Source: Candidatus Uhrbacteria bacterium (GTDB lineage: Bacteria; Patescibacteriota; Patescibacteriia; UBA9934; GWF2-40-263). From it: a stretch of 62,087 nucleotides of DNA. The stretch is taken from contig JABMNY010000019.1 in NCBI GenBank assembly GCA_013204385.1, positions 1-62,087 on the forward strand, in the 5' to 3' direction. The position numbers and the translations under genes are program-made. A model generated the notes under the pieces. It saw only the letters and a program-made list of their open reading frames with translations. It did not search any database and was not told where the DNA came from. This document shows, piece by piece, positions 1 through 62,087 of the stretch (its first letter is position 1; each line of letters begins with the position of its first letter).

Positions 1-164
1 ACCTCGCTCTTCCGTTCATGATGGAGTCACGCGTCGGACTTCTCGCAAACGACAGGACTCCTCCCTACGAAATCGCGTTCCTTTCTGGGCAGCCCAATGC
101 TCGTGTTCTGACGCAGGTCTCGCAAATCCTTTCGTTCTACCAGGAGTCACGTTCCGCCACCTAA
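1..164 (+). CDS. 3' end of a hypothetical protein (partial, enters from left edge)
   Basis: Open frame from nt 3 (LALPFMMESRVGLLAN...YQESRSAT) ends at TAA 162-164 and runs into a terminator-like hairpin. Confidence 0.45.
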   Translation, partial: LALPFMMESRVGLLANDRTPPYEIAFLSGQPNARVLTQVSQILSFYQESRSAT

Positions 165-183
165 CGCAGGAGGCGGTTTTTTT
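154..183 (+). terminator. intrinsic terminator
   Basis: CCGCC-A-CCT / AGG-A-GGCGG stem followed by T-run. Confidence 0.6.
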
Positions 184-278
184 ATATGAAAAAACCCACC
201 GCTGCTCGAAGAGCTTTGGCAGGCAGGCCCGGCGTTTGGTCGGGGAGCTTTGGGGGAGTGAAGAGATGTGTGTCGGCG

Positions 279-638
279 CTAGTTGGAGTAGAGTTCGTCG
301 GGGTCAGGGAGGCGTCGATCTCCCCAGGATCCAGGCCAGCCGTTTGCGATGTCAGGTCCGTTCTCACGGAAAGACTGGAGCATCTCGAAGTTGTTGGCGA
401 GTTCCGTCAGGAATCGTCGCTTGCTGGGCTTGTCGAGGGTGATCCCCTCGAGCCAGTCGCTGATCTCGGAGTACATCCTACGGAGGGTGGGCTTGTTGAA
501 GCTGTCCGCAAGGATAGCCTGGTTTTCCTGGTTGCGAATGACGATACCGATCGACTTCTCCCCACGACTGAGAAAAACTTCTGCGAAGAAGGTACTCACT
601 GGGGAATTGTCGGATTCAATAGTGTTGAGATAGATCAC
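279..638 (-). CDS. hypothetical protein (~119 aa, ORFan-like)
   Basis: ORF-track 279..695; GTG start at 638 preceded by GGAGG and a TTGACA-17-TAGGTT promoter. Confidence 0.6.
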   Translation of the reverse strand: MIYLNTIESDNSPVSTFFAEVFLSRGEKSIGIVIRNQENQAILADSFNKPTLRRMYSEISDWLEGITLDKPSKRRFLTELANNFEMLQSFRENGPDIANGWPGSWGDRRLPDPDELYSN

Positions 639-694
639 TCTGCACTTCCTCCCTGTGTGTTGGTCAGGTCGCGAGCAGGACTCACGAACCAGCA

Positions 695-723
695 AACCTA
701 CAAGAATACCTAGGTTTTGTCAA
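695..723 (-). promoter_or_regulatory. sigma70-type promoter TTGACA-17-TAGGTT for the 279..638 gene
   Basis: Consensus -35, 17-nt spacer; overlaps folD stop. Confidence 0.6.
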
Positions 724-1552
724 TCTTCTGAAGAATATAGGCTTTTAAGATATTCACTAACAACATCGCAACCGTCATTGGGCCAACACCTCCTGGAACA
801 GGAGTAAGTGCGCCAGCAATCGGTTCGACAGATTCAAAATCAACGTCTCCAGAAAGTCCAGAATCCGTACGGGTTGTCCCAACATCAATCACAATGGCGC
901 CTGGTTTTACCATATTACCCGTGATCAACTTAGGAATTCCTTCAGCGACAATCAAGAGATCAGCTTCACGCGTATGGGTTTCAAGATCCCGATCTTCCGC
1001 TTGCACAACATTAACAGCTACATTCTCACTTTCAAGTAGAAGTTTCAGTGGCTCAGCAAAAAGCGGTGATGAGACAATAAGTGCCTTATTTGGAAAGGAT
1101 TCTTCTCCAACGGCTTCACGAATAAGGCGAACAACCCCTAAGGCAACAGCGGAAGAAATACAGGGTTTTCCAGTGCGCAATCGCTCGAGATTCTCAGGAT
1201 GAAATCCATCTACATCTTTAAGTGGATTGATTGCGGCAATAACAGTATCCGCACTTTGTGTTGGGAGGGGAAGCTGGACCAAGATGCCATGGATGTCTGT
1301 TCTTTTGTTTAGTTCCTCAACTTTCGTGATGAGATCTTCTTCCGGAGTCTCTGATGGGTACAAAAAGAGCTCAAATAGAATCCCAGCTTCTTCACAGGCA
1401 AGGCGTTTTAGGCTGACGTAGAGATGTGAGGCTTCGTCATTTCCAACCAAAATGACTCCCAGCCCAGGGTGGGTTGGAAGGGCTTGTATACGGGTCTTGA
1501 TCTTCTCACGAATGCGAAGGCCAAGCGCTTTTCCATCAAGGAGTTTTGCCAT
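710..1552 (-). CDS. folD: bifunctional methylenetetrahydrofolate dehydrogenase/cyclohydrolase
   Basis: LLDGK, ASHLYVSLK, GILVQLPLP, KDVDGFHP, VIDVG, TPVPGGVGPMTVAML motifs. Confidence 0.97.
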   Translation of the reverse strand: MAKLLDGKALGLRIREKIKTRIQALPTHPGLGVILVGNDEASHLYVSLKRLACEEAGILFELFLYPSETPEEDLITKVEELNKRTDIHGILVQLPLPTQSADTVIAAINPLKDVDGFHPENLERLRTGKPCISSAVALGVVRLIREAVGEESFPNKALIVSSPLFAEPLKLLLESENVAVNVVQAEDRDLETHTREADLLIVAEGIPKLITGNMVKPGAIVIDVGTTRTDSGLSGDVDFESVEPIAGALTPVPGGVGPMTVAMLLVNILKAYILQKIDKT

Positions 1553-1631
1553 AGATATCGGCTCGAATACTATCAGATATAAAGCTTTTTATCAATAAAA
1601 AATCCGAGGAGAGAGCCTCGGAGGTTCAGAT

Positions 1632-2546
1632 CTAGTCGTTCTGGAAGGTGATGCTACGTCGTTGGCACCAAGCGGCCAGATCCGGAATTCGAGATGCATG
1701 AATGATCAGCATTTCTCGTTCTGCGGTTGCGGTTGCTTTTGAAAGTGGTGGAAGGCGCTCCCACTTACTGATGGAGCCTTCTCCAGCATCCAGCATGAAG
1801 GTGAGAAAACCCAGACGGCGGTCCATGCCGATGATCGGGGTGTCGTCCCAGGGAGTGACGACAGATTGACGTAGAATCGTTCCGCCAACTTCACTCTTCC
1901 ATCGGCGGGCTTCAGAGAGGCCGATTGATCCGTTTGCTGTTTCCGCATCCATGAAGAGGTCTCCATCGATGATCTCTTGGACGAGCGAGGAATGCCGTCT
2001 TGGAAGCGAACGGAGTTGGAGATACTGTTCTGATAGAGGTCGGTTGTACCCTCCTCCCAACAGGACATCTTTGGTGTGTTCTCCGCGCCGAAGGAGTCGG
2101 TGGGTCTTGTCTGATCCAGGTCGATAGTAGTACATCTCTCCGGAGTTTGCGTCCCCAACACACACAGCGATGACGTCTGATCCGTGCACCAGACTGATCA
2201 TGCAACCCCAACCCGCTGATTGGTGGCGCTTGTAGGCGCTGGTCCCATCAATGGGATCTACGGTGAAGTAGATGAGTTCATCTGGGATGGTGCAGGCAAT
2301 GGCGAGATCACTTTCTTCGCTGATGATGCCGAAGTCCGGAAAATGCTCACGAAGAAGACTGATCACGAGGACTTCACACTCCCTGTCTGCAGGAGTGACC
2401 CAGTCCGGTCTACCGTCTGCCTTTGCGCCTTTCACCTCCGCTTCGACTTCGAAACAACGATCCAGTGCATGGTTCATGGCTCGTTTGCATGCTTCTCGCA
2501 TGACAAGCCCGATGTGATGTCCGTTGAACAAAAATTTCGCTTTCAT
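1632..2546 (-). CDS. inositol monophosphatase/CysQ (FIG) superfamily protein, divergent
   Basis: TPADRECE...GIISEE...VDPIDGT metal-binding motifs; start moved to MKAKF (GGAGG SD). Confidence 0.75.
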   Translation of the reverse strand: MKAKFLFNGHHIGLVMREACKRAMNHALDRCFEVEAEVKGAKADGRPDWVTPADRECEVLVISLLREHFPDFGIISEESDLAIACTIPDELIYFTVDPIDGTSAYKRHQSAGWGCMISLVHGSDVIAVCVGDANSGEMYYYRPGSDKTHRLLRRGEHTKDVLLGGGYNRPLSEQYLQLRSLPRRHSSLVQEIIDGDLFMDAETANGSIGLSEARRWKSEVGGTILRQSVVTPWDDTPIIGMDRRLGFLTFMLDAGEGSISKWERLPPLSKATATAEREMLIIHASRIPDLAAWCQRRSITFQND

Positions 2547-2578
2547 GTTTCCTCCTTCCACTGAAGTAGTGGCTGATG

Positions 2579-2607
2579 AATCTATCACGTGATATCCTGA
2601 ACGTCAA
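2579..2607 (-). promoter_or_regulatory. promoter TTGACG-17-TAGATT for IMPase-like gene
   Basis: Near-consensus hexamers, 17-nt spacer, TG extension. Confidence 0.6.
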
Positions 2608-2608
2608 T

Positions 2609-3205
2609 ATGAAACGACTCATTTTTGCGACGCATAATAGTGGAAAATTAATTGAGATGAGGCAACTCCTGCATGGAACACAGATTGAAGTATCGAGTGC
2701 TGACGAAGCAGGTGTGACAGAGGATGTTATTGAAGACGGTGTGACGTTTTCAGAGAACGCCCTTAAGAAAGCGCGATTCGTTGCTGAGCAAACAGGAGAC
2801 TGGGCGGTGGCGGACGATTCAGGGATCATGATTGATGCGCTTGATGGTCGTCCTGGAGTGTATACCGCACGATGGGCAGGAGAGGGAGCGAGTGATGACG
2901 AGTTGATTGCGCATACACTTGAAGAACTTAAAGACGTGAAAGAGGATCGGCGTGGTGCCTCGTTTCATTGTGTGGCTGCACTTGTTTCTCCTGAAGGGAA
3001 AGAATTTACGTTCGAGGGAGTTGTGAAAGGTCAGGTTGTTGAAGTCCCTCGTGGCGTGAATCGAGCAAAACTTCCGTACGATGTCCTCTTTCAACCAACG
3101 GGTTTCAATCTCACATTCGCTCAGATGTCCGACGAACAAAAAAATCACCTCAGCCATCGTGGTCTCGCGTTCGAAAAGCTGAAAGCATTTGTGAGATCAC
3201 TGTGA
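2609..3205 (+). CDS. rdgB: non-canonical purine NTP pyrophosphatase (RdgB/HAM1)
   Basis: ATHNSGK, ENALKKA, ADDSG, GRPGVYTAR, YDVLF, SHRG motifs; start moved to MKRLIF. Confidence 0.95.
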   Translation: MKRLIFATHNSGKLIEMRQLLHGTQIEVSSADEAGVTEDVIEDGVTFSENALKKARFVAEQTGDWAVADDSGIMIDALDGRPGVYTARWAGEGASDDELIAHTLEELKDVKEDRRGASFHCVAALVSPEGKEFTFEGVVKGQVVEVPRGVNRAKLPYDVLFQPTGFNLTFAQMSDEQKNHLSHRGLAFEKLKAFVRSL

Positions 3206-3206
3206 T

Positions 3207-3240
3207 AAAAAACACCCCAATGAAGGGGTGCTTTTTATTT
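3207..3240. terminator. bidirectional terminator between convergent rdgB and glyA
   Basis: A-run, CACCCC/GGGGTG stem, T-run. Confidence 0.75.
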
Positions 3241-4480
3241 AGTAGGTGAGGTTTTGGTAGAGAGGGAAATTCGATGTAAATGCTTTCACTTCCTGTCTGA
3301 TGGATTCGAGTTTTGTGTCGTCTTGCCATGCGACAATCGCTTCGTCCATCCAGGCCCCAATTTGTTTCATTTCTTCTTCTTTCATTCCACGTGTCGTGAC
3401 AGCGGGAGTTCCAAGTCGGATTCCGGATGGATCCATCGGTGAGCGAGGATCATCTGGGATCATGTTTTTGTTCACGGTGATGCCCGCTTTGTCGAGCGCA
3501 ATTTCCGCTTGTTGTCCTGTCGCTCCTTTTGGAGTGACATCCATGAGTAACAGATGGTTATCTGTTCCGCCGAACATAAGCTTGTATCCGCGCTCGTTGA
3601 ACACGCTTTCGAGAACTTTTGCGTTCTTTTTAATCTGCTGCGCATAGAGTTTAAATTCTGGAAGTGCAGCCTCCTTGAACGCAATCGCTTTGGCTGCAAT
3701 AACGTTTTCATGAGGCCCACCTTGCAGACCAGGGAAGACGGCTTTATCGACAGCCTTGCGATGTTCCTTTTTACATAAGATCATTCCTCCTCGAGGTCCA
3801 CGCAAGGTTTTGTGTGTGGTCGTTGTGACGATGTCAAAAATAGGAACAGGATTATTCATTTCGCCGGCGGCAATGAGTCCGGCAATGTGTGCCATGTCTG
3901 CCATCGTGAGCGCCCCTACTTCATCAGCAATTGTTTTGATACGTGCATAATCAATCTCCCGAGAATAGCCTGAGTACCCAACGAGGATGAGGTTTGGTTT
4001 GTGTTCGCGAGCCATGCGTTCAATTTCCTCGTAATCAATGAGTCCTTCTGGGGTCGTTTTGTAGTTGATAAAGTTCCAAACTTTTGCGATATGAGTCACT
4101 GGGTGGCCATGGGTGAGATGTCCGCCATGCGAAAGATCCATGCCAAGAATCGTTCCTCCAGGAGGGACGAGTGCGACGTACGCCGCGAGGTTTGCAGGGG
4201 CTCCTGAGAGTGGTTGGACATTGACATGCTCTGCATCAAACAGGGCTTTGGCACGGTCAATGGCCAGTTGTTCGATCACGTCGATTTCATGACAACCTCC
4301 GTAATAACGTTTTCCCGGGTATCCTTCAGCATATTTATTCGTCGCAATAGATCCAAGAGCTTCAAGTACTGCGGGGGAAACGAAGTTTTCTGAAGGAATC
4401 ATCTCGAGTCCATTCTGTTGGCGAGTGAGTTCACGGTTTAATGCGTGTGAAATATCTGGATCAAATTCTGCGATGTTCAT
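3239..4480 (-). CDS. glyA: serine hydroxymethyltransferase
   Basis: SENF, NKYAEGYPGKRYYGG, GGHLTHG, TTTHKTLRGPRGG, SGIRLGTPA. Confidence 0.98.
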   Translation of the reverse strand: MNIAEFDPDISHALNRELTRQQNGLEMIPSENFVSPAVLEALGSIATNKYAEGYPGKRYYGGCHEIDVIEQLAIDRAKALFDAEHVNVQPLSGAPANLAAYVALVPPGGTILGMDLSHGGHLTHGHPVTHIAKVWNFINYKTTPEGLIDYEEIERMAREHKPNLILVGYSGYSREIDYARIKTIADEVGALTMADMAHIAGLIAAGEMNNPVPIFDIVTTTTHKTLRGPRGGMILCKKEHRKAVDKAVFPGLQGGPHENVIAAKAIAFKEAALPEFKLYAQQIKKNAKVLESVFNERGYKLMFGGTDNHLLLMDVTPKGATGQQAEIALDKAGITVNKNMIPDDPRSPMDPSGIRLGTPAVTTRGMKEEEMKQIGAWMDEAIVAWQDDTKLESIRQEVKAFTSNFPLYQNLTY

Positions 4481-4582
4481 AATGGTTGAAATAAAAACAT
4501 GAGTTAGCTCTGGGATTCATGTTTTTTATTACAACATAGGTTTATGAGTCAGGTGTGGGTTTATCCCCACTACAGTATCTCT

Positions 4583-4633
4583 ATTCTACGAGAAGGTTCC
4601 TCCATTGACAACGGGCCCTAAAATCGATAGGTT
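4583..4633. promoter_or_regulatory. back-to-back promoters: TTGTCA-17-TAGAAT (minus, glyA) and TTGACA-17-TAGGTT (plus, 4679 gene) with overlapping -35 boxes
   Basis: Hexamers at 4606-4611/4583-4588 (minus) and 4605-4610/4628-4633 (plus). Confidence 0.6.
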
Positions 4634-4678
4634 TATATGACCCTGCACATCCTGTGCGTCCGATAAAAGGAGGACCTC

Positions 4679-5938
4679 ATGCCACACCTCATATTCCCTC
4701 CAAGAAGTTCTGTTGTACAGATGAGGGGGGTGGGTTTTCGTGGTCAACGAATCACGGTAGCTACGCTTCCTGAGACGGCTACCGCATCGAGAATCGGTCA
4801 ATTGGTCTCTGGCGATCAGTTGGTTGTAAGTTCTTGTGGGTACTATGTTGGTCAAGTAACTCCTCTTTCGTATGTGGAGGAAGCTATCCATCACTCCGTC
4901 TTCGGTGTGATGGAACCATATTTCCGTTCCTCACACGATCCCGGAACAGATGGTTCGCGCATCCTCAAGGTTGGTGCTCACTTCCTGCTTGTTTGGGGAA
5001 GGGTACAGGGATACCCAACAGGAATTTGGTATGTGGCTCCAGAAGGGAGTCGCTTTCTTTACCCACTTGATCGGCTACTGATCTCTGTGGGGAGGCATGT
5101 TGACCGCACAATCATCGGCACATTGTTGACCGAACCAGGTCAACATTTCTATCTCACTTCGTGGGGTCTTTGGCCGGTAAGTGAGCGAGCTCGAGTGATC
5201 AGTGGTGGTGAGCGACTCTGTGTTCTCGAACGAATTCAAGGGTTGCAGTATTGCTACCAGGTTGGGGTGCTGGGAATTTCTCATTTTTTCCAGATAAACC
5301 CTCCGAAAGAACTGTCTGTTTCGAAGGCCGTTCCTTGGAACGAGAAGCTGTTCCTTTCAGTGACTCGATCAACTCAATCCTGGCTATCTGAGCCAGGACA
5401 ACCGTCCGCTGAGCCTTTTGGTGTTGACGGAACGATTCAAGAGATTTGGGTTTCTCCTAGAGGAAAAACGCTCCTGTTGTTGATTCATCCTCGTGGTACT
5501 ACGCAAGGCACACGTCGCCTTGTCATGAGTACGGGAAAGGTTCTGTATGAAGGAGTCTTTTCTGTCGATGTCCCAACCATAGCCTGGTCCAAAGATGAGT
5601 TGTCAGTGGCTGTGCAGATCAGTGAGTCCACTGACTCTGATCAAGTCGTGTCACTGCGCGTCGTTGGCTCCAACTGTGAGTGGAAGCTCCCACTAGGCAT
5701 TGAATGTCGCGAGATACTCCTCGGAGATGATGGATCGATCCTTGGATCGATCCTGCATGATGATCTTGGGTATACACCGATGTTTCGTGGATATCAGGGG
5801 ACACGGGGACTGTTTACATGGAATCTCCATCACGGTCCCGATGGTGCCATTGTCTGGTCTACGATCCAGGCTGATCAGATCTACACCTGGCTGTCTCAAG
5901 TGACGGGAGCGAATGCTCCTCGTCCTTCTCTGCACTGA
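4679..5938 (+). CDS. hypothetical protein (419 aa, beta-rich, possibly propeller-like)
   Basis: Long ORF with AAGGAGG SD, own promoter and terminator; no family recognised. Confidence 0.7.
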   Translation: MPHLIFPPRSSVVQMRGVGFRGQRITVATLPETATASRIGQLVSGDQLVVSSCGYYVGQVTPLSYVEEAIHHSVFGVMEPYFRSSHDPGTDGSRILKVGAHFLLVWGRVQGYPTGIWYVAPEGSRFLYPLDRLLISVGRHVDRTIIGTLLTEPGQHFYLTSWGLWPVSERARVISGGERLCVLERIQGLQYCYQVGVLGISHFFQINPPKELSVSKAVPWNEKLFLSVTRSTQSWLSEPGQPSAEPFGVDGTIQEIWVSPRGKTLLLLIHPRGTTQGTRRLVMSTGKVLYEGVFSVDVPTIAWSKDELSVAVQISESTDSDQVVSLRVVGSNCEWKLPLGIECREILLGDDGSILGSILHDDLGYTPMFRGYQGTRGLFTWNLHHGPDGAIVWSTIQADQIYTWLSQVTGANAPRPSLH

Positions 5939-5961
5939 CCATCTCTGGTTGGTGCTTTTTT
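5932..5961 (+). terminator. intrinsic terminator
   Basis: GCACTGACCA-TCTC-TGGTTGGTGC + T6. Confidence 0.7.
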
Positions 5962-6008
5962 CATAGATCATATCATTTTTTTCCAGTGATATGATAGACT
6001 GTTCACGT

Positions 6009-7379
6009 ATGTTTCAAACACATAAACACGTCCATTTTGTGGGAATTGGCGGGATAGGGATGTCCGCGCTTGCAAAGTGGTTTTTGCATGAAGGTGTACA
6101 GGTGAGCGGATCGGATATGCATCTGAGTCCGATTACACACGATCTTGAAGTTCGAGGAGCAAAGGTCTATTCGGGGCATGCGGGCTCAAATATCGCGGAC
6201 GATGTTGATCTCATGATTCATTCCCCAGCCGTCCCAGAAACAAATGTGGAGCGTGTTGCCTCACAAGAGAGAGGGATTCCTGATCGCTCAAATTTTGAGG
6301 TGCTTGGAGAGATTTCAAAATCATTCTCAACTATTGTAGTCACAGGAACAAATGGAAAGAGTACAACGACTGCTATGCTCGGTTCCATCTTAGTTTCCGC
6401 TGGGTATGATCCAACGGTATTGGTCGGCTCAATGGTGCCAGGATTTAAAGACGGAAATATTCGTTTTGGGGGTGGACGTTTTTTTGTGTTGGAGGGATGT
6501 GAGTATCGCGCGAACATGCTGAATTTTGCGCCAGAAATGATTGTGCTTACAAATATTGAAGAAGATCATTTGGATTATTATCGGGATCTCTCGCACATTC
6601 AAGAAACATTCCAAACGTTTGTCGATACACTGCAAGGGAAGGGGATGACCATCTTTAATGTTCAGGATGAGGGGATTCGCCCACTACGCTTCTCTCGTGG
6701 GATTGGGTATGGAATTGATGTTGTCTCCGATTATTTTGGACGCAACCGCACCATGGAACCTGGCTCGCAACGTGTTCCTGTGTTTAGAAACGAGGGGGAT
6801 GAGGTGCACCTAGGCGACCTGGAACTGATCGTTCCAGGAGCGTTCAATATGATGAATGCGCTTGCTGCGACAAGTGCCGCGATGGAACTTGGGGTTCCGT
6901 TTGAGACCTGTCGACGTGCGCTCAAAATGTTCCCTGGCATTTGGCGGAGGTTTGAGCGCGTGGGGGTGTGGCATGGGGCAGACGTGATTTCAGATTACGG
7001 ACATCATCCAAGCGCGATCACACAAACCATTCAGGCAACGCGCGAGTTTTTTCCGGGGCGACGCGTGGTCTTGTGCTATCAACCACATCAACATGATCGA
7101 ACAAAGAAATTATTCGATGAGTTTGTGGAGTCGCTTCCGCTTGCTGACGTACTGATCGTGAGCGAGATTTATGACGTGGCAGGAAGGAATGAAGAACATG
7201 ATGTAAGTTCATCAGATCTTGTAAAAGCGATTCAACAAAACGATCCGGCAAAAAATGTTCGCTTTGCAAAAGATCTGCAGGAAGCAGATTCGAAATTGCG
7301 CGAACAGGTTCAGTCTGGTGACGTTATTCTTATTATGGGAGCAGGGGATATTGATGACTTAGCGCGAAAATTGGTATGA
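6009..7379 (+). CDS. murC: UDP-N-acetylmuramate--L-alanine ligase
   Basis: HFVGIGGIGMSALA, GTNGKSTTT, RRFE, DYGHHP, YQPHQH; start moved to MFQTH. Confidence 0.96.
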   Translation: MFQTHKHVHFVGIGGIGMSALAKWFLHEGVQVSGSDMHLSPITHDLEVRGAKVYSGHAGSNIADDVDLMIHSPAVPETNVERVASQERGIPDRSNFEVLGEISKSFSTIVVTGTNGKSTTTAMLGSILVSAGYDPTVLVGSMVPGFKDGNIRFGGGRFFVLEGCEYRANMLNFAPEMIVLTNIEEDHLDYYRDLSHIQETFQTFVDTLQGKGMTIFNVQDEGIRPLRFSRGIGYGIDVVSDYFGRNRTMEPGSQRVPVFRNEGDEVHLGDLELIVPGAFNMMNALAATSAAMELGVPFETCRRALKMFPGIWRRFERVGVWHGADVISDYGHHPSAITQTIQATREFFPGRRVVLCYQPHQHDRTKKLFDEFVESLPLADVLIVSEIYDVAGRNEEHDVSSSDLVKAIQQNDPAKNVRFAKDLQEADSKLREQVQSGDVILIMGAGDIDDLARKLV

Positions 7380-8338
7380 CCATAACAGAACAACTCCATG
7401 AGGTGCTGGGCTCTCGATGTGTGGAATACGAGCCTATGGCAAAGCACACGAACTTTCGTATTGGGGGGCCGGCAAAGTGGTTTACAGATGTGAGGACGCT
7501 TGAGGAACTTCAGCGAGTTCTAAGCATTGCCAAAGAACATCAAATCAAAATATTTGTTTTTGGTGGAGGGTCAAATCTTCTTTTTTCAGATGAGGGGTTT
7601 GATGGGATTGTGATCAAGATGGCGATGCGAACGTATGAGATCCAAGGAACTCAAGTACGAGCTGATTCGGGGGTGCTTTCTTCTGCGCTTGCTCGCGCGA
7701 CAGCAATGCTTGGACTTAAGGGGTTCCAATGGGCGATCACATTACCTGGAACAATTGGTGGGGGAGTGCGTGGGAATGCAGGGTGCTTCGGGGGAGAGAT
7801 GAAAGATCATCTTGTAAGTGTTCAAGTGCTGCGCGAGAATCAAATTATTGAATTGACACAGAATGATCTTCAATTTGGCTATCGTGAGTCTGCAATCAAG
7901 CACTCTACGGATATTGTCTTGTCAGCGACATTCGAGCTTGAAGAAGGGGATGTAACAGAGTTAAAGATGGAACTCGACGACAAACTCATGAAACGAAAAA
8001 TATCTCAACCCTTAGGAGCTGGTTCAGCTGGGTGTATGTTCAAGAACTATGAGATTCAAAGTGACGAGGAACTGCAACGTCTGATGACAAAACTCGATAT
8101 ACCTTCAGAGATGCAGTCACGCCGGCAGCTCTCTGCCGGCTGGCTCATCGACAATCTTGATCTCAAAGGAAAGAAGATTGGGGATGCACAAGTGAGTGAG
8201 GTGCACGGGAATTTTGTGGTGAATACGGGTTCTGCAACCGCAGATGAGGTTATGCAACTTGTAGCACTCATAAAGACGCGTGCTCGGAACGAATATGGTA
8301 TCCTGTTACAGGAGGAAATAATGTATGTAGGTTTTTAA
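7376..8338 (+). CDS. murB: UDP-N-acetylenolpyruvoylglucosamine reductase
   Basis: HTNFRIGGPA, GGGSNLL, PGTIGG..GNAG, FGYRES, SAGCMFKN, HGNF. Confidence 0.96.
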   Translation: MTITEQLHEVLGSRCVEYEPMAKHTNFRIGGPAKWFTDVRTLEELQRVLSIAKEHQIKIFVFGGGSNLLFSDEGFDGIVIKMAMRTYEIQGTQVRADSGVLSSALARATAMLGLKGFQWAITLPGTIGGGVRGNAGCFGGEMKDHLVSVQVLRENQIIELTQNDLQFGYRESAIKHSTDIVLSATFELEEGDVTELKMELDDKLMKRKISQPLGAGSAGCMFKNYEIQSDEELQRLMTKLDIPSEMQSRRQLSAGWLIDNLDLKGKKIGDAQVSEVHGNFVVNTGSATADEVMQLVALIKTRARNEYGILLQEEIMYVGF

Positions 8339-8344
8339 TGTTCT

Positions 8345-8692
8345 ATGCGAATTATATCCATCTTGGGCACAAACATGCCCTTAACCGACGCGATTAAGTC
8401 CCGTATTAACTCTCAAGTAGAGGTACTGGAAAAACTCACAAAAGACTTCGAGCCAGCCGCAGAACTTCGTGTGGAAGTAGGAAAATCCACAAAACATCAT
8501 CTAAAAGGCCCATTTTATAGAGCAGAGTTTCAGCTCAATATCCCAGGAAGTGAGTTGCGTGCCACAACCGAAGAAGAAGATTTATACCACGCCATTATCG
8601 TCGTGCGAGATCAGATTCGCAGACAATTAAAAAGTCACAAAGAAAAATTAAACGATAAACACAAGCGGGCTGCTCGACCAGACAAAAAATAA
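8345..8692 (+). CDS. hpf: ribosome hibernation promoting factor / RaiA (S30AE family)
   Basis: GTNMPLTDAIKS...EEDLYHAI...RQL pattern, short form. Confidence 0.85.
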   Translation: MRIISILGTNMPLTDAIKSRINSQVEVLEKLTKDFEPAAELRVEVGKSTKHHLKGPFYRAEFQLNIPGSELRATTEEEDLYHAIIVVRDQIRRQLKSHKEKLNDKHKRAARPDKK

Positions 8693-8696
8693 AAGT

Positions 8697-8726
8697 AAAA
8701 AGCGAAGTCGTCTGACTTCGCTTTTA
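8697..8726. terminator. bidirectional terminator
   Basis: AAAAGCGAAGTC-GTCT-GACTTCGCTTTT inverted repeat. Confidence 0.8.
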
Positions 8727-8820
8727 TGTTATGAACTTATACATTCGACCTAATGTTAGTATTAATATCGTCACTCAGTGTCGATATTCGGTGTCGATAT
8801 TCGGCCAGACAAAAAATAGT

Positions 8821-8844
8821 GAAAACGGGGGCGACCCCGTTTTC
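8821..8844. terminator. terminator downstream of the 8888 gene
   Basis: GAAAACGGGG-GCGA-CCCCGTTTTC perfect inverted repeat. Confidence 0.75.
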
Positions 8845-8887
8845 AAATAGAAAAGCACCGTGCGTTATCGGTGCTGATGTAGGTCGG

Positions 8888-9736
8888 CTACTGTTCCTGC
8901 TTGGAACGTGCCGAAGCGTTGCGACGGCGGGTGAGATCGATGGGATCTTCGAGGGACTTATTGACCTCGGCGTGAGCATGATCCTCGCTTTGGGCGTCTT
9001 GCAAGGTATTGGTGACCGCCCTCATGAGGGCTGTGTATTGGTCGTCGAGATCGGTGTTTGTCATGCCCGTGAGACTGCGGTCGAGCATGACTGCCTCCAG
9101 GGCGTCGAGCTGTTCCCGACAATTCGACTCGAGACTCTGGAGTCTGGCATGCCTGGAAACGAGTGCGTCGAAGCGCTCGCGGACGATTTTTTGCGCCATG
9201 GACCAGTTCGACATATTCTCGGGTAACTTCTCGATCAGGGGTCGCAATTGCTCAAGACCCTTTGTGTGCAGAGCGATCTTCGCGACGAGCCTGGGGAGTG
9301 CCCCAGTTGCCAGGTCGAGTAGTTGTTGTCGCAGAGGGTCGTCGACGGGAGTACTTTTGGCCAGATCCATGACACGTTTGATCTGTTCGTCGTCGAGATT
9401 GGTCTGAGGACTTACTGGTTCACTCTCGGACATCTTGATTCCGATCATGAGCGTGATACAGGTGATGATTAAGGCGCATACGCCCCATAAGGATCCAAAC
9501 TCGCCGACCCAGATCCCAGTGGGGATGCAGATCATGAGCATGCTACCCAAGAGAGCGGAGCTCTGTCTCTTCGATTCTGGTTTATGTATTCCGATGAGGA
9601 AACTCACAATACACAACAGAATGAGTGGCGGAACCGCTTCCCAGCCGAAGCCTGTGAAGTAGTAGCCAGGATGGAGCATTTGCTCAGTTGTATCAGCAAT
9701 TGGTGCTATCGACGGATGAAGTGGTGGAAAGGGCAT
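8888..9736 (-). CDS. hypothetical membrane protein: N-terminal TM helices plus long helical/coiled-coil C-terminus
   Basis: ORF-track 8888..9802, but its TTG start lies inside the -35 box; ATG 9736 has a GGAG SD. Confidence 0.7.
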   Translation of the reverse strand: MPFPPLHPSIAPIADTTEQMLHPGYYFTGFGWEAVPPLILLCIVSFLIGIHKPESKRQSSALLGSMLMICIPTGIWVGEFGSLWGVCALIITCITLMIGIKMSESEPVSPQTNLDDEQIKRVMDLAKSTPVDDPLRQQLLDLATGALPRLVAKIALHTKGLEQLRPLIEKLPENMSNWSMAQKIVRERFDALVSRHARLQSLESNCREQLDALEAVMLDRSLTGMTNTDLDDQYTALMRAVTNTLQDAQSEDHAHAEVNKSLEDPIDLTRRRNASARSKQEQ

Positions 9737-9773
9737 TTCTTCTCCATGTCCAGAGATATTCTCAGGATGAAGT

Positions 9774-9802
9774 AACATATGGGAAATAATTCCATATGTC
9801 AA
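9774..9802 (-). promoter_or_regulatory. promoter TTGACA-17-TATGTT overlapped by inverted repeat ACATATGG-N9-CCATATGT
   Basis: Read directly from sequence; repeat arms 9775-9782 and 9792-9799. Confidence 0.6.
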
Positions 9803-9821
9803 TCAATTGTGGATTGCTTCC

Positions 9822-9850
9822 TTGCAAAAATCAACTAAAAGACGCATAAT
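9822..9850 (+). promoter_or_regulatory. secA promoter TTGCAA-17-CATAAT, 8 nt before ATG (leaderless-like)
   Basis: Hexamers and spacing read from sequence. Confidence 0.55.
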
Positions 9851-9858
9851 CTGCGCGT

Positions 9859-12600
9859 ATGTCAAAGATTTTAAAGGTCATTTTTGGAGATCCAAATAAG
9901 AAAATGTTGAGTTCGCTCGAGGGAGATGTTGCAAAAATAAACGCGTTTGAAGCGTCTTTGCAAGGTCTTACAGATGCACAGCTCAAGGCAAAGACGGTCG
10001 AATTTAAAGAGCGTCTTGCGCAAGGTGAAGTGATTGACGACCTTGTGCATGAGGCGTTTGCGGTTGTACGCGAAGCAGGAAAGCGCACATTGGGGCAACG
10101 TCACTACGATGTTCAACTTATTGGTGGGCTTGTGATGCATCGCGGACAGATTGCGGAGATGCGTACAGGAGAAGGAAAAACATTGACCGCCACACTCGCT
10201 TTGTATACCAACGCTCTACGTGGACAAGGGTGTCACCTTGTAACCGTGAACGATTACTTAGCTAGACGTGATGCTGTTTGGATGGGGCAGGTATTCGATT
10301 TTCTTGGGATGAGTATTAGTTGTATTCAGCAAGACGGCGGACTCATGTATGACCCTGCATTCAAGCACGTGGAGGGAAGTCTTGAGGAATCAGAGGCAGA
10401 CAAGGAACGAGATCAAACCGGAAGTTTTGCGGTGAAAGAGGATTATCTGCGACCATGCTCTCGAAAGGAAGCGTATGACGCAGACATTACCTACGGAACA
10501 AACAACCAGTTTGGATTTGATTATTTGCGTGACAACATGGCGCCGGCTCTTGATCAGTGTGTGATGCGTGAACTTCACTACGCGATCATCGACGAAATCG
10601 ATTCTATTTTGGTGGACGAAGCGCGGACACCGCTTATTATTTCTGCGCCTGCGGAAAAATCGAATGACTTGTACGTGCGTTTTTCACAGATCGCACAAAC
10701 ATTAAAGGAGAACGAAGATTTTAACATTGATGAGAAGATGCGGGCGTCCACGCTTACGGAAGAAGGGATTGAAAAGATTGAACGCGCGCTTGGGATTGAA
10801 AATTTGTACGCGATCGATCAAGGAATGTATCAACGCTTTGCGGACACAGCTCTTCGAGCCCGCGCAAACTACCAGCTCGATGTGCATTATGTTGTGAAGG
10901 AGGGGGAGGTGATTATTGTGGATGAGTTTACAGGGCGTCTTATGCAAGGGCGTCGTTTCTCTGAAGGAATCCATCAAGCCATTGAAGCAAAGGAGGGGGT
11001 GAACATCAAAAACGAAAGTCGAACCATGGCAACGATTACGTTCCAAAATCTCTTTCGCATGTATCACAAATTGTCTGGAATGACAGGAACAGCTGCCACA
11101 GAAGCAGAGGAGTTTTCAAAGATTTATAATTTGGAAGTTGTTGAGATTCCAACCAATCGGCCAATCAATCGAACAGACGCACAGGATCGTGTCTATAAGA
11201 CAGAAGTAGGGAAGTTTATGGCACTTGCCCGTGACGTAAAGGAGTATCAAGAAAAGGGTCAACCTGTCTTGATTGGAACGGTGAGCGTAGAAAAAAATGA
11301 AATGGTTTCTGCCTTGTTCACTAAGTCAGGAATTCGACACGAAGTTTTAAATGCAAAAAATCATGCACGTGAAGGAGAAATTATTGCCCAAGCCGGTCGT
11401 AAAGGATCCGTCACCATTGCGACAAACATGGCAGGACGTGGAGTGGACATTAAACTTGGAGGAGTGCCTTCCTCAAAAGAGGAGGAAGCAGAAGTGGTGG
11501 CACTCGGTGGCCTTCATGTTATTGGAACAGAGCGTCATGATTCCAGACGCATCGATAATCAGTTGCGTGGGCGTTCAGGGCGACAGGGAGATCCAGGGTA
11601 TACGCAGTTCTATCTTTCTATGGAAGACAGTCTTATGCGGATCTTTGGTTCGGATCGCGCAAAGGGGATGATGGATCGGCTTGGAATCCCAGATGATCAG
11701 GCGATTGAAGCAAAGATGATTTCTGGTTCTATTGAAAAAGCACAAACACGTGTGGAAGGACATCATTTTGATTCACGAAAGCATCTTCTTGAATACGATG
11801 ATGTGTTGAATAAGCATCGTGAAATTATTTATGCGCGACGCCGAGAGGTTCTTGAAACATTCGCGCATGAGCCAGCAAACCTTCGTGACCGGATTCTTGA
11901 TATTATTGAGGGAGAGATTGAACAAGTTGTGTTATTCCATTCTTCTGAAATTGGACCGACGGGAAGTTGGGATGTGAAGGAGATTGTTGAATCTGTAAAT
12001 TCGATTGTTTCGCTTAGTGATGCCCAAAAAATAGAACTTGCAGATCTAGGGCAAGAAGCAACAAAGGACAAGGAAGAGTTGGCACAGGGGCGTTCAATTG
12101 TGATCGGGAAGATTATGGATCTTATCCGAACACAATATGATTCTTTATCTGATGTATTTGAAGATCGTCAAAGTGTGTACGCCATTGAGCGAGGAGTACT
12201 CTTGAGAGCAATTGATATTCTCTGGATTGATCATCTTGCCGCCATGTCTGCATTACGAACAGGAATTGGTCTTCAGGGCTACGGTCAGCGTGATCCGCTG
12301 GTTGAGTACAAAAAAGAAGGGTATAACCTTTTTCAGCAGTTACTCGGATCGATTAACAATGAGATTACACAGACGTTCTTTAAGTACGCCAAGCATGCGG
12401 TGGACATGAAAGTCCAAGCTGAACTCGGACGTTCTGTGTTTCAAAAAGCTGGTATTACTTTGCAAGGCGCGAAGAAGACAAGCGATGGTGGAACAGAAAC
12501 CCGAGCATCTTCAACAGATTCAAACGAACCAAAAATCGGTCGCAACGATCCATGCCACTGCGGATCAGGAAAGAAATTTAAAAAGTGCCACGGGGCATAA
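9859..12600 (+). CDS. secA: preprotein translocase ATPase SecA
   Basis: MRTGEGKT, DEIDSILVDEARTPL, TNMAGRGVDI, QLRGRSGRQG, C-terminal SEC-C (RNDPCHCGSGKKFKKCHG). Confidence 0.99.
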   Translation: MSKILKVIFGDPNKKMLSSLEGDVAKINAFEASLQGLTDAQLKAKTVEFKERLAQGEVIDDLVHEAFAVVREAGKRTLGQRHYDVQLIGGLVMHRGQIAEMRTGEGKTLTATLALYTNALRGQGCHLVTVNDYLARRDAVWMGQVFDFLGMSISCIQQDGGLMYDPAFKHVEGSLEESEADKERDQTGSFAVKEDYLRPCSRKEAYDADITYGTNNQFGFDYLRDNMAPALDQCVMRELHYAIIDEIDSILVDEARTPLIISAPAEKSNDLYVRFSQIAQTLKENEDFNIDEKMRASTLTEEGIEKIERALGIENLYAIDQGMYQRFADTALRARANYQLDVHYVVKEGEVIIVDEFTGRLMQGRRFSEGIHQAIEAKEGVNIKNESRTMATITFQNLFRMYHKLSGMTGTAATEAEEFSKIYNLEVVEIPTNRPINRTDAQDRVYKTEVGKFMALARDVKEYQEKGQPVLIGTVSVEKNEMVSALFTKSGIRHEVLNAKNHAREGEIIAQAGRKGSVTIATNMAGRGVDIKLGGVPSSKEEEAEVVALGGLHVIGTERHDSRRIDNQLRGRSGRQGDPGYTQFYLSMEDSLMRIFGSDRAKGMMDRLGIPDDQAIEAKMISGSIEKAQTRVEGHHFDSRKHLLEYDDVLNKHREIIYARRREVLETFAHEPANLRDRILDIIEGEIEQVVLFHSSEIGPTGSWDVKEIVESVNSIVSLSDAQKIELADLGQEATKDKEELAQGRSIVIGKIMDLIRTQYDSLSDVFEDRQSVYAIERGVLLRAIDILWIDHLAAMSALRTGIGLQGYGQRDPLVEYKKEGYNLFQQLLGSINNEITQTFFKYAKHAVDMKVQAELGRSVFQKAGITLQGAKKTSDGGTETRASSTDSNEPKIGRNDPCHCGSGKKFKKCHGA

Positions 12601-12603
12601 ATC

Positions 12604-12642
12604 AAAACCGCCTGGATCAAGCTCAGCTTGCCAGGCGGTTTT
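12604..12642. terminator. terminator after secA
   Basis: AAAACCGCCTGG...CCAGGCGGTTTT inverted repeat. Confidence 0.8.
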
Positions 12643-12660
12643 GTGATAAAATCTGGTTCT

Positions 12661-13107
12661 ATGAATGAAGAACTTACGCAAATAACAAGGCAGGTTCTTG
12701 GGCGGGGGTATGTGATGTCGTTGGGGATCGTAGATGAGAATGGTCCATGGGTAGCGGATGTGATTTATGTGTTTGATGAGGAGCTGAATGTGTATTGGAT
12801 GAGTAAAACTGTGCGCCGACATTCTTTGGCGATTGATGGACAGTACTCGCGTGTTGCCGTGACAATTACAGTGACTCATTCAGCTCATCAATTAGATGAG
12901 GGGGTACAGATGGCAGGCATGGCTATGCAGGTTGAAAATCCGTCAGAGGAGCTCATAAAACAATGGATGGAGAAAAAACAAAAAATGTACGTTTCTGAAA
13001 TGGGGGTCGTTTTGCCTGATCATGTTTGGTACAAATTTATTCCCGATAAAATTAAACTTATTCACGAAGAAAAGTTTGGATACGAGAGACAAGACGTAAA
13101 CGTATGA
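12661..13107 (+). CDS. pyridoxamine 5'-phosphate oxidase-like FMN-binding split-barrel protein
   Basis: MSLGIVDENGPWVADVIY...LNVYWMS...RHS...RVAVTI...GVQMAG pattern; start moved to MNEEL. Confidence 0.75.
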   Translation: MNEELTQITRQVLGRGYVMSLGIVDENGPWVADVIYVFDEELNVYWMSKTVRRHSLAIDGQYSRVAVTITVTHSAHQLDEGVQMAGMAMQVENPSEELIKQWMEKKQKMYVSEMGVVLPDHVWYKFIPDKIKLIHEEKFGYERQDVNV

Positions 13108-13475
13108 AATCATTCTTTAGACCCGTAGACAAAAAAGGGATACTACTCTGGATTATTTTTGCACTGCTAGGCACATTTGCGAGTAAGAGTTTTTTGAATG
13201 TTCCGCTCTTCGTATCAATTTTATTAGGACTCAATAGTAGTGTGTATCTCGTGATGGTGATCGATAAGATTCAAGCTGTGCAATCTGGTCGCCGTCTTTC
13301 TGAGCGCTCGCTCTACTTCATGACGTTGTTTGGAAGTTCTTTAGGAATGATTGCTTCAATGTATACCTTACGCCATAAAAGTCGAAAAACTTCGTTCCAG
13401 ATGGTAGTATGGGGTATAATTATCCTACAGTCTCTTATTCTTTATTCTATTTATTCTTCTTCATTGATCTTATGA
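13104..13475 (+). CDS. DUF1294 membrane protein
   Basis: IDK..A...RRLSERSL...GSSLG...RHKSRK signature. Confidence 0.85.
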   Translation: MKSFFRPVDKKGILLWIIFALLGTFASKSFLNVPLFVSILLGLNSSVYLVMVIDKIQAVQSGRRLSERSLYFMTLFGSSLGMIASMYTLRHKSRKTSFQMVVWGIIILQSLILYSIYSSSLIL

Positions 13476-14068
13476 AAAAGCAATTTTCACCAACGCTGAT
13501 CGTATTAGGTGTCGTCGGACTTGTTATCTTTGCCATTATCGCTTGGTTTATTGGAACCTATAATGGTTTTATTCAATTGCGCACAACGGCAGATGCGGGT
13601 TGGGCACAGGTTGAGACACAGTATCAGCGACGGGCTGATTTGATTCCACAACTAATCGCGACTGTTGAGGGAGCAGCAAACTTCGAAAAAGGCGTGCTCG
13701 TAGAAGTGACAGAAGCGCGGACAAATTGGCTCAATACACAAGCTAGCAGCACAGCTTCTCTTGATGAGCAGATGGCAGCGTCCAGCGCATTTGATTCAGC
13801 GGTTTCACGTTTACTTGTGACCGTTGAAGCCTATCCAGCCATTACGGCAACAGAGAATTTTTTAACACTTCAATCTCAATTAGAAGGAACAGAGAATCGT
13901 ATCGCGGTGGCTCGAAAGGATTATAATGAGATTGTACTTCCCTATAACACAGCTATTGCATTAGTTCCTGGTCGCTTTGTAGCTAACCTATTTGCGTTCA
14001 CAGCGTATCCCTATTTTGAGTCTAATGAAGGTGCAGAATCTGCTCCTGTCGTAGATTTCAACTTCTAG
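13472..14068 (+). CDS. lemA: LemA family protein
   Basis: YNGFIQL...WAQVETQYQRRADLIPQL...VEAYP...F..LQ.QLEGTENRIAVARKDYN; ATGA overlap with upstream gene. Confidence 0.93.
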   Translation: MKKQFSPTLIVLGVVGLVIFAIIAWFIGTYNGFIQLRTTADAGWAQVETQYQRRADLIPQLIATVEGAANFEKGVLVEVTEARTNWLNTQASSTASLDEQMAASSAFDSAVSRLLVTVEAYPAITATENFLTLQSQLEGTENRIAVARKDYNEIVLPYNTAIALVPGRFVANLFAFTAYPYFESNEGAESAPVVDFNF

Positions 14069-14071
14069 TCT

Positions 14072-14959
14072 ATGAAGCGTTTGCTCCTCATTTTTGCGTT
14101 TGTCATTAGCATTCCATTTCCTGTCTTTGCCTTAGATGTGCCGGTCGCTCCAACGCAATATATTCTTGATAATGCTGAGATTTTTTCAGCTGAATTTGAA
14201 ACAAAATTGATTCAACAACTGACGGATCTTGAAGAGCAGACATCAGCTGAAATAGGTATATTGACCATTCCAACCTTGGAGGATGAAGATCTGGCAGAGT
14301 ATGCAAACAAGATTTTTCGTGCGTGGGGCATTGGGCAAGATCCAGCGGATAATGGTTTGTTGATTCTCATTTCCTCTGGTGATCATCAAGCTCGGATTGA
14401 AGTTGGATATGGTTTGGAGGGGCGTGTGACGGATGCGAATGCGCTTTCCATTCTGACAAATCTCATGGTTCCTTCATTCAAAGAAGGGGATTATGAAACA
14501 GGTGTTCAACTTGCGATTGATGAACTCTCGCGTGAAGTTCAATTAGAGGCAGAGGAAGAGGGCTTTGGGCAAGTCACCAAAAAGGAATCTCCGTACGCCT
14601 CAACGATTCTTGGAGGAGTAATCATTTATCTGCTCTTCTCTATTCTTGGAGTGCTCTATGGATCAATGAAGAAGGAGAAGAGAGAGAAAATACAAAAGTC
14701 ACCTATCTTACCTCTTATTGCATTTGCAACACTTCTTTTCGTAGGAGCAAATTGGATTGCTTGGCTTCTTGATGGAGCATTTGCGTTGATTCTTCACACA
14801 GTTCTTGCCAAAGGCACCTTTCCTTCAGTCAAAAAACGCGGGGGAAAGTGGTGGAATTCTGGTGGTCCCTTTAGTGGAGGATCTGGTGGTGGAAGTGGCG
14901 GAAGCGGAGGATTTGGTGGAGGATCGTCAGGTGGTGGAGGATCAAGTAGTTCTTGGTAA
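14072..14959 (+). CDS. TPM (YgcG/DUF477) domain membrane protein with Gly-rich tail
   Basis: W.IGQ...DNGLLILI...RIEVGYGLEG..TD; GGGSSGGGG C-terminus; typical LemA neighbour. Confidence 0.9.
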   Translation: MKRLLLIFAFVISIPFPVFALDVPVAPTQYILDNAEIFSAEFETKLIQQLTDLEEQTSAEIGILTIPTLEDEDLAEYANKIFRAWGIGQDPADNGLLILISSGDHQARIEVGYGLEGRVTDANALSILTNLMVPSFKEGDYETGVQLAIDELSREVQLEAEEEGFGQVTKKESPYASTILGGVIIYLLFSILGVLYGSMKKEKREKIQKSPILPLIAFATLLFVGANWIAWLLDGAFALILHTVLAKGTFPSVKKRGGKWWNSGGPFSGGSGGGSGGSGGFGGGSSGGGGSSSSW

Positions 14960-14962
14960 GCA

Positions 14963-15020
14963 TAAAACACTGGGAATCCCCAGTGTTTTTAGAAATGAAA
15001 AGAGCCCAGTATATGGGCTC
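14963..15020. terminator. two adjacent hairpins terminating convergent genes
   Basis: TAAAACACTGGG-AATC-CCCAGTGTTTT(TA) at 14963-14991 and AAAA-GAGCCCA/TGGGCTC at ~14998-15020. Confidence 0.7.
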
Positions 15021-16308
15021 AGATGAGAGCGATCTGTCCGACAAGTCCGTCAGAAATTGCGTGAATGGTTCTTGTCCTAGCGAGGAGCTTCCGGACAATG
15101 TACTGGTGAACATTGTCTGGGATTGCAATGATCCCTCCGCCGGAAATTCCTGTATCAAAATCGGGCATGAGGGCATGTACGTTGATCCCACTATGTGTGG
15201 TGCTAATAGCGATCACTCGTCGAGTGATCTGAATGACGGCACCAGCTTGAAAAGCGGCTCGAATCATGAATGAGCCATAGTCTGGATGAGGATCATTCTG
15301 CCAGAAAAGAATCTGTTCTGGATTGAAACGCGTGTTTGTCTGATTGACTGCGTACTCAATTCCACCAGATCCAGCATAAAGGAGCCATCTTGCGATGTCT
15401 GTTGATGTTAGACATGCAGTACCTTTACACAAGAATGCTCGATTGACAGCAGGTGTTGTTACAAGAGTATTCTTGAGTGATTGTATGGGTGCTCCATGAC
15501 ATCGAACATGGTTCGGAGATGGACGTATCTGAACGAGGTGCCAGACCTCAGGAGTATCTGGGTGGATGATCAACTCAAGTTGAACTCCGAACGAAATCCC
15601 CAATGCGTTGACGTGTTCCCAGAGTTCCTGAGCGAGACGCAGAAGAGGGAAGGTGAGACATGATCCCGTGAAGAGTTCTCCTGCACAATGATCAAGAAGG
15701 AATGTACCGCTGATGGGATCAATTACTTCATGACGACCCTCGTGATCTCTGGTGGCAGAAGTAAAAGTGCGTATTCCATCAGTACGCAATTCTTCTCTTC
15801 CGGTTGATATCCGGATGATGGGTCGCTTAAGGATCTGACTGAAAGCGATATCCACAACGATACCAATCCCGTCGATGAATTTCTGAAGGACTACTGGGTG
15901 GCGTCCATTAGAAATTTCTCTGGCATGATTCATGACTCGTGATGTGTGAAGAATTGTTCGGGAGTGTTGTTCTCCACTGTTGCCACTAAGCCAATCTTCC
16001 CAAAAGGTTGAGCTACGAACCTTGATCCTGGATTCTTCTACCTGGATCCAATCTGTGAATTTAGGTGTTGGATTGTGCCATGGTGTGGTGGAAGGAAGTG
16101 AAATCCAGGAGGGGACGCACAGATGATTCGATCCACGAGCCAGTCGATCACAGATTGAAAGGCCGAGTGCTTTGCCTCCTTCTAAATAGAGCTTGTCGAT
16201 AAGACTTCTCGTGCCCAAGTTGTCCACGAGCTCCCCTGGGAGCTGATCCAGCACGATCGCTGGATTTTGCTGGTCATAGACCCATCCATCTGTGCTGAAT
16301 ACTGGCAT
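15019..16308 (-). CDS. PEP/pyruvate-binding (PPDK N-terminal ATP-grasp-like) protein with putative C-terminal phosphohistidine domain
   Basis: EGGKALGL, VVLQKFI, LVQIRP, STTHSGI, ISDGLVGQI motifs; GGAG SD. Confidence 0.55.
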   Translation of the reverse strand: MPVFSTDGWVYDQQNPAIVLDQLPGELVDNLGTRSLIDKLYLEGGKALGLSICDRLARGSNHLCVPSWISLPSTTPWHNPTPKFTDWIQVEESRIKVRSSTFWEDWLSGNSGEQHSRTILHTSRVMNHAREISNGRHPVVLQKFIDGIGIVVDIAFSQILKRPIIRISTGREELRTDGIRTFTSATRDHEGRHEVIDPISGTFLLDHCAGELFTGSCLTFPLLRLAQELWEHVNALGISFGVQLELIIHPDTPEVWHLVQIRPSPNHVRCHGAPIQSLKNTLVTTPAVNRAFLCKGTACLTSTDIARWLLYAGSGGIEYAVNQTNTRFNPEQILFWQNDPHPDYGSFMIRAAFQAGAVIQITRRVIAISTTHSGINVHALMPDFDTGISGGGIIAIPDNVHQYIVRKLLARTRTIHAISDGLVGQIALI

Positions 16309-16421
16309 GATTGCTCCATGGGTGAGCCTTCACTCAATCATAACTCCAAAGCCTCGTCAACGGTTGTCCACTTGCGAGAGAGGTCGTAATCCCTTACACT
16401 ATCGCCGATATATATTTCTCT

Positions 16422-18476
16422 ATGCAAACTTGGAAATTAAAGAAAAAGACAAAGAAAGTTCAGCAAAAAAATTGGAAACCTCGATTTTTCGCAGTGATCG
16501 CTCTTCTTGCTACACTTACCATGGGGTTTTATGATTTTCCTGGCATTTGGAATCAAGGAGCTCAGTTTGTAGAAGCAAAAACTGGTTGGCTCCCACTCAC
16601 GTTGGTAGATGAGCCTTTTCGACTAGGCCTTGACCTTCAAGGGGGAACACATCTTATTTATGAGGCAGACATGTCTCAAATTCCAGATGAGGATCGAATT
16701 GATGCGCTCGAAGGTGTCCGTGATGTGATCGAACGTCGAGTGAACGCATTTGGTGTCTCTGAGCCTGTTGTGCAAACAACGACGACTGGAGGCACATATC
16801 GGATTATTATCGAACTTGCAGGTGTCTTAGATGTTTCCGATGCAATTAATCTAATTGGAGAAACACCCGTTCTTGAATTTAAAGAACCAGGATCCGAAGT
16901 TGTGGAAGATCCTACAGAAGATGAGCTGGCTCAGCTTGCTGCGCTCAATGAAGGGGAGCGTGCTTCCGCGCAAACAGTTCTAAATAACGCACTTGCGGGT
17001 GAGGATTTTGATGCGCTTGTTGCAGAGTTTAGTACAGAACGAAATAAAGATACGACGAAAGGGATTATAGAAAATATTACTGCTGATTCCTACTATTCTG
17101 ATTATGCAGTACTTATTAAACAGCGTGGACTCTATACAGGACAAGTAAACAGAAACTTGATTGAGAATGATGATGGCATTAGTCTCTTTAAGTATCTGAG
17201 TCCTGGTGAGCAGATTGAAATGGAGCTTTCACACATTCTTGTCTGTTTTAAAGGAGCTACAGGATGTGTCAGTGATATTTCTACACTAGAGGCATCTATT
17301 CAAATAAACAAAATTAAGGATGAAGTCACCGTCGATAATTTTGCAGAGCTCGCAAAACAATATTCAACGGATCCTTCAGCTGCTTCAAATGAGGGAGGTC
17401 TCGGATGGGCGACGGCTGATAGTTATGTGACAACGTTTAGTATTGCAGCTGCCGGGTTAGACGTTGGTGAGATTTCTGATGTTGTCGAATCAGAATTTGG
17501 ATTTCATCTTATTTACAAACAAGATCAACGATCTACACAGGCATACACAATTCAGCGTGTACTGATGCCTTTGAGTACTATCTATGACATTATTCCAACC
17601 CCATCTCCATGGGTAAATACGGAACTGTCTGGAAAATATTTAGAGAGAGCGGGAGTAGAGTTTGACCAAAATACTGGAACTGCCCATGTTGCACTCACGT
17701 TTAACGCAGAAGGAGGAGACCTCTTTGGTCAACTCACAGAGGCACATATAGGGGAACCTATTGCGATTTTCCTTGATGGTGTTCCTATTTCAACGCCGGT
17801 CGTTCAGCAAGCAATTTATGGTGGTCGAGCGGTGATTACTGGTGACTTTACCGTTGAAGAAGCAAAGCTCTTGGCTCAACGATTAAATGCCGGCGCGCTC
17901 CCCGTGCCAGTTAATCTTCTTTCTCAACAAACAGTTGGACCAACATTAGGAGCCTCATCTCTTCAAAAAAGTATTGTTGCGGGGCTATTTGGATTCTTGC
18001 TTGTGGCGCTTTATATGATCGCTGCTTATCGCCTTCCAGGTCTTGTTGCTGTTGTGGCACTGTTACTCTTTGCTTTCTTAAACCTTGCAGCATATCGTTT
18101 ATTTGGTGTCACAATCACATTAGCAGGAATTGCTGGACTCGTTCTTTCGCTTGGAATTGCGGTAGATGCAAACGTATTGATCATTGAGCGATTTAAAGAA
18201 GAATATGCAGCTGGAAGAGATTTTATCTCCTCAGTTGATGAAGCCTTTAAGCGAGCTTGGACAGCAATTCGTGACGGAAATGTAACAACCTTAATTGCGG
18301 CTGGTGTACTCTATTGGTTTAGCTCAAGCTTTATTCGTGGATTTGCACTAACACTTTCCATTGGTGTGATTCTTAGTATGTTTACGGCCATCGTAGTTTC
18401 ACGCGTGTACCTCAAGTCTTTGTTGCTCTGGAAAGGGATTCGAAAACCAAGTCTCTTTGGTGTTAAACGGTCATAG
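16422..18476 (+). CDS. secD: protein translocase subunit SecD with inserted parvulin (PpiC-type) PPIase domain(s)
   Basis: LGLDLQGG, IERRVNAFGVSEP, GALPVP, G.AVDANV...ERFKEE, DGNVTT; insert with SHILV...STDP...GGLGW...EFGFHLI. Confidence 0.95.
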   Translation: MQTWKLKKKTKKVQQKNWKPRFFAVIALLATLTMGFYDFPGIWNQGAQFVEAKTGWLPLTLVDEPFRLGLDLQGGTHLIYEADMSQIPDEDRIDALEGVRDVIERRVNAFGVSEPVVQTTTTGGTYRIIIELAGVLDVSDAINLIGETPVLEFKEPGSEVVEDPTEDELAQLAALNEGERASAQTVLNNALAGEDFDALVAEFSTERNKDTTKGIIENITADSYYSDYAVLIKQRGLYTGQVNRNLIENDDGISLFKYLSPGEQIEMELSHILVCFKGATGCVSDISTLEASIQINKIKDEVTVDNFAELAKQYSTDPSAASNEGGLGWATADSYVTTFSIAAAGLDVGEISDVVESEFGFHLIYKQDQRSTQAYTIQRVLMPLSTIYDIIPTPSPWVNTELSGKYLERAGVEFDQNTGTAHVALTFNAEGGDLFGQLTEAHIGEPIAIFLDGVPISTPVVQQAIYGGRAVITGDFTVEEAKLLAQRLNAGALPVPVNLLSQQTVGPTLGASSLQKSIVAGLFGFLLVALYMIAAYRLPGLVAVVALLLFAFLNLAAYRLFGVTITLAGIAGLVLSLGIAVDANVLIIERFKEEYAAGRDFISSVDEAFKRAWTAIRDGNVTTLIAAGVLYWFSSSFIRGFALTLSIGVILSMFTAIVVSRVYLKSLLLWKGIRKPSLFGVKRS

Positions 18477-18477
18477 T

Positions 18478-19368
18478 ATGAAAATGAATATTGTTTCAAA
18501 TAGAAAAATCTGGTTTGCTCTTTCTGGAGCTCTTGTAGTGGCAAGTATTGTCTGTGTATTGACGATAGGAATACGTTTCGGGATCGACTTTACGGGAGGA
18601 AGTCTTCTAGAAGTCACTGTCCAGGAAGGCGTGACAGCTCAAGATGTTCGCACACAAATGAGTGATGCTGGGTATTCAAATTTGAGTATCCAAAATAGTG
18701 GAGAACAAGGATTGATTATTCGTACAGAAGATCTGACCGAAGAGGAACACCAGACACTCCTTTCTGTCTTAAATGATAAAGTTGGGGTCGTTGAAGAGCT
18801 TCGTTTTGATTCGATTGGACCGGTAGTTGGTGATGAGCTTCGTCGCACTGCAACGACAGGAATTGTGGTAACCCTTCTTTTAATCGCATTATATATTGCC
18901 TGGTCTTTCAGAAAAGTTACAGAACCTGTAGCTTCTTGGAAGTATGGGTTTCTCACAATCCTTGCTGCCTTCCATGATGTCATTATTACCGTTGGAGCTT
19001 TTTCTGTACTAGGATATTTTTACGGCTGGGAGATTGGTACAGCATTCGTTGCTGCGATATTAACGATTCTTGGATATTCGATTAATGATACGGTTGTGGT
19101 ATTTGACCGAACACGTGAAAACCTCCTGAAACGTGTTGGAGATACGTTTGAAGAGACAGTTGAGGTGAGTATTGAGCAGACGATTACTCGATCTATCAAT
19201 ACAAGTTTAACAACAATCCTCGCGCTTCTCGCCATTTTCCTTTTTGGTGGGGATAGCACACGTCCATTTGCGCTTGCTCTTATCATTGGAATAGGAACTG
19301 GAACCTATTCTTCTATTTTTCTTGCCAGTCCGCTCTTAGTCACATGGGAGTTATTCCGAAAAAAGTAA
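18478..19368 (+). CDS. secF: protein translocase subunit SecF
   Basis: GIDFTGG, IGPVVG, HDVII, GYSINDTVVVFDRTRE, RSINTS, GTYSSIF; start moved to MKMNI. Confidence 0.97.
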   Translation: MKMNIVSNRKIWFALSGALVVASIVCVLTIGIRFGIDFTGGSLLEVTVQEGVTAQDVRTQMSDAGYSNLSIQNSGEQGLIIRTEDLTEEEHQTLLSVLNDKVGVVEELRFDSIGPVVGDELRRTATTGIVVTLLLIALYIAWSFRKVTEPVASWKYGFLTILAAFHDVIITVGAFSVLGYFYGWEIGTAFVAAILTILGYSINDTVVVFDRTRENLLKRVGDTFEETVEVSIEQTITRSINTSLTTILALLAIFLFGGDSTRPFALALIIGIGTGTYSSIFLASPLLVTWELFRKK

Positions 19369-19386
19369 CACACAGGGTGTAGATGT

Positions 19387-19412
19387 AAAACTGGGTTCTT
19401 GCCCGGTTTTTT
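19387..19412 (+). terminator. terminator after secF
   Basis: AAAACTGGGT-TCTT-GCCCGGTTTTTT. Confidence 0.6.
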
Positions 19413-19430
19413 GATACAATAGATTTATCT

Positions 19431-21125
19431 ATGCTTCCCATGTTTGTCATTCCTATTGTAAGCCAAGCTACACAGATTGCGTCAAGCAATGGTAGTTTCT
19501 TCAGTCAACCGATTGATGTGATTTTGTACGACATCTTGATTTGGTTTGGATGGATTCCTATTGTTGTCACCCTTGGGTGGGGATTTGTGGCGATGTGGCT
19601 TAACAATCGTCGTGGAATGTATGTTGGGAAATTAAAGTACACCCTTCTTGCGATTGATGTTCCAAGCATGACGGAGCAAACACCAAAGGCGCTTGAGAAT
19701 CTTTTTTCTTCACTCTACGCTGCGAAGTCTTCTATTACATGGAAGGAACATTGGATTGGTGGAAAACTTCATCCTGTCTTTTCATTTGAGATTGTTTCTT
19801 CAGAAGGATACATTCAGTTTATTGTAAGAACGCAGACTCGTTTTCGCGATATTATTGAAGCCGGTATTTATGCCCATTATCCAGATGCAGAAATTTCGGA
19901 GGTAGAAGATTATGCAAAAGAATTTCCAAATGAATTCCCAAATGACACACACGAGATGTGGGGTGGAGAGATAACTCTTGAAAACAGTTCTATTTATCCA
20001 ATTAGAACCTATGTAGACTTTGAGGATCGAATGACACAGGAAATTAAGGATCCACTTGGACTGACGCTTGAACAAATGGCAAAGATGCGAGCAGGAGAAC
20101 ATTTTTGGATGCAGTTTGTTGTACAACCTTCTAATCAAGATTGGCAGAAAGAAAGTCTGAAACATGTCCGAAAGATCTACGGAGATGAAGACAAGCCGAA
20201 ACAAAACATGTTTCTTCAAGGGCTTGGGTCTGTTTTGGCATGGCCAGCTGGTGTTATAGAACATGCTGTTGGTGTCGATTTAGGAGGATTGTTTGGTGCA
20301 GCAGGAGAATCATCAGAAGTAGATCAGTGGAAGGTTTTCAAGATGACTCTTCCACAAAAAGATGAAGCAGAGGCTATTTTGGCAAAAGCTACAAAGATTG
20401 GACTTGGAGTGAAGATTCGTGTTCTGTATGTAGCTCAGAAAAATGCTTTTGTGAAGGTTGAACGAACAGGGATTGTGAAAGGAGTCCTGAATCAATATAC
20501 GCATTTAAACTTGAATAAGTTTACGCTGTTTATCCCTCAGGTTCCAAAAGATGATTATTTCTGGATGCGATGGGTTTATACAGTAAAACAAGCACGCTTG
20601 ATGAAAGCGTATCAAGGGCGAAGTTGGGGGGTTGGTGCCAATCCGATCTTTTTGAATATTGAAGAGCTTGCAACACTTTGGCATTTTCCAACTATTACCA
20701 TGAAGGCGCCATTAGTTAAAAAGAGTGAATCAAAGCGAGGTGAACCACCTACTGGTTTGCCTATCACGTTCTTGGAAGACACTCTTCCTTTTCATAAAGA
20801 ACCAGCTTCGGCGATGGGGGGGAGCGAAGACATGTCTCTTTCTAGTGAGTCATCTGGTTTTGCATTTTCACCCGTGGCTGATGAACCGCTTGAGGAATCG
20901 CTTCCTCGCATTCATGCTCCAGTGAAACAGTACGTCTCTGAAATTGAAGATGAGCGTTTATTGAATGTTGAAACACAAACAGAATTACCCGAGGCCTTTG
21001 AAGTTAATTTTGAATCTCAGAAACAAGAGGAGGTTGATCCATTTGCAGATCTTGTAGAACCAAAAATTCCTGAGAAGCATTCTACAGATGAATCAGATGT
21101 CGTTCCTCCAAATCTTCCTATCTAG
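19431..21125 (+). CDS. membrane-anchored hypothetical protein of the type that precedes CPR VirD4-like ATPases
   Basis: N-terminal TM; FSFEIVS...IQF...IYAHYPDAEI.EV.DY...YPIRTY...LNIEELATLWHFP; acidic disordered tail. Confidence 0.7.
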   Translation: MLPMFVIPIVSQATQIASSNGSFFSQPIDVILYDILIWFGWIPIVVTLGWGFVAMWLNNRRGMYVGKLKYTLLAIDVPSMTEQTPKALENLFSSLYAAKSSITWKEHWIGGKLHPVFSFEIVSSEGYIQFIVRTQTRFRDIIEAGIYAHYPDAEISEVEDYAKEFPNEFPNDTHEMWGGEITLENSSIYPIRTYVDFEDRMTQEIKDPLGLTLEQMAKMRAGEHFWMQFVVQPSNQDWQKESLKHVRKIYGDEDKPKQNMFLQGLGSVLAWPAGVIEHAVGVDLGGLFGAAGESSEVDQWKVFKMTLPQKDEAEAILAKATKIGLGVKIRVLYVAQKNAFVKVERTGIVKGVLNQYTHLNLNKFTLFIPQVPKDDYFWMRWVYTVKQARLMKAYQGRSWGVGANPIFLNIEELATLWHFPTITMKAPLVKKSESKRGEPPTGLPITFLEDTLPFHKEPASAMGGSEDMSLSSESSGFAFSPVADEPLEESLPRIHAPVKQYVSEIEDERLLNVETQTELPEAFEVNFESQKQEEVDPFADLVEPKIPEKHSTDESDVVPPNLPI

Positions 21126-21132
21126 ATATTAC

Positions 21133-23316
21133 ATGTCATACAATCATGATCACGAGAACGAAGTAAATTACTTCGCGAAAACAAATTTCCGAAATCAGAT
21201 GACGAAGTTCGGTGTCAAAACCGATGACAGACGTCGTCATATGTATGTGATTGGAAAAACGGGTATGGGAAAATCAGTCCTACTCGAGAATCTTACGTTA
21301 TCTGATATTTACGCAGGCCATGGGTGCTGTTATGTGGATCCTCATGGAGATACCGCAGAGAAGCTTATTGATTATATTCCCAGTTGGCGATTGAATGATG
21401 TTGTCTATTTTAACCCAGCCGATCTTGAATATCCGGTTGGGTTTAATATTCTTGAAGCGGTTGATGAACGACATAAGCATCTTGTGGCTTCTGGAATGAT
21501 GGCGGTTTTTGCCAAGATTTGGGAAAATATGTGGTCCAGTCGAATGGAATATATTCTCAATAATACGTTATTAGCGCTGTTGGATAACCAGGGTCAGACA
21601 ATGCTTGGTATTAACCGGATGATGTCCGACGCAGAGTATCGAAAACGTATTGTGGGGAATGTGAAGGATCCTGTGGTGAAACAATTTTGGGTAAGTGAAT
21701 TTGCCTCTTGGACAGAGAAGTATGCAACAGAGGCAACAGCTGCCATTCAAAACAAGATCGGTCAATTTTTGTCTGCAGGAGTGATTCGAAATATTGTCGC
21801 GCAAGTAAAATCAACGATCAATATTCGCGAGATCATGGATACAGAAAAGATTCTGATTATCAATCTTTCGAAAGGTCGTATCGGAGAAGATAATTCACGC
21901 CTCTTGGGAGGTTTGCTTATTACAAAGATTCAGCTTGCCGCGATGGAACGCGTGGATACACCTGAGCATGAGCGTCTCGATTTTTATCTGTATGTCGATG
22001 AGTTTCAAAACTTTGCTGTAGAGTCATTCGCAGGAATTTTGTCTGAGGCACGTAAATACCGTCTCTGTTTGACCATGGCGCATCAGTACATTGCGCAGTT
22101 AACAGAGCCTGTGCGTGATGCGGTTTTTGGAAACGTTGGAACCATGATTACATTTCGAGTGGGTTCTCCGGATGCGACGTTTATGGAGGCGGAGTTTATG
22201 CCACGCTTTACTCCGGAAGATATTATCAATCTGCCAAAGTATAATATTTATATAAAGTTGTTGATTGATGGAGTAACAAGTCAACCATTCTCAGCCATTA
22301 CCTTGCCACCAATTGCCCAGGTTACACATTCTTCAGAAAAAGTGATTAAGATCTCTCGAGAGCGCTATGCAAAGCCTCGTGCGGAAATCGAAGAGAATAT
22401 TCTTGTTTGGAGTGGAATGTCCAATGCAAACGTTGATGAGATGATGAAGGTAGCTGAAGATAAGAAACAGGCAAGTAAAGCTTCTTCAGGAGGAAAGCCA
22501 CGTTTTGAATACAACTGCACACGTTGTAATGCGCAAGTAGTACTTCCAGTTGAGCTTGATCGATCAAGACCTATTTATTGCGATGATTGTATTACGATTG
22601 TACGAGATGAACGTAAGGGGGGAAAAGGAAAGGCTCCCGTAGCTAAAGCTCCAACACCAACACCATCGGAAGGTAAAGATGTAGAACGTCTTCCAGATGA
22701 ACCATCTATTAGTCTTGGTGCATTAGAAAAAACAAAACCAACAGAAGCGGTTAAAGAGGTTGCGGTAGCTGCACCAACGCCGGTAGCTGCACCAACGCCT
22801 GCTTCTCAAGAGGAAAAAAATACAAAAGAATCAACATCTTCAACTTCACGATCAAGAAATCCAAAGGAGACCTATTCTTACACATGCTCAGATTGTGCAA
22901 CGGATTTTACTGCTGGAGTAAAACTTGACCCATCTCGACCATTGTATTGTAAAGACTGTCTTGAGAAAATTCGTGAGAAGCGTCGTGGGGAAGGGAACCA
23001 GACTCCTCCAAGTTCCTCAAAGGAGACAAAAACAGAGCCAGGAAAACGTAAACGAACACACAAAAAGAAGTCACCCGAAATACAAGAACCAAAGCCAACT
23101 GTGCCTTCTCAAGAATCAAAGGATGTTCCAAATGTCTCTTCTGCCCCTTCGCTTGACTTGTCTCATTCAAAATCTGAAATGCCAAAACCGGCTGTACCTG
23201 CAGAATCTGTGAAGCCTGTTGAAGAAGCTCCAGTACGATTGTTGCCTGAAGATAAGGATGTTCCCGTTCCGCAATCTGGGAGTCTCAAAACAGGACAGAC
23301 AATAAAGTTTGATTAG
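21133..23316 (+). CDS. TraG/VirD4 (type IV coupling protein)-like ATPase with two C-terminal CxxC-x17-CxxC zinc ribbons
   Basis: Walker A GKTGMGKS, DPHGD, Walker B LYVDEFQNF, SEARKY, AHQYIAQL; start moved to MSYNH. Confidence 0.85.
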   Translation: MSYNHDHENEVNYFAKTNFRNQMTKFGVKTDDRRRHMYVIGKTGMGKSVLLENLTLSDIYAGHGCCYVDPHGDTAEKLIDYIPSWRLNDVVYFNPADLEYPVGFNILEAVDERHKHLVASGMMAVFAKIWENMWSSRMEYILNNTLLALLDNQGQTMLGINRMMSDAEYRKRIVGNVKDPVVKQFWVSEFASWTEKYATEATAAIQNKIGQFLSAGVIRNIVAQVKSTINIREIMDTEKILIINLSKGRIGEDNSRLLGGLLITKIQLAAMERVDTPEHERLDFYLYVDEFQNFAVESFAGILSEARKYRLCLTMAHQYIAQLTEPVRDAVFGNVGTMITFRVGSPDATFMEAEFMPRFTPEDIINLPKYNIYIKLLIDGVTSQPFSAITLPPIAQVTHSSEKVIKISRERYAKPRAEIEENILVWSGMSNANVDEMMKVAEDKKQASKASSGGKPRFEYNCTRCNAQVVLPVELDRSRPIYCDDCITIVRDERKGGKGKAPVAKAPTPTPSEGKDVERLPDEPSISLGALEKTKPTEAVKEVAVAAPTPVAAPTPASQEEKNTKESTSSTSRSRNPKETYSYTCSDCATDFTAGVKLDPSRPLYCKDCLEKIREKRRGEGNQTPPSSSKETKTEPGKRKRTHKKKSPEIQEPKPTVPSQESKDVPNVSSAPSLDLSHSKSEMPKPAVPAESVKPVEEAPVRLLPEDKDVPVPQSGSLKTGQTIKFD
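22763..22798 (+). repeat. 18-bp perfect tandem duplication (VAAPTP x2) in low-complexity linker
   Basis: CGGTAGCTGCACCAACGC twice. Confidence 0.85.
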
Positions 23317-23318
23317 CT

Positions 23319-24116
23319 ATGACCATTTTTCACGCGATTGTTCTTGGAATTGTGCAGGGAGTGACAGAGTTTCTTCCCATTTCAAGCTCTGGGTTTCTTA
23401 TTTTAATTCCTGAATTTTTGGGATGGGAAGTTCAGAGTCTCGCGTTCGATGCTTTTTTGCATATCGCGACACTTACTGCTGTCATAGCAGCCCTTTGGCC
23501 TGAAGTGAAAGCTATGGTGGGTGCATTTTTTGTCCCCGTAAAAGATCAGGCAAATCTTGCTTGGCGTCGTTTAGCATTGTGGATTCTCTATGCAACAATT
23601 CCAGTCATGGGAATTGGATTCTTTGTACAGAACGTTCTTGAGTTTGAGTTCCGCTCCTCGAAGGTCGTCGCTTGGTCATTTATTGTTTGGGGAATTGTGC
23701 TCTATATCGCTGATCGGCGAGCAAAGGTAAGTAGTGTTCCAACACAAGAAATTGGACTCAAGCGTGCCCTCCTGATTGGATGTGCTCAGGTTGTCGCGCT
23801 GATCCCAGGAACATCTCGTTCCGGAATTACGATTACCGCAGGACTTATGTCAGGACTCTCACGTGAGACAGCTGCCAGATTTTCTTTTCTGTTAGCGATT
23901 CCAACAATTGCTGCAGCAGGTTTTCTAAAATTAGGGACTGTCGCGAGTGGGGAGGAAACGATCGCGGTCCTTCCACTCATTGTTGGATTTTCTGTTGCGT
24001 GTGTGAGTGCATTTTTAACCTTAAGATTTCTTCTCGTTTTTTTGAAACGGTACAGTTTTAGTGAATTCGCTATTTTTCGTGTGGTTGTCGGAATCGTCAT
24101 CCTCCTGCTAAGCTAG
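23319..24116 (+). CDS. uppP: undecaprenyl-diphosphate phosphatase (BacA)
   Basis: GIVQGVTEFLPISSSG, PGTSRSGITI, AARFSFLLAIP. Confidence 0.96.
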   Translation: MTIFHAIVLGIVQGVTEFLPISSSGFLILIPEFLGWEVQSLAFDAFLHIATLTAVIAALWPEVKAMVGAFFVPVKDQANLAWRRLALWILYATIPVMGIGFFVQNVLEFEFRSSKVVAWSFIVWGIVLYIADRRAKVSSVPTQEIGLKRALLIGCAQVVALIPGTSRSGITITAGLMSGLSRETAARFSFLLAIPTIAAAGFLKLGTVASGEETIAVLPLIVGFSVACVSAFLTLRFLLVFLKRYSFSEFAIFRVVVGIVILLLS

Positions 24117-24122
24117 GGGCAT

Positions 24123-25430
24123 ATGAGTTCCTACGAGCTTCGAGACCCTATTCATAAACGCATTCCGTTTGATTCATTTGAACGGGGTATTATTGATCAT
24201 CCGTTTTTTCAGCGCTTACGGTTCATTTCTCAGTTGGGGTTCATTCAGTCCTATGTGTATCCCGGAGCTCTACACGACCGATTTACGCATGCGCTCGGTG
24301 CAATGCATGTTGCAGGAAGGCTATTTGCTCGGATCTTGAGTAGCTCAAGTATTTTTGAGGAGCGTCTGAGCCATGAAGATCTTGAGTCTCTGCGTGTACG
24401 AGTACGACTTGCGGGACTCCTTCATGATATTGGACATGGTCCCTTCTCACATGCGTCTGAAATTGTGTTTCCGAAGTTACAGAGTCTCCCACTCAATTGG
24501 GAATGGTGGAAAGGAGCGCCAAAAGATCGTCAGGCGGTGCATGAAGATTACAGCGTCCTCTTGATTCAAACACTTGCAAAAGAGGGTGTGCTTGAAGCAG
24601 AGATGGCACAGGATATTTGTTCTCTTGTGCACGCAGAGGCGTTGCCCTCCAGTTGGCTCATGACATTGAGTGAAAAAGTCCCCAACCTTCAACAAATTTT
24701 AAAGGGTCTTGTTTCTGGAGAGGTGGATTGTGATCGGATGGATTATTTGTTACGCGATAGTTATTACTGTGGAGTGGCGTACGGTCAATATGATATCGAC
24801 TGGTTGATCTCGAGTATGGGAGTTGAGGAATTGGATGATTCACTTGTGTTTACCATTTCTGAAAACGGTGTTCGCGCGTTTGAAGATCTTCTTCTTGCGC
24901 GCTACCACATGATTGATCAAGTCTACTGCCACAAGACAAAAGCGGGGTTCACGCACTATCTTGAGCAAGCCATTATTCAAAAGGAGATTGATCTTGTGAT
25001 TCCCACAGATCCTTATGAATACGCTTCTCTTCATGACGGGGCGGTCATTGAACAATTATTTGAATCCGCACGTAATGAACAGAATTATTGGTCAGTACAT
25101 TTGATGCGCAGACTTACACCAAAACGCATTTTGCGTTTGCATGACGCAGTTGAAGCTGAGGATCGAGAGTCGCTTTTGAAGTTAAAGGAGTTATGCGATG
25201 AAGGGGGTATTCGATGGTTTACGCATTCAATAAAAAAAGAGCTTACCCATTTAGGGGAAGGACCTGATAAGGCACAGAAAATCTTCGTGAAGAAGAAAAC
25301 AATTAAAGGTCACGCCCTTGTGCCAATTTTCGAGTACTCAGATCTTTTACAAAAATACAATGAGAAACTTCAGTTTACGGATTTCTTTGTCCTACGTGAG
25401 GATATTGGCAAATTTGAAGAAATCAGGTAG
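24123..25430 (+). CDS. HD-domain phosphohydrolase, SAMHD1/YwfO-like dNTP triphosphohydrolase family
   Basis: RDPIH, FQRLR.I.QLG, HDRFTHALG, LLHDIGHGPFSH, DCDRMDYLLRDS, VYCHK. Confidence 0.85.
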   Translation: MSSYELRDPIHKRIPFDSFERGIIDHPFFQRLRFISQLGFIQSYVYPGALHDRFTHALGAMHVAGRLFARILSSSSIFEERLSHEDLESLRVRVRLAGLLHDIGHGPFSHASEIVFPKLQSLPLNWEWWKGAPKDRQAVHEDYSVLLIQTLAKEGVLEAEMAQDICSLVHAEALPSSWLMTLSEKVPNLQQILKGLVSGEVDCDRMDYLLRDSYYCGVAYGQYDIDWLISSMGVEELDDSLVFTISENGVRAFEDLLLARYHMIDQVYCHKTKAGFTHYLEQAIIQKEIDLVIPTDPYEYASLHDGAVIEQLFESARNEQNYWSVHLMRRLTPKRILRLHDAVEAEDRESLLKLKELCDEGGIRWFTHSIKKELTHLGEGPDKAQKIFVKKKTIKGHALVPIFEYSDLLQKYNEKLQFTDFFVLREDIGKFEEIR

Positions 25431-25442
25431 ATTCTTAACCTT

Positions 25443-26525
25443 ATGTCTTCAAAAAAAGTACTCCTTGGTATGTCTGGGGGCGTGGACTCATCTGTGTCCG
25501 CGGGTCTTTTGATTGAACAGGGGTATGAGGTGATTGGGGCATTCATGAAGAATTGGTCTGGTTCCGTGTGCGGACCTCGTTCAACTGATGCAGATGCGGT
25601 GGGAGAAGAGTTTGAGGAGTGTGGGTGGAAGGAAGAGCGTCGTGACGCCGCGCGCGTGGCAGCAAAGCTTGGGATTCCTTTTGTCACATTTGATTTTGAA
25701 AAAGAGTACAGACGGGATGTGGTTGAGAGTATGTTTCGGGAATTCGAAGCAGGACGCACCCCAAACCCAGATGTGATGTGCAATAAGTACATTAAGTTTG
25801 ATCGATTCATGAAAGAGGCGGATCGTCTTGATTGTGCGTTCGTCGCAACGGGTCATTACGCCCGCTCTAAGGGTGGCATGCTCTACACAGGCCTTGATGA
25901 CAACAAAGATCAAAGCTATTTCTTGTGGGCGATGAATCCAGAGGTTGTGAAGCGTGTGCTGTTTCCAATCGGTGAAATGTTAAAGCCTGACGTGCGCGCA
26001 AAAGCTGAACAGCTGGGACTTGATGTCGCAACCAAAAAAGACTCAACAGGAATCTGTTTTGTGGGGGAGGTGGACATGCGTACCTTTCTTCAAGAACGAC
26101 TCCCAAAAAATCCTGGAAACGTTGTGACCGTTGATGGGCAGGTGGTAGGGGAGCATGAAGGGCTAGCGTTCTATACATTCGGTCAACGCCAGGGGCTCGG
26201 GATTGGCGGAGGCACACCATACTATGTTGTAGAGAAGCGAGCTGAGACAAATGAACTTGTTGTCTCAAGTAATTATCATCCAGCCTTGTTCAAACAAACA
26301 CTCACCGCCTCACAACTCAACTGGTTTGAACAACCAAAGACAACTCCCTACAAATGTCTCGCCCGCATTCGCTACCGTCAGTCCTCCCAAGAATGCATCA
26401 TCACCTCAATCTCAGAGACTCAAATAGAAGTCACCTTCAAAGAACCCCAACGCGCCGTCACCCCAGGACAGTCGATTGTGCTGTACGATGGGGAGAAGAT
26501 GCTGGGTGGGGGAATCATCGATTAG
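25443..26525 (+). CDS. mnmA: tRNA 2-thiouridine(34) synthase
   Basis: MSGGVDSSV, GRTPNPDVMCN, ATGHYAR, KDQSYF, KDSTGICF, RAVTPGQ. Confidence 0.98.
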   Translation: MSSKKVLLGMSGGVDSSVSAGLLIEQGYEVIGAFMKNWSGSVCGPRSTDADAVGEEFEECGWKEERRDAARVAAKLGIPFVTFDFEKEYRRDVVESMFREFEAGRTPNPDVMCNKYIKFDRFMKEADRLDCAFVATGHYARSKGGMLYTGLDDNKDQSYFLWAMNPEVVKRVLFPIGEMLKPDVRAKAEQLGLDVATKKDSTGICFVGEVDMRTFLQERLPKNPGNVVTVDGQVVGEHEGLAFYTFGQRQGLGIGGGTPYYVVEKRAETNELVVSSNYHPALFKQTLTASQLNWFEQPKTTPYKCLARIRYRQSSQECIITSISETQIEVTFKEPQRAVTPGQSIVLYDGEKMLGGGIID

Positions 26526-26554
26526 AAAAAATCGACCTACAACAGGTCGATTTT
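26526..26554. terminator. terminator after mnmA
   Basis: AAAATCGACCT-ACAAC-AGGTCGATTTT. Confidence 0.8.
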
Positions 26555-26593
26555 ATGTTGTAAAGAGATGGGAGATTATTTTGTATTATGATA

Positions 26594-26653
26594 GGGTATT
26601 TACATCAGATACCCTACGTATTTATGAAGGTTATCCGAACAAAGTTCAGATAA
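26594..26653 (+). repeat. copy 1 of ~60-nt element (hairpin + 23-bp palindrome), shared with 60514..60573
   Basis: TTATCCGAAC-AAA-GTTCAGATAA at 26631-26653; ATCAGATA 27 nt upstream of palindrome start in both copies. Confidence 0.8.
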
Positions 26654-26765
26654 TTGCCGGTTAGCTGAAATGCATGGTTTCTTTTTGGGGTAATCGCCCC
26701 AGATCATAAAATGAATCTAATTTTGTTTTTTTAACGCGATACAAATCTATTACTTAACTAAACTT

Positions 26766-27455
26766 ATGGAAACACTGACCTTCGAACAAATTATCAAGAA
26801 TAATGAAGACCAAGTAAAAAAACTATTTGGCAAGCCAGATGAGGTGGTTATAGCAAGAAAAAAAATGGATGAGGACTTAAATTTTTCTCAAATCATTTGG
26901 CAATTTATAAATGATCTTAAATATTATCCCGTTTGGCACAAAAACCAAAAATCTGATGATGGAAAACCTTGGTGGAGAAGTAAGACAATAAAATTCGATC
27001 AACTAAAGATCGAAAAATTATCAAAATCATCATTAAGGTTTTTGATCGATAAAAATCTTGAGAAAATAAAAGATGACTCTGATATATTAGAATTTGTATT
27101 CAAAGTGAGAGATTTTGATAAACCATTTTATTTTTACACAACAAAAAATTCTATTCACTGGGAAGATGGTTTTGGTGTAAGTGGTTTTCCGTTTTGTTCT
27201 CAAATTCCAGTTTTTATTTACTACGACAATTGCTCTTTAGTGTACAAAGCCTATTTGAAACAAGGGCATGATTTGTCAGAAACTAACTATGAAAAATTTG
27301 TTTATTCTGATTTGAAAGCATTTACACCAGCAAATGGGTGGATAACCTCACTGTTATTTATTACTGACAGTGTTAGAAAAGAAGAAGAGGAATATGGTAA
27401 ATCTTTAATAGAAGGACTGTTTCAAAACAAAAAAACAAAATCAGATTCTTTTTAA
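26766..27455 (+). CDS. hypothetical protein (229 aa, AT-rich island)
   Basis: ORF with AT-rich codon usage; no family recognised. Confidence 0.7.
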   Translation: METLTFEQIIKNNEDQVKKLFGKPDEVVIARKKMDEDLNFSQIIWQFINDLKYYPVWHKNQKSDDGKPWWRSKTIKFDQLKIEKLSKSSLRFLIDKNLEKIKDDSDILEFVFKVRDFDKPFYFYTTKNSIHWEDGFGVSGFPFCSQIPVFIYYDNCSLVYKAYLKQGHDLSETNYEKFVYSDLKAFTPANGWITSLLFITDSVRKEEEEYGKSLIEGLFQNKKTKSDSF

Positions 27456-27570
27456 GAGAGTAATTTCTTTGAGAAATTACAGGAAAATATGTTTATTATA
27501 TAACACGGCATATCTGGTCACGGCTTGTATATAAAAACCACCACCCATATTTGCCAGCAGTTGTTTTATT

Positions 27571-27648
27571 GATAATACATTTGGAATTTATGGAGACCTA
27601 AAGGGGTTAACTGGTGACGCAATACAAGAAATTAAATGCTGGCGATAA
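27571..27648 (+). pseudogene. possible remnant of a DUF2130-like C-terminus
   Basis: DNTFGIYGDLKGLTGDAIQEIKCWR* resembles, from memory, the MYG..KGI.G tail of DUF2130 proteins; no start codon. Confidence 0.3.
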
Positions 27649-27660
27649 AGTAGAATAATT

Positions 27661-29385
27661 ATGAAAATTTCACAGATAAAAATTCACGGCATAAAGTCAT
27701 ATACTGATAGCAGTGTTGATTTAGCAAATTATACAGTTTTTGTTGGCGAGAATAACTCTGGAAAAAGCAATATTTTATTTGCTTTACTTTGGTTTTTTGG
27801 CAAGGAAAAACTTGCTTTTAAAGATGTAAATAATAGTATAAGCGATGATCCATACATTGAGGTTGAATTTGAATTACAAAAAGACGAAGAGTTTACTCAT
27901 CCGGACGAGTATTTGGTTGAGGGAAAATTTAAAGTTCGAGCAGTCTTGTCGAGAAGTAAAATTAGCGATAAGGCCTTGGCGTGCGAGTATTATGGTTATA
28001 CCGGTAATGCAGACGAAGACATAAAAGATACAAAATTGCTTGGGTGGAAAACTGTTGCCAAGCCAAGTTTTGGCGACGTGATTTATATGCCATCGGTTAG
28101 ACCGCTAAGCGAAGAATTGAAATTCACGGCAAATTCGTCATTGAATCAATTGGTGACAAAAAATATCATCGCACGAATTAAAGCGGAGGACGAAAAAAAT
28201 CAGCATTATGGTCAAGTCGTAGAATCTATTAGCGCATTATCAAATTTTATTAGTGAAGGTGAAGGCAGCGCAATTCAGAAACTAAAAGAAGACATTTCAA
28301 AAAAAATGCTTGATTATGGCAATGTACAAATTGGTTTTGATCTGGTGCCACCCGATGCCGAAGATCTTATTAAATCATGTTTCAGGCCACACACGAGCGT
28401 AATAGGAATTAGTGACAAATTGCCACTTGGATCGCAAGGTGATGGATTCCAACGCTCAATGATGTTTTCCCTTATTGCGAATCTTGCTGAATTGAATAAG
28501 GGAGAGCCAAAAACCGGAAAGAAGCTGGCGAAAAATGACTGCACTTTTTATATCATTGAAGAACCAGAACTATTTTTACACCCAAATCATCAAACATATT
28601 TTCGCAATAAACTTGAAGAAGTAGCCAATTCATCTGACGCACAAGTAATTTTGACTTCACATTCTCCATATTTCCTAAATCATGTTGAAAAATATTCCCA
28701 AATTAAAAGAGTGTACATGGATGGAATTATTTCAAAAATATCACAAGTGACAGACAAAGAAATTGACGATATTTGTGAGAGTAATGGTAATTTAATGGCT
28801 TCGGCAAAAAATGAGTGTAAAAATCCAAAACCAACAGTTCAAGAAGTCGCGGAAGAATCTGCAAAAATCGCAAAATCCGATCATCTTAGATATTTACTAT
28901 GGATTGATCCAACACGAGCAAATGCTTTTTTATCGCAAAAAGTTATTTTAGTTGAAGGCTCTACGGAAAAAGCCATGTTTTCATTCATTTTCAATAATCC
29001 CAAAGGTGCATTTTATGATGAAAGTGGGACTGCAAAAATAACCATTATAGATACTGTTGGCAAATATCATTTTTATAAGTTTGCAAACCTACTCCACAAA
29101 TTTGGAATTAAGGTTTGGTGTATATATGACGGCGATAATGATGCTTGTAAACATTCTATTTCGCATAAAATTCTTAACGAGAATATTGAAAAATTGAAAA
29201 CTGACGGCCTAATTATGGATTGCTTGAGAATTGATCCCGATCTTGAAAATAGTATTGGCTTGACCAAAGCAGAATGTGCCGATGTTGAGTTTTATGTAAG
29301 TTTGGAAGAGAACATTAATAAATGTATAGAAAGTGATGGCTATAAAAAAATAGTTGATTTTGTAAAAATTGTCATTGCCTCATAA
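27661..29385 (+). CDS. OLD-family ATP-dependent nuclease (ABC ATPase + TOPRIM)
   Basis: Walker A GENNSGKS, SQGDG signature, Walker B IIEEPELFLHP, H-loop TSHSP, TOPRIM LVEGSTE and YDGD. Confidence 0.9.
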   Translation: MKISQIKIHGIKSYTDSSVDLANYTVFVGENNSGKSNILFALLWFFGKEKLAFKDVNNSISDDPYIEVEFELQKDEEFTHPDEYLVEGKFKVRAVLSRSKISDKALACEYYGYTGNADEDIKDTKLLGWKTVAKPSFGDVIYMPSVRPLSEELKFTANSSLNQLVTKNIIARIKAEDEKNQHYGQVVESISALSNFISEGEGSAIQKLKEDISKKMLDYGNVQIGFDLVPPDAEDLIKSCFRPHTSVIGISDKLPLGSQGDGFQRSMMFSLIANLAELNKGEPKTGKKLAKNDCTFYIIEEPELFLHPNHQTYFRNKLEEVANSSDAQVILTSHSPYFLNHVEKYSQIKRVYMDGIISKISQVTDKEIDDICESNGNLMASAKNECKNPKPTVQEVAEESAKIAKSDHLRYLLWIDPTRANAFLSQKVILVEGSTEKAMFSFIFNNPKGAFYDESGTAKITIIDTVGKYHFYKFANLLHKFGIKVWCIYDGDNDACKHSISHKILNENIEKLKTDGLIMDCLRIDPDLENSIGLTKAECADVEFYVSLEENINKCIESDGYKKIVDFVKIVIAS

Positions 29386-29451
29386 AAATTGAAAAAACCG
29401 CATAGGAAGGGGTTAAGTTGGGATTCGGGATTTATGATGATATAAACATGT

Positions 29452-29556
29452 ATGGCGAGATCATTTCGTGTTCAATATCCAGGTGCTCTTTATCATGTCA
29501 CGTCTCGTGAAAATAATTGGGGTCAAGTTTTTAGTCGTCACTTTTGGATCTTTTGA
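29452..29556 (+). pseudogene. N-terminal remnant of REP-associated tyrosine transposase (RAYT/Y1)
   Basis: MARSFRVQYPGALYHVTSREN matches the MARxxRxxYPGAxYHVTxRG start of RAYT; stops after 34 codons. Confidence 0.75.
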
Positions 29557-29586
29557 GTGAGATAACTCTCAAATTGTGAACAAACA

Positions 29587-29614
29587 AAAAAATCACCCGC
29601 ATGGGTGGTTTTAT
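29587..29614. terminator. bidirectional terminator-like hairpin
   Basis: AAAATCACCC-GCAT-GGGTGGTTTT. Confidence 0.65.
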
Positions 29615-29635
29615 TTTTTATCGTTTGAACGAATG

Positions 29636-29741
29636 TCTCGTCATTGTCAGAAGCGAAGCGACGAAGTAATCCTTTCAGTATTTACATCTCAAAGATTGCT
29701 TCGTAAGGCGTTTAAAAACTCCTTTCTCGCAATGACGAGAA
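29636..29741. repeat. 106-bp palindromic MITE/REP-like element
   Basis: 11-bp terminal inverted repeat TCTCGTCATTG/CAATGACGAGA; internal CGAAGTAATC/GATTGCTTCG arms; GTCATTG..GAAGCGAAGCGACGAAG..GATTGCTTCG..CGCAATGAC pattern. Confidence 0.8.
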
Positions 29742-29753
29742 TACTGGAATAGA

Positions 29754-30371
29754 CTATTTGTCCGATAGGACCCCACTCCACTCATAAAACTCTGCCGAAT
29801 CTCCTGCCTCCAGGTTCACCTCGATCGCATCGACACTCACAGGGTCTGTTTCGTGGATGGAGATGGGGGTTGGGGTGAGGAGGCTTTCGTTTGAGGATTT
29901 GAGAGTTGTTTGGACGACACCGGTGAGGGGGATGATTTGGATGGTTTCGAGAAAGTCGTAGTTGATGAATGAGGCGGTATCTTGGTAGACGATACTGCTC
30001 GTGTAATTTGTTTCGATGGTAAGTGGGTTTTCTGCTTGAGTGGAAACGACAATTCGTCCTTTTTTCAATCGGATGACAAGTTCATCCTCGTATAACCGAT
30101 GCAATTCGATTCGAGTATTTTTTGAAAGCCAAATAGTTGTTTCAGAGGCATGAAGATCTGCTGTTTTTCCAATCTTAACTTCCAGAAATCCATCACCCGT
30201 TTCAATAATCGATCCGCGTTGAAGTGAGTTTCCAAAGCCATATCCTGCGTCCTCACCAGCTCCACCTCCAATCCGAACAACAAGTTCAGGAGGGAGCGAA
30301 AAAAACCGTTGAGCGATGACTAGTCCCAAGATAACCGTGAACAACGAGACTGTAAGAATTCGTTTGAGCAT
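29754..30371 (-). CDS. membrane-anchored FecR-like domain protein
   Basis: N-terminal TM, then LQRGSIIETGDG...IWLSKNTRIEL...IRLKKGRI beta-strand pattern. Confidence 0.55.
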   Translation of the reverse strand: MLKRILTVSLFTVILGLVIAQRFFSLPPELVVRIGGGAGEDAGYGFGNSLQRGSIIETGDGFLEVKIGKTADLHASETTIWLSKNTRIELHRLYEDELVIRLKKGRIVVSTQAENPLTIETNYTSSIVYQDTASFINYDFLETIQIIPLTGVVQTTLKSSNESLLTPTPISIHETDPVSVDAIEVNLEAGDSAEFYEWSGVLSDK

Positions 30372-30419
30372 GCTAAGATTCTATCAGGTAATTAGATATT
30401 CGTAACGTTTATTTGATCT

Positions 30420-30689
30420 ATGTTGAACTTTTACTACGGAGAGGAATGTCCCCACTGTCATCACATGCTCCCCATTGTCGATAAACTCATTTCAGAAGGA
30501 ATAGAGGTAGCAAAGCTCGAGACCTGGCATAATGACGCAAATGCAAAACTTCTTGACGGAGTTGATCGCGGAAGATGCGGAGGCGTGCCATTTTTTCACA
30601 ATACAGAGACCGATCAGTTTATTTGCGGATCCTCAACAGAAGAACGTATTCGTGCGTGGGCAGCAGGTGAGGAGCTAAAAGAAGAATAA
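30420..30689 (+). CDS. thioredoxin/glutaredoxin-like protein
   Basis: CPHC motif, GVPFF cis-Pro loop. Confidence 0.85.
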   Translation: MLNFYYGEECPHCHHMLPIVDKLISEGIEVAKLETWHNDANAKLLDGVDRGRCGGVPFFHNTETDQFICGSSTEERIRAWAAGEELKEE

Positions 30690-30698
30690 GATTGAGTT

Positions 30699-31673
30699 AT
30701 GTTTGATCGTCCGAAGTATGTCATTGCAACACTTCTTCTGTTCCTCCTTTTTGGAGGCTCTGGATGTGTTGCTGTGCCTGTCTCGGATGCAAGTCCAGAG
30801 GAAGCGGCAAATGCGCTTTCTCTTTTTGTTGGATCGGAGATTTTAATCCGACCAACTATTTTGGGAGTGGGAGGAAGTATTGTTGATTGGTTGGGGGGAG
30901 AACAGGAAGTTCGTCAGGTAGCAGTTATTGATTGGTTGGCAGGGGAGTCCGTATCGCTTTCGTGGAATATCTCAACGCAAGTTGAGACAGAGGCATCAAA
31001 AAAAATTCGATCAGATTACGAAGCGACATACGCGCAGTCGCCAGTGGGAGTCGAGATCCCTCCTGTACCTGAACCCGAATACGAAAATCGTATTGTGGAG
31101 GGGGTGATTGCAAGTACATCCTTGAACAATGCGGACATGCTGATGTTGCCAGAAGCTTGGCCAGAAGGTGAGGGTGGAAACGTGCAAGCATCTCTCATTT
31201 GGTTTTCACGTGAACATTATGACGAGCTCATTCAGACGCGTTCAACGATTGTGAGTCTTGGTCTTTTTGACGAGTCGCTCATGAAGGTTGAAGACGCAAC
31301 ACACCAAATCGAAACATTCATGGATACCGTTACGTCGCTCATTTCCCCATTTGTGGGATCAGACTCCAACGAAGAAACACCCATAGAAGAGACACCAAGT
31401 GAAACGGATTCACTCATACGAATTGAGGCAAACCCTGCATGGGGGGAATACATACTTTTAGTCGATGGAGTGCGAACGACTGTGAGAGTTGTTGAAGCAG
31501 AAAATGCATTCGCACGTTACAAGATCCTTGCGAACCCCGAGAATCCTCTCGTTTTAGAAATTCAACTCACCCCACTCTCGCAAGGAAATCTTGAACTACT
31601 TAGTCTGGATGGACTTGCTCGTGGGTTTGGAGGCTATGAGATTACACAGATTAATACAAAAACGGGCCAATAG
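30699..31673 (+). CDS. putative lipoprotein
   Basis: Signal-like N-terminus ending FGGSGC; acidic body. Confidence 0.65.
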   Translation: MFDRPKYVIATLLLFLLFGGSGCVAVPVSDASPEEAANALSLFVGSEILIRPTILGVGGSIVDWLGGEQEVRQVAVIDWLAGESVSLSWNISTQVETEASKKIRSDYEATYAQSPVGVEIPPVPEPEYENRIVEGVIASTSLNNADMLMLPEAWPEGEGGNVQASLIWFSREHYDELIQTRSTIVSLGLFDESLMKVEDATHQIETFMDTVTSLISPFVGSDSNEETPIEETPSETDSLIRIEANPAWGEYILLVDGVRTTVRVVEAENAFARYKILANPENPLVLEIQLTPLSQGNLELLSLDGLARGFGGYEITQINTKTGQ

Positions 31674-31681
31674 CCCGTTTT
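31659..31681. terminator. bidirectional terminator between convergent genes
   Basis: AAAACGGGC-CAATA-GCCCGTTTT. Confidence 0.75.
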
Positions 31682-31686
31682 CTTGT

Positions 31687-32538
31687 TTATTCAAATCGTT
31701 CCATCCAATGGGTGTTTACTTCGACATTGAGATCGAGGAACACTTTGGACCCCATAACGGCTTCTAGTTCTTTGCGTGTTGACTGACCGATCTCGCGGAC
31801 TCCTCGACCTCCTTGGCCGATAATCATGCGCTTGTATCGATCTTCTGTGGTGAAGATTGTCGCTGCGACATACATCATGCCATTGGCACGTTCTTCCACT
31901 TCTGTGACTTCTACATGTGTTGTGTAGGGAAGTTCTTGTCGAAGTCTGAGGAAGAGTTTTTCGCGGATGAGTTCCGCAAGCCAAATTTTGTTTGGCATGT
32001 TTGTGAGTTGGTGTTCAGGGTAGTAGTAAATTCCTTCCGGGAGATATTCGTAAAATGTCTCGACGAGTCTGTGAACATTTGTGCCTCGAAGCGCAGAGAC
32101 TTCCACGGTGGCTGTATAGTTCTCAGAAAGATCACGATAGAAGTCGATAAAAGGCTTGTGCTCAAGATCGACTTTGTTAATGACGAGAACTTTAGGCTTA
32201 TCAATTTCTTCGATCATGCGCATGACTTCTCTTTCTTCTTGTCCAATTTCACGTGTTGGATCAACGATGTACGCAATGATATCCACGTCTTCAAGTGAAG
32301 CGCGAACCGCCTCGGCAAGACGTTTTGAAAGAAGATCCTTTGCCCCTTTAAGAATACCAGGAGTATCAACGAACACAATCTGACCTTCGTCGCGCGTGAT
32401 GATCCCTTGGATGGGGAGTCGGGTGGTCTGAGGCTTTGGGGTGGTGATGGCAATTTTTGAGCCAACGATCGAGTTCATAAGCGTTGACTTTCCAACGTTT
32501 GATCGCCCAATCATGACCACGAATCCGGATTTAGACAT
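31687..32538 (-). CDS. era: GTPase Era
   Basis: GRSNVGKST, PQTTR, DTPG, NKVD, KH-like ELPY...IIGQGG; start moved to MSKSGF. Confidence 0.96.
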   Translation of the reverse strand: MSKSGFVVMIGRSNVGKSTLMNSIVGSKIAITTPKPQTTRLPIQGIITRDEGQIVFVDTPGILKGAKDLLSKRLAEAVRASLEDVDIIAYIVDPTREIGQEEREVMRMIEEIDKPKVLVINKVDLEHKPFIDFYRDLSENYTATVEVSALRGTNVHRLVETFYEYLPEGIYYYPEHQLTNMPNKIWLAELIREKLFLRLRQELPYTTHVEVTEVEERANGMMYVAATIFTTEDRYKRMIIGQGGRGVREIGQSTRKELEAVMGSKVFLDLNVEVNTHWMERFE

Positions 32539-32542
32539 ACGA

Positions 32543-33673
32543 TTATTTTCGAGTAAGTTTAGAGACAAGTTCGACGTGCGGGGTGTGCGGAAACATATCG
32601 ATTGCACGCATGTCATCAACCTGATACATCTTTTGCAATTGTACCATTTCTCGTGCAAAGTTTTTAACGTTACAGGAGACGTAGACGAGTTCCTTTGGTG
32701 GATGTGCCAATATGTCTGCGAGGGCTTTGTCGTTCATTCCACTTCTTGGCGGATCCAGAATGACCACATCCGCTTCAAGTTCGCTCCAATTAAATTCTTC
32801 CGTTTTTGCGTCAAAGAACTCTATGTCCACCTGATTGAGTTCCGCATTCATACGTGCATCGGTGATTGCTTCGACAACCATTTCTACTCCAATCGTCTTC
32901 TTTGCGTTGTGTGCAAGAGCGACGGAAAAGAACCCAGACCCACAGTACAGATCAAGCAGGGTCTTTCCAGAGAGATCTCCACAGAATTCCTCAACGGTTT
33001 GAAGAAGTGTCCCTGCTCCATGTGAGTTTGTTTGAAAAAAAGCGTTTGGACTAATACGGTATTGATGTGAGTTGATGGATTCCTTAATCCATCCAGGACC
33101 TGAAATGGTTTCCAGTACATCTCCAAAGCTCACATCTGTGAGTGTGGTGTTTTGTGACCAAATAAGTGTGGTTGGCTGTGCCGATTCAGCGAGCTTGTTT
33201 AAACTGAGACGAATTGCCTCTGTTTCCATTTCGCTACCTGATCCAGAAGTAATAATGTTTACCATGGTCTCTCCAAGACTTGTAGATCGTATAACGGCGT
33301 AGCGCAGAAGCCCGGTGTGTGCTTTTCGATCATAAAAAGAGAGACCACATATCTTTGTCCACTCTTGAACTTGATGGAATAGTGTTTCGATTTTCTTGTC
33401 CGCAAGGAAGCAGGTATGTCCATCGATGACTTTCCACCACTTTCCTTTTTCGCGCATGCCAACACGACCTTCAAAATCAATGACAAAGTCCATGCGATTG
33501 CGGTAATGTTCTGTAACAGGAGATGGTAGAATAGTGGAACAAGAGAGGGGAAGGTCTTTTAACGCAAAAGAACCGTTAATATCAGAGAGCTTTTGGTTCA
33601 ATTGCTTGGAATACGGAATGTGGGACCAGGAGCAGGATCCACAAAGTTCCTTATTTGGACAAAGTGTTTGCAT
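32543..33673 (-). CDS. rlmD: RlmD/TrmA-family RNA uracil-5-methyltransferase
   Basis: CP...CGSC Fe-S motif, YRNRMDF, AFFQTN, DLYCGSG, DPPRSG, YVSCN, DMFPHTPHVE; start moved to MQTLC. Confidence 0.88.
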   Translation of the reverse strand: MQTLCPNKELCGSCSWSHIPYSKQLNQKLSDINGSFALKDLPLSCSTILPSPVTEHYRNRMDFVIDFEGRVGMREKGKWWKVIDGHTCFLADKKIETLFHQVQEWTKICGLSFYDRKAHTGLLRYAVIRSTSLGETMVNIITSGSGSEMETEAIRLSLNKLAESAQPTTLIWSQNTTLTDVSFGDVLETISGPGWIKESINSHQYRISPNAFFQTNSHGAGTLLQTVEEFCGDLSGKTLLDLYCGSGFFSVALAHNAKKTIGVEMVVEAITDARMNAELNQVDIEFFDAKTEEFNWSELEADVVILDPPRSGMNDKALADILAHPPKELVYVSCNVKNFAREMVQLQKMYQVDDMRAIDMFPHTPHVELVSKLTRK

Positions 33674-33715
33674 AGATTTTGCAAGACTACTCGATTTAAG
33701 CATTTTTTTCAAGGT

Positions 33716-34165
33716 ATGATCGTTATTGCACATAATATACGCTCACTTCATAACGTTGGGTCAATTTTTAGATCATGCGATGCGTTCGCAGTTGAGAAAC
33801 TATTTCTTACTGGATATAGCGGTATTCCTCCCAGAAAAGAAATTGCGAAGGTTTCGTTAGGGTCTGAACATCGTGTCCCTTGGCAGTTCGATGAACAGGT
33901 GATGAATGTTCTCCATGATCTTCTGAAGCAAGGGTATATTCTTGTGGCATTAGAGAATGGTCCTGGCAGTATCATGATTGATACATTTAGCTCCAATCAG
34001 CCGATCGCATTGATTCTCGGAAACGAGGTAGAGGGGATTGAACAAGATGTCCTTACACTCTGCGGAGCGCAAGTAGAGATTCCGATGCCTGGGAAAAAAC
34101 AATCTTTGAATGTTTCTGTAGCTACGGGAATTGCTTTGTTTGCTCTGAGGACAAATGCAAGCTAA
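33716..34165 (+). CDS. TrmH/SpoU family RNA 2'-O-methyltransferase
   Basis: HNIRSLHNVGSIFRS, LGNEVEG, IPMPG..QSLNVSVA; start moved to MIVIA. Confidence 0.9.
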   Translation: MIVIAHNIRSLHNVGSIFRSCDAFAVEKLFLTGYSGIPPRKEIAKVSLGSEHRVPWQFDEQVMNVLHDLLKQGYILVALENGPGSIMIDTFSSNQPIALILGNEVEGIEQDVLTLCGAQVEIPMPGKKQSLNVSVATGIALFALRTNAS

Positions 34166-34174
34166 AATAGAACT

Positions 34175-34897
34175 ATGTTGACTATTGTTATTCCAACAAA
34201 AAATGAGGAGGCTTCTCTTCCTCGTCTTCTTGAATCGATCCAGAAGCAGACATTATTGCCTGCGCAAATTATCGTCGCAGATGCACAGTCAACAGACACG
34301 ACACGTAAGATTGCAACCGCATTTGGAGCAACCGTGGTGGAGGGGGGATTAATTTCTTACGGAAGAAATGCAGGAGCAGCAAGCGCGAGCACAGATTTTA
34401 TTCTTTTTCTGGATGCTGATGTTGAGTTGCGTGATCCTGAGTTCTTAGAGAAATCTGTGGGTGAGATGATGGAAAAACGATTGGACTTAGCGACTTGCGA
34501 TGTGTTCCCACTTTCGGATCAATTTATCGATCATTTTCTTCACAAGGCCTATAACACGTATGCCAGAGCTTGGGGATCTCTCTATCCGCATGCTCCTGGG
34601 TTTTGTATGTTGGTGCGCCGACGATTACATGAGGAGATCGGGGGTTTTGACGAAGAGATTACGTTTTGTGAAGATCATGATTATGCAAGACGTGCATCAG
34701 AGAAAGGGTTGTTTGGGATTTTACGATCAACCAAGATTCCCGTTTCGATTCGTCGTCTAGATCGTGATGGTCGAATGAAAATCGCGGTGACATACCTGTT
34801 GGCAGAACTCCACTTAGCATTTCTCGGACCGATTAAACACGATAAGTTTCGATATTCTTTCGGTCATTCGCAAACGAAGGATAAAAAACGTTCATAA
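34175..34897 (+). CDS. glycosyltransferase family 2
   Basis: IVIPTKNEE, DAQSTD, GRNAGA, FLDAD, EDHDY. Confidence 0.9.
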   Translation: MLTIVIPTKNEEASLPRLLESIQKQTLLPAQIIVADAQSTDTTRKIATAFGATVVEGGLISYGRNAGAASASTDFILFLDADVELRDPEFLEKSVGEMMEKRLDLATCDVFPLSDQFIDHFLHKAYNTYARAWGSLYPHAPGFCMLVRRRLHEEIGGFDEEITFCEDHDYARRASEKGLFGILRSTKIPVSIRRLDRDGRMKIAVTYLLAELHLAFLGPIKHDKFRYSFGHSQTKDKKRS

Positions 34898-34899
34898 CT

Positions 34900-35817
34900 A
34901 TGGGGGCAATGATTCTTGAGTCAAAAGGACTCGTTTGGCATCACATTCGCGCTGTAAGCGATGCGGACCTGGAAGCACTTCAGGGGGTGTATAAATTCCA
35001 TCATCTAGATTACGAGGATATTCGTGCCGAAACGCCGATTTCAAAGATGGATCCTTACAAGCATTACATCTTTTTCGTATTTCATATCCCAATGATCGAT
35101 CCAGAGACAGGGCATCTTTTTGGGGAAGAGATCTATGTTTTTTTAAGTAATGACGCCATCGTTACTATTACACACAAACCAATTCCTGCACTTGAGACAT
35201 TTGTAGAGCGGGTAGAAAAGAGTTCAAAATTGCGATCACTTGTTTTAGGAACCGGTACAGCATTCTGTTTGCATAAGATTTTAGCAGAAGTATTCCGAGA
35301 GTCAGTCGCATTAGTTTCAAATCTTACACTTGAAGTACGTCGTTTAGAGCAAGCGATTGAAAAACGGCATGACAAACGCATTACGGTGGAGTTGGGATAT
35401 GCGCGACGCAACATTTTGTTTTTAAGACATGTGATCGATCCACAAAGAACCATTCTTACAAGCTTAATGAACATGAAGAGAAGTTTTATCACAGATGACA
35501 TGACTCTTTATTTTGACGACGTTCAAGATATTTTGGATACGATTTGGCTGGCGGCTGACAACCTAAAATTGATTATTGACGGATTATTCGATGTGAATGA
35601 AGCGTTGCTTTCACATCGTACAAATGAAGTTGTGACCTTGCTTACCTTTGTTTCCGCTGGGTTGATGGTTCCGACACTTATTGCTGGTTTTTATGGAATG
35701 AATGTTCCTTGGCTACCTTATGCGCATGATGCAAGGCTCGTAACGTTAATCTATGTAATCGGATTTGTAGGGATGGCACTTGTCATTTTGGCAATTTTGA
35801 AACGCACAAGAGGATAG
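34900..35817 (+). CDS. corA: CorA family Mg2+ transporter
   Basis: C-terminal PTLIAGFYGMN signature and two TMs. Confidence 0.9.
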   Translation: MGAMILESKGLVWHHIRAVSDADLEALQGVYKFHHLDYEDIRAETPISKMDPYKHYIFFVFHIPMIDPETGHLFGEEIYVFLSNDAIVTITHKPIPALETFVERVEKSSKLRSLVLGTGTAFCLHKILAEVFRESVALVSNLTLEVRRLEQAIEKRHDKRITVELGYARRNILFLRHVIDPQRTILTSLMNMKRSFITDDMTLYFDDVQDILDTIWLAADNLKLIIDGLFDVNEALLSHRTNEVVTLLTFVSAGLMVPTLIAGFYGMNVPWLPYAHDARLVTLIYVIGFVGMALVILAILKRTRG

Positions 35818-35819
35818 AT

Positions 35820-36377
35820 ATGAAGATCCCGGTCGTTGTACAACATCGTCATATTCATGTGTCTGAACAAGATGCAAAGATATTATTTCAGACCAGTGAA
35901 TTAGAAATGAGTACACAAATTGATCAACATAATCAATTTGTGGCAACACAAACAGTTAGTGTCATTGGTCCAAAAGGCTCTTTTCAGCAGGTGTGTGTCA
36001 TTGGTCCTGTGCGTAGTCATACGCAGGTAGAATTGTCCTCAAGCGACGCATTTTCCCTCGGACTGAACGCTCCATTGCGTGTTTCGGGAGATATTGAACG
36101 ATCTGCTTCTGTCGTATTAAAAACAGAACTCGGTGAAGTGCAGGCAAAATCTTGTGCAATCGTTCCTATCCGTCACCTTCATCTACCTCCTGCACTTGCA
36201 GATGAATTAGTTCTCGCGCATCACGATGTCGTGACCCTTCGCATGATGGATCGAGAGCAAATCACATTTGATCATGTCATTGTTCGTGTTCATCCAACTT
36301 TTATTCCGGCGTTTCATCTCACTAAAGATGAGGCAGCGCCACAGTGGATCCAAACTGGTGATTTTGTCCTTCTATGA
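35820..36377 (+). CDS. pduL: PduL-like phosphate acyltransferase
   Basis: RHIH, GP.RSHTQVELS..DA..LG...PLRVSGD, RHLH, VIVRV, HLTKDEA. Confidence 0.85.
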   Translation: MKIPVVVQHRHIHVSEQDAKILFQTSELEMSTQIDQHNQFVATQTVSVIGPKGSFQQVCVIGPVRSHTQVELSSSDAFSLGLNAPLRVSGDIERSASVVLKTELGEVQAKSCAIVPIRHLHLPPALADELVLAHHDVVTLRMMDREQITFDHVIVRVHPTFIPAFHLTKDEAAPQWIQTGDFVLL

Positions 36378-37534
36378 AACGTTATTTATTTCTCCTGCTA
36401 TTCATCTTTTTTCCACTATCTGCACATGCACAAGCAGATCTTCAAATCGACGCTTCAAATATTAGTTTCTCCCAAACACCTCTTTATGCAGGTGATCAAG
36501 TTCGTATTTATGCCGAAATTACAAATGTTGGGGATGAAGACGTGTCCGGATACATTACGTTCTATCAAGGTTCTAATCTGATCGATCAGTCTGTTGTCAT
36601 TTCATTGTTGGCGGGAGGAAATCCAGAAGAAGTCTATATGGATTTTGTTGTGCCGAGTGGAAAATTCAATATCATGGCTGTCATTCAAGGGACAGATCCA
36701 GTAGATGAGAACCTGGCAAACAATTCAGCTGTTACTTCCATGATTCAACCACTATTTGATGGGGATCGAGATGGGGTGGAAGATGAGGATGACAATTGTT
36801 CAACTGTTTCCAATAGTACACAAATAGATACAGATGGAGATGGTTTGGGGGACGCATGTGATACAGACGATGATAATGATGGTCTTTCTGATGAGGTTGA
36901 AAGAGAACTTGCAACGAATCCACTAGTAATTGATTCAGACGGAGATGGAGTAGAAGATCCAGATGATGCCTATCCAAATGATGCATCAAAATCCGAAATT
37001 GAAGCGGAAGCACCTACAGTAGAGGAGAGGGTCGATATTTCTGAAACAGTAACGTTTAAGACGATTGTAGAAGAGGTTGCACGAGCACTTAAAGATGACA
37101 CAGATAGAAAAGAGTCTTCATTTGATGTAGAGATATCGGAAGAGGACACTCTTGAAACACTTTCTCAGGAAGAGATCCACTTTTCTCCGAACGCCGTTTT
37201 TCATTATACGCAAGATGCATGGAATACATTTACATTTGAAGTTCTTTCAGAGCCAAATACATCGACCATCTACATATGGGATTTTGGAGATGGGGTAACC
37301 TCTTCAAAAACAACTATTCAACACACTTACACATCAACTGGTGCATTTACTGTCACATTAGCGATGACAGATGCTTCAGGAGTTGTTTCAACAGAACATA
37401 CTGTCATCTTTGTTCCTTTTTTTCATCTTGAGAATAGGCTCATCGTCATTTCCTTGATCCTTCTTGTGATCTTATTAGGGATTTCGATTGGTTCTTTTAT
37501 CTCACTTGGGAGAAAGAAACGTAAGCAGAAGTAG
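36374..37534 (+). CDS. surface protein with CARDB-like, thrombospondin type-3 Ca-binding repeats and PKD domain, C-terminal TM
   Basis: Signal peptide; D.D.DG repeats (DNCSTVSNSTQIDTDGDGLGDACD); YIWDFGDG...HTY...G.FTV.L. Confidence 0.8.
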   Translation: MKRYLFLLLFIFFPLSAHAQADLQIDASNISFSQTPLYAGDQVRIYAEITNVGDEDVSGYITFYQGSNLIDQSVVISLLAGGNPEEVYMDFVVPSGKFNIMAVIQGTDPVDENLANNSAVTSMIQPLFDGDRDGVEDEDDNCSTVSNSTQIDTDGDGLGDACDTDDDNDGLSDEVERELATNPLVIDSDGDGVEDPDDAYPNDASKSEIEAEAPTVEERVDISETVTFKTIVEEVARALKDDTDRKESSFDVEISEEDTLETLSQEEIHFSPNAVFHYTQDAWNTFTFEVLSEPNTSTIYIWDFGDGVTSSKTTIQHTYTSTGAFTVTLAMTDASGVVSTEHTVIFVPFFHLENRLIVISLILLVILLGISIGSFISLGRKKRKQK

Positions 37535-37538
37535 CTTC

Positions 37539-39146
37539 ATGTTGAGATTTTTTCAAAAAGAATCAAAAACGATCTTAGGCGCCGCAACAATTGTGGGCGT
37601 CCTTTCGTTTGCGAGTCGTGTTGTTGGGTTTGTAAGAGATCGAATTTTGGCTGGAACTTTCGGGGCAGGAGATACATTAGACGTGTATTATGCCGCTTTC
37701 AAAATTCCGGATCTGATGTTCAATTTGATCGTTGTTGGAGCCCTTTCTGCAAGTTTCATCCCATTTTTCCTCTCTCATTACAATCGAACATTCAATGGAA
37801 AAGAACAAGCTTGGAAGTTTACAAACAACACGATCCATATTATAGGTGGAGTTGTTTTGTTGTTTTCCCTTATTCTTATTCTTTTCGCACAACCACTTGC
37901 AACTCTCGTTGCACCAGGGTTTCAGGATTATAAGCAGATACGTGTCGCGTCGTTTATGCGAGTCATGTTTCTTGGTCAGATCCTGCTTGCGATCTCAATG
38001 ATCTATGGTTCTGTTCTTCAGAGTTTAAAAAAGTTCTTTCTCTACGCACTCGCTCCCATTTTTTATAATGCTGGAATTATTGTCGGCGCGTTCTGGTTTG
38101 TCGATGTATTGGGACCAATTGGTTTAGCTTGGGGGGTTGTGTTAGGGGCCTTACTACACCTTTTGATACAAATTTTTGGAATGAAAGAGAGTGGATACCG
38201 TTATGCCTTTGTATTTGATCTAAAATCTAAAGCTGTGAGGGATATGGCTCGTCTCATGGGTCCAAGAACAATCGGACTTGCTGTAAATCAACTCATGTTT
38301 TTGATTCTTACGATCATCGCTTCTACATTTGCTGCAGGGAGTCTGACAATATTTCAATTTGCCTACAATATCGAATTCTTTCCTGTTGGAATAATCGGCG
38401 TTTCATTTGCCATTGCGGTATTCCCAACTCTTTCAGATCACATAGAAAAGAAAGATATGGAGGGTTTTGTCGATGTTATAATTACAACAATTCGGCAGTT
38501 GCTTTATCTACTCCTTCCGATGACCCTCCTTTTTCTTGTCATGCGAGCGCAGATTGTTCGAGTCGTTGTTGGGGCAGGGGCATTTGATTGGGCGGCAACA
38601 ATCTCAACAGCTGATACATTAGCGTTTTTTGCACTCACCTTCATTCCTCAATCATTGATATTTCTGCTTGCGAGGGCATTTTATGCGTTACACGACACAA
38701 TAACTCCGCTTCTGATAGCTATTGTTTCAGCATTTGTCGGAATCATGAGTGTGTTTTTGTTTAAAGATGCATTCGGAGTAGTTGCTCTTGCCATTGCCTA
38801 CTCGATGGCAGCTTCAATAAATGCGCTTCTGTTGTGGGTGACTTTGCGAAAACGCATGGGGACATTGAAGGAATCTATGCTCTTGCCAACCCTATTCAAA
38901 TTGACTATCGCGGGAGTACTTTCAGGTTTTACCATGCAAATATTGAAGCCAATTACTGTTTCTCTTATTTCACTCGAGAGTTTTGTGGGGGTATTTCTTC
39001 AAGGCTTTCTTGCTGGAGGAGCAGGGTTGGTCGTGTATTTGCTGATGGGGTGGATTTTACAGATTGAGGAACAACAAAAACTATTATCAATGTTTAAACG
39101 AGGATCATTAAAACAAGCCGCTCCACAGGAAGTTTTTCCTGAGTAA
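37539..39146 (+). CDS. murJ: lipid II flippase MurJ
   Basis: SRVVGFVRD...FG, AAFKIPD, GALSASFIP, P.GIIG, RAFYA..DT.TP; start moved to MLRFF. Confidence 0.93.
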   Translation: MLRFFQKESKTILGAATIVGVLSFASRVVGFVRDRILAGTFGAGDTLDVYYAAFKIPDLMFNLIVVGALSASFIPFFLSHYNRTFNGKEQAWKFTNNTIHIIGGVVLLFSLILILFAQPLATLVAPGFQDYKQIRVASFMRVMFLGQILLAISMIYGSVLQSLKKFFLYALAPIFYNAGIIVGAFWFVDVLGPIGLAWGVVLGALLHLLIQIFGMKESGYRYAFVFDLKSKAVRDMARLMGPRTIGLAVNQLMFLILTIIASTFAAGSLTIFQFAYNIEFFPVGIIGVSFAIAVFPTLSDHIEKKDMEGFVDVIITTIRQLLYLLLPMTLLFLVMRAQIVRVVVGAGAFDWAATISTADTLAFFALTFIPQSLIFLLARAFYALHDTITPLLIAIVSAFVGIMSVFLFKDAFGVVALAIAYSMAASINALLLWVTLRKRMGTLKESMLLPTLFKLTIAGVLSGFTMQILKPITVSLISLESFVGVFLQGFLAGGAGLVVYLLMGWILQIEEQQKLLSMFKRGSLKQAAPQEVFPE

Positions 39147-39188
39147 GGATTGGACGTGAAATCGAGCCTTTTGTAGAATACAAATCTT

Positions 39189-41066
39189 ATGACGATACAT
39201 GAAATCAGAGCGAAATATCTGAAGTTTTTCAAGGAGCGTGGTCACGCTATTCTTCCTTCTGCTCCACTTATTCCTGATAATGATCCATCGACACTGTTTA
39301 CTGGATCGGGTATGCAACCGATGGTTCCTTACTTATTGGGGGAAACACATCCAATGGGGGTGAGATTAGCTGATTCGCAGAAATGCTTTCGATCACAAGA
39401 TATTGAAGAGGTAGGGGATAATAGGCATACAACTTTTTTTGAGATGCTTGGAAATTGGTCATTAGGAGATTATTTTAAGCAAGAACAGTTGTCTTGGATA
39501 TTTGAATTTCTTACAAAAGAGCTCAATTTGGATCCCCATAAGTTATATGTCTCGGTTTACCGTGGTAATGCATTTATTGATAAGGACATTGAGTCAGCAA
39601 CTATTTGGAAGACCATTTTTTCTGGTGTTGATATAGAAGCTCGAGATATTGACTTTTCAGAGCGTGATGGCATGCAAGACGGAAGAATCTTTTACTATAA
39701 TGATTCAAAAAATTGGTGGTCTCGATCTGGAATTCCAGAAAAAATGCCAATAGGAGAACCAGGAGGTCCAGATTCTGAATTATTCTGGGATTTCGGAGAG
39801 GATTTAGGATTTCATGAAGTATCTCAATGGAAGGATCAGTTGTGTCATGTGAATTGTGACTGTGGACGATTTTTAGAAATCGGAAATAGCGTGTTCATGG
39901 AATATCGGAAAACAGAAGATGGATTCGAATCACTTCCTCAAAAAAATGTTGATTTTGGTGGTGGACTTATGCGTTTGGCTGCAGCTGTAAATGGTGATCC
40001 GGATATCTTTACAGTTGATGCGTATGATCCAATGAGAAGAATGCTTGAAAGTCGTACAACTCGTGCTTATGGATCATCTCCTGAGGTGACTCGGTCGATG
40101 CGAGTGATTTTAGATCATTTATGTGCAGCAACCTTTCTTATTGGTGATGATGTTTTTCCATCAAATAAGGACCAGGGGTATTTTGTTCGTCGATTAATCA
40201 GAAGGGCCGTCCGTTTTGGAAAGAAATTAGGAATTGAAGAATCTTTTATTGGGGAGATCGGAAGTCTCTATATCAGTGACTATGGGGAAGTCTATGAAGA
40301 CCTGGTCCACAAAAAAGAACAAATTATTGCTCAGTTGCTACTTGAGGAGGGAAAATTTTCAAAGACCCTGAAGAAGGGGGAAATTGAATTTGAAAAAATG
40401 TTTAAAACAAAAGGAATGATTTCAGGTGAGGATGCCTTTGTTCTCTATTCAACTTATGGGTTCCCAATCGAGTTGAGCGAAGAAATGGCTCAGGAACACG
40501 GACAGAATGTTGATAAAATTGTCTTTCAGGAAGAATTCAAAAAACATCAAGATACCTCACGTGCAGGATCAGTGCAGAAATTTTCTGGAGGACTTGCCGA
40601 TCATTCAGATGCAACCGTAAGGCTTCACACAGCTACCCACATGCTTCATCAGGCACTTAGAACGGTATTAGGCGAGCATGTAGAACAAAAAGGATCAAAT
40701 ATCACTCCTGAGCGTCTTCGTTTCGATTTCTCACATCCTGAAAAAATGACACTTGAGCAAATGCAGGCTGTAGAGGATTTGATAAATACAAACATTCAGT
40801 TAGATTTGTCAGTTCATTTTGAACTCTTAACACTAGATCAAGCAAAACAGCGAGGAGCAATAGGCTTATTTGAGGATAAGTATGCGCAATTGGGGGAGCA
40901 AATAAAAGTCTACTTCATAGGAGATGAGGCAGCTGGAGGATCATATAGTAAGGAGGTTTGTGGTGGACCCCATGTTGAACGTACCGGTATTTTGGGTCAC
41001 TTTAAAATTTTGAAGGAAGAATCTGCGTCTAGTGGGGTGAGAAGAATTAAAGCAAAACTCGATTAA
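39189..41066 (+). CDS. alaS: alanine--tRNA ligase, short form (catalytic + editing domain, no C-Ala)
   Basis: GMQP, HTTFFEMLGNWSLGDYFK, HTATH, QKGS, LRFDF, EVCGGPHV; ends GVRRIKAKLD. Confidence 0.96.
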   Translation: MTIHEIRAKYLKFFKERGHAILPSAPLIPDNDPSTLFTGSGMQPMVPYLLGETHPMGVRLADSQKCFRSQDIEEVGDNRHTTFFEMLGNWSLGDYFKQEQLSWIFEFLTKELNLDPHKLYVSVYRGNAFIDKDIESATIWKTIFSGVDIEARDIDFSERDGMQDGRIFYYNDSKNWWSRSGIPEKMPIGEPGGPDSELFWDFGEDLGFHEVSQWKDQLCHVNCDCGRFLEIGNSVFMEYRKTEDGFESLPQKNVDFGGGLMRLAAAVNGDPDIFTVDAYDPMRRMLESRTTRAYGSSPEVTRSMRVILDHLCAATFLIGDDVFPSNKDQGYFVRRLIRRAVRFGKKLGIEESFIGEIGSLYISDYGEVYEDLVHKKEQIIAQLLLEEGKFSKTLKKGEIEFEKMFKTKGMISGEDAFVLYSTYGFPIELSEEMAQEHGQNVDKIVFQEEFKKHQDTSRAGSVQKFSGGLADHSDATVRLHTATHMLHQALRTVLGEHVEQKGSNITPERLRFDFSHPEKMTLEQMQAVEDLINTNIQLDLSVHFELLTLDQAKQRGAIGLFEDKYAQLGEQIKVYFIGDEAAGGSYSKEVCGGPHVERTGILGHFKILKEESASSGVRRIKAKLD

Positions 41067-41119
41067 AACCCATATAAAAAGCAAGATTCACTCTGAATTT
41101 GTTATCCACGTTCACATTC

Positions 41120-41204
41120 TTGACAATAAAGGCATGGATCAGTACAATACCGGCGCCTTAAATCTCCAGTATTTCTTGCCGTTTTTAGCAAACAGTGCTA
41201 GAAT
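41120..41204 (+). promoter_or_regulatory. tandem promoters of the infA-rps operon: TTGACA-17-TACAAT (41120-41148) and TTGCCG-17-TAGAAT (41176-41204)
   Basis: Hexamers and spacers read from sequence. Confidence 0.65.
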
Positions 41205-41221
41205 TCTGTCGTTATTTTACT

Positions 41222-41443
41222 ATGGCAAAAACGACAAAAGATTTCATTGAGATGCGGGGTACAGTAGAAGAACTTCTACCTTCCGCAAAGTTCAAAATAA
41301 AACTAGAAAATGGGCAGATCATCACAGGCCACTTGTCTGGGAAGATGCGCAAGTTTCGAATCAGAATCCTTCCGGGTGATGATGTGAAGCTTGAAATAAG
41401 CCCGTACGACCTTACAAAGGGTCGTGTAGTCTATCGATTTTAG
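41222..41443 (+). CDS. infA: translation initiation factor IF-1
   Basis: [30 protein letters not shown]; start moved to MAKTT. Confidence 0.97.
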
Positions 41444-41480
41444 CAAAACGCCATCGATCGTTTCGGTGACGTTTATGATT

Positions 41481-41594
41481 ATGAAAGTACGATCATCAGC
41501 GAAAAAAATTTGTCGCGATTGTAAAGTTCTTCGACGAGAAGGTCGCGTCGTTGTAATTTGTAAAAATCCGCGTCATAAACAACGTCAAGGTTAA
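41481..41594 (+). CDS. rpmJ: 50S ribosomal protein L36 (not in ORF track)
   Basis: [37 protein letters not shown], Zn-binding form. Confidence 0.97.
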
Positions 41595-41598
41595 TACT

Positions 41599-41985
41599 AT
41601 GGCACGAATTGCAGGAGTTACTATTCCATCTGATAAAAGAATCGTCATTGCTCTGACCTATGTTTATGGTGTCGGACTTACGACATCAAAAAAGATTCTT
41701 GCTCAAACTGGTGTCGATGAAAATATTCGCACAAAAGATTTGACAGATGATCAAGTAAACAGTTTACGAGCTCTTCTTGAGAAAAGTTACCGACTTGAAG
41801 GTGACCTTCGTCGAGATAAGTTATCAAACATCAAACGCTTAAAGGAAATTGGATCCTATCGAGGTTCTCGACATGGAAAAGGTTTGCCTTCACGAGGGCA
41901 GCGAACTAAGTCCAATTCACGAACTGTCCGTGGAAATACCCGTAAAACTACAGGTAGCGGACGTAGAACTCTTACAAAGACCTAA
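41599..41985 (+). CDS. rpsM: 30S ribosomal protein S13
   Basis: [33 protein letters not shown]. Confidence 0.98.
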
Positions 41986-41990
41986 TCTCT

Positions 41991-42389
41991 ATGGCTGTTC
42001 AGAGCAAATCAAAATCACGAGCAAAAAACAAAGTTGCCCGACAAGTGTCACAAGGGTGTGCTTATATTCAATCTACGTATAACAACACGATTGTTACACT
42101 CACGGATTTGAATGGTAATGCGCTCGGTTGGTCTAGTGCAGGAAACTGTGGATTTAAAGGACCGAAGAAATCAACTCCCTACGCTGCAAGTATTGTTGTA
42201 AAGACAGCTGCAGATCGAGTAAAAGAAACAGGTCTCAAAGAAATTAACGTTTTTGTAACAGGAGTTGGATCAGGTCGTGATTCTGCAATCCGTGCACTTA
42301 ATGCAAATGGATTCCAGGTTCTTTCTATTAAGGACACAACCCCTCTTCCACATAACGGCTGTCGGCAGAAAAAGCCACGACGCGTATAG
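41991..42389 (+). CDS. rpsK: 30S ribosomal protein S11
   Basis: STYNNTIV, KKSTPYAA, DTTPLPHNGCR. Confidence 0.98.
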   Translation: MAVQSKSKSRAKNKVARQVSQGCAYIQSTYNNTIVTLTDLNGNALGWSSAGNCGFKGPKKSTPYAASIVVKTAADRVKETGLKEINVFVTGVGSGRDSAIRALNANGFQVLSIKDTTPLPHNGCRQKKPRRV

Positions 42390-42392
42390 AAT

Positions 42393-43007
42393 ATGGCAAA
42401 ACATCGAACTCCCATTGTTAAACTCTCCCGCCGTTTAGGTATTACATTAGGTAAGGAAAAATACGTCCGACGACGTCCTTATCCACCTGGTGTGCATGGT
42501 CCTAAACAAGCACGTAGTCGCAAACGACTTTCTTCTTTTGGTGAACAGCTCATCGAAAAACAGAAGGCAAAAGCGATCTACGGTGTTCTTGAGAGACAGT
42601 TTTCTGGATATTTTCAGAAAGCATCTCGAAAAGAAGGGGATACTTCTGAAAATCTCGTACGATTACTTGAACTCAGACTTGATAACGTTGTTTACCGACT
42701 TGGATGGGCACGAACACGTCGTCAGTCTCGACAGATGGTGAATCACGGATTCATTCAGGTAAACGCTGGTCGTGTTGATATTCCTTCTTATAGTGTCTCA
42801 GTCGGTGATATAATCACGATTAAGCCATCAAAAGTAGAGAAGGGTATCGTCAAAGTCATTCCAGAAGCAATGAACTTAGGAACACTTCCAGGATGGATTT
42901 CTCGAGATGATAAAGCGACGTCTGGGAAAATTACCTCTCTTCCAGAGGGCGAGGAGTTGAAACAAGGTTTTGACCCAACACTCATCGTAGAGTTCTACTC
43001 ACGATAA
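42393..43007 (+). CDS. rpsD: 30S ribosomal protein S4
   Basis: QL.EKQK, LELRLDNVVYRLG, RQMVNHG, IVEFYSR. Confidence 0.98.
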   Translation: MAKHRTPIVKLSRRLGITLGKEKYVRRRPYPPGVHGPKQARSRKRLSSFGEQLIEKQKAKAIYGVLERQFSGYFQKASRKEGDTSENLVRLLELRLDNVVYRLGWARTRRQSRQMVNHGFIQVNAGRVDIPSYSVSVGDIITIKPSKVEKGIVKVIPEAMNLGTLPGWISRDDKATSGKITSLPEGEELKQGFDPTLIVEFYSR

Positions 43008-43030
43008 TCATCAATTTTAATCTTTGCAGT

Positions 43031-43783
43031 ATGGAGAACATTCTTCTTCCATCACGTATTCAATACGAGGATGGTGAGCGCGCCAATGAAGGCGTACTGA
43101 CAATCGATCCTTGTTTCTATGGATACGGTACAACACTTGGAAATGCGCTTAGACGTGTTCTCTTGTCTACACTTCCAGGAGCTGCTGTTACAGCAGTGAA
43201 GATCAAAGGAGTTAATCATGAGTTTCAATCCGTGAAAGGTGTAAAGGAAGATGCTCTTGAAATGATTCTGAACATTAAGTCACTTCGACTAAAATGTTTC
43301 TCAGACGAACCTGTAAAGCTCAAACTAAATGTCTCAGGGGCAAAAGTTGTCACCGCAGCAGATATTGAGCCAAATGCAGACGTCGAGATCATCAATACAG
43401 ATCTCGTTCTTGGGACAATTACAGAAGCTGATGCAAGTTTAGACATGGAGTTTACTGTACGTCGAGGACGTGGTTACACCACAAGTGAAGATCGGGCAAA
43501 CGAAGAAAATAGAGACCTTGGAACTATTTCAATCGATGCACTCTTCTCTCCAGTACGAAATGTTGGATACAGAGTAGAAAATACACGCGTTGGAGAAATC
43601 ACCAACTATGATCGATTGATCATGAACATCGAAACCGATGGAACCATCAGTCCAAAGGAAGCGGTCGAGGAATCTGCAAAAATCCTTATTGACTACTTCT
43701 CAATTTTGACAAATAATCAGACGTCATCCATTCCAGCTGAATCATTTGATAAAGCTGAGTCGGTTGAAACTTCGGAGGAATAG
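43031..43783 (+). CDS. rpoA: RNA polymerase alpha subunit (NTD only)
   Basis: GYGTTLGNALRRVLLS, HEF..V.GVKED, GRGY, DALFSPV, YDRL; no alpha-CTD. Confidence 0.96.
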   Translation: MENILLPSRIQYEDGERANEGVLTIDPCFYGYGTTLGNALRRVLLSTLPGAAVTAVKIKGVNHEFQSVKGVKEDALEMILNIKSLRLKCFSDEPVKLKLNVSGAKVVTAADIEPNADVEIINTDLVLGTITEADASLDMEFTVRRGRGYTTSEDRANEENRDLGTISIDALFSPVRNVGYRVENTRVGEITNYDRLIMNIETDGTISPKEAVEESAKILIDYFSILTNNQTSSIPAESFDKAESVETSEE

Positions 43784-43788
43784 AATAT

Positions 43789-44139
43789 ATGCGTCATCGA
43801 AAGAAAGGAACAATTCTAGGAAGAGAGAAGGCCCCTCGAGAGGCTTTGCTTCGAAACCTTGCTGCAAGTATTATTTTGCATGAGAAGGTAAAGACAACAG
43901 AAGCAAAGGCAAAAGCGGTTAAGCCTCTTGTTGAGAAAGCAATTACGTCTGGAAAATCACAGACCCTAGCTTCTCGACGAAAGCTTCTTAGCTTTTTCTA
44001 TACAGATCATGCAGTAAACAAAATTTTCGATGTGCTCGCTGCACGATATGAAAATCGTCCAGGTGGATACACCCGAATTATTAAACTTGGACATCGGAAG
44101 AACGATGGAGCAGATATCGTTCAGATTGAACTCGTTTAG
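43789..44139 (+). CDS. rplQ: 50S ribosomal protein L17
   Basis: MRHRK, TTEAKAK, RPGGYTRI. Confidence 0.98.
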   Translation: MRHRKKGTILGREKAPREALLRNLAASIILHEKVKTTEAKAKAVKPLVEKAITSGKSQTLASRRKLLSFFYTDHAVNKIFDVLAARYENRPGGYTRIIKLGHRKNDGADIVQIELV

Positions 44140-44149
44140 CTATAAATGT

Positions 44150-44500
44150 ATGTCACGAGAAATCCACACAATTGATGCAGAAGGGAAGGCTCCAGGACGC
44201 CTCGCAACAGAGATTGCGAGACTTCTTATTGGTAAGCATAAACCAACATATACTCCTCATATTGATGATGGAGACCATGTTCAGGTATTGAATGCTGGAA
44301 AAATGGAGGTTACCGGAAAAAAGATGACTCAAAAGGTCTATTATCATCATACAGAATATGCAAAAGGTCTTCGTATAAAGAAGATGAGCAAAATTTGGAG
44401 TGATGATCCAGGTGAAGTTTTAAGACGTGCGGTATCACGCATGCTTCCTAAAAACAAGCACCGAAATGAGCGTCATAAACGACTTGTCGTAACGAACTAG
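44150..44500 (+). CDS. rplM: 50S ribosomal protein L13
   Basis: IDAEG..PGRLA, GKHKPTYTPH.D.GD, AVSRMLPKN; start moved to MSREI. Confidence 0.97.
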   Translation: MSREIHTIDAEGKAPGRLATEIARLLIGKHKPTYTPHIDDGDHVQVLNAGKMEVTGKKMTQKVYYHHTEYAKGLRIKKMSKIWSDDPGEVLRRAVSRMLPKNKHRNERHKRLVVTN

Positions 44501-44505
44501 CTGAT

Positions 44506-44910
44506 ATGAGTACCAACGAAACACGCTATATTGAAGCTGTCGGACGACGAAAACAAGCGGTTGCACGCGTTCGTCTTCATCATGCTGGAACAGGATCGAT
44601 CAAAATTGATGATCGTGAACTCGAAGAATATCTTCCTATTGAAATCATGCAACAGGCTGTAAAAGCCCCGCTTCGTGAAACAGGAATGGATAATGTATTT
44701 GATATCACCGTTCACGTTAACGGAGGTGGAATTCATGGGCAAGCTGATGCGATTCGACTCGGAATTACACGTGCGCTTATGGAATTCAATCCTGAATTTC
44801 GCGCAACGCTTAAGAAAGCTGGATTTGTCACACGAGATCCTCGTGTACGTGAGCGAAAAAAGTTTGGAAAGAAGTCTGCTCGCCGATCCCCACAGTGGTC
44901 AAAGCGATAG
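44506..44910 (+). CDS. rpsI: 30S ribosomal protein S9
   Basis: GRRKQAVARV, GGG.HGQA.AIR, TRDPRVRERKK.G, QWSKR. Confidence 0.98.
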   Translation: MSTNETRYIEAVGRRKQAVARVRLHHAGTGSIKIDDRELEEYLPIEIMQQAVKAPLRETGMDNVFDITVHVNGGGIHGQADAIRLGITRALMEFNPEFRATLKKAGFVTRDPRVRERKKFGKKSARRSPQWSKR

Positions 44911-44925
44911 TCACAAAATTGATAC

Positions 44926-44950
44926 AAACCAGGGCAATTGCCCTGGTTTT
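44926..44950. terminator. terminator after rpsI
   Basis: AAACCAGGGC-AATT-GCCCTGGTTTT. Confidence 0.8.
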
Positions 44951-44977
44951 GACTTATTCGGCTGAAAATGATTAAAT
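44949..44977 (+). promoter_or_regulatory. promoter TTGACT-17-TTAAAT for the 44997 gene
   Basis: Read from sequence; followed by AAGGAGGT SD. Confidence 0.5.
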
Positions 44978-44996
44978 TCGCGCGAAGGAGGTGTAG

Positions 44997-45821
44997 ATGA
45001 ACTCAGAACTGCTCTACAGTCCAAAGGCCAATAGAGGCCTTCTCTGGACTCTTCGAGATGATGACAAAACAAATTACCCTCTCCCAGGGTATGATTGGCT
45101 GTTGGCGGAAGATGATGTACTCAAGGCACCGTGGGGTGATCATGGGGCTCAGACTCCTGTCACATTCGCGTTGACGCTGACATTCGAAGGCATTAGGCGA
45201 ACCAATAATGAGCGATCCAACATGGGATGTTTCTCTCTGGTTGTCTATCCCAAGGATGCGGCGCTGATCAAAGCTGAGCGTGAAAGAATCGGGAATTCTG
45301 ACTCACCAAGGGATTCGATCAAAAAAGTCATCATCATTCTGTCGAAAATGCCGATGTATCCTGGTGCTCAGTTGACCCTGATGGGTGCACACCACGGAAC
45401 AGCTGGAACGCGACTCTATCTCAGCTTCTCGGCCACTGCGGGATGGGGTGCCATTGTGTCACGACGAGATGCAGAGATCGCTCGTCATCATCTGAACCAT
45501 CCATGGTACGATCGGTTTTGGAATCGTCTCATGAGACGTCCTGCAGTTTTGCCCCCCGAAGCCTTGAACCTCGATCCACCAGAGGATCCTTGGATGGAGG
45601 AAAAGAATCGCAAAGCAATCCTCGCACTTATCGAAGGGAAGGGCTTGGGAGGTGGACCTCTGAGATTGGCTGGTGAAAGCCTGATGCGAAAGCTCTGCAG
45701 AGATCCTCGGATCGAACCAGTAGCATCGAACTACCACCAGACGGGTCCTATGACCATCCTGGGTTCCAGACAGGACGCACCCTCTCGGATGCCTTCCAGT
45801 CTCACCATCGTTCAGATGTAG
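44997..45821 (+). CDS. hypothetical protein (274 aa, ORFan-like)
   Basis: AAGGAGGTG SD, own promoter and terminator; no family recognised. Confidence 0.7.
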   Translation: MNSELLYSPKANRGLLWTLRDDDKTNYPLPGYDWLLAEDDVLKAPWGDHGAQTPVTFALTLTFEGIRRTNNERSNMGCFSLVVYPKDAALIKAERERIGNSDSPRDSIKKVIIILSKMPMYPGAQLTLMGAHHGTAGTRLYLSFSATAGWGAIVSRRDAEIARHHLNHPWYDRFWNRLMRRPAVLPPEALNLDPPEDPWMEEKNRKAILALIEGKGLGGGPLRLAGESLMRKLCRDPRIEPVASNYHQTGPMTILGSRQDAPSRMPSSLTIVQM

Positions 45822-45842
45822 AATACTTCTTCCTTGACGCAC

Positions 45843-45870
45843 CGGCGGAACGCTTCCGCCGCTTTTTTTT
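45843..45870 (+). terminator. intrinsic terminator
   Basis: CGGCGGAA-CGC-TTCCGCCG + T-run. Confidence 0.8.
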
Positions 45871-45898
45871 ACTTGAAATTCGTGTAAACTGTCAGGGT

Positions 45899-47323
45899 AT
45901 GACCGAACGTGTTGCGAGAAATACCCTCTATTTAACCGTTGCTTCTGTTGGACAAAAGCTCATAGCCTTTGTCTACTTTTTGTTTTTGGCTCGCATCATG
46001 ATGCCAGACGCAACAGGGCAATATTTTCTTGCAATTTCTATCGTGACTATTTTTTCCGTTGTCGCTGATTTTGGGATCACTTCTGTGACTGTTCGTGAGA
46101 TAGCAAAAGATGGAAACCGTGCTCCTGAACTTATTTCTCACGCACTTGGACTAAAGCTTCCATTGATCATCCTTGCGATTCTAGGAGCTGTGTTGTCAGG
46201 AGCTGTCCTTGGGTATGACCATTCCATTCAACAACTCATTTGGTTGGCTTGTGGTGTTTTGCTATTAGATGCAATTCAAGTATTTCTCTACGGAGTTCTG
46301 CGAGGATTCCAAGCGCTTCAGTACGAGTCAGTGGGCGTAGCTGTGAGTATGAGCGTTACGGCCCTCATGGGGGGAATCGTTCTTTGGATCTATCCCTCTC
46401 TTCCACTTCTTGTTTTTGCACTTATCGCAGGAAGCCTCATGAATGTATTAATTGCAGGGGCAATGGTTGCTAGACGCGTAGGTTGGAAGGCGTTTATCCC
46501 AGTCTGGTCAAAGAGGCAAACGTTCTGGATACTCAAAACGGCATTTCCGTTTGCGCTCGCGGCTATTTTTGTAAAAGTCTATTCCTACGTTGATTCTATC
46601 TTCATTTCAAAACTTCTAGATATTACGGCAGTTGGACTCTATTCGATTGCCTACAAATTTACGTACGCATTTCAATTTCTTCCACTTGCGTTTATTGCCG
46701 CCTTATATCCTGGAATGAGTGCGGTTGTTGGGAAAGATGAATCTGCTCTCTTGCGCGTGTTTATGCGTTCCATGTGGTATATGGCCATTCTTTCTGCTCC
46801 AATTGTTTTTGGAATCTTTGCGATTTCACAAGAAGCTGTTTTGTTGGCAGGGGAGGGGTATATAGAAGCTGGGGTTGTATTGCAAGTGCTTATTTTTGTG
46901 CTAATCCCAATTTTTCTTGATTTTCCCATTGGTGCACTTCTAAACGCTTCCGGGCGACAAACAACAAAAACAACCATCATGGGACTCACAATGGTGATTA
47001 ACATTATTGCAAATGCGATTCTTATCCCATCCATTGGAATTCTCGGTGCGGCCTATGCTGCGTTGATCAGTTTCATTTTTATGTTTTCTGTCGGACTTTT
47101 CTTTGTTCGGTCTGTGCTACCAAGTTTTTCCTATCAAGAGCTCATGAGCACGGTTGCCCCTATCTATCTCAGTGGAGGGCTGATGTTGTTGTTTGTATTG
47201 CTCCTTAAGCCATTCATTGGCTGGATTCTTGTTATTCCTGTGGGAGGGATTGTCTATCTTGGAGGATTGATTGCAACACGATCTGTGAAAAAGTCTGATC
47301 TTACGTATATTCGCAATATATGA
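45899..47323 (+). CDS. polysaccharide flippase (Wzx/MOP family)
   Basis: VARNTLYL, DFG, ~12+ TMs, AVGLYSIAY, GAAYA. Confidence 0.88.
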   Translation: MTERVARNTLYLTVASVGQKLIAFVYFLFLARIMMPDATGQYFLAISIVTIFSVVADFGITSVTVREIAKDGNRAPELISHALGLKLPLIILAILGAVLSGAVLGYDHSIQQLIWLACGVLLLDAIQVFLYGVLRGFQALQYESVGVAVSMSVTALMGGIVLWIYPSLPLLVFALIAGSLMNVLIAGAMVARRVGWKAFIPVWSKRQTFWILKTAFPFALAAIFVKVYSYVDSIFISKLLDITAVGLYSIAYKFTYAFQFLPLAFIAALYPGMSAVVGKDESALLRVFMRSMWYMAILSAPIVFGIFAISQEAVLLAGEGYIEAGVVLQVLIFVLIPIFLDFPIGALLNASGRQTTKTTIMGLTMVINIIANAILIPSIGILGAAYAALISFIFMFSVGLFFVRSVLPSFSYQELMSTVAPIYLSGGLMLLFVLLLKPFIGWILVIPVGGIVYLGGLIATRSVKKSDLTYIRNI

Positions 47324-48414
47324 GTCTAAATAAACTTCTACTTCTTACGCCAGATTTTCCTCCACAGGAGGGAGGTGTTGCGCGCTATCTCAAAGCGCTC
47401 ACAGAGCATTTCAAAGACCGCATTGAAGTACTGACTGAGCCGCATAGTGCATGGCATACTGTTGATCCAAATGCGGGGATTCCAATTTACCGTGCACACT
47501 TGTTAAGCAAATGGCTCTGGCCTCATTGGCTCAAGACGGTCTACACACTCTGGAAGTATCGATCCCGCTATCACATGATTCTCACGAGTCATGTACTCCC
47601 CATTGGAACCGCTGCCTACTTTGCAAAAAAGTTTACGCATATTCCTTATGTGGTGTTTCTTCATGGGATGGATGTACGACTTGCAAAGACGTCGAAACGA
47701 AAAATTGATCTAACACGTAAAATTCTCAAAGGAGCTCATCTTGTTGTTGCGAACTCGCAGGCGCTCGCAAGAGAAGTGGTTCAGATGTACGGAGTCCAGG
47801 AAGTGCTTGTCGTGTACCCTTGCGTTGATGAACTTAAAACGAATCATTTAGAAAAAGATGTTTCTGAACCATTTCAGTTATTAACGGTCAGTCGACTTGT
47901 TGAGAGAAAAGGGCATAGTCATGTACTAAATGCGCTTGCACACCTTAAAGGAACAGGAGATTTGCGTTCCTTTGTGTATCATATCGTAGGAGAAGGTCCT
48001 ATGGAGGAGACTTTAAAGTCAATGGTTTCGGCGCTCGATCTTCAAGCTTACGTAAAATTTCATGGAGCCGTTACAGATGAAGAGCGGTCTGAGTACTATG
48101 CGCAAGCGGATGTGTTTGTTATGCCTGTTTCACAAGATCCTATTGATAAGGAGGGGTTTGGTCTTGTGTTTATTGAGGCGGCGCAAGCGGGAGTTCCATC
48201 TATTTCGACCGCAATCGAAGGAGTCGACGAGGCCGTCATTCATGGTCAAACAGGAATCTTATTGCCTGATCAAACCGAACAACAACTTGCAAATGCGATC
48301 CTTGCCATGTATCGAGATACGGCTCTGCGTGCAGAGTTTTCAAGAAATGCCAAAGAACATGCTAAACAATTCTTATGCGAGGCACAGATGAGCAAGCTTG
48401 ATCCGTATCTATGA
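47320..48414 (+). CDS. glycosyltransferase family 4
   Basis: DFPPQEGGVARY, SRLVERKG, EGFGLVFIEA. Confidence 0.92.
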   Translation: MSLNKLLLLTPDFPPQEGGVARYLKALTEHFKDRIEVLTEPHSAWHTVDPNAGIPIYRAHLLSKWLWPHWLKTVYTLWKYRSRYHMILTSHVLPIGTAAYFAKKFTHIPYVVFLHGMDVRLAKTSKRKIDLTRKILKGAHLVVANSQALAREVVQMYGVQEVLVVYPCVDELKTNHLEKDVSEPFQLLTVSRLVERKGHSHVLNALAHLKGTGDLRSFVYHIVGEGPMEETLKSMVSALDLQAYVKFHGAVTDEERSEYYAQADVFVMPVSQDPIDKEGFGLVFIEAAQAGVPSISTAIEGVDEAVIHGQTGILLPDQTEQQLANAILAMYRDTALRAEFSRNAKEHAKQFLCEAQMSKLDPYL

Positions 48415-49115
48415 GTCGAATATCTGTCATTATTCCAACATACCAGCACGCAGAGACACTTCCGTCTGTGCTTGATTCAATTCTCAATCAATCCCGAAAG
48501 CCAGATGAGATTATCGTGATCAATGATGGCTCAACAGACAACACAGAAGCAGTTTTGGCTCCCTATCAAGAGCACATCACCTATTTTTCTCAAAAGAACC
48601 AAGGGGCTCCCACAGCAAGAAATCTAGGCTTTACACATTCAAGGGGAGAGTATGTCATTTTCTGGGATGCGGATGTTATTGGTGAGCCTACTATGCTGGA
48701 GCGATTGGAGACGGCACTTGAGAATCATCCTGAGGCATCGTGGGCCTACTCAAGTTTTTGCTGGGGGAAGAAACTATTCTTGAGCACATATTTTGATCAG
48801 GAAAAATTACGAAAAGAAAATTTCATTCATACATCTGCGCTTATTCGACGAGATGTATCTCCAAGGTTTGATGAGAGTCTTAGGCGCTTTCAGGATTGGG
48901 ACCTGTGGCTGACACTCTCCCAAAGTGGAAAACAGGGCATATTTGTCGATGAACCACTTTACCGTGTTCTTGTAGCGTCTGGGCGACCCTCTCTTTCCAA
49001 ATGGATTCCAAAGTTTCTCTATCATATTCCATGGAAACATATTGGTTGGACACCAAGGGTAATTCAAGAGCATCAACGTGCTCGAGAGATTATCGTAAAA
49101 AAACACCATCTATGA
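48411..49115 (+). CDS. glycosyltransferase family 2
   Basis: SVIIPTYQ, NDGSTD, ARN.G, FWDAD, QDWDLWL. Confidence 0.92.
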   Translation: MSRISVIIPTYQHAETLPSVLDSILNQSRKPDEIIVINDGSTDNTEAVLAPYQEHITYFSQKNQGAPTARNLGFTHSRGEYVIFWDADVIGEPTMLERLETALENHPEASWAYSSFCWGKKLFLSTYFDQEKLRKENFIHTSALIRRDVSPRFDESLRRFQDWDLWLTLSQSGKQGIFVDEPLYRVLVASGRPSLSKWIPKFLYHIPWKHIGWTPRVIQEHQRAREIIVKKHHL

Positions 49116-49957
49116 TTTCTACCGTGACGGTCAATTATAAAACAATGGATTACACGCTAAGGATGCTGGAATCCTTATTTGTGCATCACACAAATACAGA
49201 CATGGAAGTGTTTGTGGTTGAAAACGGATCAGGCGATTCTACGCAAGAACTTGAGCGTCGATTTCCGCAAGTTCGACTCATTCAAAGTGAGCAGAATCTT
49301 GGGTTTGCGGGAGGGTGTAATCTTGCGTTAAAAGAAGCAAAGGGAGACGTTCTCATTCTTGTAAATCCAGATATTTTGTTTGAAGATAATGCTCTTGAGC
49401 AAATTGAAGCAAAGATGTTGACTCATGTTGAGGTAGGAATCGGAGGAATCTCATTAAAGAACCTCGACGGATCTCAGCAAGCATGTGTTTGGGCGTTCCC
49501 AAAACCGTGCGATCAAATTCTTCTGCTCTTGAAACTGAATCACATTTTTCCAAACCTCCCTCCGCTAAAGAACTGGTTAATGAAAGATTTTGATTACACG
49601 CAATCTGCTGATGTAGATCAGGTCATGGGAGCATTCTTTTGCATTCGTCGTGAAGTCCTAGAGGAGATTGGGTTTCTGGATGATGGATTTTTTATTTGGT
49701 ATGAGGAAGTGGATTACTGTGTCCGTGCTAAGAATGCAAATTGGCGAGTCCGATACTTTTCCGATCTCCATGCAAAACATAAAAAAGGGGCAAGTTTCGA
49801 TCAGGTCGCGACGATAAAAAAGCAGGCGATGTTGCGCAGGAGTATTCGAAGATTCATGTTCAAGCACTATGGATTTATTGGAGGGATGCTCTTTGTGCTC
49901 GGTGAGCCCATTTTCTGGGTGATGAGTGTACTTACCTCTATTATCAAACCTCGATAA
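49112..49957 (+). CDS. glycosyltransferase family 2 (rhamnosyltransferase-like)
   Basis: VNYKT, ENGSGD, NLGFAGGCN, VNPD, GAFF, YEEVDYC; start moved to MISTV. Confidence 0.9.
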   Translation: MISTVTVNYKTMDYTLRMLESLFVHHTNTDMEVFVVENGSGDSTQELERRFPQVRLIQSEQNLGFAGGCNLALKEAKGDVLILVNPDILFEDNALEQIEAKMLTHVEVGIGGISLKNLDGSQQACVWAFPKPCDQILLLLKLNHIFPNLPPLKNWLMKDFDYTQSADVDQVMGAFFCIRREVLEEIGFLDDGFFIWYEEVDYCVRAKNANWRVRYFSDLHAKHKKGASFDQVATIKKQAMLRRSIRRFMFKHYGFIGGMLFVLGEPIFWVMSVLTSIIKPR

Positions 49958-49961
49958 TTGT

Positions 49962-51488
49962 ATGCAACAATTTTTCTCACACACATTTTGGAAGGCGCTC
50001 TTAATCATCGGTGTCTTGTATGGATTAGGACTCGTGGGCTATCTCACAAGTCTTTCAGGTGCTCTCCTTGTTGGAGTCTATTTTGTGACCACACTTCTGG
50101 CTTGGAAGCATTTGGATAAGGCAATGTATCTCGTATTCATTGAATTGTTCTGCAACCCACATGGCGTCTTGTTTCAAACAGATGTCTCTGGATTTTCAGT
50201 GACGCTACGCATGGCCATTTTTGGGGGAGTGATGACAGGGTGGGGAATTGGCTGGCTCACAAAGAAATACAAACCAGCACTCTCCGATGATCGTGCGCAC
50301 ATCTTTTTGTTTCTTGCGATGGCAGCCAGTATGGGATTCATTATAGGTGTGCTCGCACGAGATCCATTTGTGGTATTTTCAGACGGAAATGCCTATTTGT
50401 ATTTATTGTATCTTTTACCAATACTCAGTGTTCGATGGAATCATGAACATCGTCATGACCTACTTCAAATTCTTGCAGCGGGGGCATTGTGGGTTGCCGG
50501 ACTTTCATTTCTTCTCTTGTTTATCTTTTCACATTTTGGAGAAGGAATCCTACAAGTCACATACTATTTTTTTCGTGATTTGAGAGTCGCAGAAATTACA
50601 GCACTCAATGGAGGGGCTTATAGAATTTTTCTTCAGTCCCAAGTGTTTACGATTCTATTTGGTTGGATTTTACTTGCCATGGCTGGATCTGGATATAAAC
50701 GTCAGTGGTTGATGGGTCTGGGTGCTGTCGTTATAGCTGTTGTCTTGCTTGCGCTTTCAAGAAGTTTTTGGGTGGGGCTAAGTGTTGCAACTCTATTTCT
50801 GTTGGTGGTCTTATATCGATCTGTAAAACCCTCATTACGCACCGTCGCTCGGTTTGGTGGATGGATGTTTGCAACAGTGCTTCTGAGTTTAGGTCTTCTG
50901 ATCGCGATCGCCCTTTTTCCATTTCCAGGAAAGGGAATTACTGGCGCTTCGTTGGTCGATTCCCTTAAAGAGAGAACAACAGATTCTCAAGATGTTGGTA
51001 TTTCTAGCCGTTGGAATCTTCTCCTTCCGATGCTTACAGAGATTCGAACGAGTCCGTTTGTGGGTCATGGATTTGGAACATCCGTGACGTTTAAAACAGA
51101 TGACCCACGTGCGCGTGAATTACGTCCTGATGGAATGTGGACGACGGTGGCAATGGAATGGGGTTGGCTCGAGCTCTGGATCAAGATGGGAATCTTGGGG
51201 CCAATAGGCTTCCTTTACGCCGCATACGAGCTCACACGACGTCTCTTAGCGTATACTTGGACGGAACAAGCATGGCTTGGGTATGGGCTTATTTCAGGAA
51301 TCGTATTCCTGTTTGCAACACACTTCTTTTCCCCCTACCTTAATCATCCAATCGGACTCGGATACCTCTTGTTTCTCGTCCCATTTCTCCCAAACAAAAA
51401 ACAGGCCGTTTCCGCAGGCACTGTTTTATTCGAAGAGTTGTTGTCCGTAAAGCAACCCGTAGGTGTCCTGACGTCAAAAGAGTCTTAG
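49962..51488 (+). CDS. O-antigen ligase/polymerase family membrane protein
   Basis: Multi-TM, SRSFW, SSRW, P.VGHGFG, ELWIKMGILG; start moved to MQQFF. Confidence 0.75.
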   Translation: MQQFFSHTFWKALLIIGVLYGLGLVGYLTSLSGALLVGVYFVTTLLAWKHLDKAMYLVFIELFCNPHGVLFQTDVSGFSVTLRMAIFGGVMTGWGIGWLTKKYKPALSDDRAHIFLFLAMAASMGFIIGVLARDPFVVFSDGNAYLYLLYLLPILSVRWNHEHRHDLLQILAAGALWVAGLSFLLLFIFSHFGEGILQVTYYFFRDLRVAEITALNGGAYRIFLQSQVFTILFGWILLAMAGSGYKRQWLMGLGAVVIAVVLLALSRSFWVGLSVATLFLLVVLYRSVKPSLRTVARFGGWMFATVLLSLGLLIAIALFPFPGKGITGASLVDSLKERTTDSQDVGISSRWNLLLPMLTEIRTSPFVGHGFGTSVTFKTDDPRARELRPDGMWTTVAMEWGWLELWIKMGILGPIGFLYAAYELTRRLLAYTWTEQAWLGYGLISGIVFLFATHFFSPYLNHPIGLGYLLFLVPFLPNKKQAVSAGTVLFEELLSVKQPVGVLTSKES

Positions 51489-52432
51489 ATCAACACAGAC
51501 CCATCAATATCTCGATACCCTTGAATGAACGCGTCGGCGTTCATTTTTGGTTTTCCTTCTAATTGCACCTGCAGGAGTTCGAGTGTTCCGTCTTGGCAAT
51601 CAACGTACAGATGACCGTCACGAATCAGAGCGGTCCCTGGAGGAAGGTCTGCATTGAAGTCGGCTGGCCGAAGAGACAGAAGTTTGAGTCTTAAACACAC
51701 GCCCGGCTTACGTTCCCAGCAGGTCCAGGTTCCTGGCCATTCGCTGTACGCTCGACTCTTTCTTTCAATCACTTCGAGCACTTGTGACCAATTCACGTGA
51801 CCATCTTCTTTGTCGAGAAGTCGAGTCAGTGTTGCCTTTGATTCATCTTGAGGGAGAGGAAGGATCTCATCAGCCAAGTAGCGCTTAAGTGTTGATGCGA
51901 GAAGTTGTGGACCAACTACATGAACTTTTTTGACCAAAGACGAATAGGTCTCATCCGCGTCGAGAGTGATGTGATCTGTGGCAAGGAGTGGTCCTGTATC
52001 CATTCCTTCATCGAGCAACATAATCGCCACACCTGTTGATGGGTCACCCTCCGCAATGGCCCATTGCATGGGAGATGAACCACGATGCAAGGGGAGAAGA
52101 GATGGGTGTACGTTGATACATCCACGTGCCGGCAAATCGAGGACATTTTTTGGAATCATTTTCCCGTAGGCCACCACAACAAAAAAATCCGCGTGGTACG
52201 CGTTGAGCTCCTCTTCAATGTGTGTGTCAGTTTTAAGAGATGTAGGCTGTAGGACGGGAATTAACGCATCCTGTGCAAGCAGTTTGACGGGGGGAGAGGC
52301 AATCTCACCTCCACGACCAACAGGTTTGTCGGGTTGCGTCACAACCGCACAAACCTCAATCTCTGGATCGAGAATAAGTTCACGTAAAAAAGGTGTTGAA
52401 AATTCTGGTGTTCCGAAAAAAACAATCTTCAT
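51485..52432 (-). CDS. fmt: methionyl-tRNA formyltransferase
   Basis: FFGTPEF, TQPDKPVGRG, VAYG, NVHPSLLP, GMDTGP. Confidence 0.97.
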   Translation of the reverse strand: MKIVFFGTPEFSTPFLRELILDPEIEVCAVVTQPDKPVGRGGEIASPPVKLLAQDALIPVLQPTSLKTDTHIEEELNAYHADFFVVVAYGKMIPKNVLDLPARGCINVHPSLLPLHRGSSPMQWAIAEGDPSTGVAIMLLDEGMDTGPLLATDHITLDADETYSSLVKKVHVVGPQLLASTLKRYLADEILPLPQDESKATLTRLLDKEDGHVNWSQVLEVIERKSRAYSEWPGTWTCWERKPGVCLRLKLLSLRPADFNADLPPGTALIRDGHLYVDCQDGTLELLQVQLEGKPKMNADAFIQGYRDIDGSVLI

Positions 52433-52434
52433 AC

Positions 52435-52911
52435 TTACATCGTTGCCTGACGTGTGTATTCATCTACCTTATCGATGAAAAGAATACCGTCTAAATGATC
52501 GATCTCGTGTTGAAAAATAACAGATGTAAGATTTTCGACTTTCAGCGTGATGGTTTGACCGTGTCTATTGAGTGCCTTTACTTTCACTGCTTTATTTCGA
52601 GTCACGTATCCCCAAATTCCTGGGACAGACAGACATCCTTCTTCGACATAATGCCCTTTGCGTAAAGAACGTGCCGTGATCACTGGATTGATAAACGCTT
52701 GAGCGCCTGTTCCATCATCCACAATAATGACACGTTTGTGCGTGCCGATTTGTGGAGCGGCAATGCCAATGCCGTTTTCGATGTTCATGGAATCGATCAG
52801 GTCATCAATAAGTGTCTGCATTTCATCAGAAGCAAGCTCCTGTGCCGTAACAGCAACAGAAGGTTCTCGCAGTAGAGTGTTTGGATTTTTGACAACAGGT
52901 CTGTTTGTCAT
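52435..52911 (-). CDS. def: peptide deformylase
   Basis: GIGIAAPQIG, EGCLSVP, QHEIDHLDG. Confidence 0.98.
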   Translation of the reverse strand: MTNRPVVKNPNTLLREPSVAVTAQELASDEMQTLIDDLIDSMNIENGIGIAAPQIGTHKRVIIVDDGTGAQAFINPVITARSLRKGHYVEEGCLSVPGIWGYVTRNKAVKVKALNRHGQTITLKVENLTSVIFQHEIDHLDGILFIDKVDEYTRQATM

Positions 52912-52926
52912 AAGGCAACTAAATTA

Positions 52927-54756
52927 TCATGTCAGAGCGTTTGTGTCAATGATATAACGATCTGGAAGTGTCGTGAAGATGGCTAATAGATCATTAAATT
53001 GTTGGAGAGGAATTCCGCATGAAAGCACAGCATGCCCTTTATGATTCCAGGAAAGAGGATGCATGATCACATTCGGGATGTCTGAAATCTGATCCGAAAG
53101 TTGTTGGATGGCTATTTCTGCTTTTCTCCGTTCGTCTTCGCGGTAGACGATCCGACACCATCTGTAGACTGGAGGAAGTTGATAGCGCCCACGGGCTGCA
53201 AGCTCTTCGTTTGCGGTAAGGAAAGGATCTTGAATGGTGTGTGTCACAAGATCAGGGCTGTTCGTCTGAAGCAAGACAGGTGAACGACGCGCAAATCCTA
53301 ACCACGCCCACTGCCAGGTATCGCGAAGGAGGTCTTCCATGGCTGTTGGCTTTGCATCGTAGAGTGGGGAATCGACATTGATATGCACAACGAGTCCGAT
53401 GGATGAGGGTTTGAATGGATCGAAGAGCGACTCATAATAGTACGTCGTCACAACGAGAATATCTGCGTGTGAACGTTCTGGATGATCCTTATCAATAATG
53501 GCAATTGACGCGTTTGGGTAGAGTGATTGAAGTTCAGAAACGAGGTCCTGATTTCCAATACCCATCGGTCCTAAGTTTGTACTCTGGCAACTTGTACAAC
53601 GAAGAGCAATGGGTTCTTTGTGTCGGCATCTGGCGCATTCTAGTGTATGAGATAACGCGGTGAGTGGTGTTGCACACGTGGGGCAAAAGAACCGGTGCAA
53701 ACAATCTCGACAACGCAATTCATGAGATCCACCTTTTTTATTGTAAACACACAAAACTTGTTTCTTTTGCGTAAGTGCAGAATAGATCGCTTCACCAGCA
53801 CTATAACTGACAGATTGGTGCACGGTGGCAAAGCGCTCCTGATTCATGTTCACGACTTGGACGGTAGGGTAGGTTCCCCAGTTTAATCGTTCTGAATCAG
53901 TAAACCTACTGAGTGTCATGGGAGACGGGGCGGCGTCTAAACAAAACACATTTGAGGCAAAGGTCTCGTGATGTTGCCAGACGAGTTCTCGTGCATCGTA
54001 ACGCGGGTTTCTGTCCCATTGTTTGTGGTTTCTGTCACCTGAACGCACGAGAAAAATAGTCGTGATTGACGCGTCTATTGAGAGAATTGCTGTTCGTGTT
54101 CCAAGAAGAATTCCTTCTGTCATCTCTCTGAACTCTTGCCAGGCATTGAATCGTTCGTTATTGCTTTCGTCCCCGGTAATGATCACTGGCTGAAAACCCG
54201 TAAGGTGCGCTCTTAACAGTTGCACATCCCTGCCAGTTGGCAACAGAATAAGAATTTTTTGCTTTTCCGACTTTTGCAGATACCCCAAAATAATCGCGGC
54301 TGCCCGACGTAAATCTGGTGTCTGAATGAAGGCTTTTCCACGATGTGCAATTGTATGGACAATCCGAACCACATGTTCTGCTTCAGAACTTGGTAACGTG
54401 AGCGGAAGCCACGAGAGCGTTTTAGGTTTAGGTTTAGACGCCCGCTTGGGAGGTGTTGGGAGCGAGGCATTCAGCATCGAAGCAATTGATTGAGCGAGAT
54501 CCTTTGCAATGCGTTCAAAAAAAGAGAGTTCTTCCTCTCTTAATGCAACTTGTTCATGAACGGCTTTGATCGTTTTGAGGGTGATTCCTCTTGGAGGTTT
54601 ATCTTTCACGGCTTTGACAATGCCCCAAAGTTCTTTGTTGCGATACGGAATTCGAACAAGAGCCCCTCGCACAAGCGGCATATCTTCCGGAATGAGATAA
54701 TCAAACGCATGTCGATTCCGTGGAAGTCTGGTGAGTGGGTAGACTTCAGCAATCAT
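52927..54756 (-). CDS. priA: primosomal protein N' (PriA), helicase motifs degenerate
   Basis: N-terminal FDYLIP..GALVRIPY; GTRTA; K..RNPRYDARE; four CxxC zinc pairs; no Walker A. Confidence 0.85.
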   Translation of the reverse strand: MIAEVYPLTRLPRNRHAFDYLIPEDMPLVRGALVRIPYRNKELWGIVKAVKDKPPRGITLKTIKAVHEQVALREEELSFFERIAKDLAQSIASMLNASLPTPPKRASKPKPKTLSWLPLTLPSSEAEHVVRIVHTIAHRGKAFIQTPDLRRAAAIILGYLQKSEKQKILILLPTGRDVQLLRAHLTGFQPVIITGDESNNERFNAWQEFREMTEGILLGTRTAILSIDASITTIFLVRSGDRNHKQWDRNPRYDARELVWQHHETFASNVFCLDAAPSPMTLSRFTDSERLNWGTYPTVQVVNMNQERFATVHQSVSYSAGEAIYSALTQKKQVLCVYNKKGGSHELRCRDCLHRFFCPTCATPLTALSHTLECARCRHKEPIALRCTSCQSTNLGPMGIGNQDLVSELQSLYPNASIAIIDKDHPERSHADILVVTTYYYESLFDPFKPSSIGLVVHINVDSPLYDAKPTAMEDLLRDTWQWAWLGFARRSPVLLQTNSPDLVTHTIQDPFLTANEELAARGRYQLPPVYRWCRIVYREDERRKAEIAIQQLSDQISDIPNVIMHPLSWNHKGHAVLSCGIPLQQFNDLLAIFTTLPDRYIIDTNALT

Positions 54757-55541
54757 AGATGAACTTGAGCCACAAGATATCCAACTCCAAATGGGTGTTC
54801 GTATGAGAGTAATTCTACGCGGATTTTCTTCTTTTCAAATATCCCAAAAAAAATGAGGAGCTGTTCTTGAATACAAGCACTCGCCTTTTTGACCACCTCT
54901 TCTGGAATGGTGAGGAGTTTTGCAGAGGAGAAATCCGTCACACACTCTTGAATTTTTTTGTCATACAATTCTCCTTCTGGACGAAATCCGAGAGGGGCAT
55001 CTGAACTTAAACAATGGGAAAGATCTCCTGAGGCAATCACCGCAATCCGTTTTTGTGAATGCTCAAAAACATCTTGAAGTTCTGCGCCAAAGTGCAGGTG
55101 TTCTTTTGGAGAAAGTCCAGAATAGGAAATAGGGAGAATGCGAATATGAGGGAGGTGTTGTGTAAGAAAAAAGAGCGGAACTCCAGTTCCGTAATCTAAA
55201 GAAGTATTTGAATCAAGTGTAAGCGGAACAGAGTGAGTTTGCATGTGTCGTTGCACATCAGTTACAAGTTCAAGATCTGCTTGAAGCGAACGAGAGGTTG
55301 CAAGATCTCCAAAGTCTTTAAACTCAATTGCATAATGATCATGCAAATTGATAGAGAACGCTTCTTTATGTTGAATGGCATGACCAGAAACAACAACAAT
55401 GGTGTCAGGTTTAGAAGCGTATAGTTCTTCCTCAAGATGCTTCAAGGCAGAAACAGTTGTTTCTAGCTTCTTTACATTTTCTTTTCCCACTCCTGGAATC
55501 AAAAGGGGGGTATGAGGGGTAATTCCTGCAAAACAAATCAT
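54753..55541 (-). CDS. MEMO1/LigB-like (AmmeMemoRadiSam-type) protein
   Basis: PHTPLLIPGVG, DYGT.VPL, ASGDLSH, SYE.PFGVGY. Confidence 0.8.
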   Translation of the reverse strand: MICFAGITPHTPLLIPGVGKENVKKLETTVSALKHLEEELYASKPDTIVVVSGHAIQHKEAFSINLHDHYAIEFKDFGDLATSRSLQADLELVTDVQRHMQTHSVPLTLDSNTSLDYGTGVPLFFLTQHLPHIRILPISYSGLSPKEHLHFGAELQDVFEHSQKRIAVIASGDLSHCLSSDAPLGFRPEGELYDKKIQECVTDFSSAKLLTIPEEVVKKASACIQEQLLIFFGIFEKKKIRVELLSYEHPFGVGYLVAQVHL

Positions 55542-55542
55542 A

Positions 55543-56958
55543 TTAGAAGCTTGCTACTTCGATATCTCCTGTATCAAAGGCGGTGTTTACGGATAGAGGT
55601 TCGCCGAGAGGATGTTCAAGGACTGCTCGTTCTGAAGTCCAAACAACCTGATTCCAATCCCACCCATAGGTATAGAACGTGAGTTCATCTTCGATGTGAC
55701 GTCGCATTCCCTCGGAGACAACAAACACATCAGGGGAGCCTGGAACGGCGATCAATGTTCCATCTTGAAATAAGACGGGGGTCGTTCGCTCAAAGGCGGC
55801 AAGATCTTCAGGGGCCACGGGGGTGACAGCTGTATCTGCAAATCGATTCGTGAGAATTTCACGAGAATAAATAGGGTGCTTTTCAGAGTCCTTTACATAG
55901 AAGATTCCACCCGTTGTGTTGTCTTGTAAGAGAGCCCCTTGCATGTAGGTTGAAGCAATGGTTAGAGGTTCACCTTCTGCGTAAGTCTCGAGGTCCTCCC
56001 AAGTTACATCAACAACTTCATCTGTTGAAAACCCGAGAGAACGGAATGCTTCCGTAGATGTAAACCCACGTCGTGTATCATCCACGATCAAATAAATGGT
56101 GCCCGTTGGAGCTCGTAAGAGGGAATAGTTTGGAAAACTAATAGGGGCTCCGATTGGATAGTTCTCAAGCGTTGAGATACTCACCTGAACCACGATGTTT
56201 GGATTGAATCTGGAGTAAAACGCTGTGCGAGAGGTGATTGGGCGACGCTCACCGTGCTGAATAAGCCAAATACCACCGTCCTCTTTGTTTTGCAAAAGAC
56301 TTCCGCTCACATACTCATACGTAAACCATCGATCCCAGATACGCGCAAAGTTTTCATTCCCGTGTAAGTGAGGAGTGTAGGTGTAAAGTGCGGCGGTTGC
56401 GTTATTCACGGGAGTCACATATGTCCCATCAATCGTTACCTGGATTCCAGGTCCCATTCCTGTTTCCGTGAAACCACGTGATTCAAGATCATCTAAGTAG
56501 GATGTTCGAATCCGCTTTGCCGCATAGTAAATCTGATTTCCAAATCCCTTAAACTTTTGAATACGAGGATCGTCCTTGGAACAATCATCACACACCGCAT
56601 ATCCCATTGCCCAAGCAAGTTGTCTCTCAGAAGGGGAGTCATCCTCCACTAGACTCTGTTCGCGTTGAAGAAGGACTAAGAGAAAGCGAGGACTCAACTC
56701 AAACTCTTGTGCAGCATTAAAGATAATCTCGGCAGCACTACGCTCAACACCATTCACATCAGGTCCACGGTAGCTTGAAAGGCCACCACGAATCAAAAAG
56801 CGCTCTACATCCAAAAGCGACATGCTGTAAATATCCAACATTTCTGCGTCAGAAACAAGATACGCCGGATTTGTATAAAAATCCTCCGAAGCAATAGCAC
56901 CCGCCAAAGGCTCCAAAACAAGAATCAAAGAAATCAATACAAAAAAGACGTGTTTCAT
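55543..56958 (-). CDS. secreted protein: conserved N-terminal helical domain plus four ~60-aa repeats
   Basis: Signal peptide; LLQREQSL..AMGY..GFGNQI..NATAALYTYTPH; repeats G.L......IyLi....Rr.i.s...f. Confidence 0.7.
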   Translation of the reverse strand: MKHVFFVLISLILVLEPLAGAIASEDFYTNPAYLVSDAEMLDIYSMSLLDVERFLIRGGLSSYRGPDVNGVERSAAEIIFNAAQEFELSPRFLLVLLQREQSLVEDDSPSERQLAWAMGYAVCDDCSKDDPRIQKFKGFGNQIYYAAKRIRTSYLDDLESRGFTETGMGPGIQVTIDGTYVTPVNNATAALYTYTPHLHGNENFARIWDRWFTYEYVSGSLLQNKEDGGIWLIQHGERRPITSRTAFYSRFNPNIVVQVSISTLENYPIGAPISFPNYSLLRAPTGTIYLIVDDTRRGFTSTEAFRSLGFSTDEVVDVTWEDLETYAEGEPLTIASTYMQGALLQDNTTGGIFYVKDSEKHPIYSREILTNRFADTAVTPVAPEDLAAFERTTPVLFQDGTLIAVPGSPDVFVVSEGMRRHIEDELTFYTYGWDWNQVVWTSERAVLEHPLGEPLSVNTAFDTGDIEVASF

Positions 56959-57006
56959 AGTGAGAGTATTGTATCAAAATTGAAGGTTTGGAGAAAGAAA
57001 AGTATC

Positions 57007-57150
57007 TTACGGTGTTAGTCGGTTTATAAGTGGGGAGCTTTGAATTCCTGGAACAGGAGGTTTCGGTGGAAAACTCGCATCAGACAAGTTTGAGCAACCT
57101 GCACCAAGAAAAAGAAATAAGGAAAGGAAAAGAAGGGTGAGGTATTTCAT
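57007..57150 (-). CDS. 47-aa putative lipoprotein (not in ORF track)
   Basis: MKYLTLLFLSLFLFLGAGC-SNLSDASFPPKPPVPGIQSSPLINRLTP*; lipobox GAGC. Confidence 0.6.
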   Translation of the reverse strand: MKYLTLLFLSLFLFLGAGCSNLSDASFPPKPPVPGIQSSPLINRLTP

Positions 57151-57234
57151 GAAATTATGTTTGTGAAAAGACTCGTTTCATCGTGAGTACAGTATAGCTA
57201 ATATACCAATATTCGTAATGATAAGTTTTTGAAT

Positions 57235-57266
57235 TAAAAAAGCTGTAAACGGCGTGCGTTTACAGC
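57235..57266 (-). terminator. terminator of SPFH gene
   Basis: GCTGTAAACG-5-CGTTTACAGC with T-run on minus strand. Confidence 0.75.
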
Positions 57267-57287
57267 AGGGGTGGGAGGCGCGTTGCC

Positions 57288-58589
57288 TCAGTTGGCGGGC
57301 TGGTCGAGACCGAAGAGCATCTGGGTGCCCTGGGGCAGGATGGAGGTTGGGGTCTGCCCGTTCCACTTGTTCGCCGCGACGAGTCGCGCCTCGGCGTTCT
57401 TGTTCTCGATCTCGAGCCGGATCTTGGAGCTCCAGGCTTCCTTGGCCCGGGCGAACTCCTCTGCCATCGCGCGCTCGTTCTGTGCGATGCCGAGCAAGCG
57501 TTCGTTCTCCTGCTCCTGCGAGATCTTCTCGTTCTCGCGCTGCTTGATGGCCATCTCAGCCACGTAGGCGTTGTCGATCGACTGCTGGATCTGGGGGTTG
57601 TCGTAGCTCAGGCCGTCGGCGTAGCCCAGGTTGACGATTGAGATGCCGCGCTCACTGAATGCCTTGGAGGCGGTCTCCGCACACTCGGCGAAGATCTTGA
57701 CCTTGGAGTCCTTGCAGCCGGCCTCCAGGACCTGACCCTCATCGCCCAGCTTGGCTTCGAGTGGGAGGTCGCCGAATTTCTGCCCGACGCAGGTCTTGAC
57801 GAAGGAACGGACGTTCTCGTCGACCACTTCGGGAAGTGGCTTGCCGGCGTAGTAGTAGAGGAACTTGGCCGCATTGTCCTCCTCGATCATTGCTGTGATG
57901 GTTGCACCGATCGAGAATCCGATTGAGTCCTTCGACTCCACAGCCAGTGCATCATCCTTGGTCGACGTGCCTGTGGTGGATTCTTCGGTCCACTCACGTG
58001 TGACGGGGGTGCGATCCACCTTCACGACGCGCATGGTGGGAACGTACTTGTATGCCCACCACATGCGACCGGTCGAGACCTGTCGCTGGGGCAGGCTGAC
58101 ACGCTTGGCACCGACCTTGTTCTGGTTGAGGTAGTCCTCGCTCATGAATTTTCCTTGGGCGTCCGTGTTGCCCTCGAGCGGGACCAGGAAGGCGGTCTCG
58201 TTGGTGTCGATCTCCTCGAGGACTTCGACCTTTGCGGGGCCACAGGCGCTCATCGTCAGGACGGAGAGCAGGACCAGCAGGGTACTGACGGAGGCTGGAG
58301 GGAGCTCCCGGAACTTCTTGACCAGGTAGGTGCCCCAGACGATGGCCAGGAGCACGATGAGGCTCCAGATGGCGATGTTGGGGATGAGGTTCCCCGTGGA
58401 GATCTCGCGAGCGGCCGCGTAGGTGGCGGGGTCGTCGCTGAGCTGGCCTACGGCGACGCTTCCTTCCAGGGGGCCGCGGACGGCGTCGTAGATCTTGCTG
58501 AAGATCAGCCACGCCGTGCATGACAGGAAGGTCACGACAGCCCTCCATCCGATCTTGGGGGAGGAGGGGGTTTTGGTCTCGTCACTCAT
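57288..58589 (-). CDS. SPFH/band-7-like membrane protein with extra N-terminal TMs; GC-rich
   Basis: Hydrophobic N-terminus; V.SKDSIGFSIG..ITA; VRSFV; GISIVNLG...L.YDNPQIQQSID; coiled coil; GAGGTG SD. Confidence 0.7.
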   Translation of the reverse strand: MSDETKTPSSPKIGWRAVVTFLSCTAWLIFSKIYDAVRGPLEGSVAVGQLSDDPATYAAAREISTGNLIPNIAIWSLIVLLAIVWGTYLVKKFRELPPASVSTLLVLLSVLTMSACGPAKVEVLEEIDTNETAFLVPLEGNTDAQGKFMSEDYLNQNKVGAKRVSLPQRQVSTGRMWWAYKYVPTMRVVKVDRTPVTREWTEESTTGTSTKDDALAVESKDSIGFSIGATITAMIEEDNAAKFLYYYAGKPLPEVVDENVRSFVKTCVGQKFGDLPLEAKLGDEGQVLEAGCKDSKVKIFAECAETASKAFSERGISIVNLGYADGLSYDNPQIQQSIDNAYVAEMAIKQRENEKISQEQENERLLGIAQNERAMAEEFARAKEAWSSKIRLEIENKNAEARLVAANKWNGQTPTSILPQGTQMLFGLDQPAN

Positions 58590-58638
58590 CAAAGCACCTC
58601 AGTGTGATTTCGCCCAAGCAGAATGCAAGGGACGCAAA

Positions 58639-58667
58639 AAGATATCAAATAGAAGGAATTTTGTCAA
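58639..58667 (-). promoter_or_regulatory. promoter TTGACA-17-TATCTT for SPFH gene
   Basis: Read from sequence. Confidence 0.6.
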
Positions 58668-58771
58668 TGATTGAAGAAAGACATTCATCAGACAATTCCA
58701 AACAAAAATACACCATTCAAGATGATTGATTAAAAGGTTTAATGAAGGAGAATGTGATAAAGTTCTTGTGT

Positions 58772-59137
58772 ATGAACCTATCAAACGACGACTTGCTCCT
58801 CTTAGAGAAACTTGAGGAATCCATGTGGAAGCCTGAGACGAGATTTGATCAGGAATATATGAGAGCAACACTTCATCCTGACTTCTTTGAATTTGGACGA
58901 TCAGGTCGGGTGTATGCTCGGGAAGAAACCCTCTCCGCGCCCATGCAGGAAATCCCTGCTGTGTTCCCATTAAAAAACTTCAGGATTGCGCAGGTCGCCC
59001 CTGAGGTTGTTCTCATTACCTACATCAGCGAAGTGAATTATCCCGAACCAGAAGTCGGTAACCGCAGTTCCATCTGGGTGCACACAGAAGGAACCTGGAA
59101 ACTCCGCTTCCATCAAGGAACGCCAACACAAAGTTAG
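58772..59137 (+). CDS. DUF4440 / NTF2-like protein
   Basis: LHPDFFEFGRSGR, RSSIW...W.LRFHQGT; start moved to MNLSN. Confidence 0.88.
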   Translation: MNLSNDDLLLLEKLEESMWKPETRFDQEYMRATLHPDFFEFGRSGRVYAREETLSAPMQEIPAVFPLKNFRIAQVAPEVVLITYISEVNYPEPEVGNRSSIWVHTEGTWKLRFHQGTPTQS

Positions 59138-59220
59138 AAGGGAAGCGGTAGATTGAAGTAATAAACATGGACGGAAATATAGAATTTCCTTTAATAAACT
59201 TTTAACCTCAACGTACTATT

Positions 59221-59598
59221 ATGAAAACCTATTTAGCAGCAAACATCATCGGTGTCAGTAATGTTGAAAAAGCAAGTGAATGGTTTGCTGATATTTTTGG
59301 TATGGAACTTGTTGAGCTGAAACCCCCTTATTTCTGTGAAATGAAGCTCGGCAATAACTATTTCTTAATTGAAAAACATAGCCCAGAACGTCCTGTAGGC
59401 TTTCAAGATATTCCAACAGGCGTTAGGGTTTCAGCTATCATTGGAGTTGATGATATCAAGACATTCATTGACGAGGCAAAAAGTAAAAGAGTCAAAATTA
59501 TTCATGAACCGGTTCGCCAGTCATGGGGTGGCTGGAACGCAGTTATTCAAGATCCTGACGGAAATGAATTCATCATTGACCAAGATGAATGGGAGTAA
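59221..59598 (+). CDS. VOC/glyoxalase family protein
   Basis: VSNVEKASEWF..IFG, VDDI, QSWGG..A.IQDPDGN. Confidence 0.9.
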   Translation: MKTYLAANIIGVSNVEKASEWFADIFGMELVELKPPYFCEMKLGNNYFLIEKHSPERPVGFQDIPTGVRVSAIIGVDDIKTFIDEAKSKRVKIIHEPVRQSWGGWNAVIQDPDGNEFIIDQDEWE

Positions 59599-59652
59599 GC
59601 GGACGACTTTTAAGTCCAATCTCTTTCTAACACCAATCTTTTTAACATCAAT

Positions 59653-60431
59653 ATGTCTGAATTAGTTAAAAATCCTGGAGCCGACTCTTCAAGCGAACGG
59701 CCCACCCAGGCACAGATTAGGAGAAGCAACAAAGAACATCTCGGAACCGGACTTACGGAAGGAACCGTGCATCGAGTTGATGTTGAGGTATTTGGTGCTG
59801 ATGACAACAGTCGTACAGTCCAAATGGCTGAAAAACATTCGATAATCCAGACATGGATGAAGCCTCCAAACAAGCAGTGATAGCTCACATCTTAAAAGTT
59901 CATAAAGGACTACGTGAACGCGCGCTACCCACAATTGTGACCATGAGAACCGAAAATGGAAAAAATAACATCTTCATGACTGATCTGACTGAACAAGGGA
60001 AAAATGAAGTGGTGAGCTTGCCTGATTGGTTAACAGGTAAAGAGCGAAAAGGTAAATACTCAGAGACTGAACACATGGTAGAGATTGCAAATATTCATGA
60101 GATTTCTGAGAGTCTCGCCATTATCTTTGAGCAAAGCATCGCAACAGGTTGTAAATTTAACTTTGCCGATGTCTTTTTTTTAGTCGTAGATAAAGAAAGT
60201 AAAAGAGGTAAAGTGCTTCTGGGAGATTTAGCGGAAATTGAATTTGTTGATGTAGGTGATATTACAGAACGCGAAACGTTAGCAGACCACAACTACCAAA
60301 CCATCCTCCATTTTGTCAGAGAAATGAGAAGCCATCTTCAGGGGGAAGAAAGATTCAGTATGAATCCAATCCTTGCGAAAAAGAAAGAGTTTAGTGCAAT
60401 GTTCAAATCTATAAAATCTTCCAATGTGTAA
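59653..60431 (+). pseudogene. single protein-kinase-like gene split by a 1-nt frameshift (ORFs 59653..59880 and 59853..60431)
   Basis: One extra A in the A5 run 59831-59835 joins ...QMAEK to TFDNPDMDEASK... Confidence 0.5.
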
Positions 60432-60513
60432 AACGGATTAGGTTCAGTTTCGAAGGGAGATTTTTAATTCTCCATAACTATTCCCAATTTTGCCCCCAAC
60501 CTACCTGAGTGAT

Positions 60514-60573
60514 GGGTTCCCTTATCAGATAAACCACATCTTTGCATAGCTTATCCGAACAAAGTTTGTATAA
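60514..60573 (+). repeat. copy 2 of ~60-nt element shared with 26594..26653
   Basis: TTATCCGAAC-AAA-GTTTGTATAA at 60551-60573; ATCAGATA at 60524-60531. Confidence 0.8.
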
Positions 60574-60663
60574 AATTAAAGGTGTTTTCTCCGCTCCGCT
60601 ACGAAAACGATTTATTTATAATGGGAAAACGAATACAATACAACCAATTAACAGAAAACAGAT

Positions 60664-62087
60664 ATGACAACAAATAATCGAAAGCAACTACATGAAAGAC
60701 TCTGGGCTGCAGCAGAACAGTTACGAGCTAATGGAAGCATGAAACTCAATGAAATCTCTGAACCAATACTTGGCCTAATATTTTTGAAATTTGCTGATGT
60801 ACGATTTAAGCAAACAAAAGAGGAACTTGAAGCTAAACGAAACGAGACACAGGGACGACAAGCTCCACTTACATCTGATCACTATAAGTCAAAAGGTATT
60901 TTGTTTTTGCCTGAAATTGCATCCTATACATATCTAATGAACCTTCCTGAAAGTGCAAACATAGGTAAGGCAATAAATGATGCAATGAAAGAAATCGAAG
61001 AAAAAAACACTGACCTCGCAGGTGTATTACCACAAGATTATACTTCACTTCATAAAACCCCAGGTGAAAACAGCAAAATACTTATAACACTTCTCAAAAA
61101 CTTCAATCAAATCCCTGATGATATAGAAGGTGATGCATTTGGAGAAATTTATGAATACTTTTTGGGTGAGTTTGCTCGATCGGAGGGGGCAAAAGGAGGA
61201 GAGTTTTTCACACCTCAGTCAATCGTTAAGCTTCTCGTGGAAATTATTGAACCTTATCATGGAAAAATCCTTGATCCAGCATGTGGAAGCGGTGGAATGT
61301 TTGTACAGTCTGCAAATTTTGTCAAAGCGCACACCAAAACTGCAAAAATAATGAATGAAATTGCTATTTATGGCCAAGAAAAAGGCAGTAGCAACATCCG
61401 CACAGCAAAAATGAACCTCGCAATTCACGGATTATCTGGAAAAATTTCCGAGGTCAATTCTTTTTATACTGACGATCATAATAGTGTAGGAAGATTTGAT
61501 TTCGTACTCGCTAACCCGCCATTTAACGTGAAGGGGAAAGACAAGAATAAACAAATTGTTATTGATGCAGAAAAAATCAAAGGCGATCCGCGTTATTATC
61601 TTGGTCTACCTGTGACTGGAAAGGGTGAAATATCAAATGCTAACTACCTGTGGATGCAAATGTTTGCCAGTGCCCTAAGCGACAAAGGTCGTGCCGGATT
61701 TGTCATGGCAAATTCCGCCAGTGATGCCGGTAACAAAGAAAAGGAAATCCGCAAACAAATGGTTGATGCCGGAATGGTGGATGTAATTGTTTCGGTTGGT
61801 ACAAACATGTTCATGAACGCAACACTTTCTTGTACGCTTTGGTTTTTTGATAAGAGAAAACACGGAACAGATAGACAAAATAAAGTTCTCTTTATCAATG
61901 CTCAAGATATTTTTACACCAATTGATCGTGCACATAGCGATTGGACAGATGAGCAAATTCAAGAGATTTCATCTATTGTGCGCAGATATAGAGAGGAAGA
62001 AGGAGAAGAGCAATACGAAGATATAAAAGGCAGATGTAAGGTAGCAACACTTGAAGAAATAAAAGAAAATGACTACTCGCTCAATCC
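60664..62087 (+). CDS. hsdM: type I restriction-modification methyltransferase subunit M (partial, runs off window; not in ORF track)
   Basis: LWAAAEQLR, ILGLIFLKF, GEIYEYFLGEFA, GGEFFTP, DPACGSGGMF, NPPFN, ANYLWMQ. Confidence 0.95.
   Translation, partial: MTTNNRKQLHERLWAAAEQLRANGSMKLNEISEPILGLIFLKFADVRFKQTKEELEAKRNETQGRQAPLTSDHYKSKGILFLPEIASYTYLMNLPESANIGKAINDAMKEIEEKNTDLAGVLPQDYTSLHKTPGENSKILITLLKNFNQIPDDIEGDAFGEIYEYFLGEFARSEGAKGGEFFTPQSIVKLLVEIIEPYHGKILDPACGSGGMFVQSANFVKAHTKTAKIMNEIAIYGQEKGSSNIRTAKMNLAIHGLSGKISEVNSFYTDDHNSVGRFDFVLANPPFNVKGKDKNKQIVIDAEKIKGDPRYYLGLPVTGKGEISNANYLWMQMFASALSDKGRAGFVMANSASDAGNKEKEIRKQMVDAGMVDVIVSVGTNMFMNATLSCTLWFFDKRKHGTDRQNKVLFINAQDIFTPIDRAHSDWTDEQIQEISSIVRRYREEEGEEQYEDIKGRCKVATLEEIKENDYSLN

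Follow-up and report, generated by a model that had tools for sequence, protein, structure and literature searches.

A probable second, Shine-Dalgarno-led expression class alongside an SD-less, apparently leaderless majority on a Candidatus Uhrbacteria contig

The window, i.e., the whole 62,087-nucleotide stretch of the Candidatus Uhrbacteria (CPR/Patescibacteria) contig JABMNY010000019.1 that was analysed, contains about 58 genes. Seven of these and no others (c1 to c7, ~12% of the genes) are led by an SD (Shine-Dalgarno) motif, and they are mostly lineage-specific and GC-richer than the rest of the window. The census took in the window together with 49 loci of relatives (Candidatus Uhrbacteria, CPR), and the same split between SD-led and SD-less genes was seen in the latter. 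The host is an ultra-small bacterium from groundwater. The predicted features of the seven units, and one operon of the majority class as a contrast, are as follows.

186-723, minus strand: c1 unit; promoter 695-723 (TTGACA-17-TAGGTT), leader of ~50 nt with a 5' hairpin, SD GGGAGG within 645-655, terminator-like hairpin 186-205
279-638, minus strand: c1 coding sequence, GTG start, 119 aa, no family
1597-2607, minus strand: c2 unit; promoter 2579-2607 (TTGACG-17-TAGATT), leader hairpin, SD AAGGAGG, terminator 1597-1622
1632-2546, minus strand: c2 coding sequence, 304 aa, N-terminal half inositol-monophosphatase-like
4605-5961, plus strand: c3 unit; promoter 4605-4633 (TTGACA-17-TAGGTT), leader hairpin, SD AAAGGAGG, terminator 5932-5961
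4679-5938, plus strand: c3 coding sequence, 419 aa, beta-propeller-like fold
8820-9802, minus strand: c4 unit; promoter 9774-9802 (TTGACA-17-TATGTT), 5' hairpin, SD GGAG, terminators 8851-8875 and 8820-8845
8888-9736, minus strand: c4 coding sequence, 282 aa, membrane segment and coiled coil
14998-16360, minus strand: c7 unit; box 16337-16360 (TTGACG-N12-TATGAT), SD GGAG, terminator 14998-15020
15019-16308, minus strand: c7 coding sequence, 429 aa, ATP-grasp fold
41120-44910, plus strand: infA-rpsM-rpsK-rpsD-rpoA-rplQ-rplM-rpsI operon of the majority class, without a functional SD, every ATG with T at -1
44929-44946: rpsI terminator, with the c5 promoter directly 3' of it
44949-45870, plus strand: c5 unit; promoter 44949-44977 (TTGACT-17-TTAAAT), SD AAGGAGGTG, terminator 45843-45870
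44997-45821, plus strand: c5 coding sequence, 274 aa, no family
57236-58667, minus strand: c6 unit; promoter 58639-58667 (TTGACA-17-TATCTT), leader of ~43 nt, SD GAGGTG, terminator 57236-57266
57288-58589, minus strand: c6 coding sequence, 433 aa, SPFH/Band-7 membrane protein, GC3 0.85

A first-pass annotation had assigned promoters with an exact 17-nt spacer to c1 to c6, and all six were located where it had placed them, with TTGAC(A/G/T) followed at this distance by TAnnnT or TTAAAT. The GGAG(G)-type SDs that it had described were likewise recovered, as GGAG(G) or GAGGTG 5-10 nt upstream of each start. Its leaders of tens of nucleotides, often with a hairpin, correspond to lengths of 12-50 nt predicted from the motifs, and a small 5' hairpin opens four of them. 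The SD and terminator noted for c7 were found together with the TTGACG-N12-TATGAT box, which is conserved despite its odd spacing. Terminators are indeed present, but the earlier count of four was too low, since a clear one follows at least six of the seven. Neither integrase, transposase nor significant flanking repeats were found around the units, only 10-nt repeats at chance level, consistent with the annotation, which had reported integrase, IS ends and target duplications to be absent.

The pattern TTGAC-N18-TANNNT matches seven times in the window (2.2 expected; 1 of 100 shuffles attains seven). Five matches belong to the candidate genes. The other two, at 41120 and 52921, head the core operons infA-rpsM and def-fmt, respectively, and the -35 box by itself is therefore not exclusive to the SD-led genes. 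The base at -1 is never T in the seven (0/7) and usually C. Their GC3 is 0.60 versus 0.36 in the other genes (p = 2e-7), and fourfold sites show a GC of 0.55 versus 0.34.

The rest of the window uses a different style of start. A GGAG or GAGG 4-mer at SD distance precedes only 2 of 51 other genes, in line with the claim that neighbouring core genes mostly lack an SD; in both cases -1 is T and GC3 is low, so that they look like chance matches. T occupies -1 in 42 of 49 non-SD genes compared with 16% of all ATGs (p = 1e-26), a result with which independent public gene calls concur, and the SD and T(-1) motifs are mutually exclusive. The SD-less set includes ribosomal genes as well as AT-rich defence islands; the OLD nuclease and type I R-M islands, which are more clearly imported than anything else in the window, follow the SD-less T(-1) style. 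Operon heads carry a -10 box 7-10 nt upstream of the ATG, suggesting that their mRNAs are leaderless.

The same signals were observed in the relatives' loci. SD-like 4-mers are rare at core starts (folD 0/22, glyA 1/29, murB 0/20, hpf 0/19, murC 3/19, secA 2/9), and in the core orthologues the base at -1 is T for 79/80 operon-head and 43/48 operon-internal genes, with a TANNNT peak 7-10 nt 5' of the ATG. Of 51 control glyA loci from beyond the Uhrbacteria-type set (49 from non-CPR bacteria or archaea), 5 showed T(-1) and 25 an SD-like motif. Across 27 relatives' loci, an SD of at least 6 nt was found at 4 of 168 core ORFs (5.6 expected by chance) versus 26 of 236 rare ORFs (6 expected). The flagged rare ORFs are richer in GC (p = 0.0007), and other GC-richer, SD-led ORFs fill gaps between the same core genes. 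A -35 box with at least 5/6 match to TTGACA (spacer 16-18 nt, nearly always 17) was present in 24 of 30 SD-led genes and orthologues, compared with 4 of 46 core leaderless-type promoters and 2% of a random control. The SD logo reaches GGAGGT(G) at a spacing of 5-7 nt, conservation that would imply a retained anti-SD.

For five of the seven genes (c1, c2, c3, c5, c7), relatives have copies at the same site, with promoter and SD retained for c2, c3, c5 and c7 and the SD for c1. Orthologues of c2 occupy its site in nine relatives (of ~22 sites), with an SD and TTGAC(A/G)-17-TAnnnT each in 8/9. The c3 gene lies between murC and glyA in nine relatives (~19 sites), with an SD at 7/7 anchored starts and a perfect TTGACA-17 promoter in 8/8. 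Both genes diverge in step with core genes but at a faster pace (Mantel r of 0.75 and 0.69, values attained in 8 and 7 of 5000 permutations, respectively). The sole c5 homologue among 5.8 billion proteins (39% identity) lies 3' of rplM-rpsI, with a terminator, promoter and SD layout identical in kind. The c7 family has 36 members, all named ones being labelled Patescibacteria/CPR, and the three homologues examined (56, 43 and 32% identity) all share its site, where they are transcribed divergently from secD. The AF2 model of c7 (pLDDT 89) has matches in D-Ala-D-Ala ligase and the ATP domain of rifampin phosphotransferase, and that of c3 (pLDDT 85) in propellers, which suggests that both are real proteins. 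A c1 homologue (25% identity, pairwise E 5e-9) lies directly 3' of folD in one relative's locus (L028), and c1 was probably inherited vertically at a fixed site; its slot (170-648) is polymorphic, with a second allele in run X1 (depth 13 versus 18).

The remaining two genes have a different history. Only four c4 homologues were found among 1.84 billion representatives, two of which (40% identity) sit 3' of polA, again with this promoter and SD and with a hairpin that covaries; no c4 homologue was found in 27 related glyA loci, at least nine of which span the hpf-secA gap. Judging from these sequences, the whole c4 unit has changed position. In 22/22 relatives, c6 is not present 5' of the conserved g471-ligB-priA-def-fmt operon; it has homologues in a phage-like contig and in Bacillus phage G, and it appears to be the only clear recent import among the seven.

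The first-pass annotation had interpreted the units as horizontally supplied cassettes of phage or mobile-element origin, inserted singly between housekeeping genes with their donors' expression signals. Its distinct initiation class stands, since promoter type, leader, SD, -1 base and synonymous GC all differ from the core and orthologues keep these traits. A plug-in origin is not supported in general, and only c6 is a clear case: c2, c3, c5, c7 and probably c1 occur at syntenic sites in relatives, and most of the seven are syntenic and apparently vertically inherited, which the annotation itself had set against its reading. Such a pool would account for c6 with its GC3, empty sites and phage homologues, for the whole c4 unit at another locus, for two alleles of the c1 slot in one population, for the SD-led ORFs in the same gaps of relatives, and for the patchy presence of c2 and c3. 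However, it is already contradicted for four to five of the seven genes by conserved synteny and regulatory signals and by c2 and c3 divergence following the core; no relatives of the seven apart from c6 were found in PHROG, IMG/VR or INPHARED, integrase, transposase and significant flanking repeats were not found, and the obvious imports are SD-less. We therefore consider it unlikely. Acquisition from SD-using donors before Uhrbacteria diversified, with GC-rich codons and SDs as frozen donor traits in genes that never adopted the native way of starting, would reconcile a foreign look with old age, and the c2 and c6 families are widespread outside CPR. This is very unlikely, given that c3, c4, c5 and c7 have no detectable homologues beyond Patescibacteria-type contigs and that the GC3 offset, which neutral amelioration should erase, persists in every lineage examined at protein identities down to 24-40%.

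The promoter could instead mark a programme that an activator or alternative sigma factor switches separately, in which case the SD would be incidental. The perfect -35 with an atypical -10 and the different conserved box at c7 would suit this, but TTGACA-17-TAnnnT is the ordinary primary-sigma consensus and two core operons share it, which makes such a regulon highly improbable. Finally, the seven might be ordinary monocistronic genes with chance promoters and SDs. Genomes mixing leaderless and SD-led genes are described in the literature (PMC6028130), and the genes were chosen for having these motifs, so that motif enrichment among them is circular. Traits unused in picking nevertheless separate the class (-1 base, GC3, fourfold-site GC, evolutionary rate), and the split is conserved in orthologues and in the unbiased ORF census; we find such a chance reading hardly credible. 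Against a lineage-conserved class, which we prefer, stand c6, c4 and the c1 polymorphism, as some members do move, and the persistently high GC3 of vertically inherited SD-led genes, for which it does not account.

Among known systems, GeneMarkS-2 group C comprises genomes with leaderless and SD-led genes, e.g., Mycobacterium, Streptomyces and Deinococcus (Lomsadze et al., 2018, PMC6028130). As that source portrays it, group C shares a -10 box few nucleotides before first-in-operon starts and a second gene set with SD and leader. However, its operon-internal genes use SDs, whereas internal genes here do not (murB 0/20); the SD here is limited to ~12% of genes, which are set apart as a class by composition, promoter type and evolutionary rate; and the near-invariant T(-1) is not part of the group C description there. 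For B. ovatus, a Bacteroidota-type non-SD genome, the same source gives ~3% SD-led genes despite a standard anti-SD (PMC6028130). An SD-less majority with few canonical SDs thus occurs there and here, but the majority signal is T(-1) with leaderless starts here and, as described, an A-rich motif there, and the SD-led minority here is GC-rich, lineage-specific and monocistronic. Anti-SD sequestration is known in Bacteroidota. Single genes of atypical composition between core genes, patchy in relatives, resemble genomic islets or mobile cassettes, but integrase, attachment sites and flanking repeats are lacking here, most units are syntenic and vertical, and every unit has its own promoter. Integron cassettes are generally promoterless. 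The anti-SD is missing in about half of Parcubacteria (Tsurumaki et al., 2022, PMC9297842), which belong to the same superphylum and also have SD-less core genes; this lineage evidently still uses SDs, and it is the GGAGGT(G) motif that points to a retained anti-SD. According to Esposito et al. (2003) and Hollerer and Jeschek (2023, PMC10018350), a U directly 5' of AUG favours initiation through quadruplet pairing with initiator-tRNA A37. By analogy, such pairing would account for the T(-1) rule, although the E. coli effect is small and statistical, while here T(-1) reaches 90-99% in non-SD genes and is avoided in SD-led ones.

Taken together, the seven genes probably represent, within the window, a second expression class that is conserved in the lineage and has a strong -35 promoter, leader, SD and GC-rich codons, alongside an SD-less, leaderless "TATG" majority; this explanation includes vertical inheritance of c2, c3, c5, c7 and, probably, c1 at fixed sites. 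An SD-led unit would be monocistronic, with a sigma-70-type promoter of strong -35 and weak G/T-rich -10 (TTGACA-17-TAGGTT-like), an mRNA leader of 12-50 nt often opening with a small hairpin, translation starting by classic SD/anti-SD pairing via (A/T)GGAGG(T) at 5-7 nt from the start codon, an intrinsic terminator and GC-rich synonymous sites. The majority class, i.e., core genes and AT-rich defence islands, would use no SD; a near-consensus -10 near the ATG of operon heads would yield leaderless or almost leaderless mRNAs, and both heads and internal genes have an almost invariant T at -1. Transcription start sites and leader lengths of both classes are predicted from sequence. The SD-led genes would be fast-evolving, mainly lineage-restricted, readily gained and lost and mostly vertical, with c6 as the sole recent import and c4 relocated as a whole unit. 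We infer that this lineage uses a canonical anti-SD, that the T(-1) rule may rest on base pairing between U(-1) and initiator-tRNA A37, and that the two classes may be regulated separately.

The window is a 62-kb run of housekeeping genes together with an O-antigen-type glycosyltransferase cluster. Seven genes of the window (c1 to c7) are led by a Shine-Dalgarno (SD) sequence. These units, and core genes that the window includes, are:

c1: 279-638, minus strand, no protein identity found
c2: 1632-2546, minus strand, N-terminal half inositol-monophosphatase-like
c3: 4679-5938, plus strand, predicted to be beta-propeller-like (pLDDT 85)
c4: 8888-9736, minus strand, membrane protein with a coiled coil
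c7: 15019-16308, minus strand, modelled as an ATP-grasp fold (pLDDT 89) whose closest matches are D-Ala-D-Ala ligases and the ATP domain of rifampin phosphotransferase
c5: 44997-45821, plus strand, no protein identity found
c6: 57288-58589, minus strand, SPFH membrane protein
Housekeeping genes: folD, glyA, murC, murB, hpf, secA, secDF, alaS, fmt-def-priA
Ribosomal block: infA-rpsM-rpsK-rpsD-rpoA-rplQ-rplM-rpsI

The SD-led class is functionally mixed. All results cover the window and 49 loci from relatives; for the glyA neighbourhood the nearest public relatives are Candidatus Uhrbacteria metagenome-assembled genomes (SHMT identity 91-70%). Gene starts in the window were curated and largely match independent public gene calls, while those of the relatives were anchored by alignment to the window proteins. 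An initial SD census with 5-mers and several candidate starts was dropped, about 60 of its 103 flags being expected by chance, and was replaced by 6-mers with an internal-start control (ORF census of 27 relatives' loci, SD of at least 6 nt) and by the homology-anchored starts. Rfam and tRNA scans across the window gave no matches.

The first-pass annotation had described the SD-led genes as cassettes with their own promoter. All six promoters with a 17-nt spacer were found where it had placed them, and each of these six genes carries GGAG(G) or GAGGTG 5-10 nt upstream of the start. Hairpin terminators, claimed for four units, are clear in at least six of the seven. Small hairpins were found at the 5' end of four leaders, where they leave the SD unpaired, and that of c4 covaries in two homologues (CCTGAG/CTCAGG versus CCCGAG/CTCGGG). 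Seven matches to TTGAC-N18-TANNNT occur in the window versus 2.2 expected, a number reached by 1 of 100 shuffles; five of them belong to candidate units, and two stand in front of core operons, infA-rpsM and def-fmt. Upstream of infA (41120-41222) we observed a perfect TTGACA-17-TACAAT about 70 nt before the gene; a second box (TAGAAT) precedes the ATG by 16 nt, and an SD is lacking, so that this would be a leadered yet SD-less core transcript.

In c7, which had been credited with an SD, a terminator and a weak promoter, both GGAG and terminator were found, as was a TTGACG-N12-TATGAT box that is kept in its orthologues. The upstream block of this family (window 16337-16385 and three relatives' loci, L087, L089 and L090) reads GCAAGTGGACAA, followed by TTGAC(G/A)-N12-(T/A)ATGAT. 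Since a normal sigma-70 promoter would need a spacer longer than 12 nt, the block may be a regulator-binding site.

When the SD-led genes were pooled with their orthologues (31 sequences), the SD logo was (A/T)GGAGG(T)(G) with a modal spacing of 5-7 nt, which is the expectation for a canonical anti-SD. A -35 box matching TTGACA in at least five of six positions, mostly perfectly, was present in 24 of 30 such sequences versus 2% of a random control. In these promoters, which sit 18-56 nt before the start, a spacer of 16-18 nt, nearly always 17, is followed by a weak -10 (TAGGTT, TAGTTT, TATCTT). Many metagenome contigs match the 16S 3' end from an unrelated locus through CCTCCT, including a 19.7-kb contig of depth 29 (the window organism has a depth of about 36-38); none could be assigned to the window organism.

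That the neighbouring core genes lack an SD was borne out, as a GGAG or GAGG 4-mer at SD distance precedes just 2 of the 51 other genes. Both exceptions have low GC at third codon positions (GC3) and a T directly before the start codon, T(-1), and so appear to be chance matches. T(-1) is found in 42 of 49 non-SD window genes, compared with 16% of all window ATGs (p = 1e-26), and in none of the seven SD-led genes; the -1 base thus separates the two classes although the first-pass annotation had not selected on it. The classes also differ in GC3 (0.60 for SD-led genes versus 0.36 for the others, p = 2e-7) and in GC at fourfold sites (0.55 versus 0.34, with intergenic DNA at 0.42).

The same split was observed in the relatives. 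SD-like 4-mers are rare in front of their core genes (folD 0/22, glyA 1/29, murB 0/20, hpf 0/19, murC 3/19, secA 2/9), whereas they precede eight of nine c2 and seven of seven c3 orthologues, a conservation that agrees, together with the motif itself, with SD-dependent initiation. In the ORF census, an SD of at least 6 nt was found for 4 of 168 core ORFs (5.6 expected by chance) versus 26 of 236 rare ORFs (6 expected), and those rare ORFs that were flagged have a higher GC content (p = 0.0007). Among 46 SD-flagged ORFs of relatives, 28 have C(-1) and 7 have T(-1). Core orthologues (loci L001-L028 and L093-L114) have T(-1) in 79 of 80 operon-head and 43 of 48 operon-internal genes. A TANNNT box lies 5-13 nt before the ATG of 46 of 77 operon-head orthologues versus 6% in a random control, with its peak at 7-10 nt, highest at 9 nt, and this promoter position implies that core operon-head mRNAs would be leaderless or nearly so. 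The -10 of these promoters is near consensus (most commonly TATAAT), with a good -35 in 4 of 46 and an extended TG in 13 of 46. For comparison, glyA was examined in 51 loci that do not belong to the Uhrbacteria-type set (49 are from non-CPR bacteria or archaea); T(-1) was present in 5 and an SD-like motif in 25 of these control loci.

The SD-led genes had been taken to be horizontally supplied and derived from phages or other elements. Their composition is indeed atypical, with GC3 values of the units between 0.43 and 0.85 against 0.36 ± 0.06. However, the GC offset recurs in orthologues from distant relatives, and a GC3 excess of 0.1-0.4 persists in vertically inherited units in every lineage. 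The DNA of the window that is most obviously imported, an AT-rich OLD-nuclease island and a type I restriction-modification (R-M) gene, is of the SD-less, T(-1) style; a look-up of contigs encoding the OLD nuclease gave none. Most units, moreover, are syntenic in relatives. In nine relatives c3 is flanked by murC and glyA (24-45% identity), and in nine c2 is found between glyA/ham1 and folD (36-57%), and the orthologues of both retain promoter, SD and GC excess over their flanks. Pairwise divergence of c2 and c3 follows that of their core neighbours: Mantel r is 0.75 and 0.69, values that only 8 and 7 of 5000 permutations, respectively, attained. Mean identity is lower, at 0.29-0.40 versus 0.61-0.65 for the neighbouring core genes. 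The single homologue of c5 among 5.8 billion proteins (39% identity) occupies the same site after rplM-rpsI (1/1) with the same layout of terminator, TTGACT-17-TTAAAT and GGAGGTG. c7 belongs to a family of 36 members, all named ones labelled Patescibacteria/CPR, and its homologues (56, 43 and 32% identity) are in three of three cases at the same site, divergent from secD. A weak homologue of c1 (25%, pairwise E 5e-9) adjoins folD downstream in one relative (L028), so that c1, too, is probably syntenic. The c1 slot (window 170-648) is a fork in the assembly graph of metagenome run X1, with the c1 path at depth 18 and another contig of similar length at depth 13; as only the flanks of the latter match the c1 path, part of the population would hold a different or strongly diverged allele.

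Absence from the syntenic site, as expected of imports, was found for c6 and c4 only and does not hold for the class overall. c4 has four homologues in total, of which two (40% identity) lie after polA instead of between hpf and secA; none was present in 27 related glyA loci, at least nine of which span the hpf-secA gap. Since the homologues beside polA share promoter, covarying hairpin and SD, the whole unit has relocated. c6, a member of a large family with a GC3 of 0.85, is absent at 22 of 22 relatives' sites, including one with a flanking gene 87% identical, where homology ends about 40 nt before the start of that gene. The earlier view that no mobile-element traces flank the units was upheld: no integrase or transposase family was found among the neighbours scanned, and flanking repeats are chance-level 10-nt ones only. 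A target-site duplication of c6 was considered, as CATCAGACAA (10 nt) recurs in direct orientation at 57078 and 58686, but was rejected because the 1.8-kb region holds three exact 10-mer repeats, about what we estimate for chance. Nor was a phage origin supported beyond c6, which alone among the units matches PHROGs (phrog_200). Scans of IMG/VR with c3, c6 and c7 gave nothing, while INPHARED, queried with c6 only, gave partial matches; Bacillus phage G carries a member of the c6 family, and one c6 homologue lies within a phage-like contig.

Several observations concern turnover around the core genes. Loci L005, L007 and L023 have three SD-led ORFs in a row (about 350-590 aa, slightly GC-richer) between murB and murC, where the window has none; they illustrate that the SD-led class can have multi-gene members. 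Other SD-led, GC-richer ORFs fill gaps between the same core genes in relatives, which indicates that the class turns over. Upstream of the conserved operon g471-ligB-priA-def-fmt, the stretch 56998-62087 (c6, DUF4440, glyoxalase, a 192-aa ORF and hsdM) bears no relation to the corresponding flank in the closest relative (L093/L094) and would be a variable region or synteny break beside a type I R-M system. Set against L001-L023, the SHMT of four relatives' loci, L025-L028, is only 56-58% identical and 14 residues longer; as the flanking murC and folD of these four are as close as those of other relatives (up to 70%), this suggests that some members of the lineage have had their glyA gene replaced.

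The possibility that the SD-led ORFs are spurious ORFs in GC-rich DNA is contradicted by homologues, conserved frames and confident fold models. At the c4 locus, a public gene call took an antisense 157-aa ORF (8753-9226, plus strand) over c4, which is a real gene as judged from homologues and frame-specific conservation. A few further starts (hpf, secF) also seem to be wrongly placed in public calls and would be corrected by the T(-1) rule. The long ORF at 58599-58970 (minus strand) probably does not represent a gene, since of the 12 strain differences in runs X1-X4, 10 affect third positions of codons in the plus-strand ORF 58742-59137 (within 58599-59137), which encodes a DUF4440 protein and likely starts at the ATG at 58773, with T(-1).

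Taken together, our results show that the SD-led class is real and sharper than first described. We read it mainly as a second style of expression that has been conserved, rather than as a succession of imports. Dual use of leaderless and SD-led initiation is known from the group C genomes of GeneMarkS-2, and about 3% of Bacteroides genes are SD-led (PMC6028130). The -10 box about 6-10 nt before first-in-operon starts is shared with group C, whereas operon-internal genes here lack an SD (murB 0/20, and no functional-looking SD on the window's ribosomal protein genes). Also unlike the dual-style genomes described there, SD use is limited to a minority that differs in promoter, -1 base, codons and evolutionary rate, and T(-1) is nearly obligatory outside it. 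The anti-SD has been lost in part of the Parcubacteria (PMC9297842), and in E. coli the pairing of U(-1) with A37 is established as an effect of minor size (PMC10018350). We found no paper describing such a two-style split in CPR.

A further-reaching reading, which we regard as rather unlikely, is that cells of Uhrbacteria-type CPR hold two near-orthogonal gene-expression codes, with the SD-led minority switched as a translational regulon. The majority would use -10-only promoters and leaderless or reinitiating mRNAs, with UAUG as what is in effect a start signal of four bases, for the reading of which A37 of the initiator tRNA would be used. The minority code, with strong -35, 5'-hairpin leader, SD, C(-1) and GC-rich codons, would be kept for fast-evolving, lineage-specific enzyme and membrane-protein genes, and selection would maintain its distinct codon usage. 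The switch might act through anti-SD availability or a ribosome subpopulation; SD use in Flavobacteria, which depends on bS21, is an analogue.

CPR/Patescibacteria account for a large part of the diversity of bacteria, most of them cannot be grown alone, and their transcription and translation starts are largely inferred rather than measured. A sequence rule setting SD plus non-T(-1) against T(-1) would improve gene-start calling in CPR genomes; public gene callers were wrong on c4 and several starts in the window. The split also cautions against taking GC-rich, SD-led genes for recent horizontal transfers, and it would mark those lineage-specific genes for which separate regulation is most likely, such as regulation linked to life on a host.

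Follow-up and report, generated by a model that had tools for sequence, protein, structure and literature searches.

A candidate recombinase entry site upstream of two defence-type loci in a CPR bacterium

In single-Xer systems such as XerS/difSL the dif site adjoins the xer gene, and in integrons events between two entry sites (attI x attI) are rare. The attI1 site of integrons possesses core sites S1 and S2 in addition to the direct repeats DR1 and DR2 (10.1101/2022.02.06.479319). The 'Cand' subgroup of short Xer-related tyrosine recombinases of candidate phyla, seen as Xer substitutes, has been described without the assignment of a DNA site or of cassettes (Smyshlyaev et al. 2021, PMC8138268), and no description of integrons or of attC arrays in CPR was found in the literature searched. 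The element described here, found in two copies ahead of defence-type genes, has parts that resemble those of integrons (attI and attC) and those of Xer/dif and IMEX, in a combination that appears from the literature searched to be new: an Xer-type recombinase without the IntI domain, multiple entry sites, and CPR hosts. Recombination (gene capture) is the likeliest role of the two copies, ahead of that of a shared operator, and it is reasonably probable that they are attI/dif-like sites of a recombinase, whether active or relic.

The window, which is the whole stretch of 62,087 nucleotides (62 kb) that was analysed, belongs to a CPR bacterium near Uhrbacteria, judged from the names of MnmA homologues, and reads containing its sequence come from freshwater metagenomes. 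Ungapped alignment of copy 1 (26594-26653) with copy 2 (60514-60573) gives 41 identities in 60 positions, including an exact 16-mer (TTATCCGAACAAAGTT, 26631-26646 and 60551-60566) that is the sole non-tandem repeat of at least 16 nt in the window. Each copy includes a palindrome (TTATCCGAAC-AAA-GTTCAGATAA in copy 1, TTATCCGAAC-AAA-GTTTGTATAA in copy 2) and, 27 nt ahead of the palindrome start, the motif ATCAGATA (26604-26611 and 60524-60531); the upstream part of copy 1 also forms a hairpin (TAGGGTAT/ATACCCTA, 26592-26616). Both copies have the same orientation, at 112 nt (copy 1) and 90 nt (copy 2) from the following ATG, and no third copy was found within the window. An earlier, sequence-only reading of this DNA had reported the 41/60 identity with its 16-mer, the placing of ATCAGATA, the hairpin of copy 1, the two distances and the lack of another copy, all of which were reproduced by recomputation, re-reading or scanning.

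The likeness between the copies ends upstream at about position 26592, and beyond 26653 copy 1 is unlike copy 2, yet like its relatives in other genomes out to 26671. The two copies are the top direct 60-nt pair of the entire window; with the window taken alone the significance of this pair is modest, because three mononucleotide shuffles of the window gave best pairs of 37-39/60, and 62 kb of sequence will not rarely contain a 16-mer repeated by chance. On sequence comparison the element is evidently real, the decisive support being its conservation in other CPR genomes. The copies are not att repeats at the two ends of a single island, because the 34 kb between them contain housekeeping genes (those of Era, AlaRS, ribosomal proteins, RpoA, PriA and Fmt) and no tRNA gene was found in the window. 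Two other candidates were rejected: short peptide ORFs spanning the copies, of which the reading frames differ between copies, and the terminal inverted repeat of an IS or MITE, of which no inverted partner copy is present in the window.

Copy 1 is a complete 'head' (26585..26671, plus strand) with four arm-like motifs that align with the heads of two metagenome or genome loci (L048 and L055) and of Candidatus Kerfeldbacteria, and it lies about 30 nt past the terminator hairpin of mnmA (26528-26554). The upstream direct arm ATCAGATA (26604..26611, plus strand) occupies the loop and 3' side of the hairpin, which is not conserved; the inverted arm TTATCCGAAC (26631..26640, plus strand) is the left half of the 23-bp palindrome and is also present in copy 2, L048 and L055. 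The putative recombination core (26645..26669, plus strand; TTCAGATAA-TTGCCGG-TTAGCTGAA, 9-7-9) supplies the other two arms (26645-26653 and 26661-26669), which are complementary at 8 of 9 positions; this arm-7-arm pattern is matched nowhere else in the window and was absent from shuffles. The core runs into a GTTAGCT-GAAAT box (26660-26671) equal to the R'-type box of the attC-like sites described below, and this box (GTTAGCTGAAAT) is identical to positions 4990-5001 of L055, a cassette boundary of that locus. Over the 18 nt past its palindrome, copy 1 is identical to the Kerfeldbacteria heads at 11 positions, and its central region, TTGCCGG, is unlike the NAACSAG of the family consensus.

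Copy 2 is a partial head (60505..60573, plus strand) with three arm motifs: ATCAGATAA (60524-60532) as direct arm, TTATCCGAAC (60551-60560) as inverted arm and GTTTGTATAA (60564-60573) as a further arm, beyond which no third arm or R' box is recognisable. Two inverted arms 6-8 bp apart, the layout of dif-type sites with their arms of about 11 bp, are present in copy 1 and absent from copy 2. Each genome keeps its own central triplet of the palindrome, AAA at both copies of the window and CAA at all three of Kerfeldbacteria, which fits a recombination site better than the spacer of an operator.

Copy 1 is preceded by mnmA with its terminator and followed by a 229-aa ORFan (26766-27455), for the product of which no homologues were found, and a gene for an OLD-family nuclease (27661-29385). 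The gene order in relatives is secDF-DUF8128-trwB-like-bacA-HD-mnmA and, farther on, a minus-strand gene of about 200 aa, genes of 89 aa and 324 aa, and era. In one of these, L062, of which the MnmA is 88% identical, the stop codon of mnmA directly adjoins the homologue of the window's 205-aa gene on the minus strand and there is no counterpart of window positions 26525-29776, and in another, L064, a HAD hydrolase gene is found at the corresponding position. Copy 1 evidently forms the left edge of a 3.2-kb insertion (26526..29753, plus strand) at a variable spot, because L062 has no counterpart of it and L064 has the HAD hydrolase there. The rest of the insertion is made up of the remnant of a Y1/RayT-like transposase together with a terminator and a hairpin, and other repeat debris accompanies the transposase remnant in this island. 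This left edge is the outcome of the comparison with empty-site relatives that the sequence-only reading had proposed; no second site closing the island was found in the window. No heads were found in L062 and L064, which are of the window's own lineage, and no empty-site or strain variation and no recombination joints were found in the reads of runs X1-X4, which contain the same strain only. Copy 2 is preceded by a 192-aa ORFan (AF2 model uninformative, pLDDT 39) and followed by hsdM, which encodes a type I methyltransferase (60664..62085, plus strand; Pfam N6_Mtase and HsdM_N, PADLOC MTase_I) and runs past the end of the window.

The element has homologs in several other CPR genomes, as a search suggested by the sequence-only reading revealed. 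A scan of species-representative genomes with TTATCCGAACNNNGTTNNNATAA returned 45 loci, mostly due to chance and four of them real. L048 has an identical 23-mer with ACATCAGACA at the same upstream offset, and L055, from a scan of metagenomes, has 25 nt at 96% identity to copy 2 with CACATCAGATAA at the same offset; both loci share a 23-25-nt palindrome and, at an identical offset upstream, ACATCAGAYA. One contig of Candidatus Kerfeldbacteria carries three copies (L010, L015 and L041, at 282, 322 and 758 kb) that share about 55 nt, ACTGG(GG)TTATTATCCGAAC-CAA-GTTCGCATAATAACCAGTTGTACGAAA, and to which the L055 head is identical at 31 of 34 positions (BLAST, E 1.8e-6), or 35 of 41 over the whole head. 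The upstream motif and a downstream motif (..CCAGTTGTR..AAAT) are independent evidence of homology, because both lay outside the search patterns. A groundwater run contributed one further L055-like copy, and no further copies of either head at an identity of at least 80% were found in run X1. L048 and L055 do not keep the stem of the upstream hairpin, and therefore it is the motif that matters, not the hairpin. The inverted arm TTATCCGAAC is identical in copy 2, L048, L055 and the three Kerfeldbacteria copies. The membership of the window copies in the wider family is transitive, by a chain of two steps from the window to L055 and L048 and from these to the Kerfeldbacteria heads. A phage origin was considered and rejected, the nine 16-mer matches in IMG/VR having no common flanks and being ascribed to chance.

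The Kerfeldbacteria copy L041 is located 80 nt upstream of a divergent gene for a 273-aa tyrosine recombinase. This protein is XerA-like (best NCBIfam match NF040815, 226 bits against a cutoff of 220), scores below the cutoff for integron integrases (TIGR02249, 219 against 265), and is equally close to IntI4 of Vibrio cholerae (PDB 2a3v) and XerA of Pyrococcus abyssi (PDB 4a8e), but lacks the IntI-specific insertion of about 40 aa, so that its alignment skips residues 194-245 of the IntI4 chain. It belongs to the 'Cand' subgroup, the same class to which the published work (PMC8138268) assigns no DNA site or cassettes and to which a conserved site and arrays are linked here. More than 6800 homologues are distributed across Patescibacteria, the closest with 60-73% identity.

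Eight recombinase loci were examined, namely L041 and the orthologous loci L058-L061 and L065-L067, which are from unrelated samples and were fetched independently. At all eight a homologous site precedes the recombinase gene by 60-110 nt and faces away from it, an outcome that answers the call of the sequence-only reading to look for a co-occurring regulator or tyrosine recombinase, and all eight sites carry TTCGNATAA-NAAYGAG-TTRNRNGAAAT (in fuller form, TTCG[CT]ATAA-[TA]AA[CT]GAG-TT[AG]N[AG]NGAAAT); the core consensus of the family is TTCGCATAA-TAACGAG-TTGTACGAA. The upstream direct arm (TTCGNATAA) is found in L061, L066 and L067, and several others have direct repeats of the GCAATA type. 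The inverted arm takes the form TTATACGAAC in L058 and L065; among recombinase-adjacent sites, the left arm TTATMCGAAC is found only in these two and in Kerfeldbacteria copies. The other five sites (L059, L060, L061, L066 and L067) are missing this left half of the palindrome and have kept the right arm together with the GTT box. The sequence of L065 changes directly after TAACGAG. The window itself contains no tyrosine recombinase gene detectable by tblastn, and a hidden Markov model built from the eight recombinase-adjacent sites alone did not place copies 1 and 2 above noise (E ~1).

Downstream of the heads at L010, L015, L041, L055, L058-L061 and L065 are ORFs followed by imperfect palindromes of the form (C)CG-TACAAC, AGCGCGTATACG ... 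CGTAT(G)ACGCGC, AAAC and GTTAGTC-GAAAT, with an R'' box like RYYYAAC (GCCTAAC, GTACAAC) and an R' box like GTTRRRY (GTTAGGC, GTTAGAC, GTTAAGT). These attC-like sites are 57-133 nt long, against about 57-141 bp for the attC sites of integrons, whose consensus their outer boxes fit, and all lie on the strand of the head, in array orientation. Their inner stems, at the L boxes, covary (9 pairs altered on both sides; a covariation score reached by 0 of 500 shuffles), and pairing falls from 72% to 21-40% in slid controls. A covariance model built on 11 of the sites, which copes poorly with long loops, was used instead of a strict ungapped attC scanner that missed known sites owing to bulges; it identified extra sites in independently fetched loci (L060, 65 bits; L065, 44 bits; L058, 31 bits) and weakly matches the 3' half of every head, including that of copy 1 (26644-26671, 10 bits). 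Neither this model nor pattern scans found an attC-like site in the window.

The heads end in a GTTRRRY-GAAAT box, as do the attC-like sites, and the likeness among the three Kerfeldbacteria heads stops right past this box, each being followed by an array of ORFs bounded by attC-like sites. Some R''L''...L'R' pairs enclose one whole small ORF, and the Kerfeldbacteria contig and L059 share an identical 40-nt cassette start. The cargo in relatives includes an AlwI-type restriction-modification system with Shedu SduA_C, HEPN AbiU2, NUDIX, Fic and an Ltp lipoprotein, in addition to a zeta-like kinase, P-loop kinases and many ORFans; the association with defence or accessory genes that was surmised from the window alone holds in these genomes, on the strength of R-M with SduA_C, AbiU2, Fic and Ltp.

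The family is similar to the attI site of integrons in adjoining, in relatives, a divergently transcribed tyrosine recombinase gene, in having two binding sites that face each other across ...AAC-NNN-GTT..., with direct-repeat arms upstream, and in its putative GTTRRRY junction box. The arrays of relatives are also integron-like, with co-oriented ORFs that are each followed by a palindrome of R''(RYYYAAC), L'', L' and R'(GTTRRRY) boxes and with cargo of accessory or defence type. Unlike integrons, the CPR system has a recombinase that lacks the IntI-specific domain and falls below the TIGR02249 cutoff, has several heads per chromosome of which most are far from the recombinase gene, and has R''L''...L'R' pairs that hold an entire small ORF, and the window itself is without attC-like sites or recombinase. 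With Xer/dif the family has in common a core of about 25-29 bp in which a central region of 7 bp separates two inverted arms of 9-11 bp, a left arm nearly identical to the proteobacterial XerC arm, and, in relatives, a location next to the only gene for a highly conserved Xer-type recombinase. The loading of foreign DNA beside the site would be like that by the exploiters of Xer/dif (CTX phage and other IMEX, pdif modules of Acinetobacter plasmids, difSL beside xerS), and the foldable hairpin partner sites recall attP(+) of CTX. Unlike Xer/dif, the family has multiple sites per chromosome, integron-type attC arrays, and extra direct or inverted arms.

These features suggest a CPR-wide family of DNA sites that would be bound and recombined by a conserved Xer-related tyrosine recombinase of the 'Cand' type (XerA/IntI-like). 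The element is a cluster of 9-11-bp arms, comprising an upstream direct arm, an inverted arm in some lineages, and a core, formed by an arm, a central region of 7 bp and an inverted arm, that ends in a GTTRRRY-GAAAT box; in relatives the site lies just upstream of the recombinase gene and faces away from it, like attI beside intI or dif beside xerS and xerH. The recombinase may bind the arms and cut at the edges of the central region, so that recombination of a head with the site of a circular cassette or island, whether that site is folded or duplex, would load genes directly downstream of the head. Copy 1 would then be a seemingly complete entry site with a load of 3.2 kb (the ORFan and OLD genes), and copy 2 a partial or decayed site ahead of hsdM. 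Sequence comparison shows the homology of the copies to the family, the adjacent recombinase and the cassette arrays in relatives, and the insertion at copy 1; the action of the recombinase on the sites, the position of crossover, and the past or present activity of the window copies are matters that we infer.

The window has two heads, with 34 kb that include essential genes between them, and the Kerfeldbacteria contig has three. Several heads in direct orientation on one chromosome would be dangerous if recombination of head with head were efficient; such events would have to be rare, since efficient ones would do harm, as may be compared with attI x attI in integrons. Cassette capture, the second choice of the sequence-only reading, gains from the adjacency of the recombinase in 8 of 8 loci, from the attC-like arrays of relatives and from the absence of the copy 1 insertion in L062, but neither a recombinase gene nor an attC-like site is present within the window. 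More tentatively, CPR/Patescibacteria may operate an integron-like capture system with a 'Cand' recombinase that lacks the IntI-specific domain, in which dif-like entry sites, several to a genome, and attC-like cassettes would load defence genes such as those of OLD and type I restriction-modification.

The alternative that best survives, although it is unlikely on the whole, is that the copies are inert: the decayed end of a mobile element, or former recombination sites, acquired horizontally and now functionless. The absence of a third arm from copy 2, the aberrant central region of copy 1, the lack of attC-like sites or a recombinase nearby, the Y1/RayT-type transposase remnant and repeat debris of the copy 1 island, and the absence of a head from the closest relatives L062 and L064 are all consistent with decay. 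Against this, a core of 16-23 nt is identical in three genomes with the upstream motif exactly spaced, copy 1 retains four arms and a core with 8/9 complementarity, and such conservation exceeds what neutral decay would leave. For copy 2 a relic is plausible.

More doubtful is the preferred explanation of the sequence-only reading, an operator or promoter of a shared defence regulon, by which a dimeric transcription factor would bind the 23-bp palindrome, and perhaps ATCAGATA, and co-regulate the OLD and hsdM loci. In size the 10-3-10 palindrome would suit an HTH protein that binds as a dimer, both copies are 90-112 nt ahead of the first gene in the same orientation, and transcription of the 229-aa and OLD genes must begin after the mnmA terminator (26528-26554), in or just past the element. 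An inverted repeat upstream of defence genes is likewise found in the operators of BrxR/WYL and CapW, but these differ from the present element, which has no adjacent regulator (Pfam, NCBIfam and PADLOC searches of the neighbouring ORFans came back empty, without an HTH or WYL domain) and whose family can do without the left half of the palindrome. The absence of this half from 5 of 8 recombinase-adjacent sites that keep the right arm and GTT box does not fit a dimer operator; moreover, no sigma-70-like promoter overlaps either palindrome, and the gene that co-occurs with the family in relatives encodes a tyrosine recombinase, not a transcription factor. The shared-regulon explanation has lost its first place on these grounds, although the binding sites of a recombinase can double as operators, a role compatible with that of an entry site. 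A LexA or Cheo-box (CGAAC-N3-GTTCG) was also considered and rejected, the spacing being N3 rather than N4, most copies not being near a recombinase promoter, and no supporting literature having been found.

It is very improbable that the copies are chromosomal dif sites and nothing else, dedicated to dimer resolution by the single Xer of CPR, with no capture of genes and with the accessory genes as mere clutter of the terminus. The core resembles dif, with a 7-nt spacer: GGTTCGCATAA is identical at 10 of 11 positions to the XerC arm of E. coli dif (GGTGCGCATAA), and the right arm of the family (TTGTACGAAAT) is to be set against TTATGTTAAAT. The recombinase is also as highly conserved as a housekeeping Xer would be. 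However, dif is a single-copy site, and there are three copies on the Kerfeldbacteria contig and two within 34 kb here, the Kerfeldbacteria copies are followed by arrays with attC-like boundaries that end in the GTTRRRY-GAAAT box, and copy 1 is at the edge of an insertion.

A structured RNA (a 5' leader, sRNA or attenuator in which TTATCCGAAC would pair with either ATCAGATAA or GTTCAGATAA), also entertained by the sequence-only reading, is the least credible explanation: three mutually complementary segments could give alternative helices, and the folds of copy 1 (z -2.3) and L048 (z -3.7) are better than those of shuffles, but those of copy 2 and L055 are not, RNAalifold over four homologues gave -1.9 kcal/mol with no conserved structure and 0 compensatory pairs, no Rfam match came near its gathering score, the elements face away from the recombinase gene and are followed by unrelated genes, and the locus is absent from RNA runs.

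If the copies are entry sites of a capture system, the widespread 'Cand' recombinases could be assigned a definite DNA site and a part in capturing genes, and the common upstream element at two unrelated defence loci of the window would be explained. An integron-type cassette architecture would be workable without the IntI-specific domain, which bears on the origin of integrons from Xer systems, the CPR system being possibly a living intermediate between Xer/dif and integrons. The mobile genetics of CPR is almost unknown, and the head together with the attC-like model would provide a sequence handle by which pools of accessory and defence genes could be found in CPR MAGs, of which there are thousands.

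Copy 2 is abutted by a hairpin repeat (GGTGTTTTC-TCCGCTCCGCTAC-GAAAACG, 60581..60609, plus strand) that is a separate and highly repeated element. A near-identical unit precedes an HTH-methyltransferase gene in L059, and the loop of the repeat (CGCTYCGCT) is also found in L048, in L055 (three times) and on the minus strand of the window at 29636-29740. The repeat is present on many contigs of metagenome runs X1, X3 and X5, and assemblies break there.

A hairpin repeat whose stem varies and whose loop, CGCT[CT]CGCT, is conserved (for example, GGTGTTTTC-TCCGCTCCGCTAC-GAAAACG) occurs in the window at 60581-60609 and, on the minus strand, at 29636-29740, as well as in two other CPR genomes that carry a head, the putative attI/dif-like recombinase site (L055, 4819-4859, 4877-4917 and 5661-5697; L048, 38-75), and in L059, a recombinase orthologue locus with an adjacent head. 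The same repeat was found on dozens of contigs from three metagenome runs (X1, X3 and X5), where AGGGGAAAT often precedes it, and it is a point at which assemblies break. The repeat is a candidate REP-like element, a candidate cassette 5' module, or something else.

The island headed by copy 1 also contains, immediately past the OLD-family nuclease gene, a short ORF (29446-29547, beginning MARSFRVQYPGALYHVTSRENNWGQVF) resembling the N-terminal part of an IS200/RayT-type Y1 transposase but cut short after 33 aa. In the same island, the gene for the 229-aa ORFan is flanked by 26-nt inverted repeats (26707-26732 and 27429-27454, 24/26 matching), the right-hand one overlapping its final codons; the arrangement may represent a small unit that is mobile or can invert, or a chance occurrence in AT-rich sequence. 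Between the ORFan and OLD genes, positions 27498-27555 have matches of about 90% in runs X1 and X3, on short contigs that belong to other organisms. A diverged attC-like site is one possibility for this stretch (ATATAAC ... GTTGTTT; bulged stem, CGGCATAT/ATATTTGCC), but it did not pass when scored with the attC-like covariance model.

In an arrangement not known from canonical attC sites, some perfectly complementary R''L'' ... L'R' pairs in relatives lie 300-520 nt apart with a whole small ORF (85-130 aa) inside: on a Candidatus Kerfeldbacteria contig (L041, 4381-4722) and at the recombinase orthologue loci L060 (about 1330-1990) and L059 (about 5040-5560). A 40-nt sequence, GTTAGTCGAAATATTTCTTTTCTTTTCTCGGGCTGTCGCC, follows an attC-like site both at L015 (7680-7720), on that Kerfeldbacteria contig, and in L059 (minus strand, past the attC-like site near 5093-5133). 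Its identity in two genomes from different samples points to a cassette that both have, or to an array terminus common to them.

In L055 (2788-4830), the head and cassettes lie directly 3' of mraZ-rsmH-ftsL, occupying the place expected for the remaining division/cell-wall cluster genes. In L065, another recombinase orthologue locus, the recombinase gene is preceded, at a distance of approximately 90 nt, by a head on the minus strand that retains TTATACGAAC-AAA-GTTCGCATAA-TAACGAG, with the unrelated sequence ATATATGCCAT in place of the right arm, as would result from a crossover where the central region ends.
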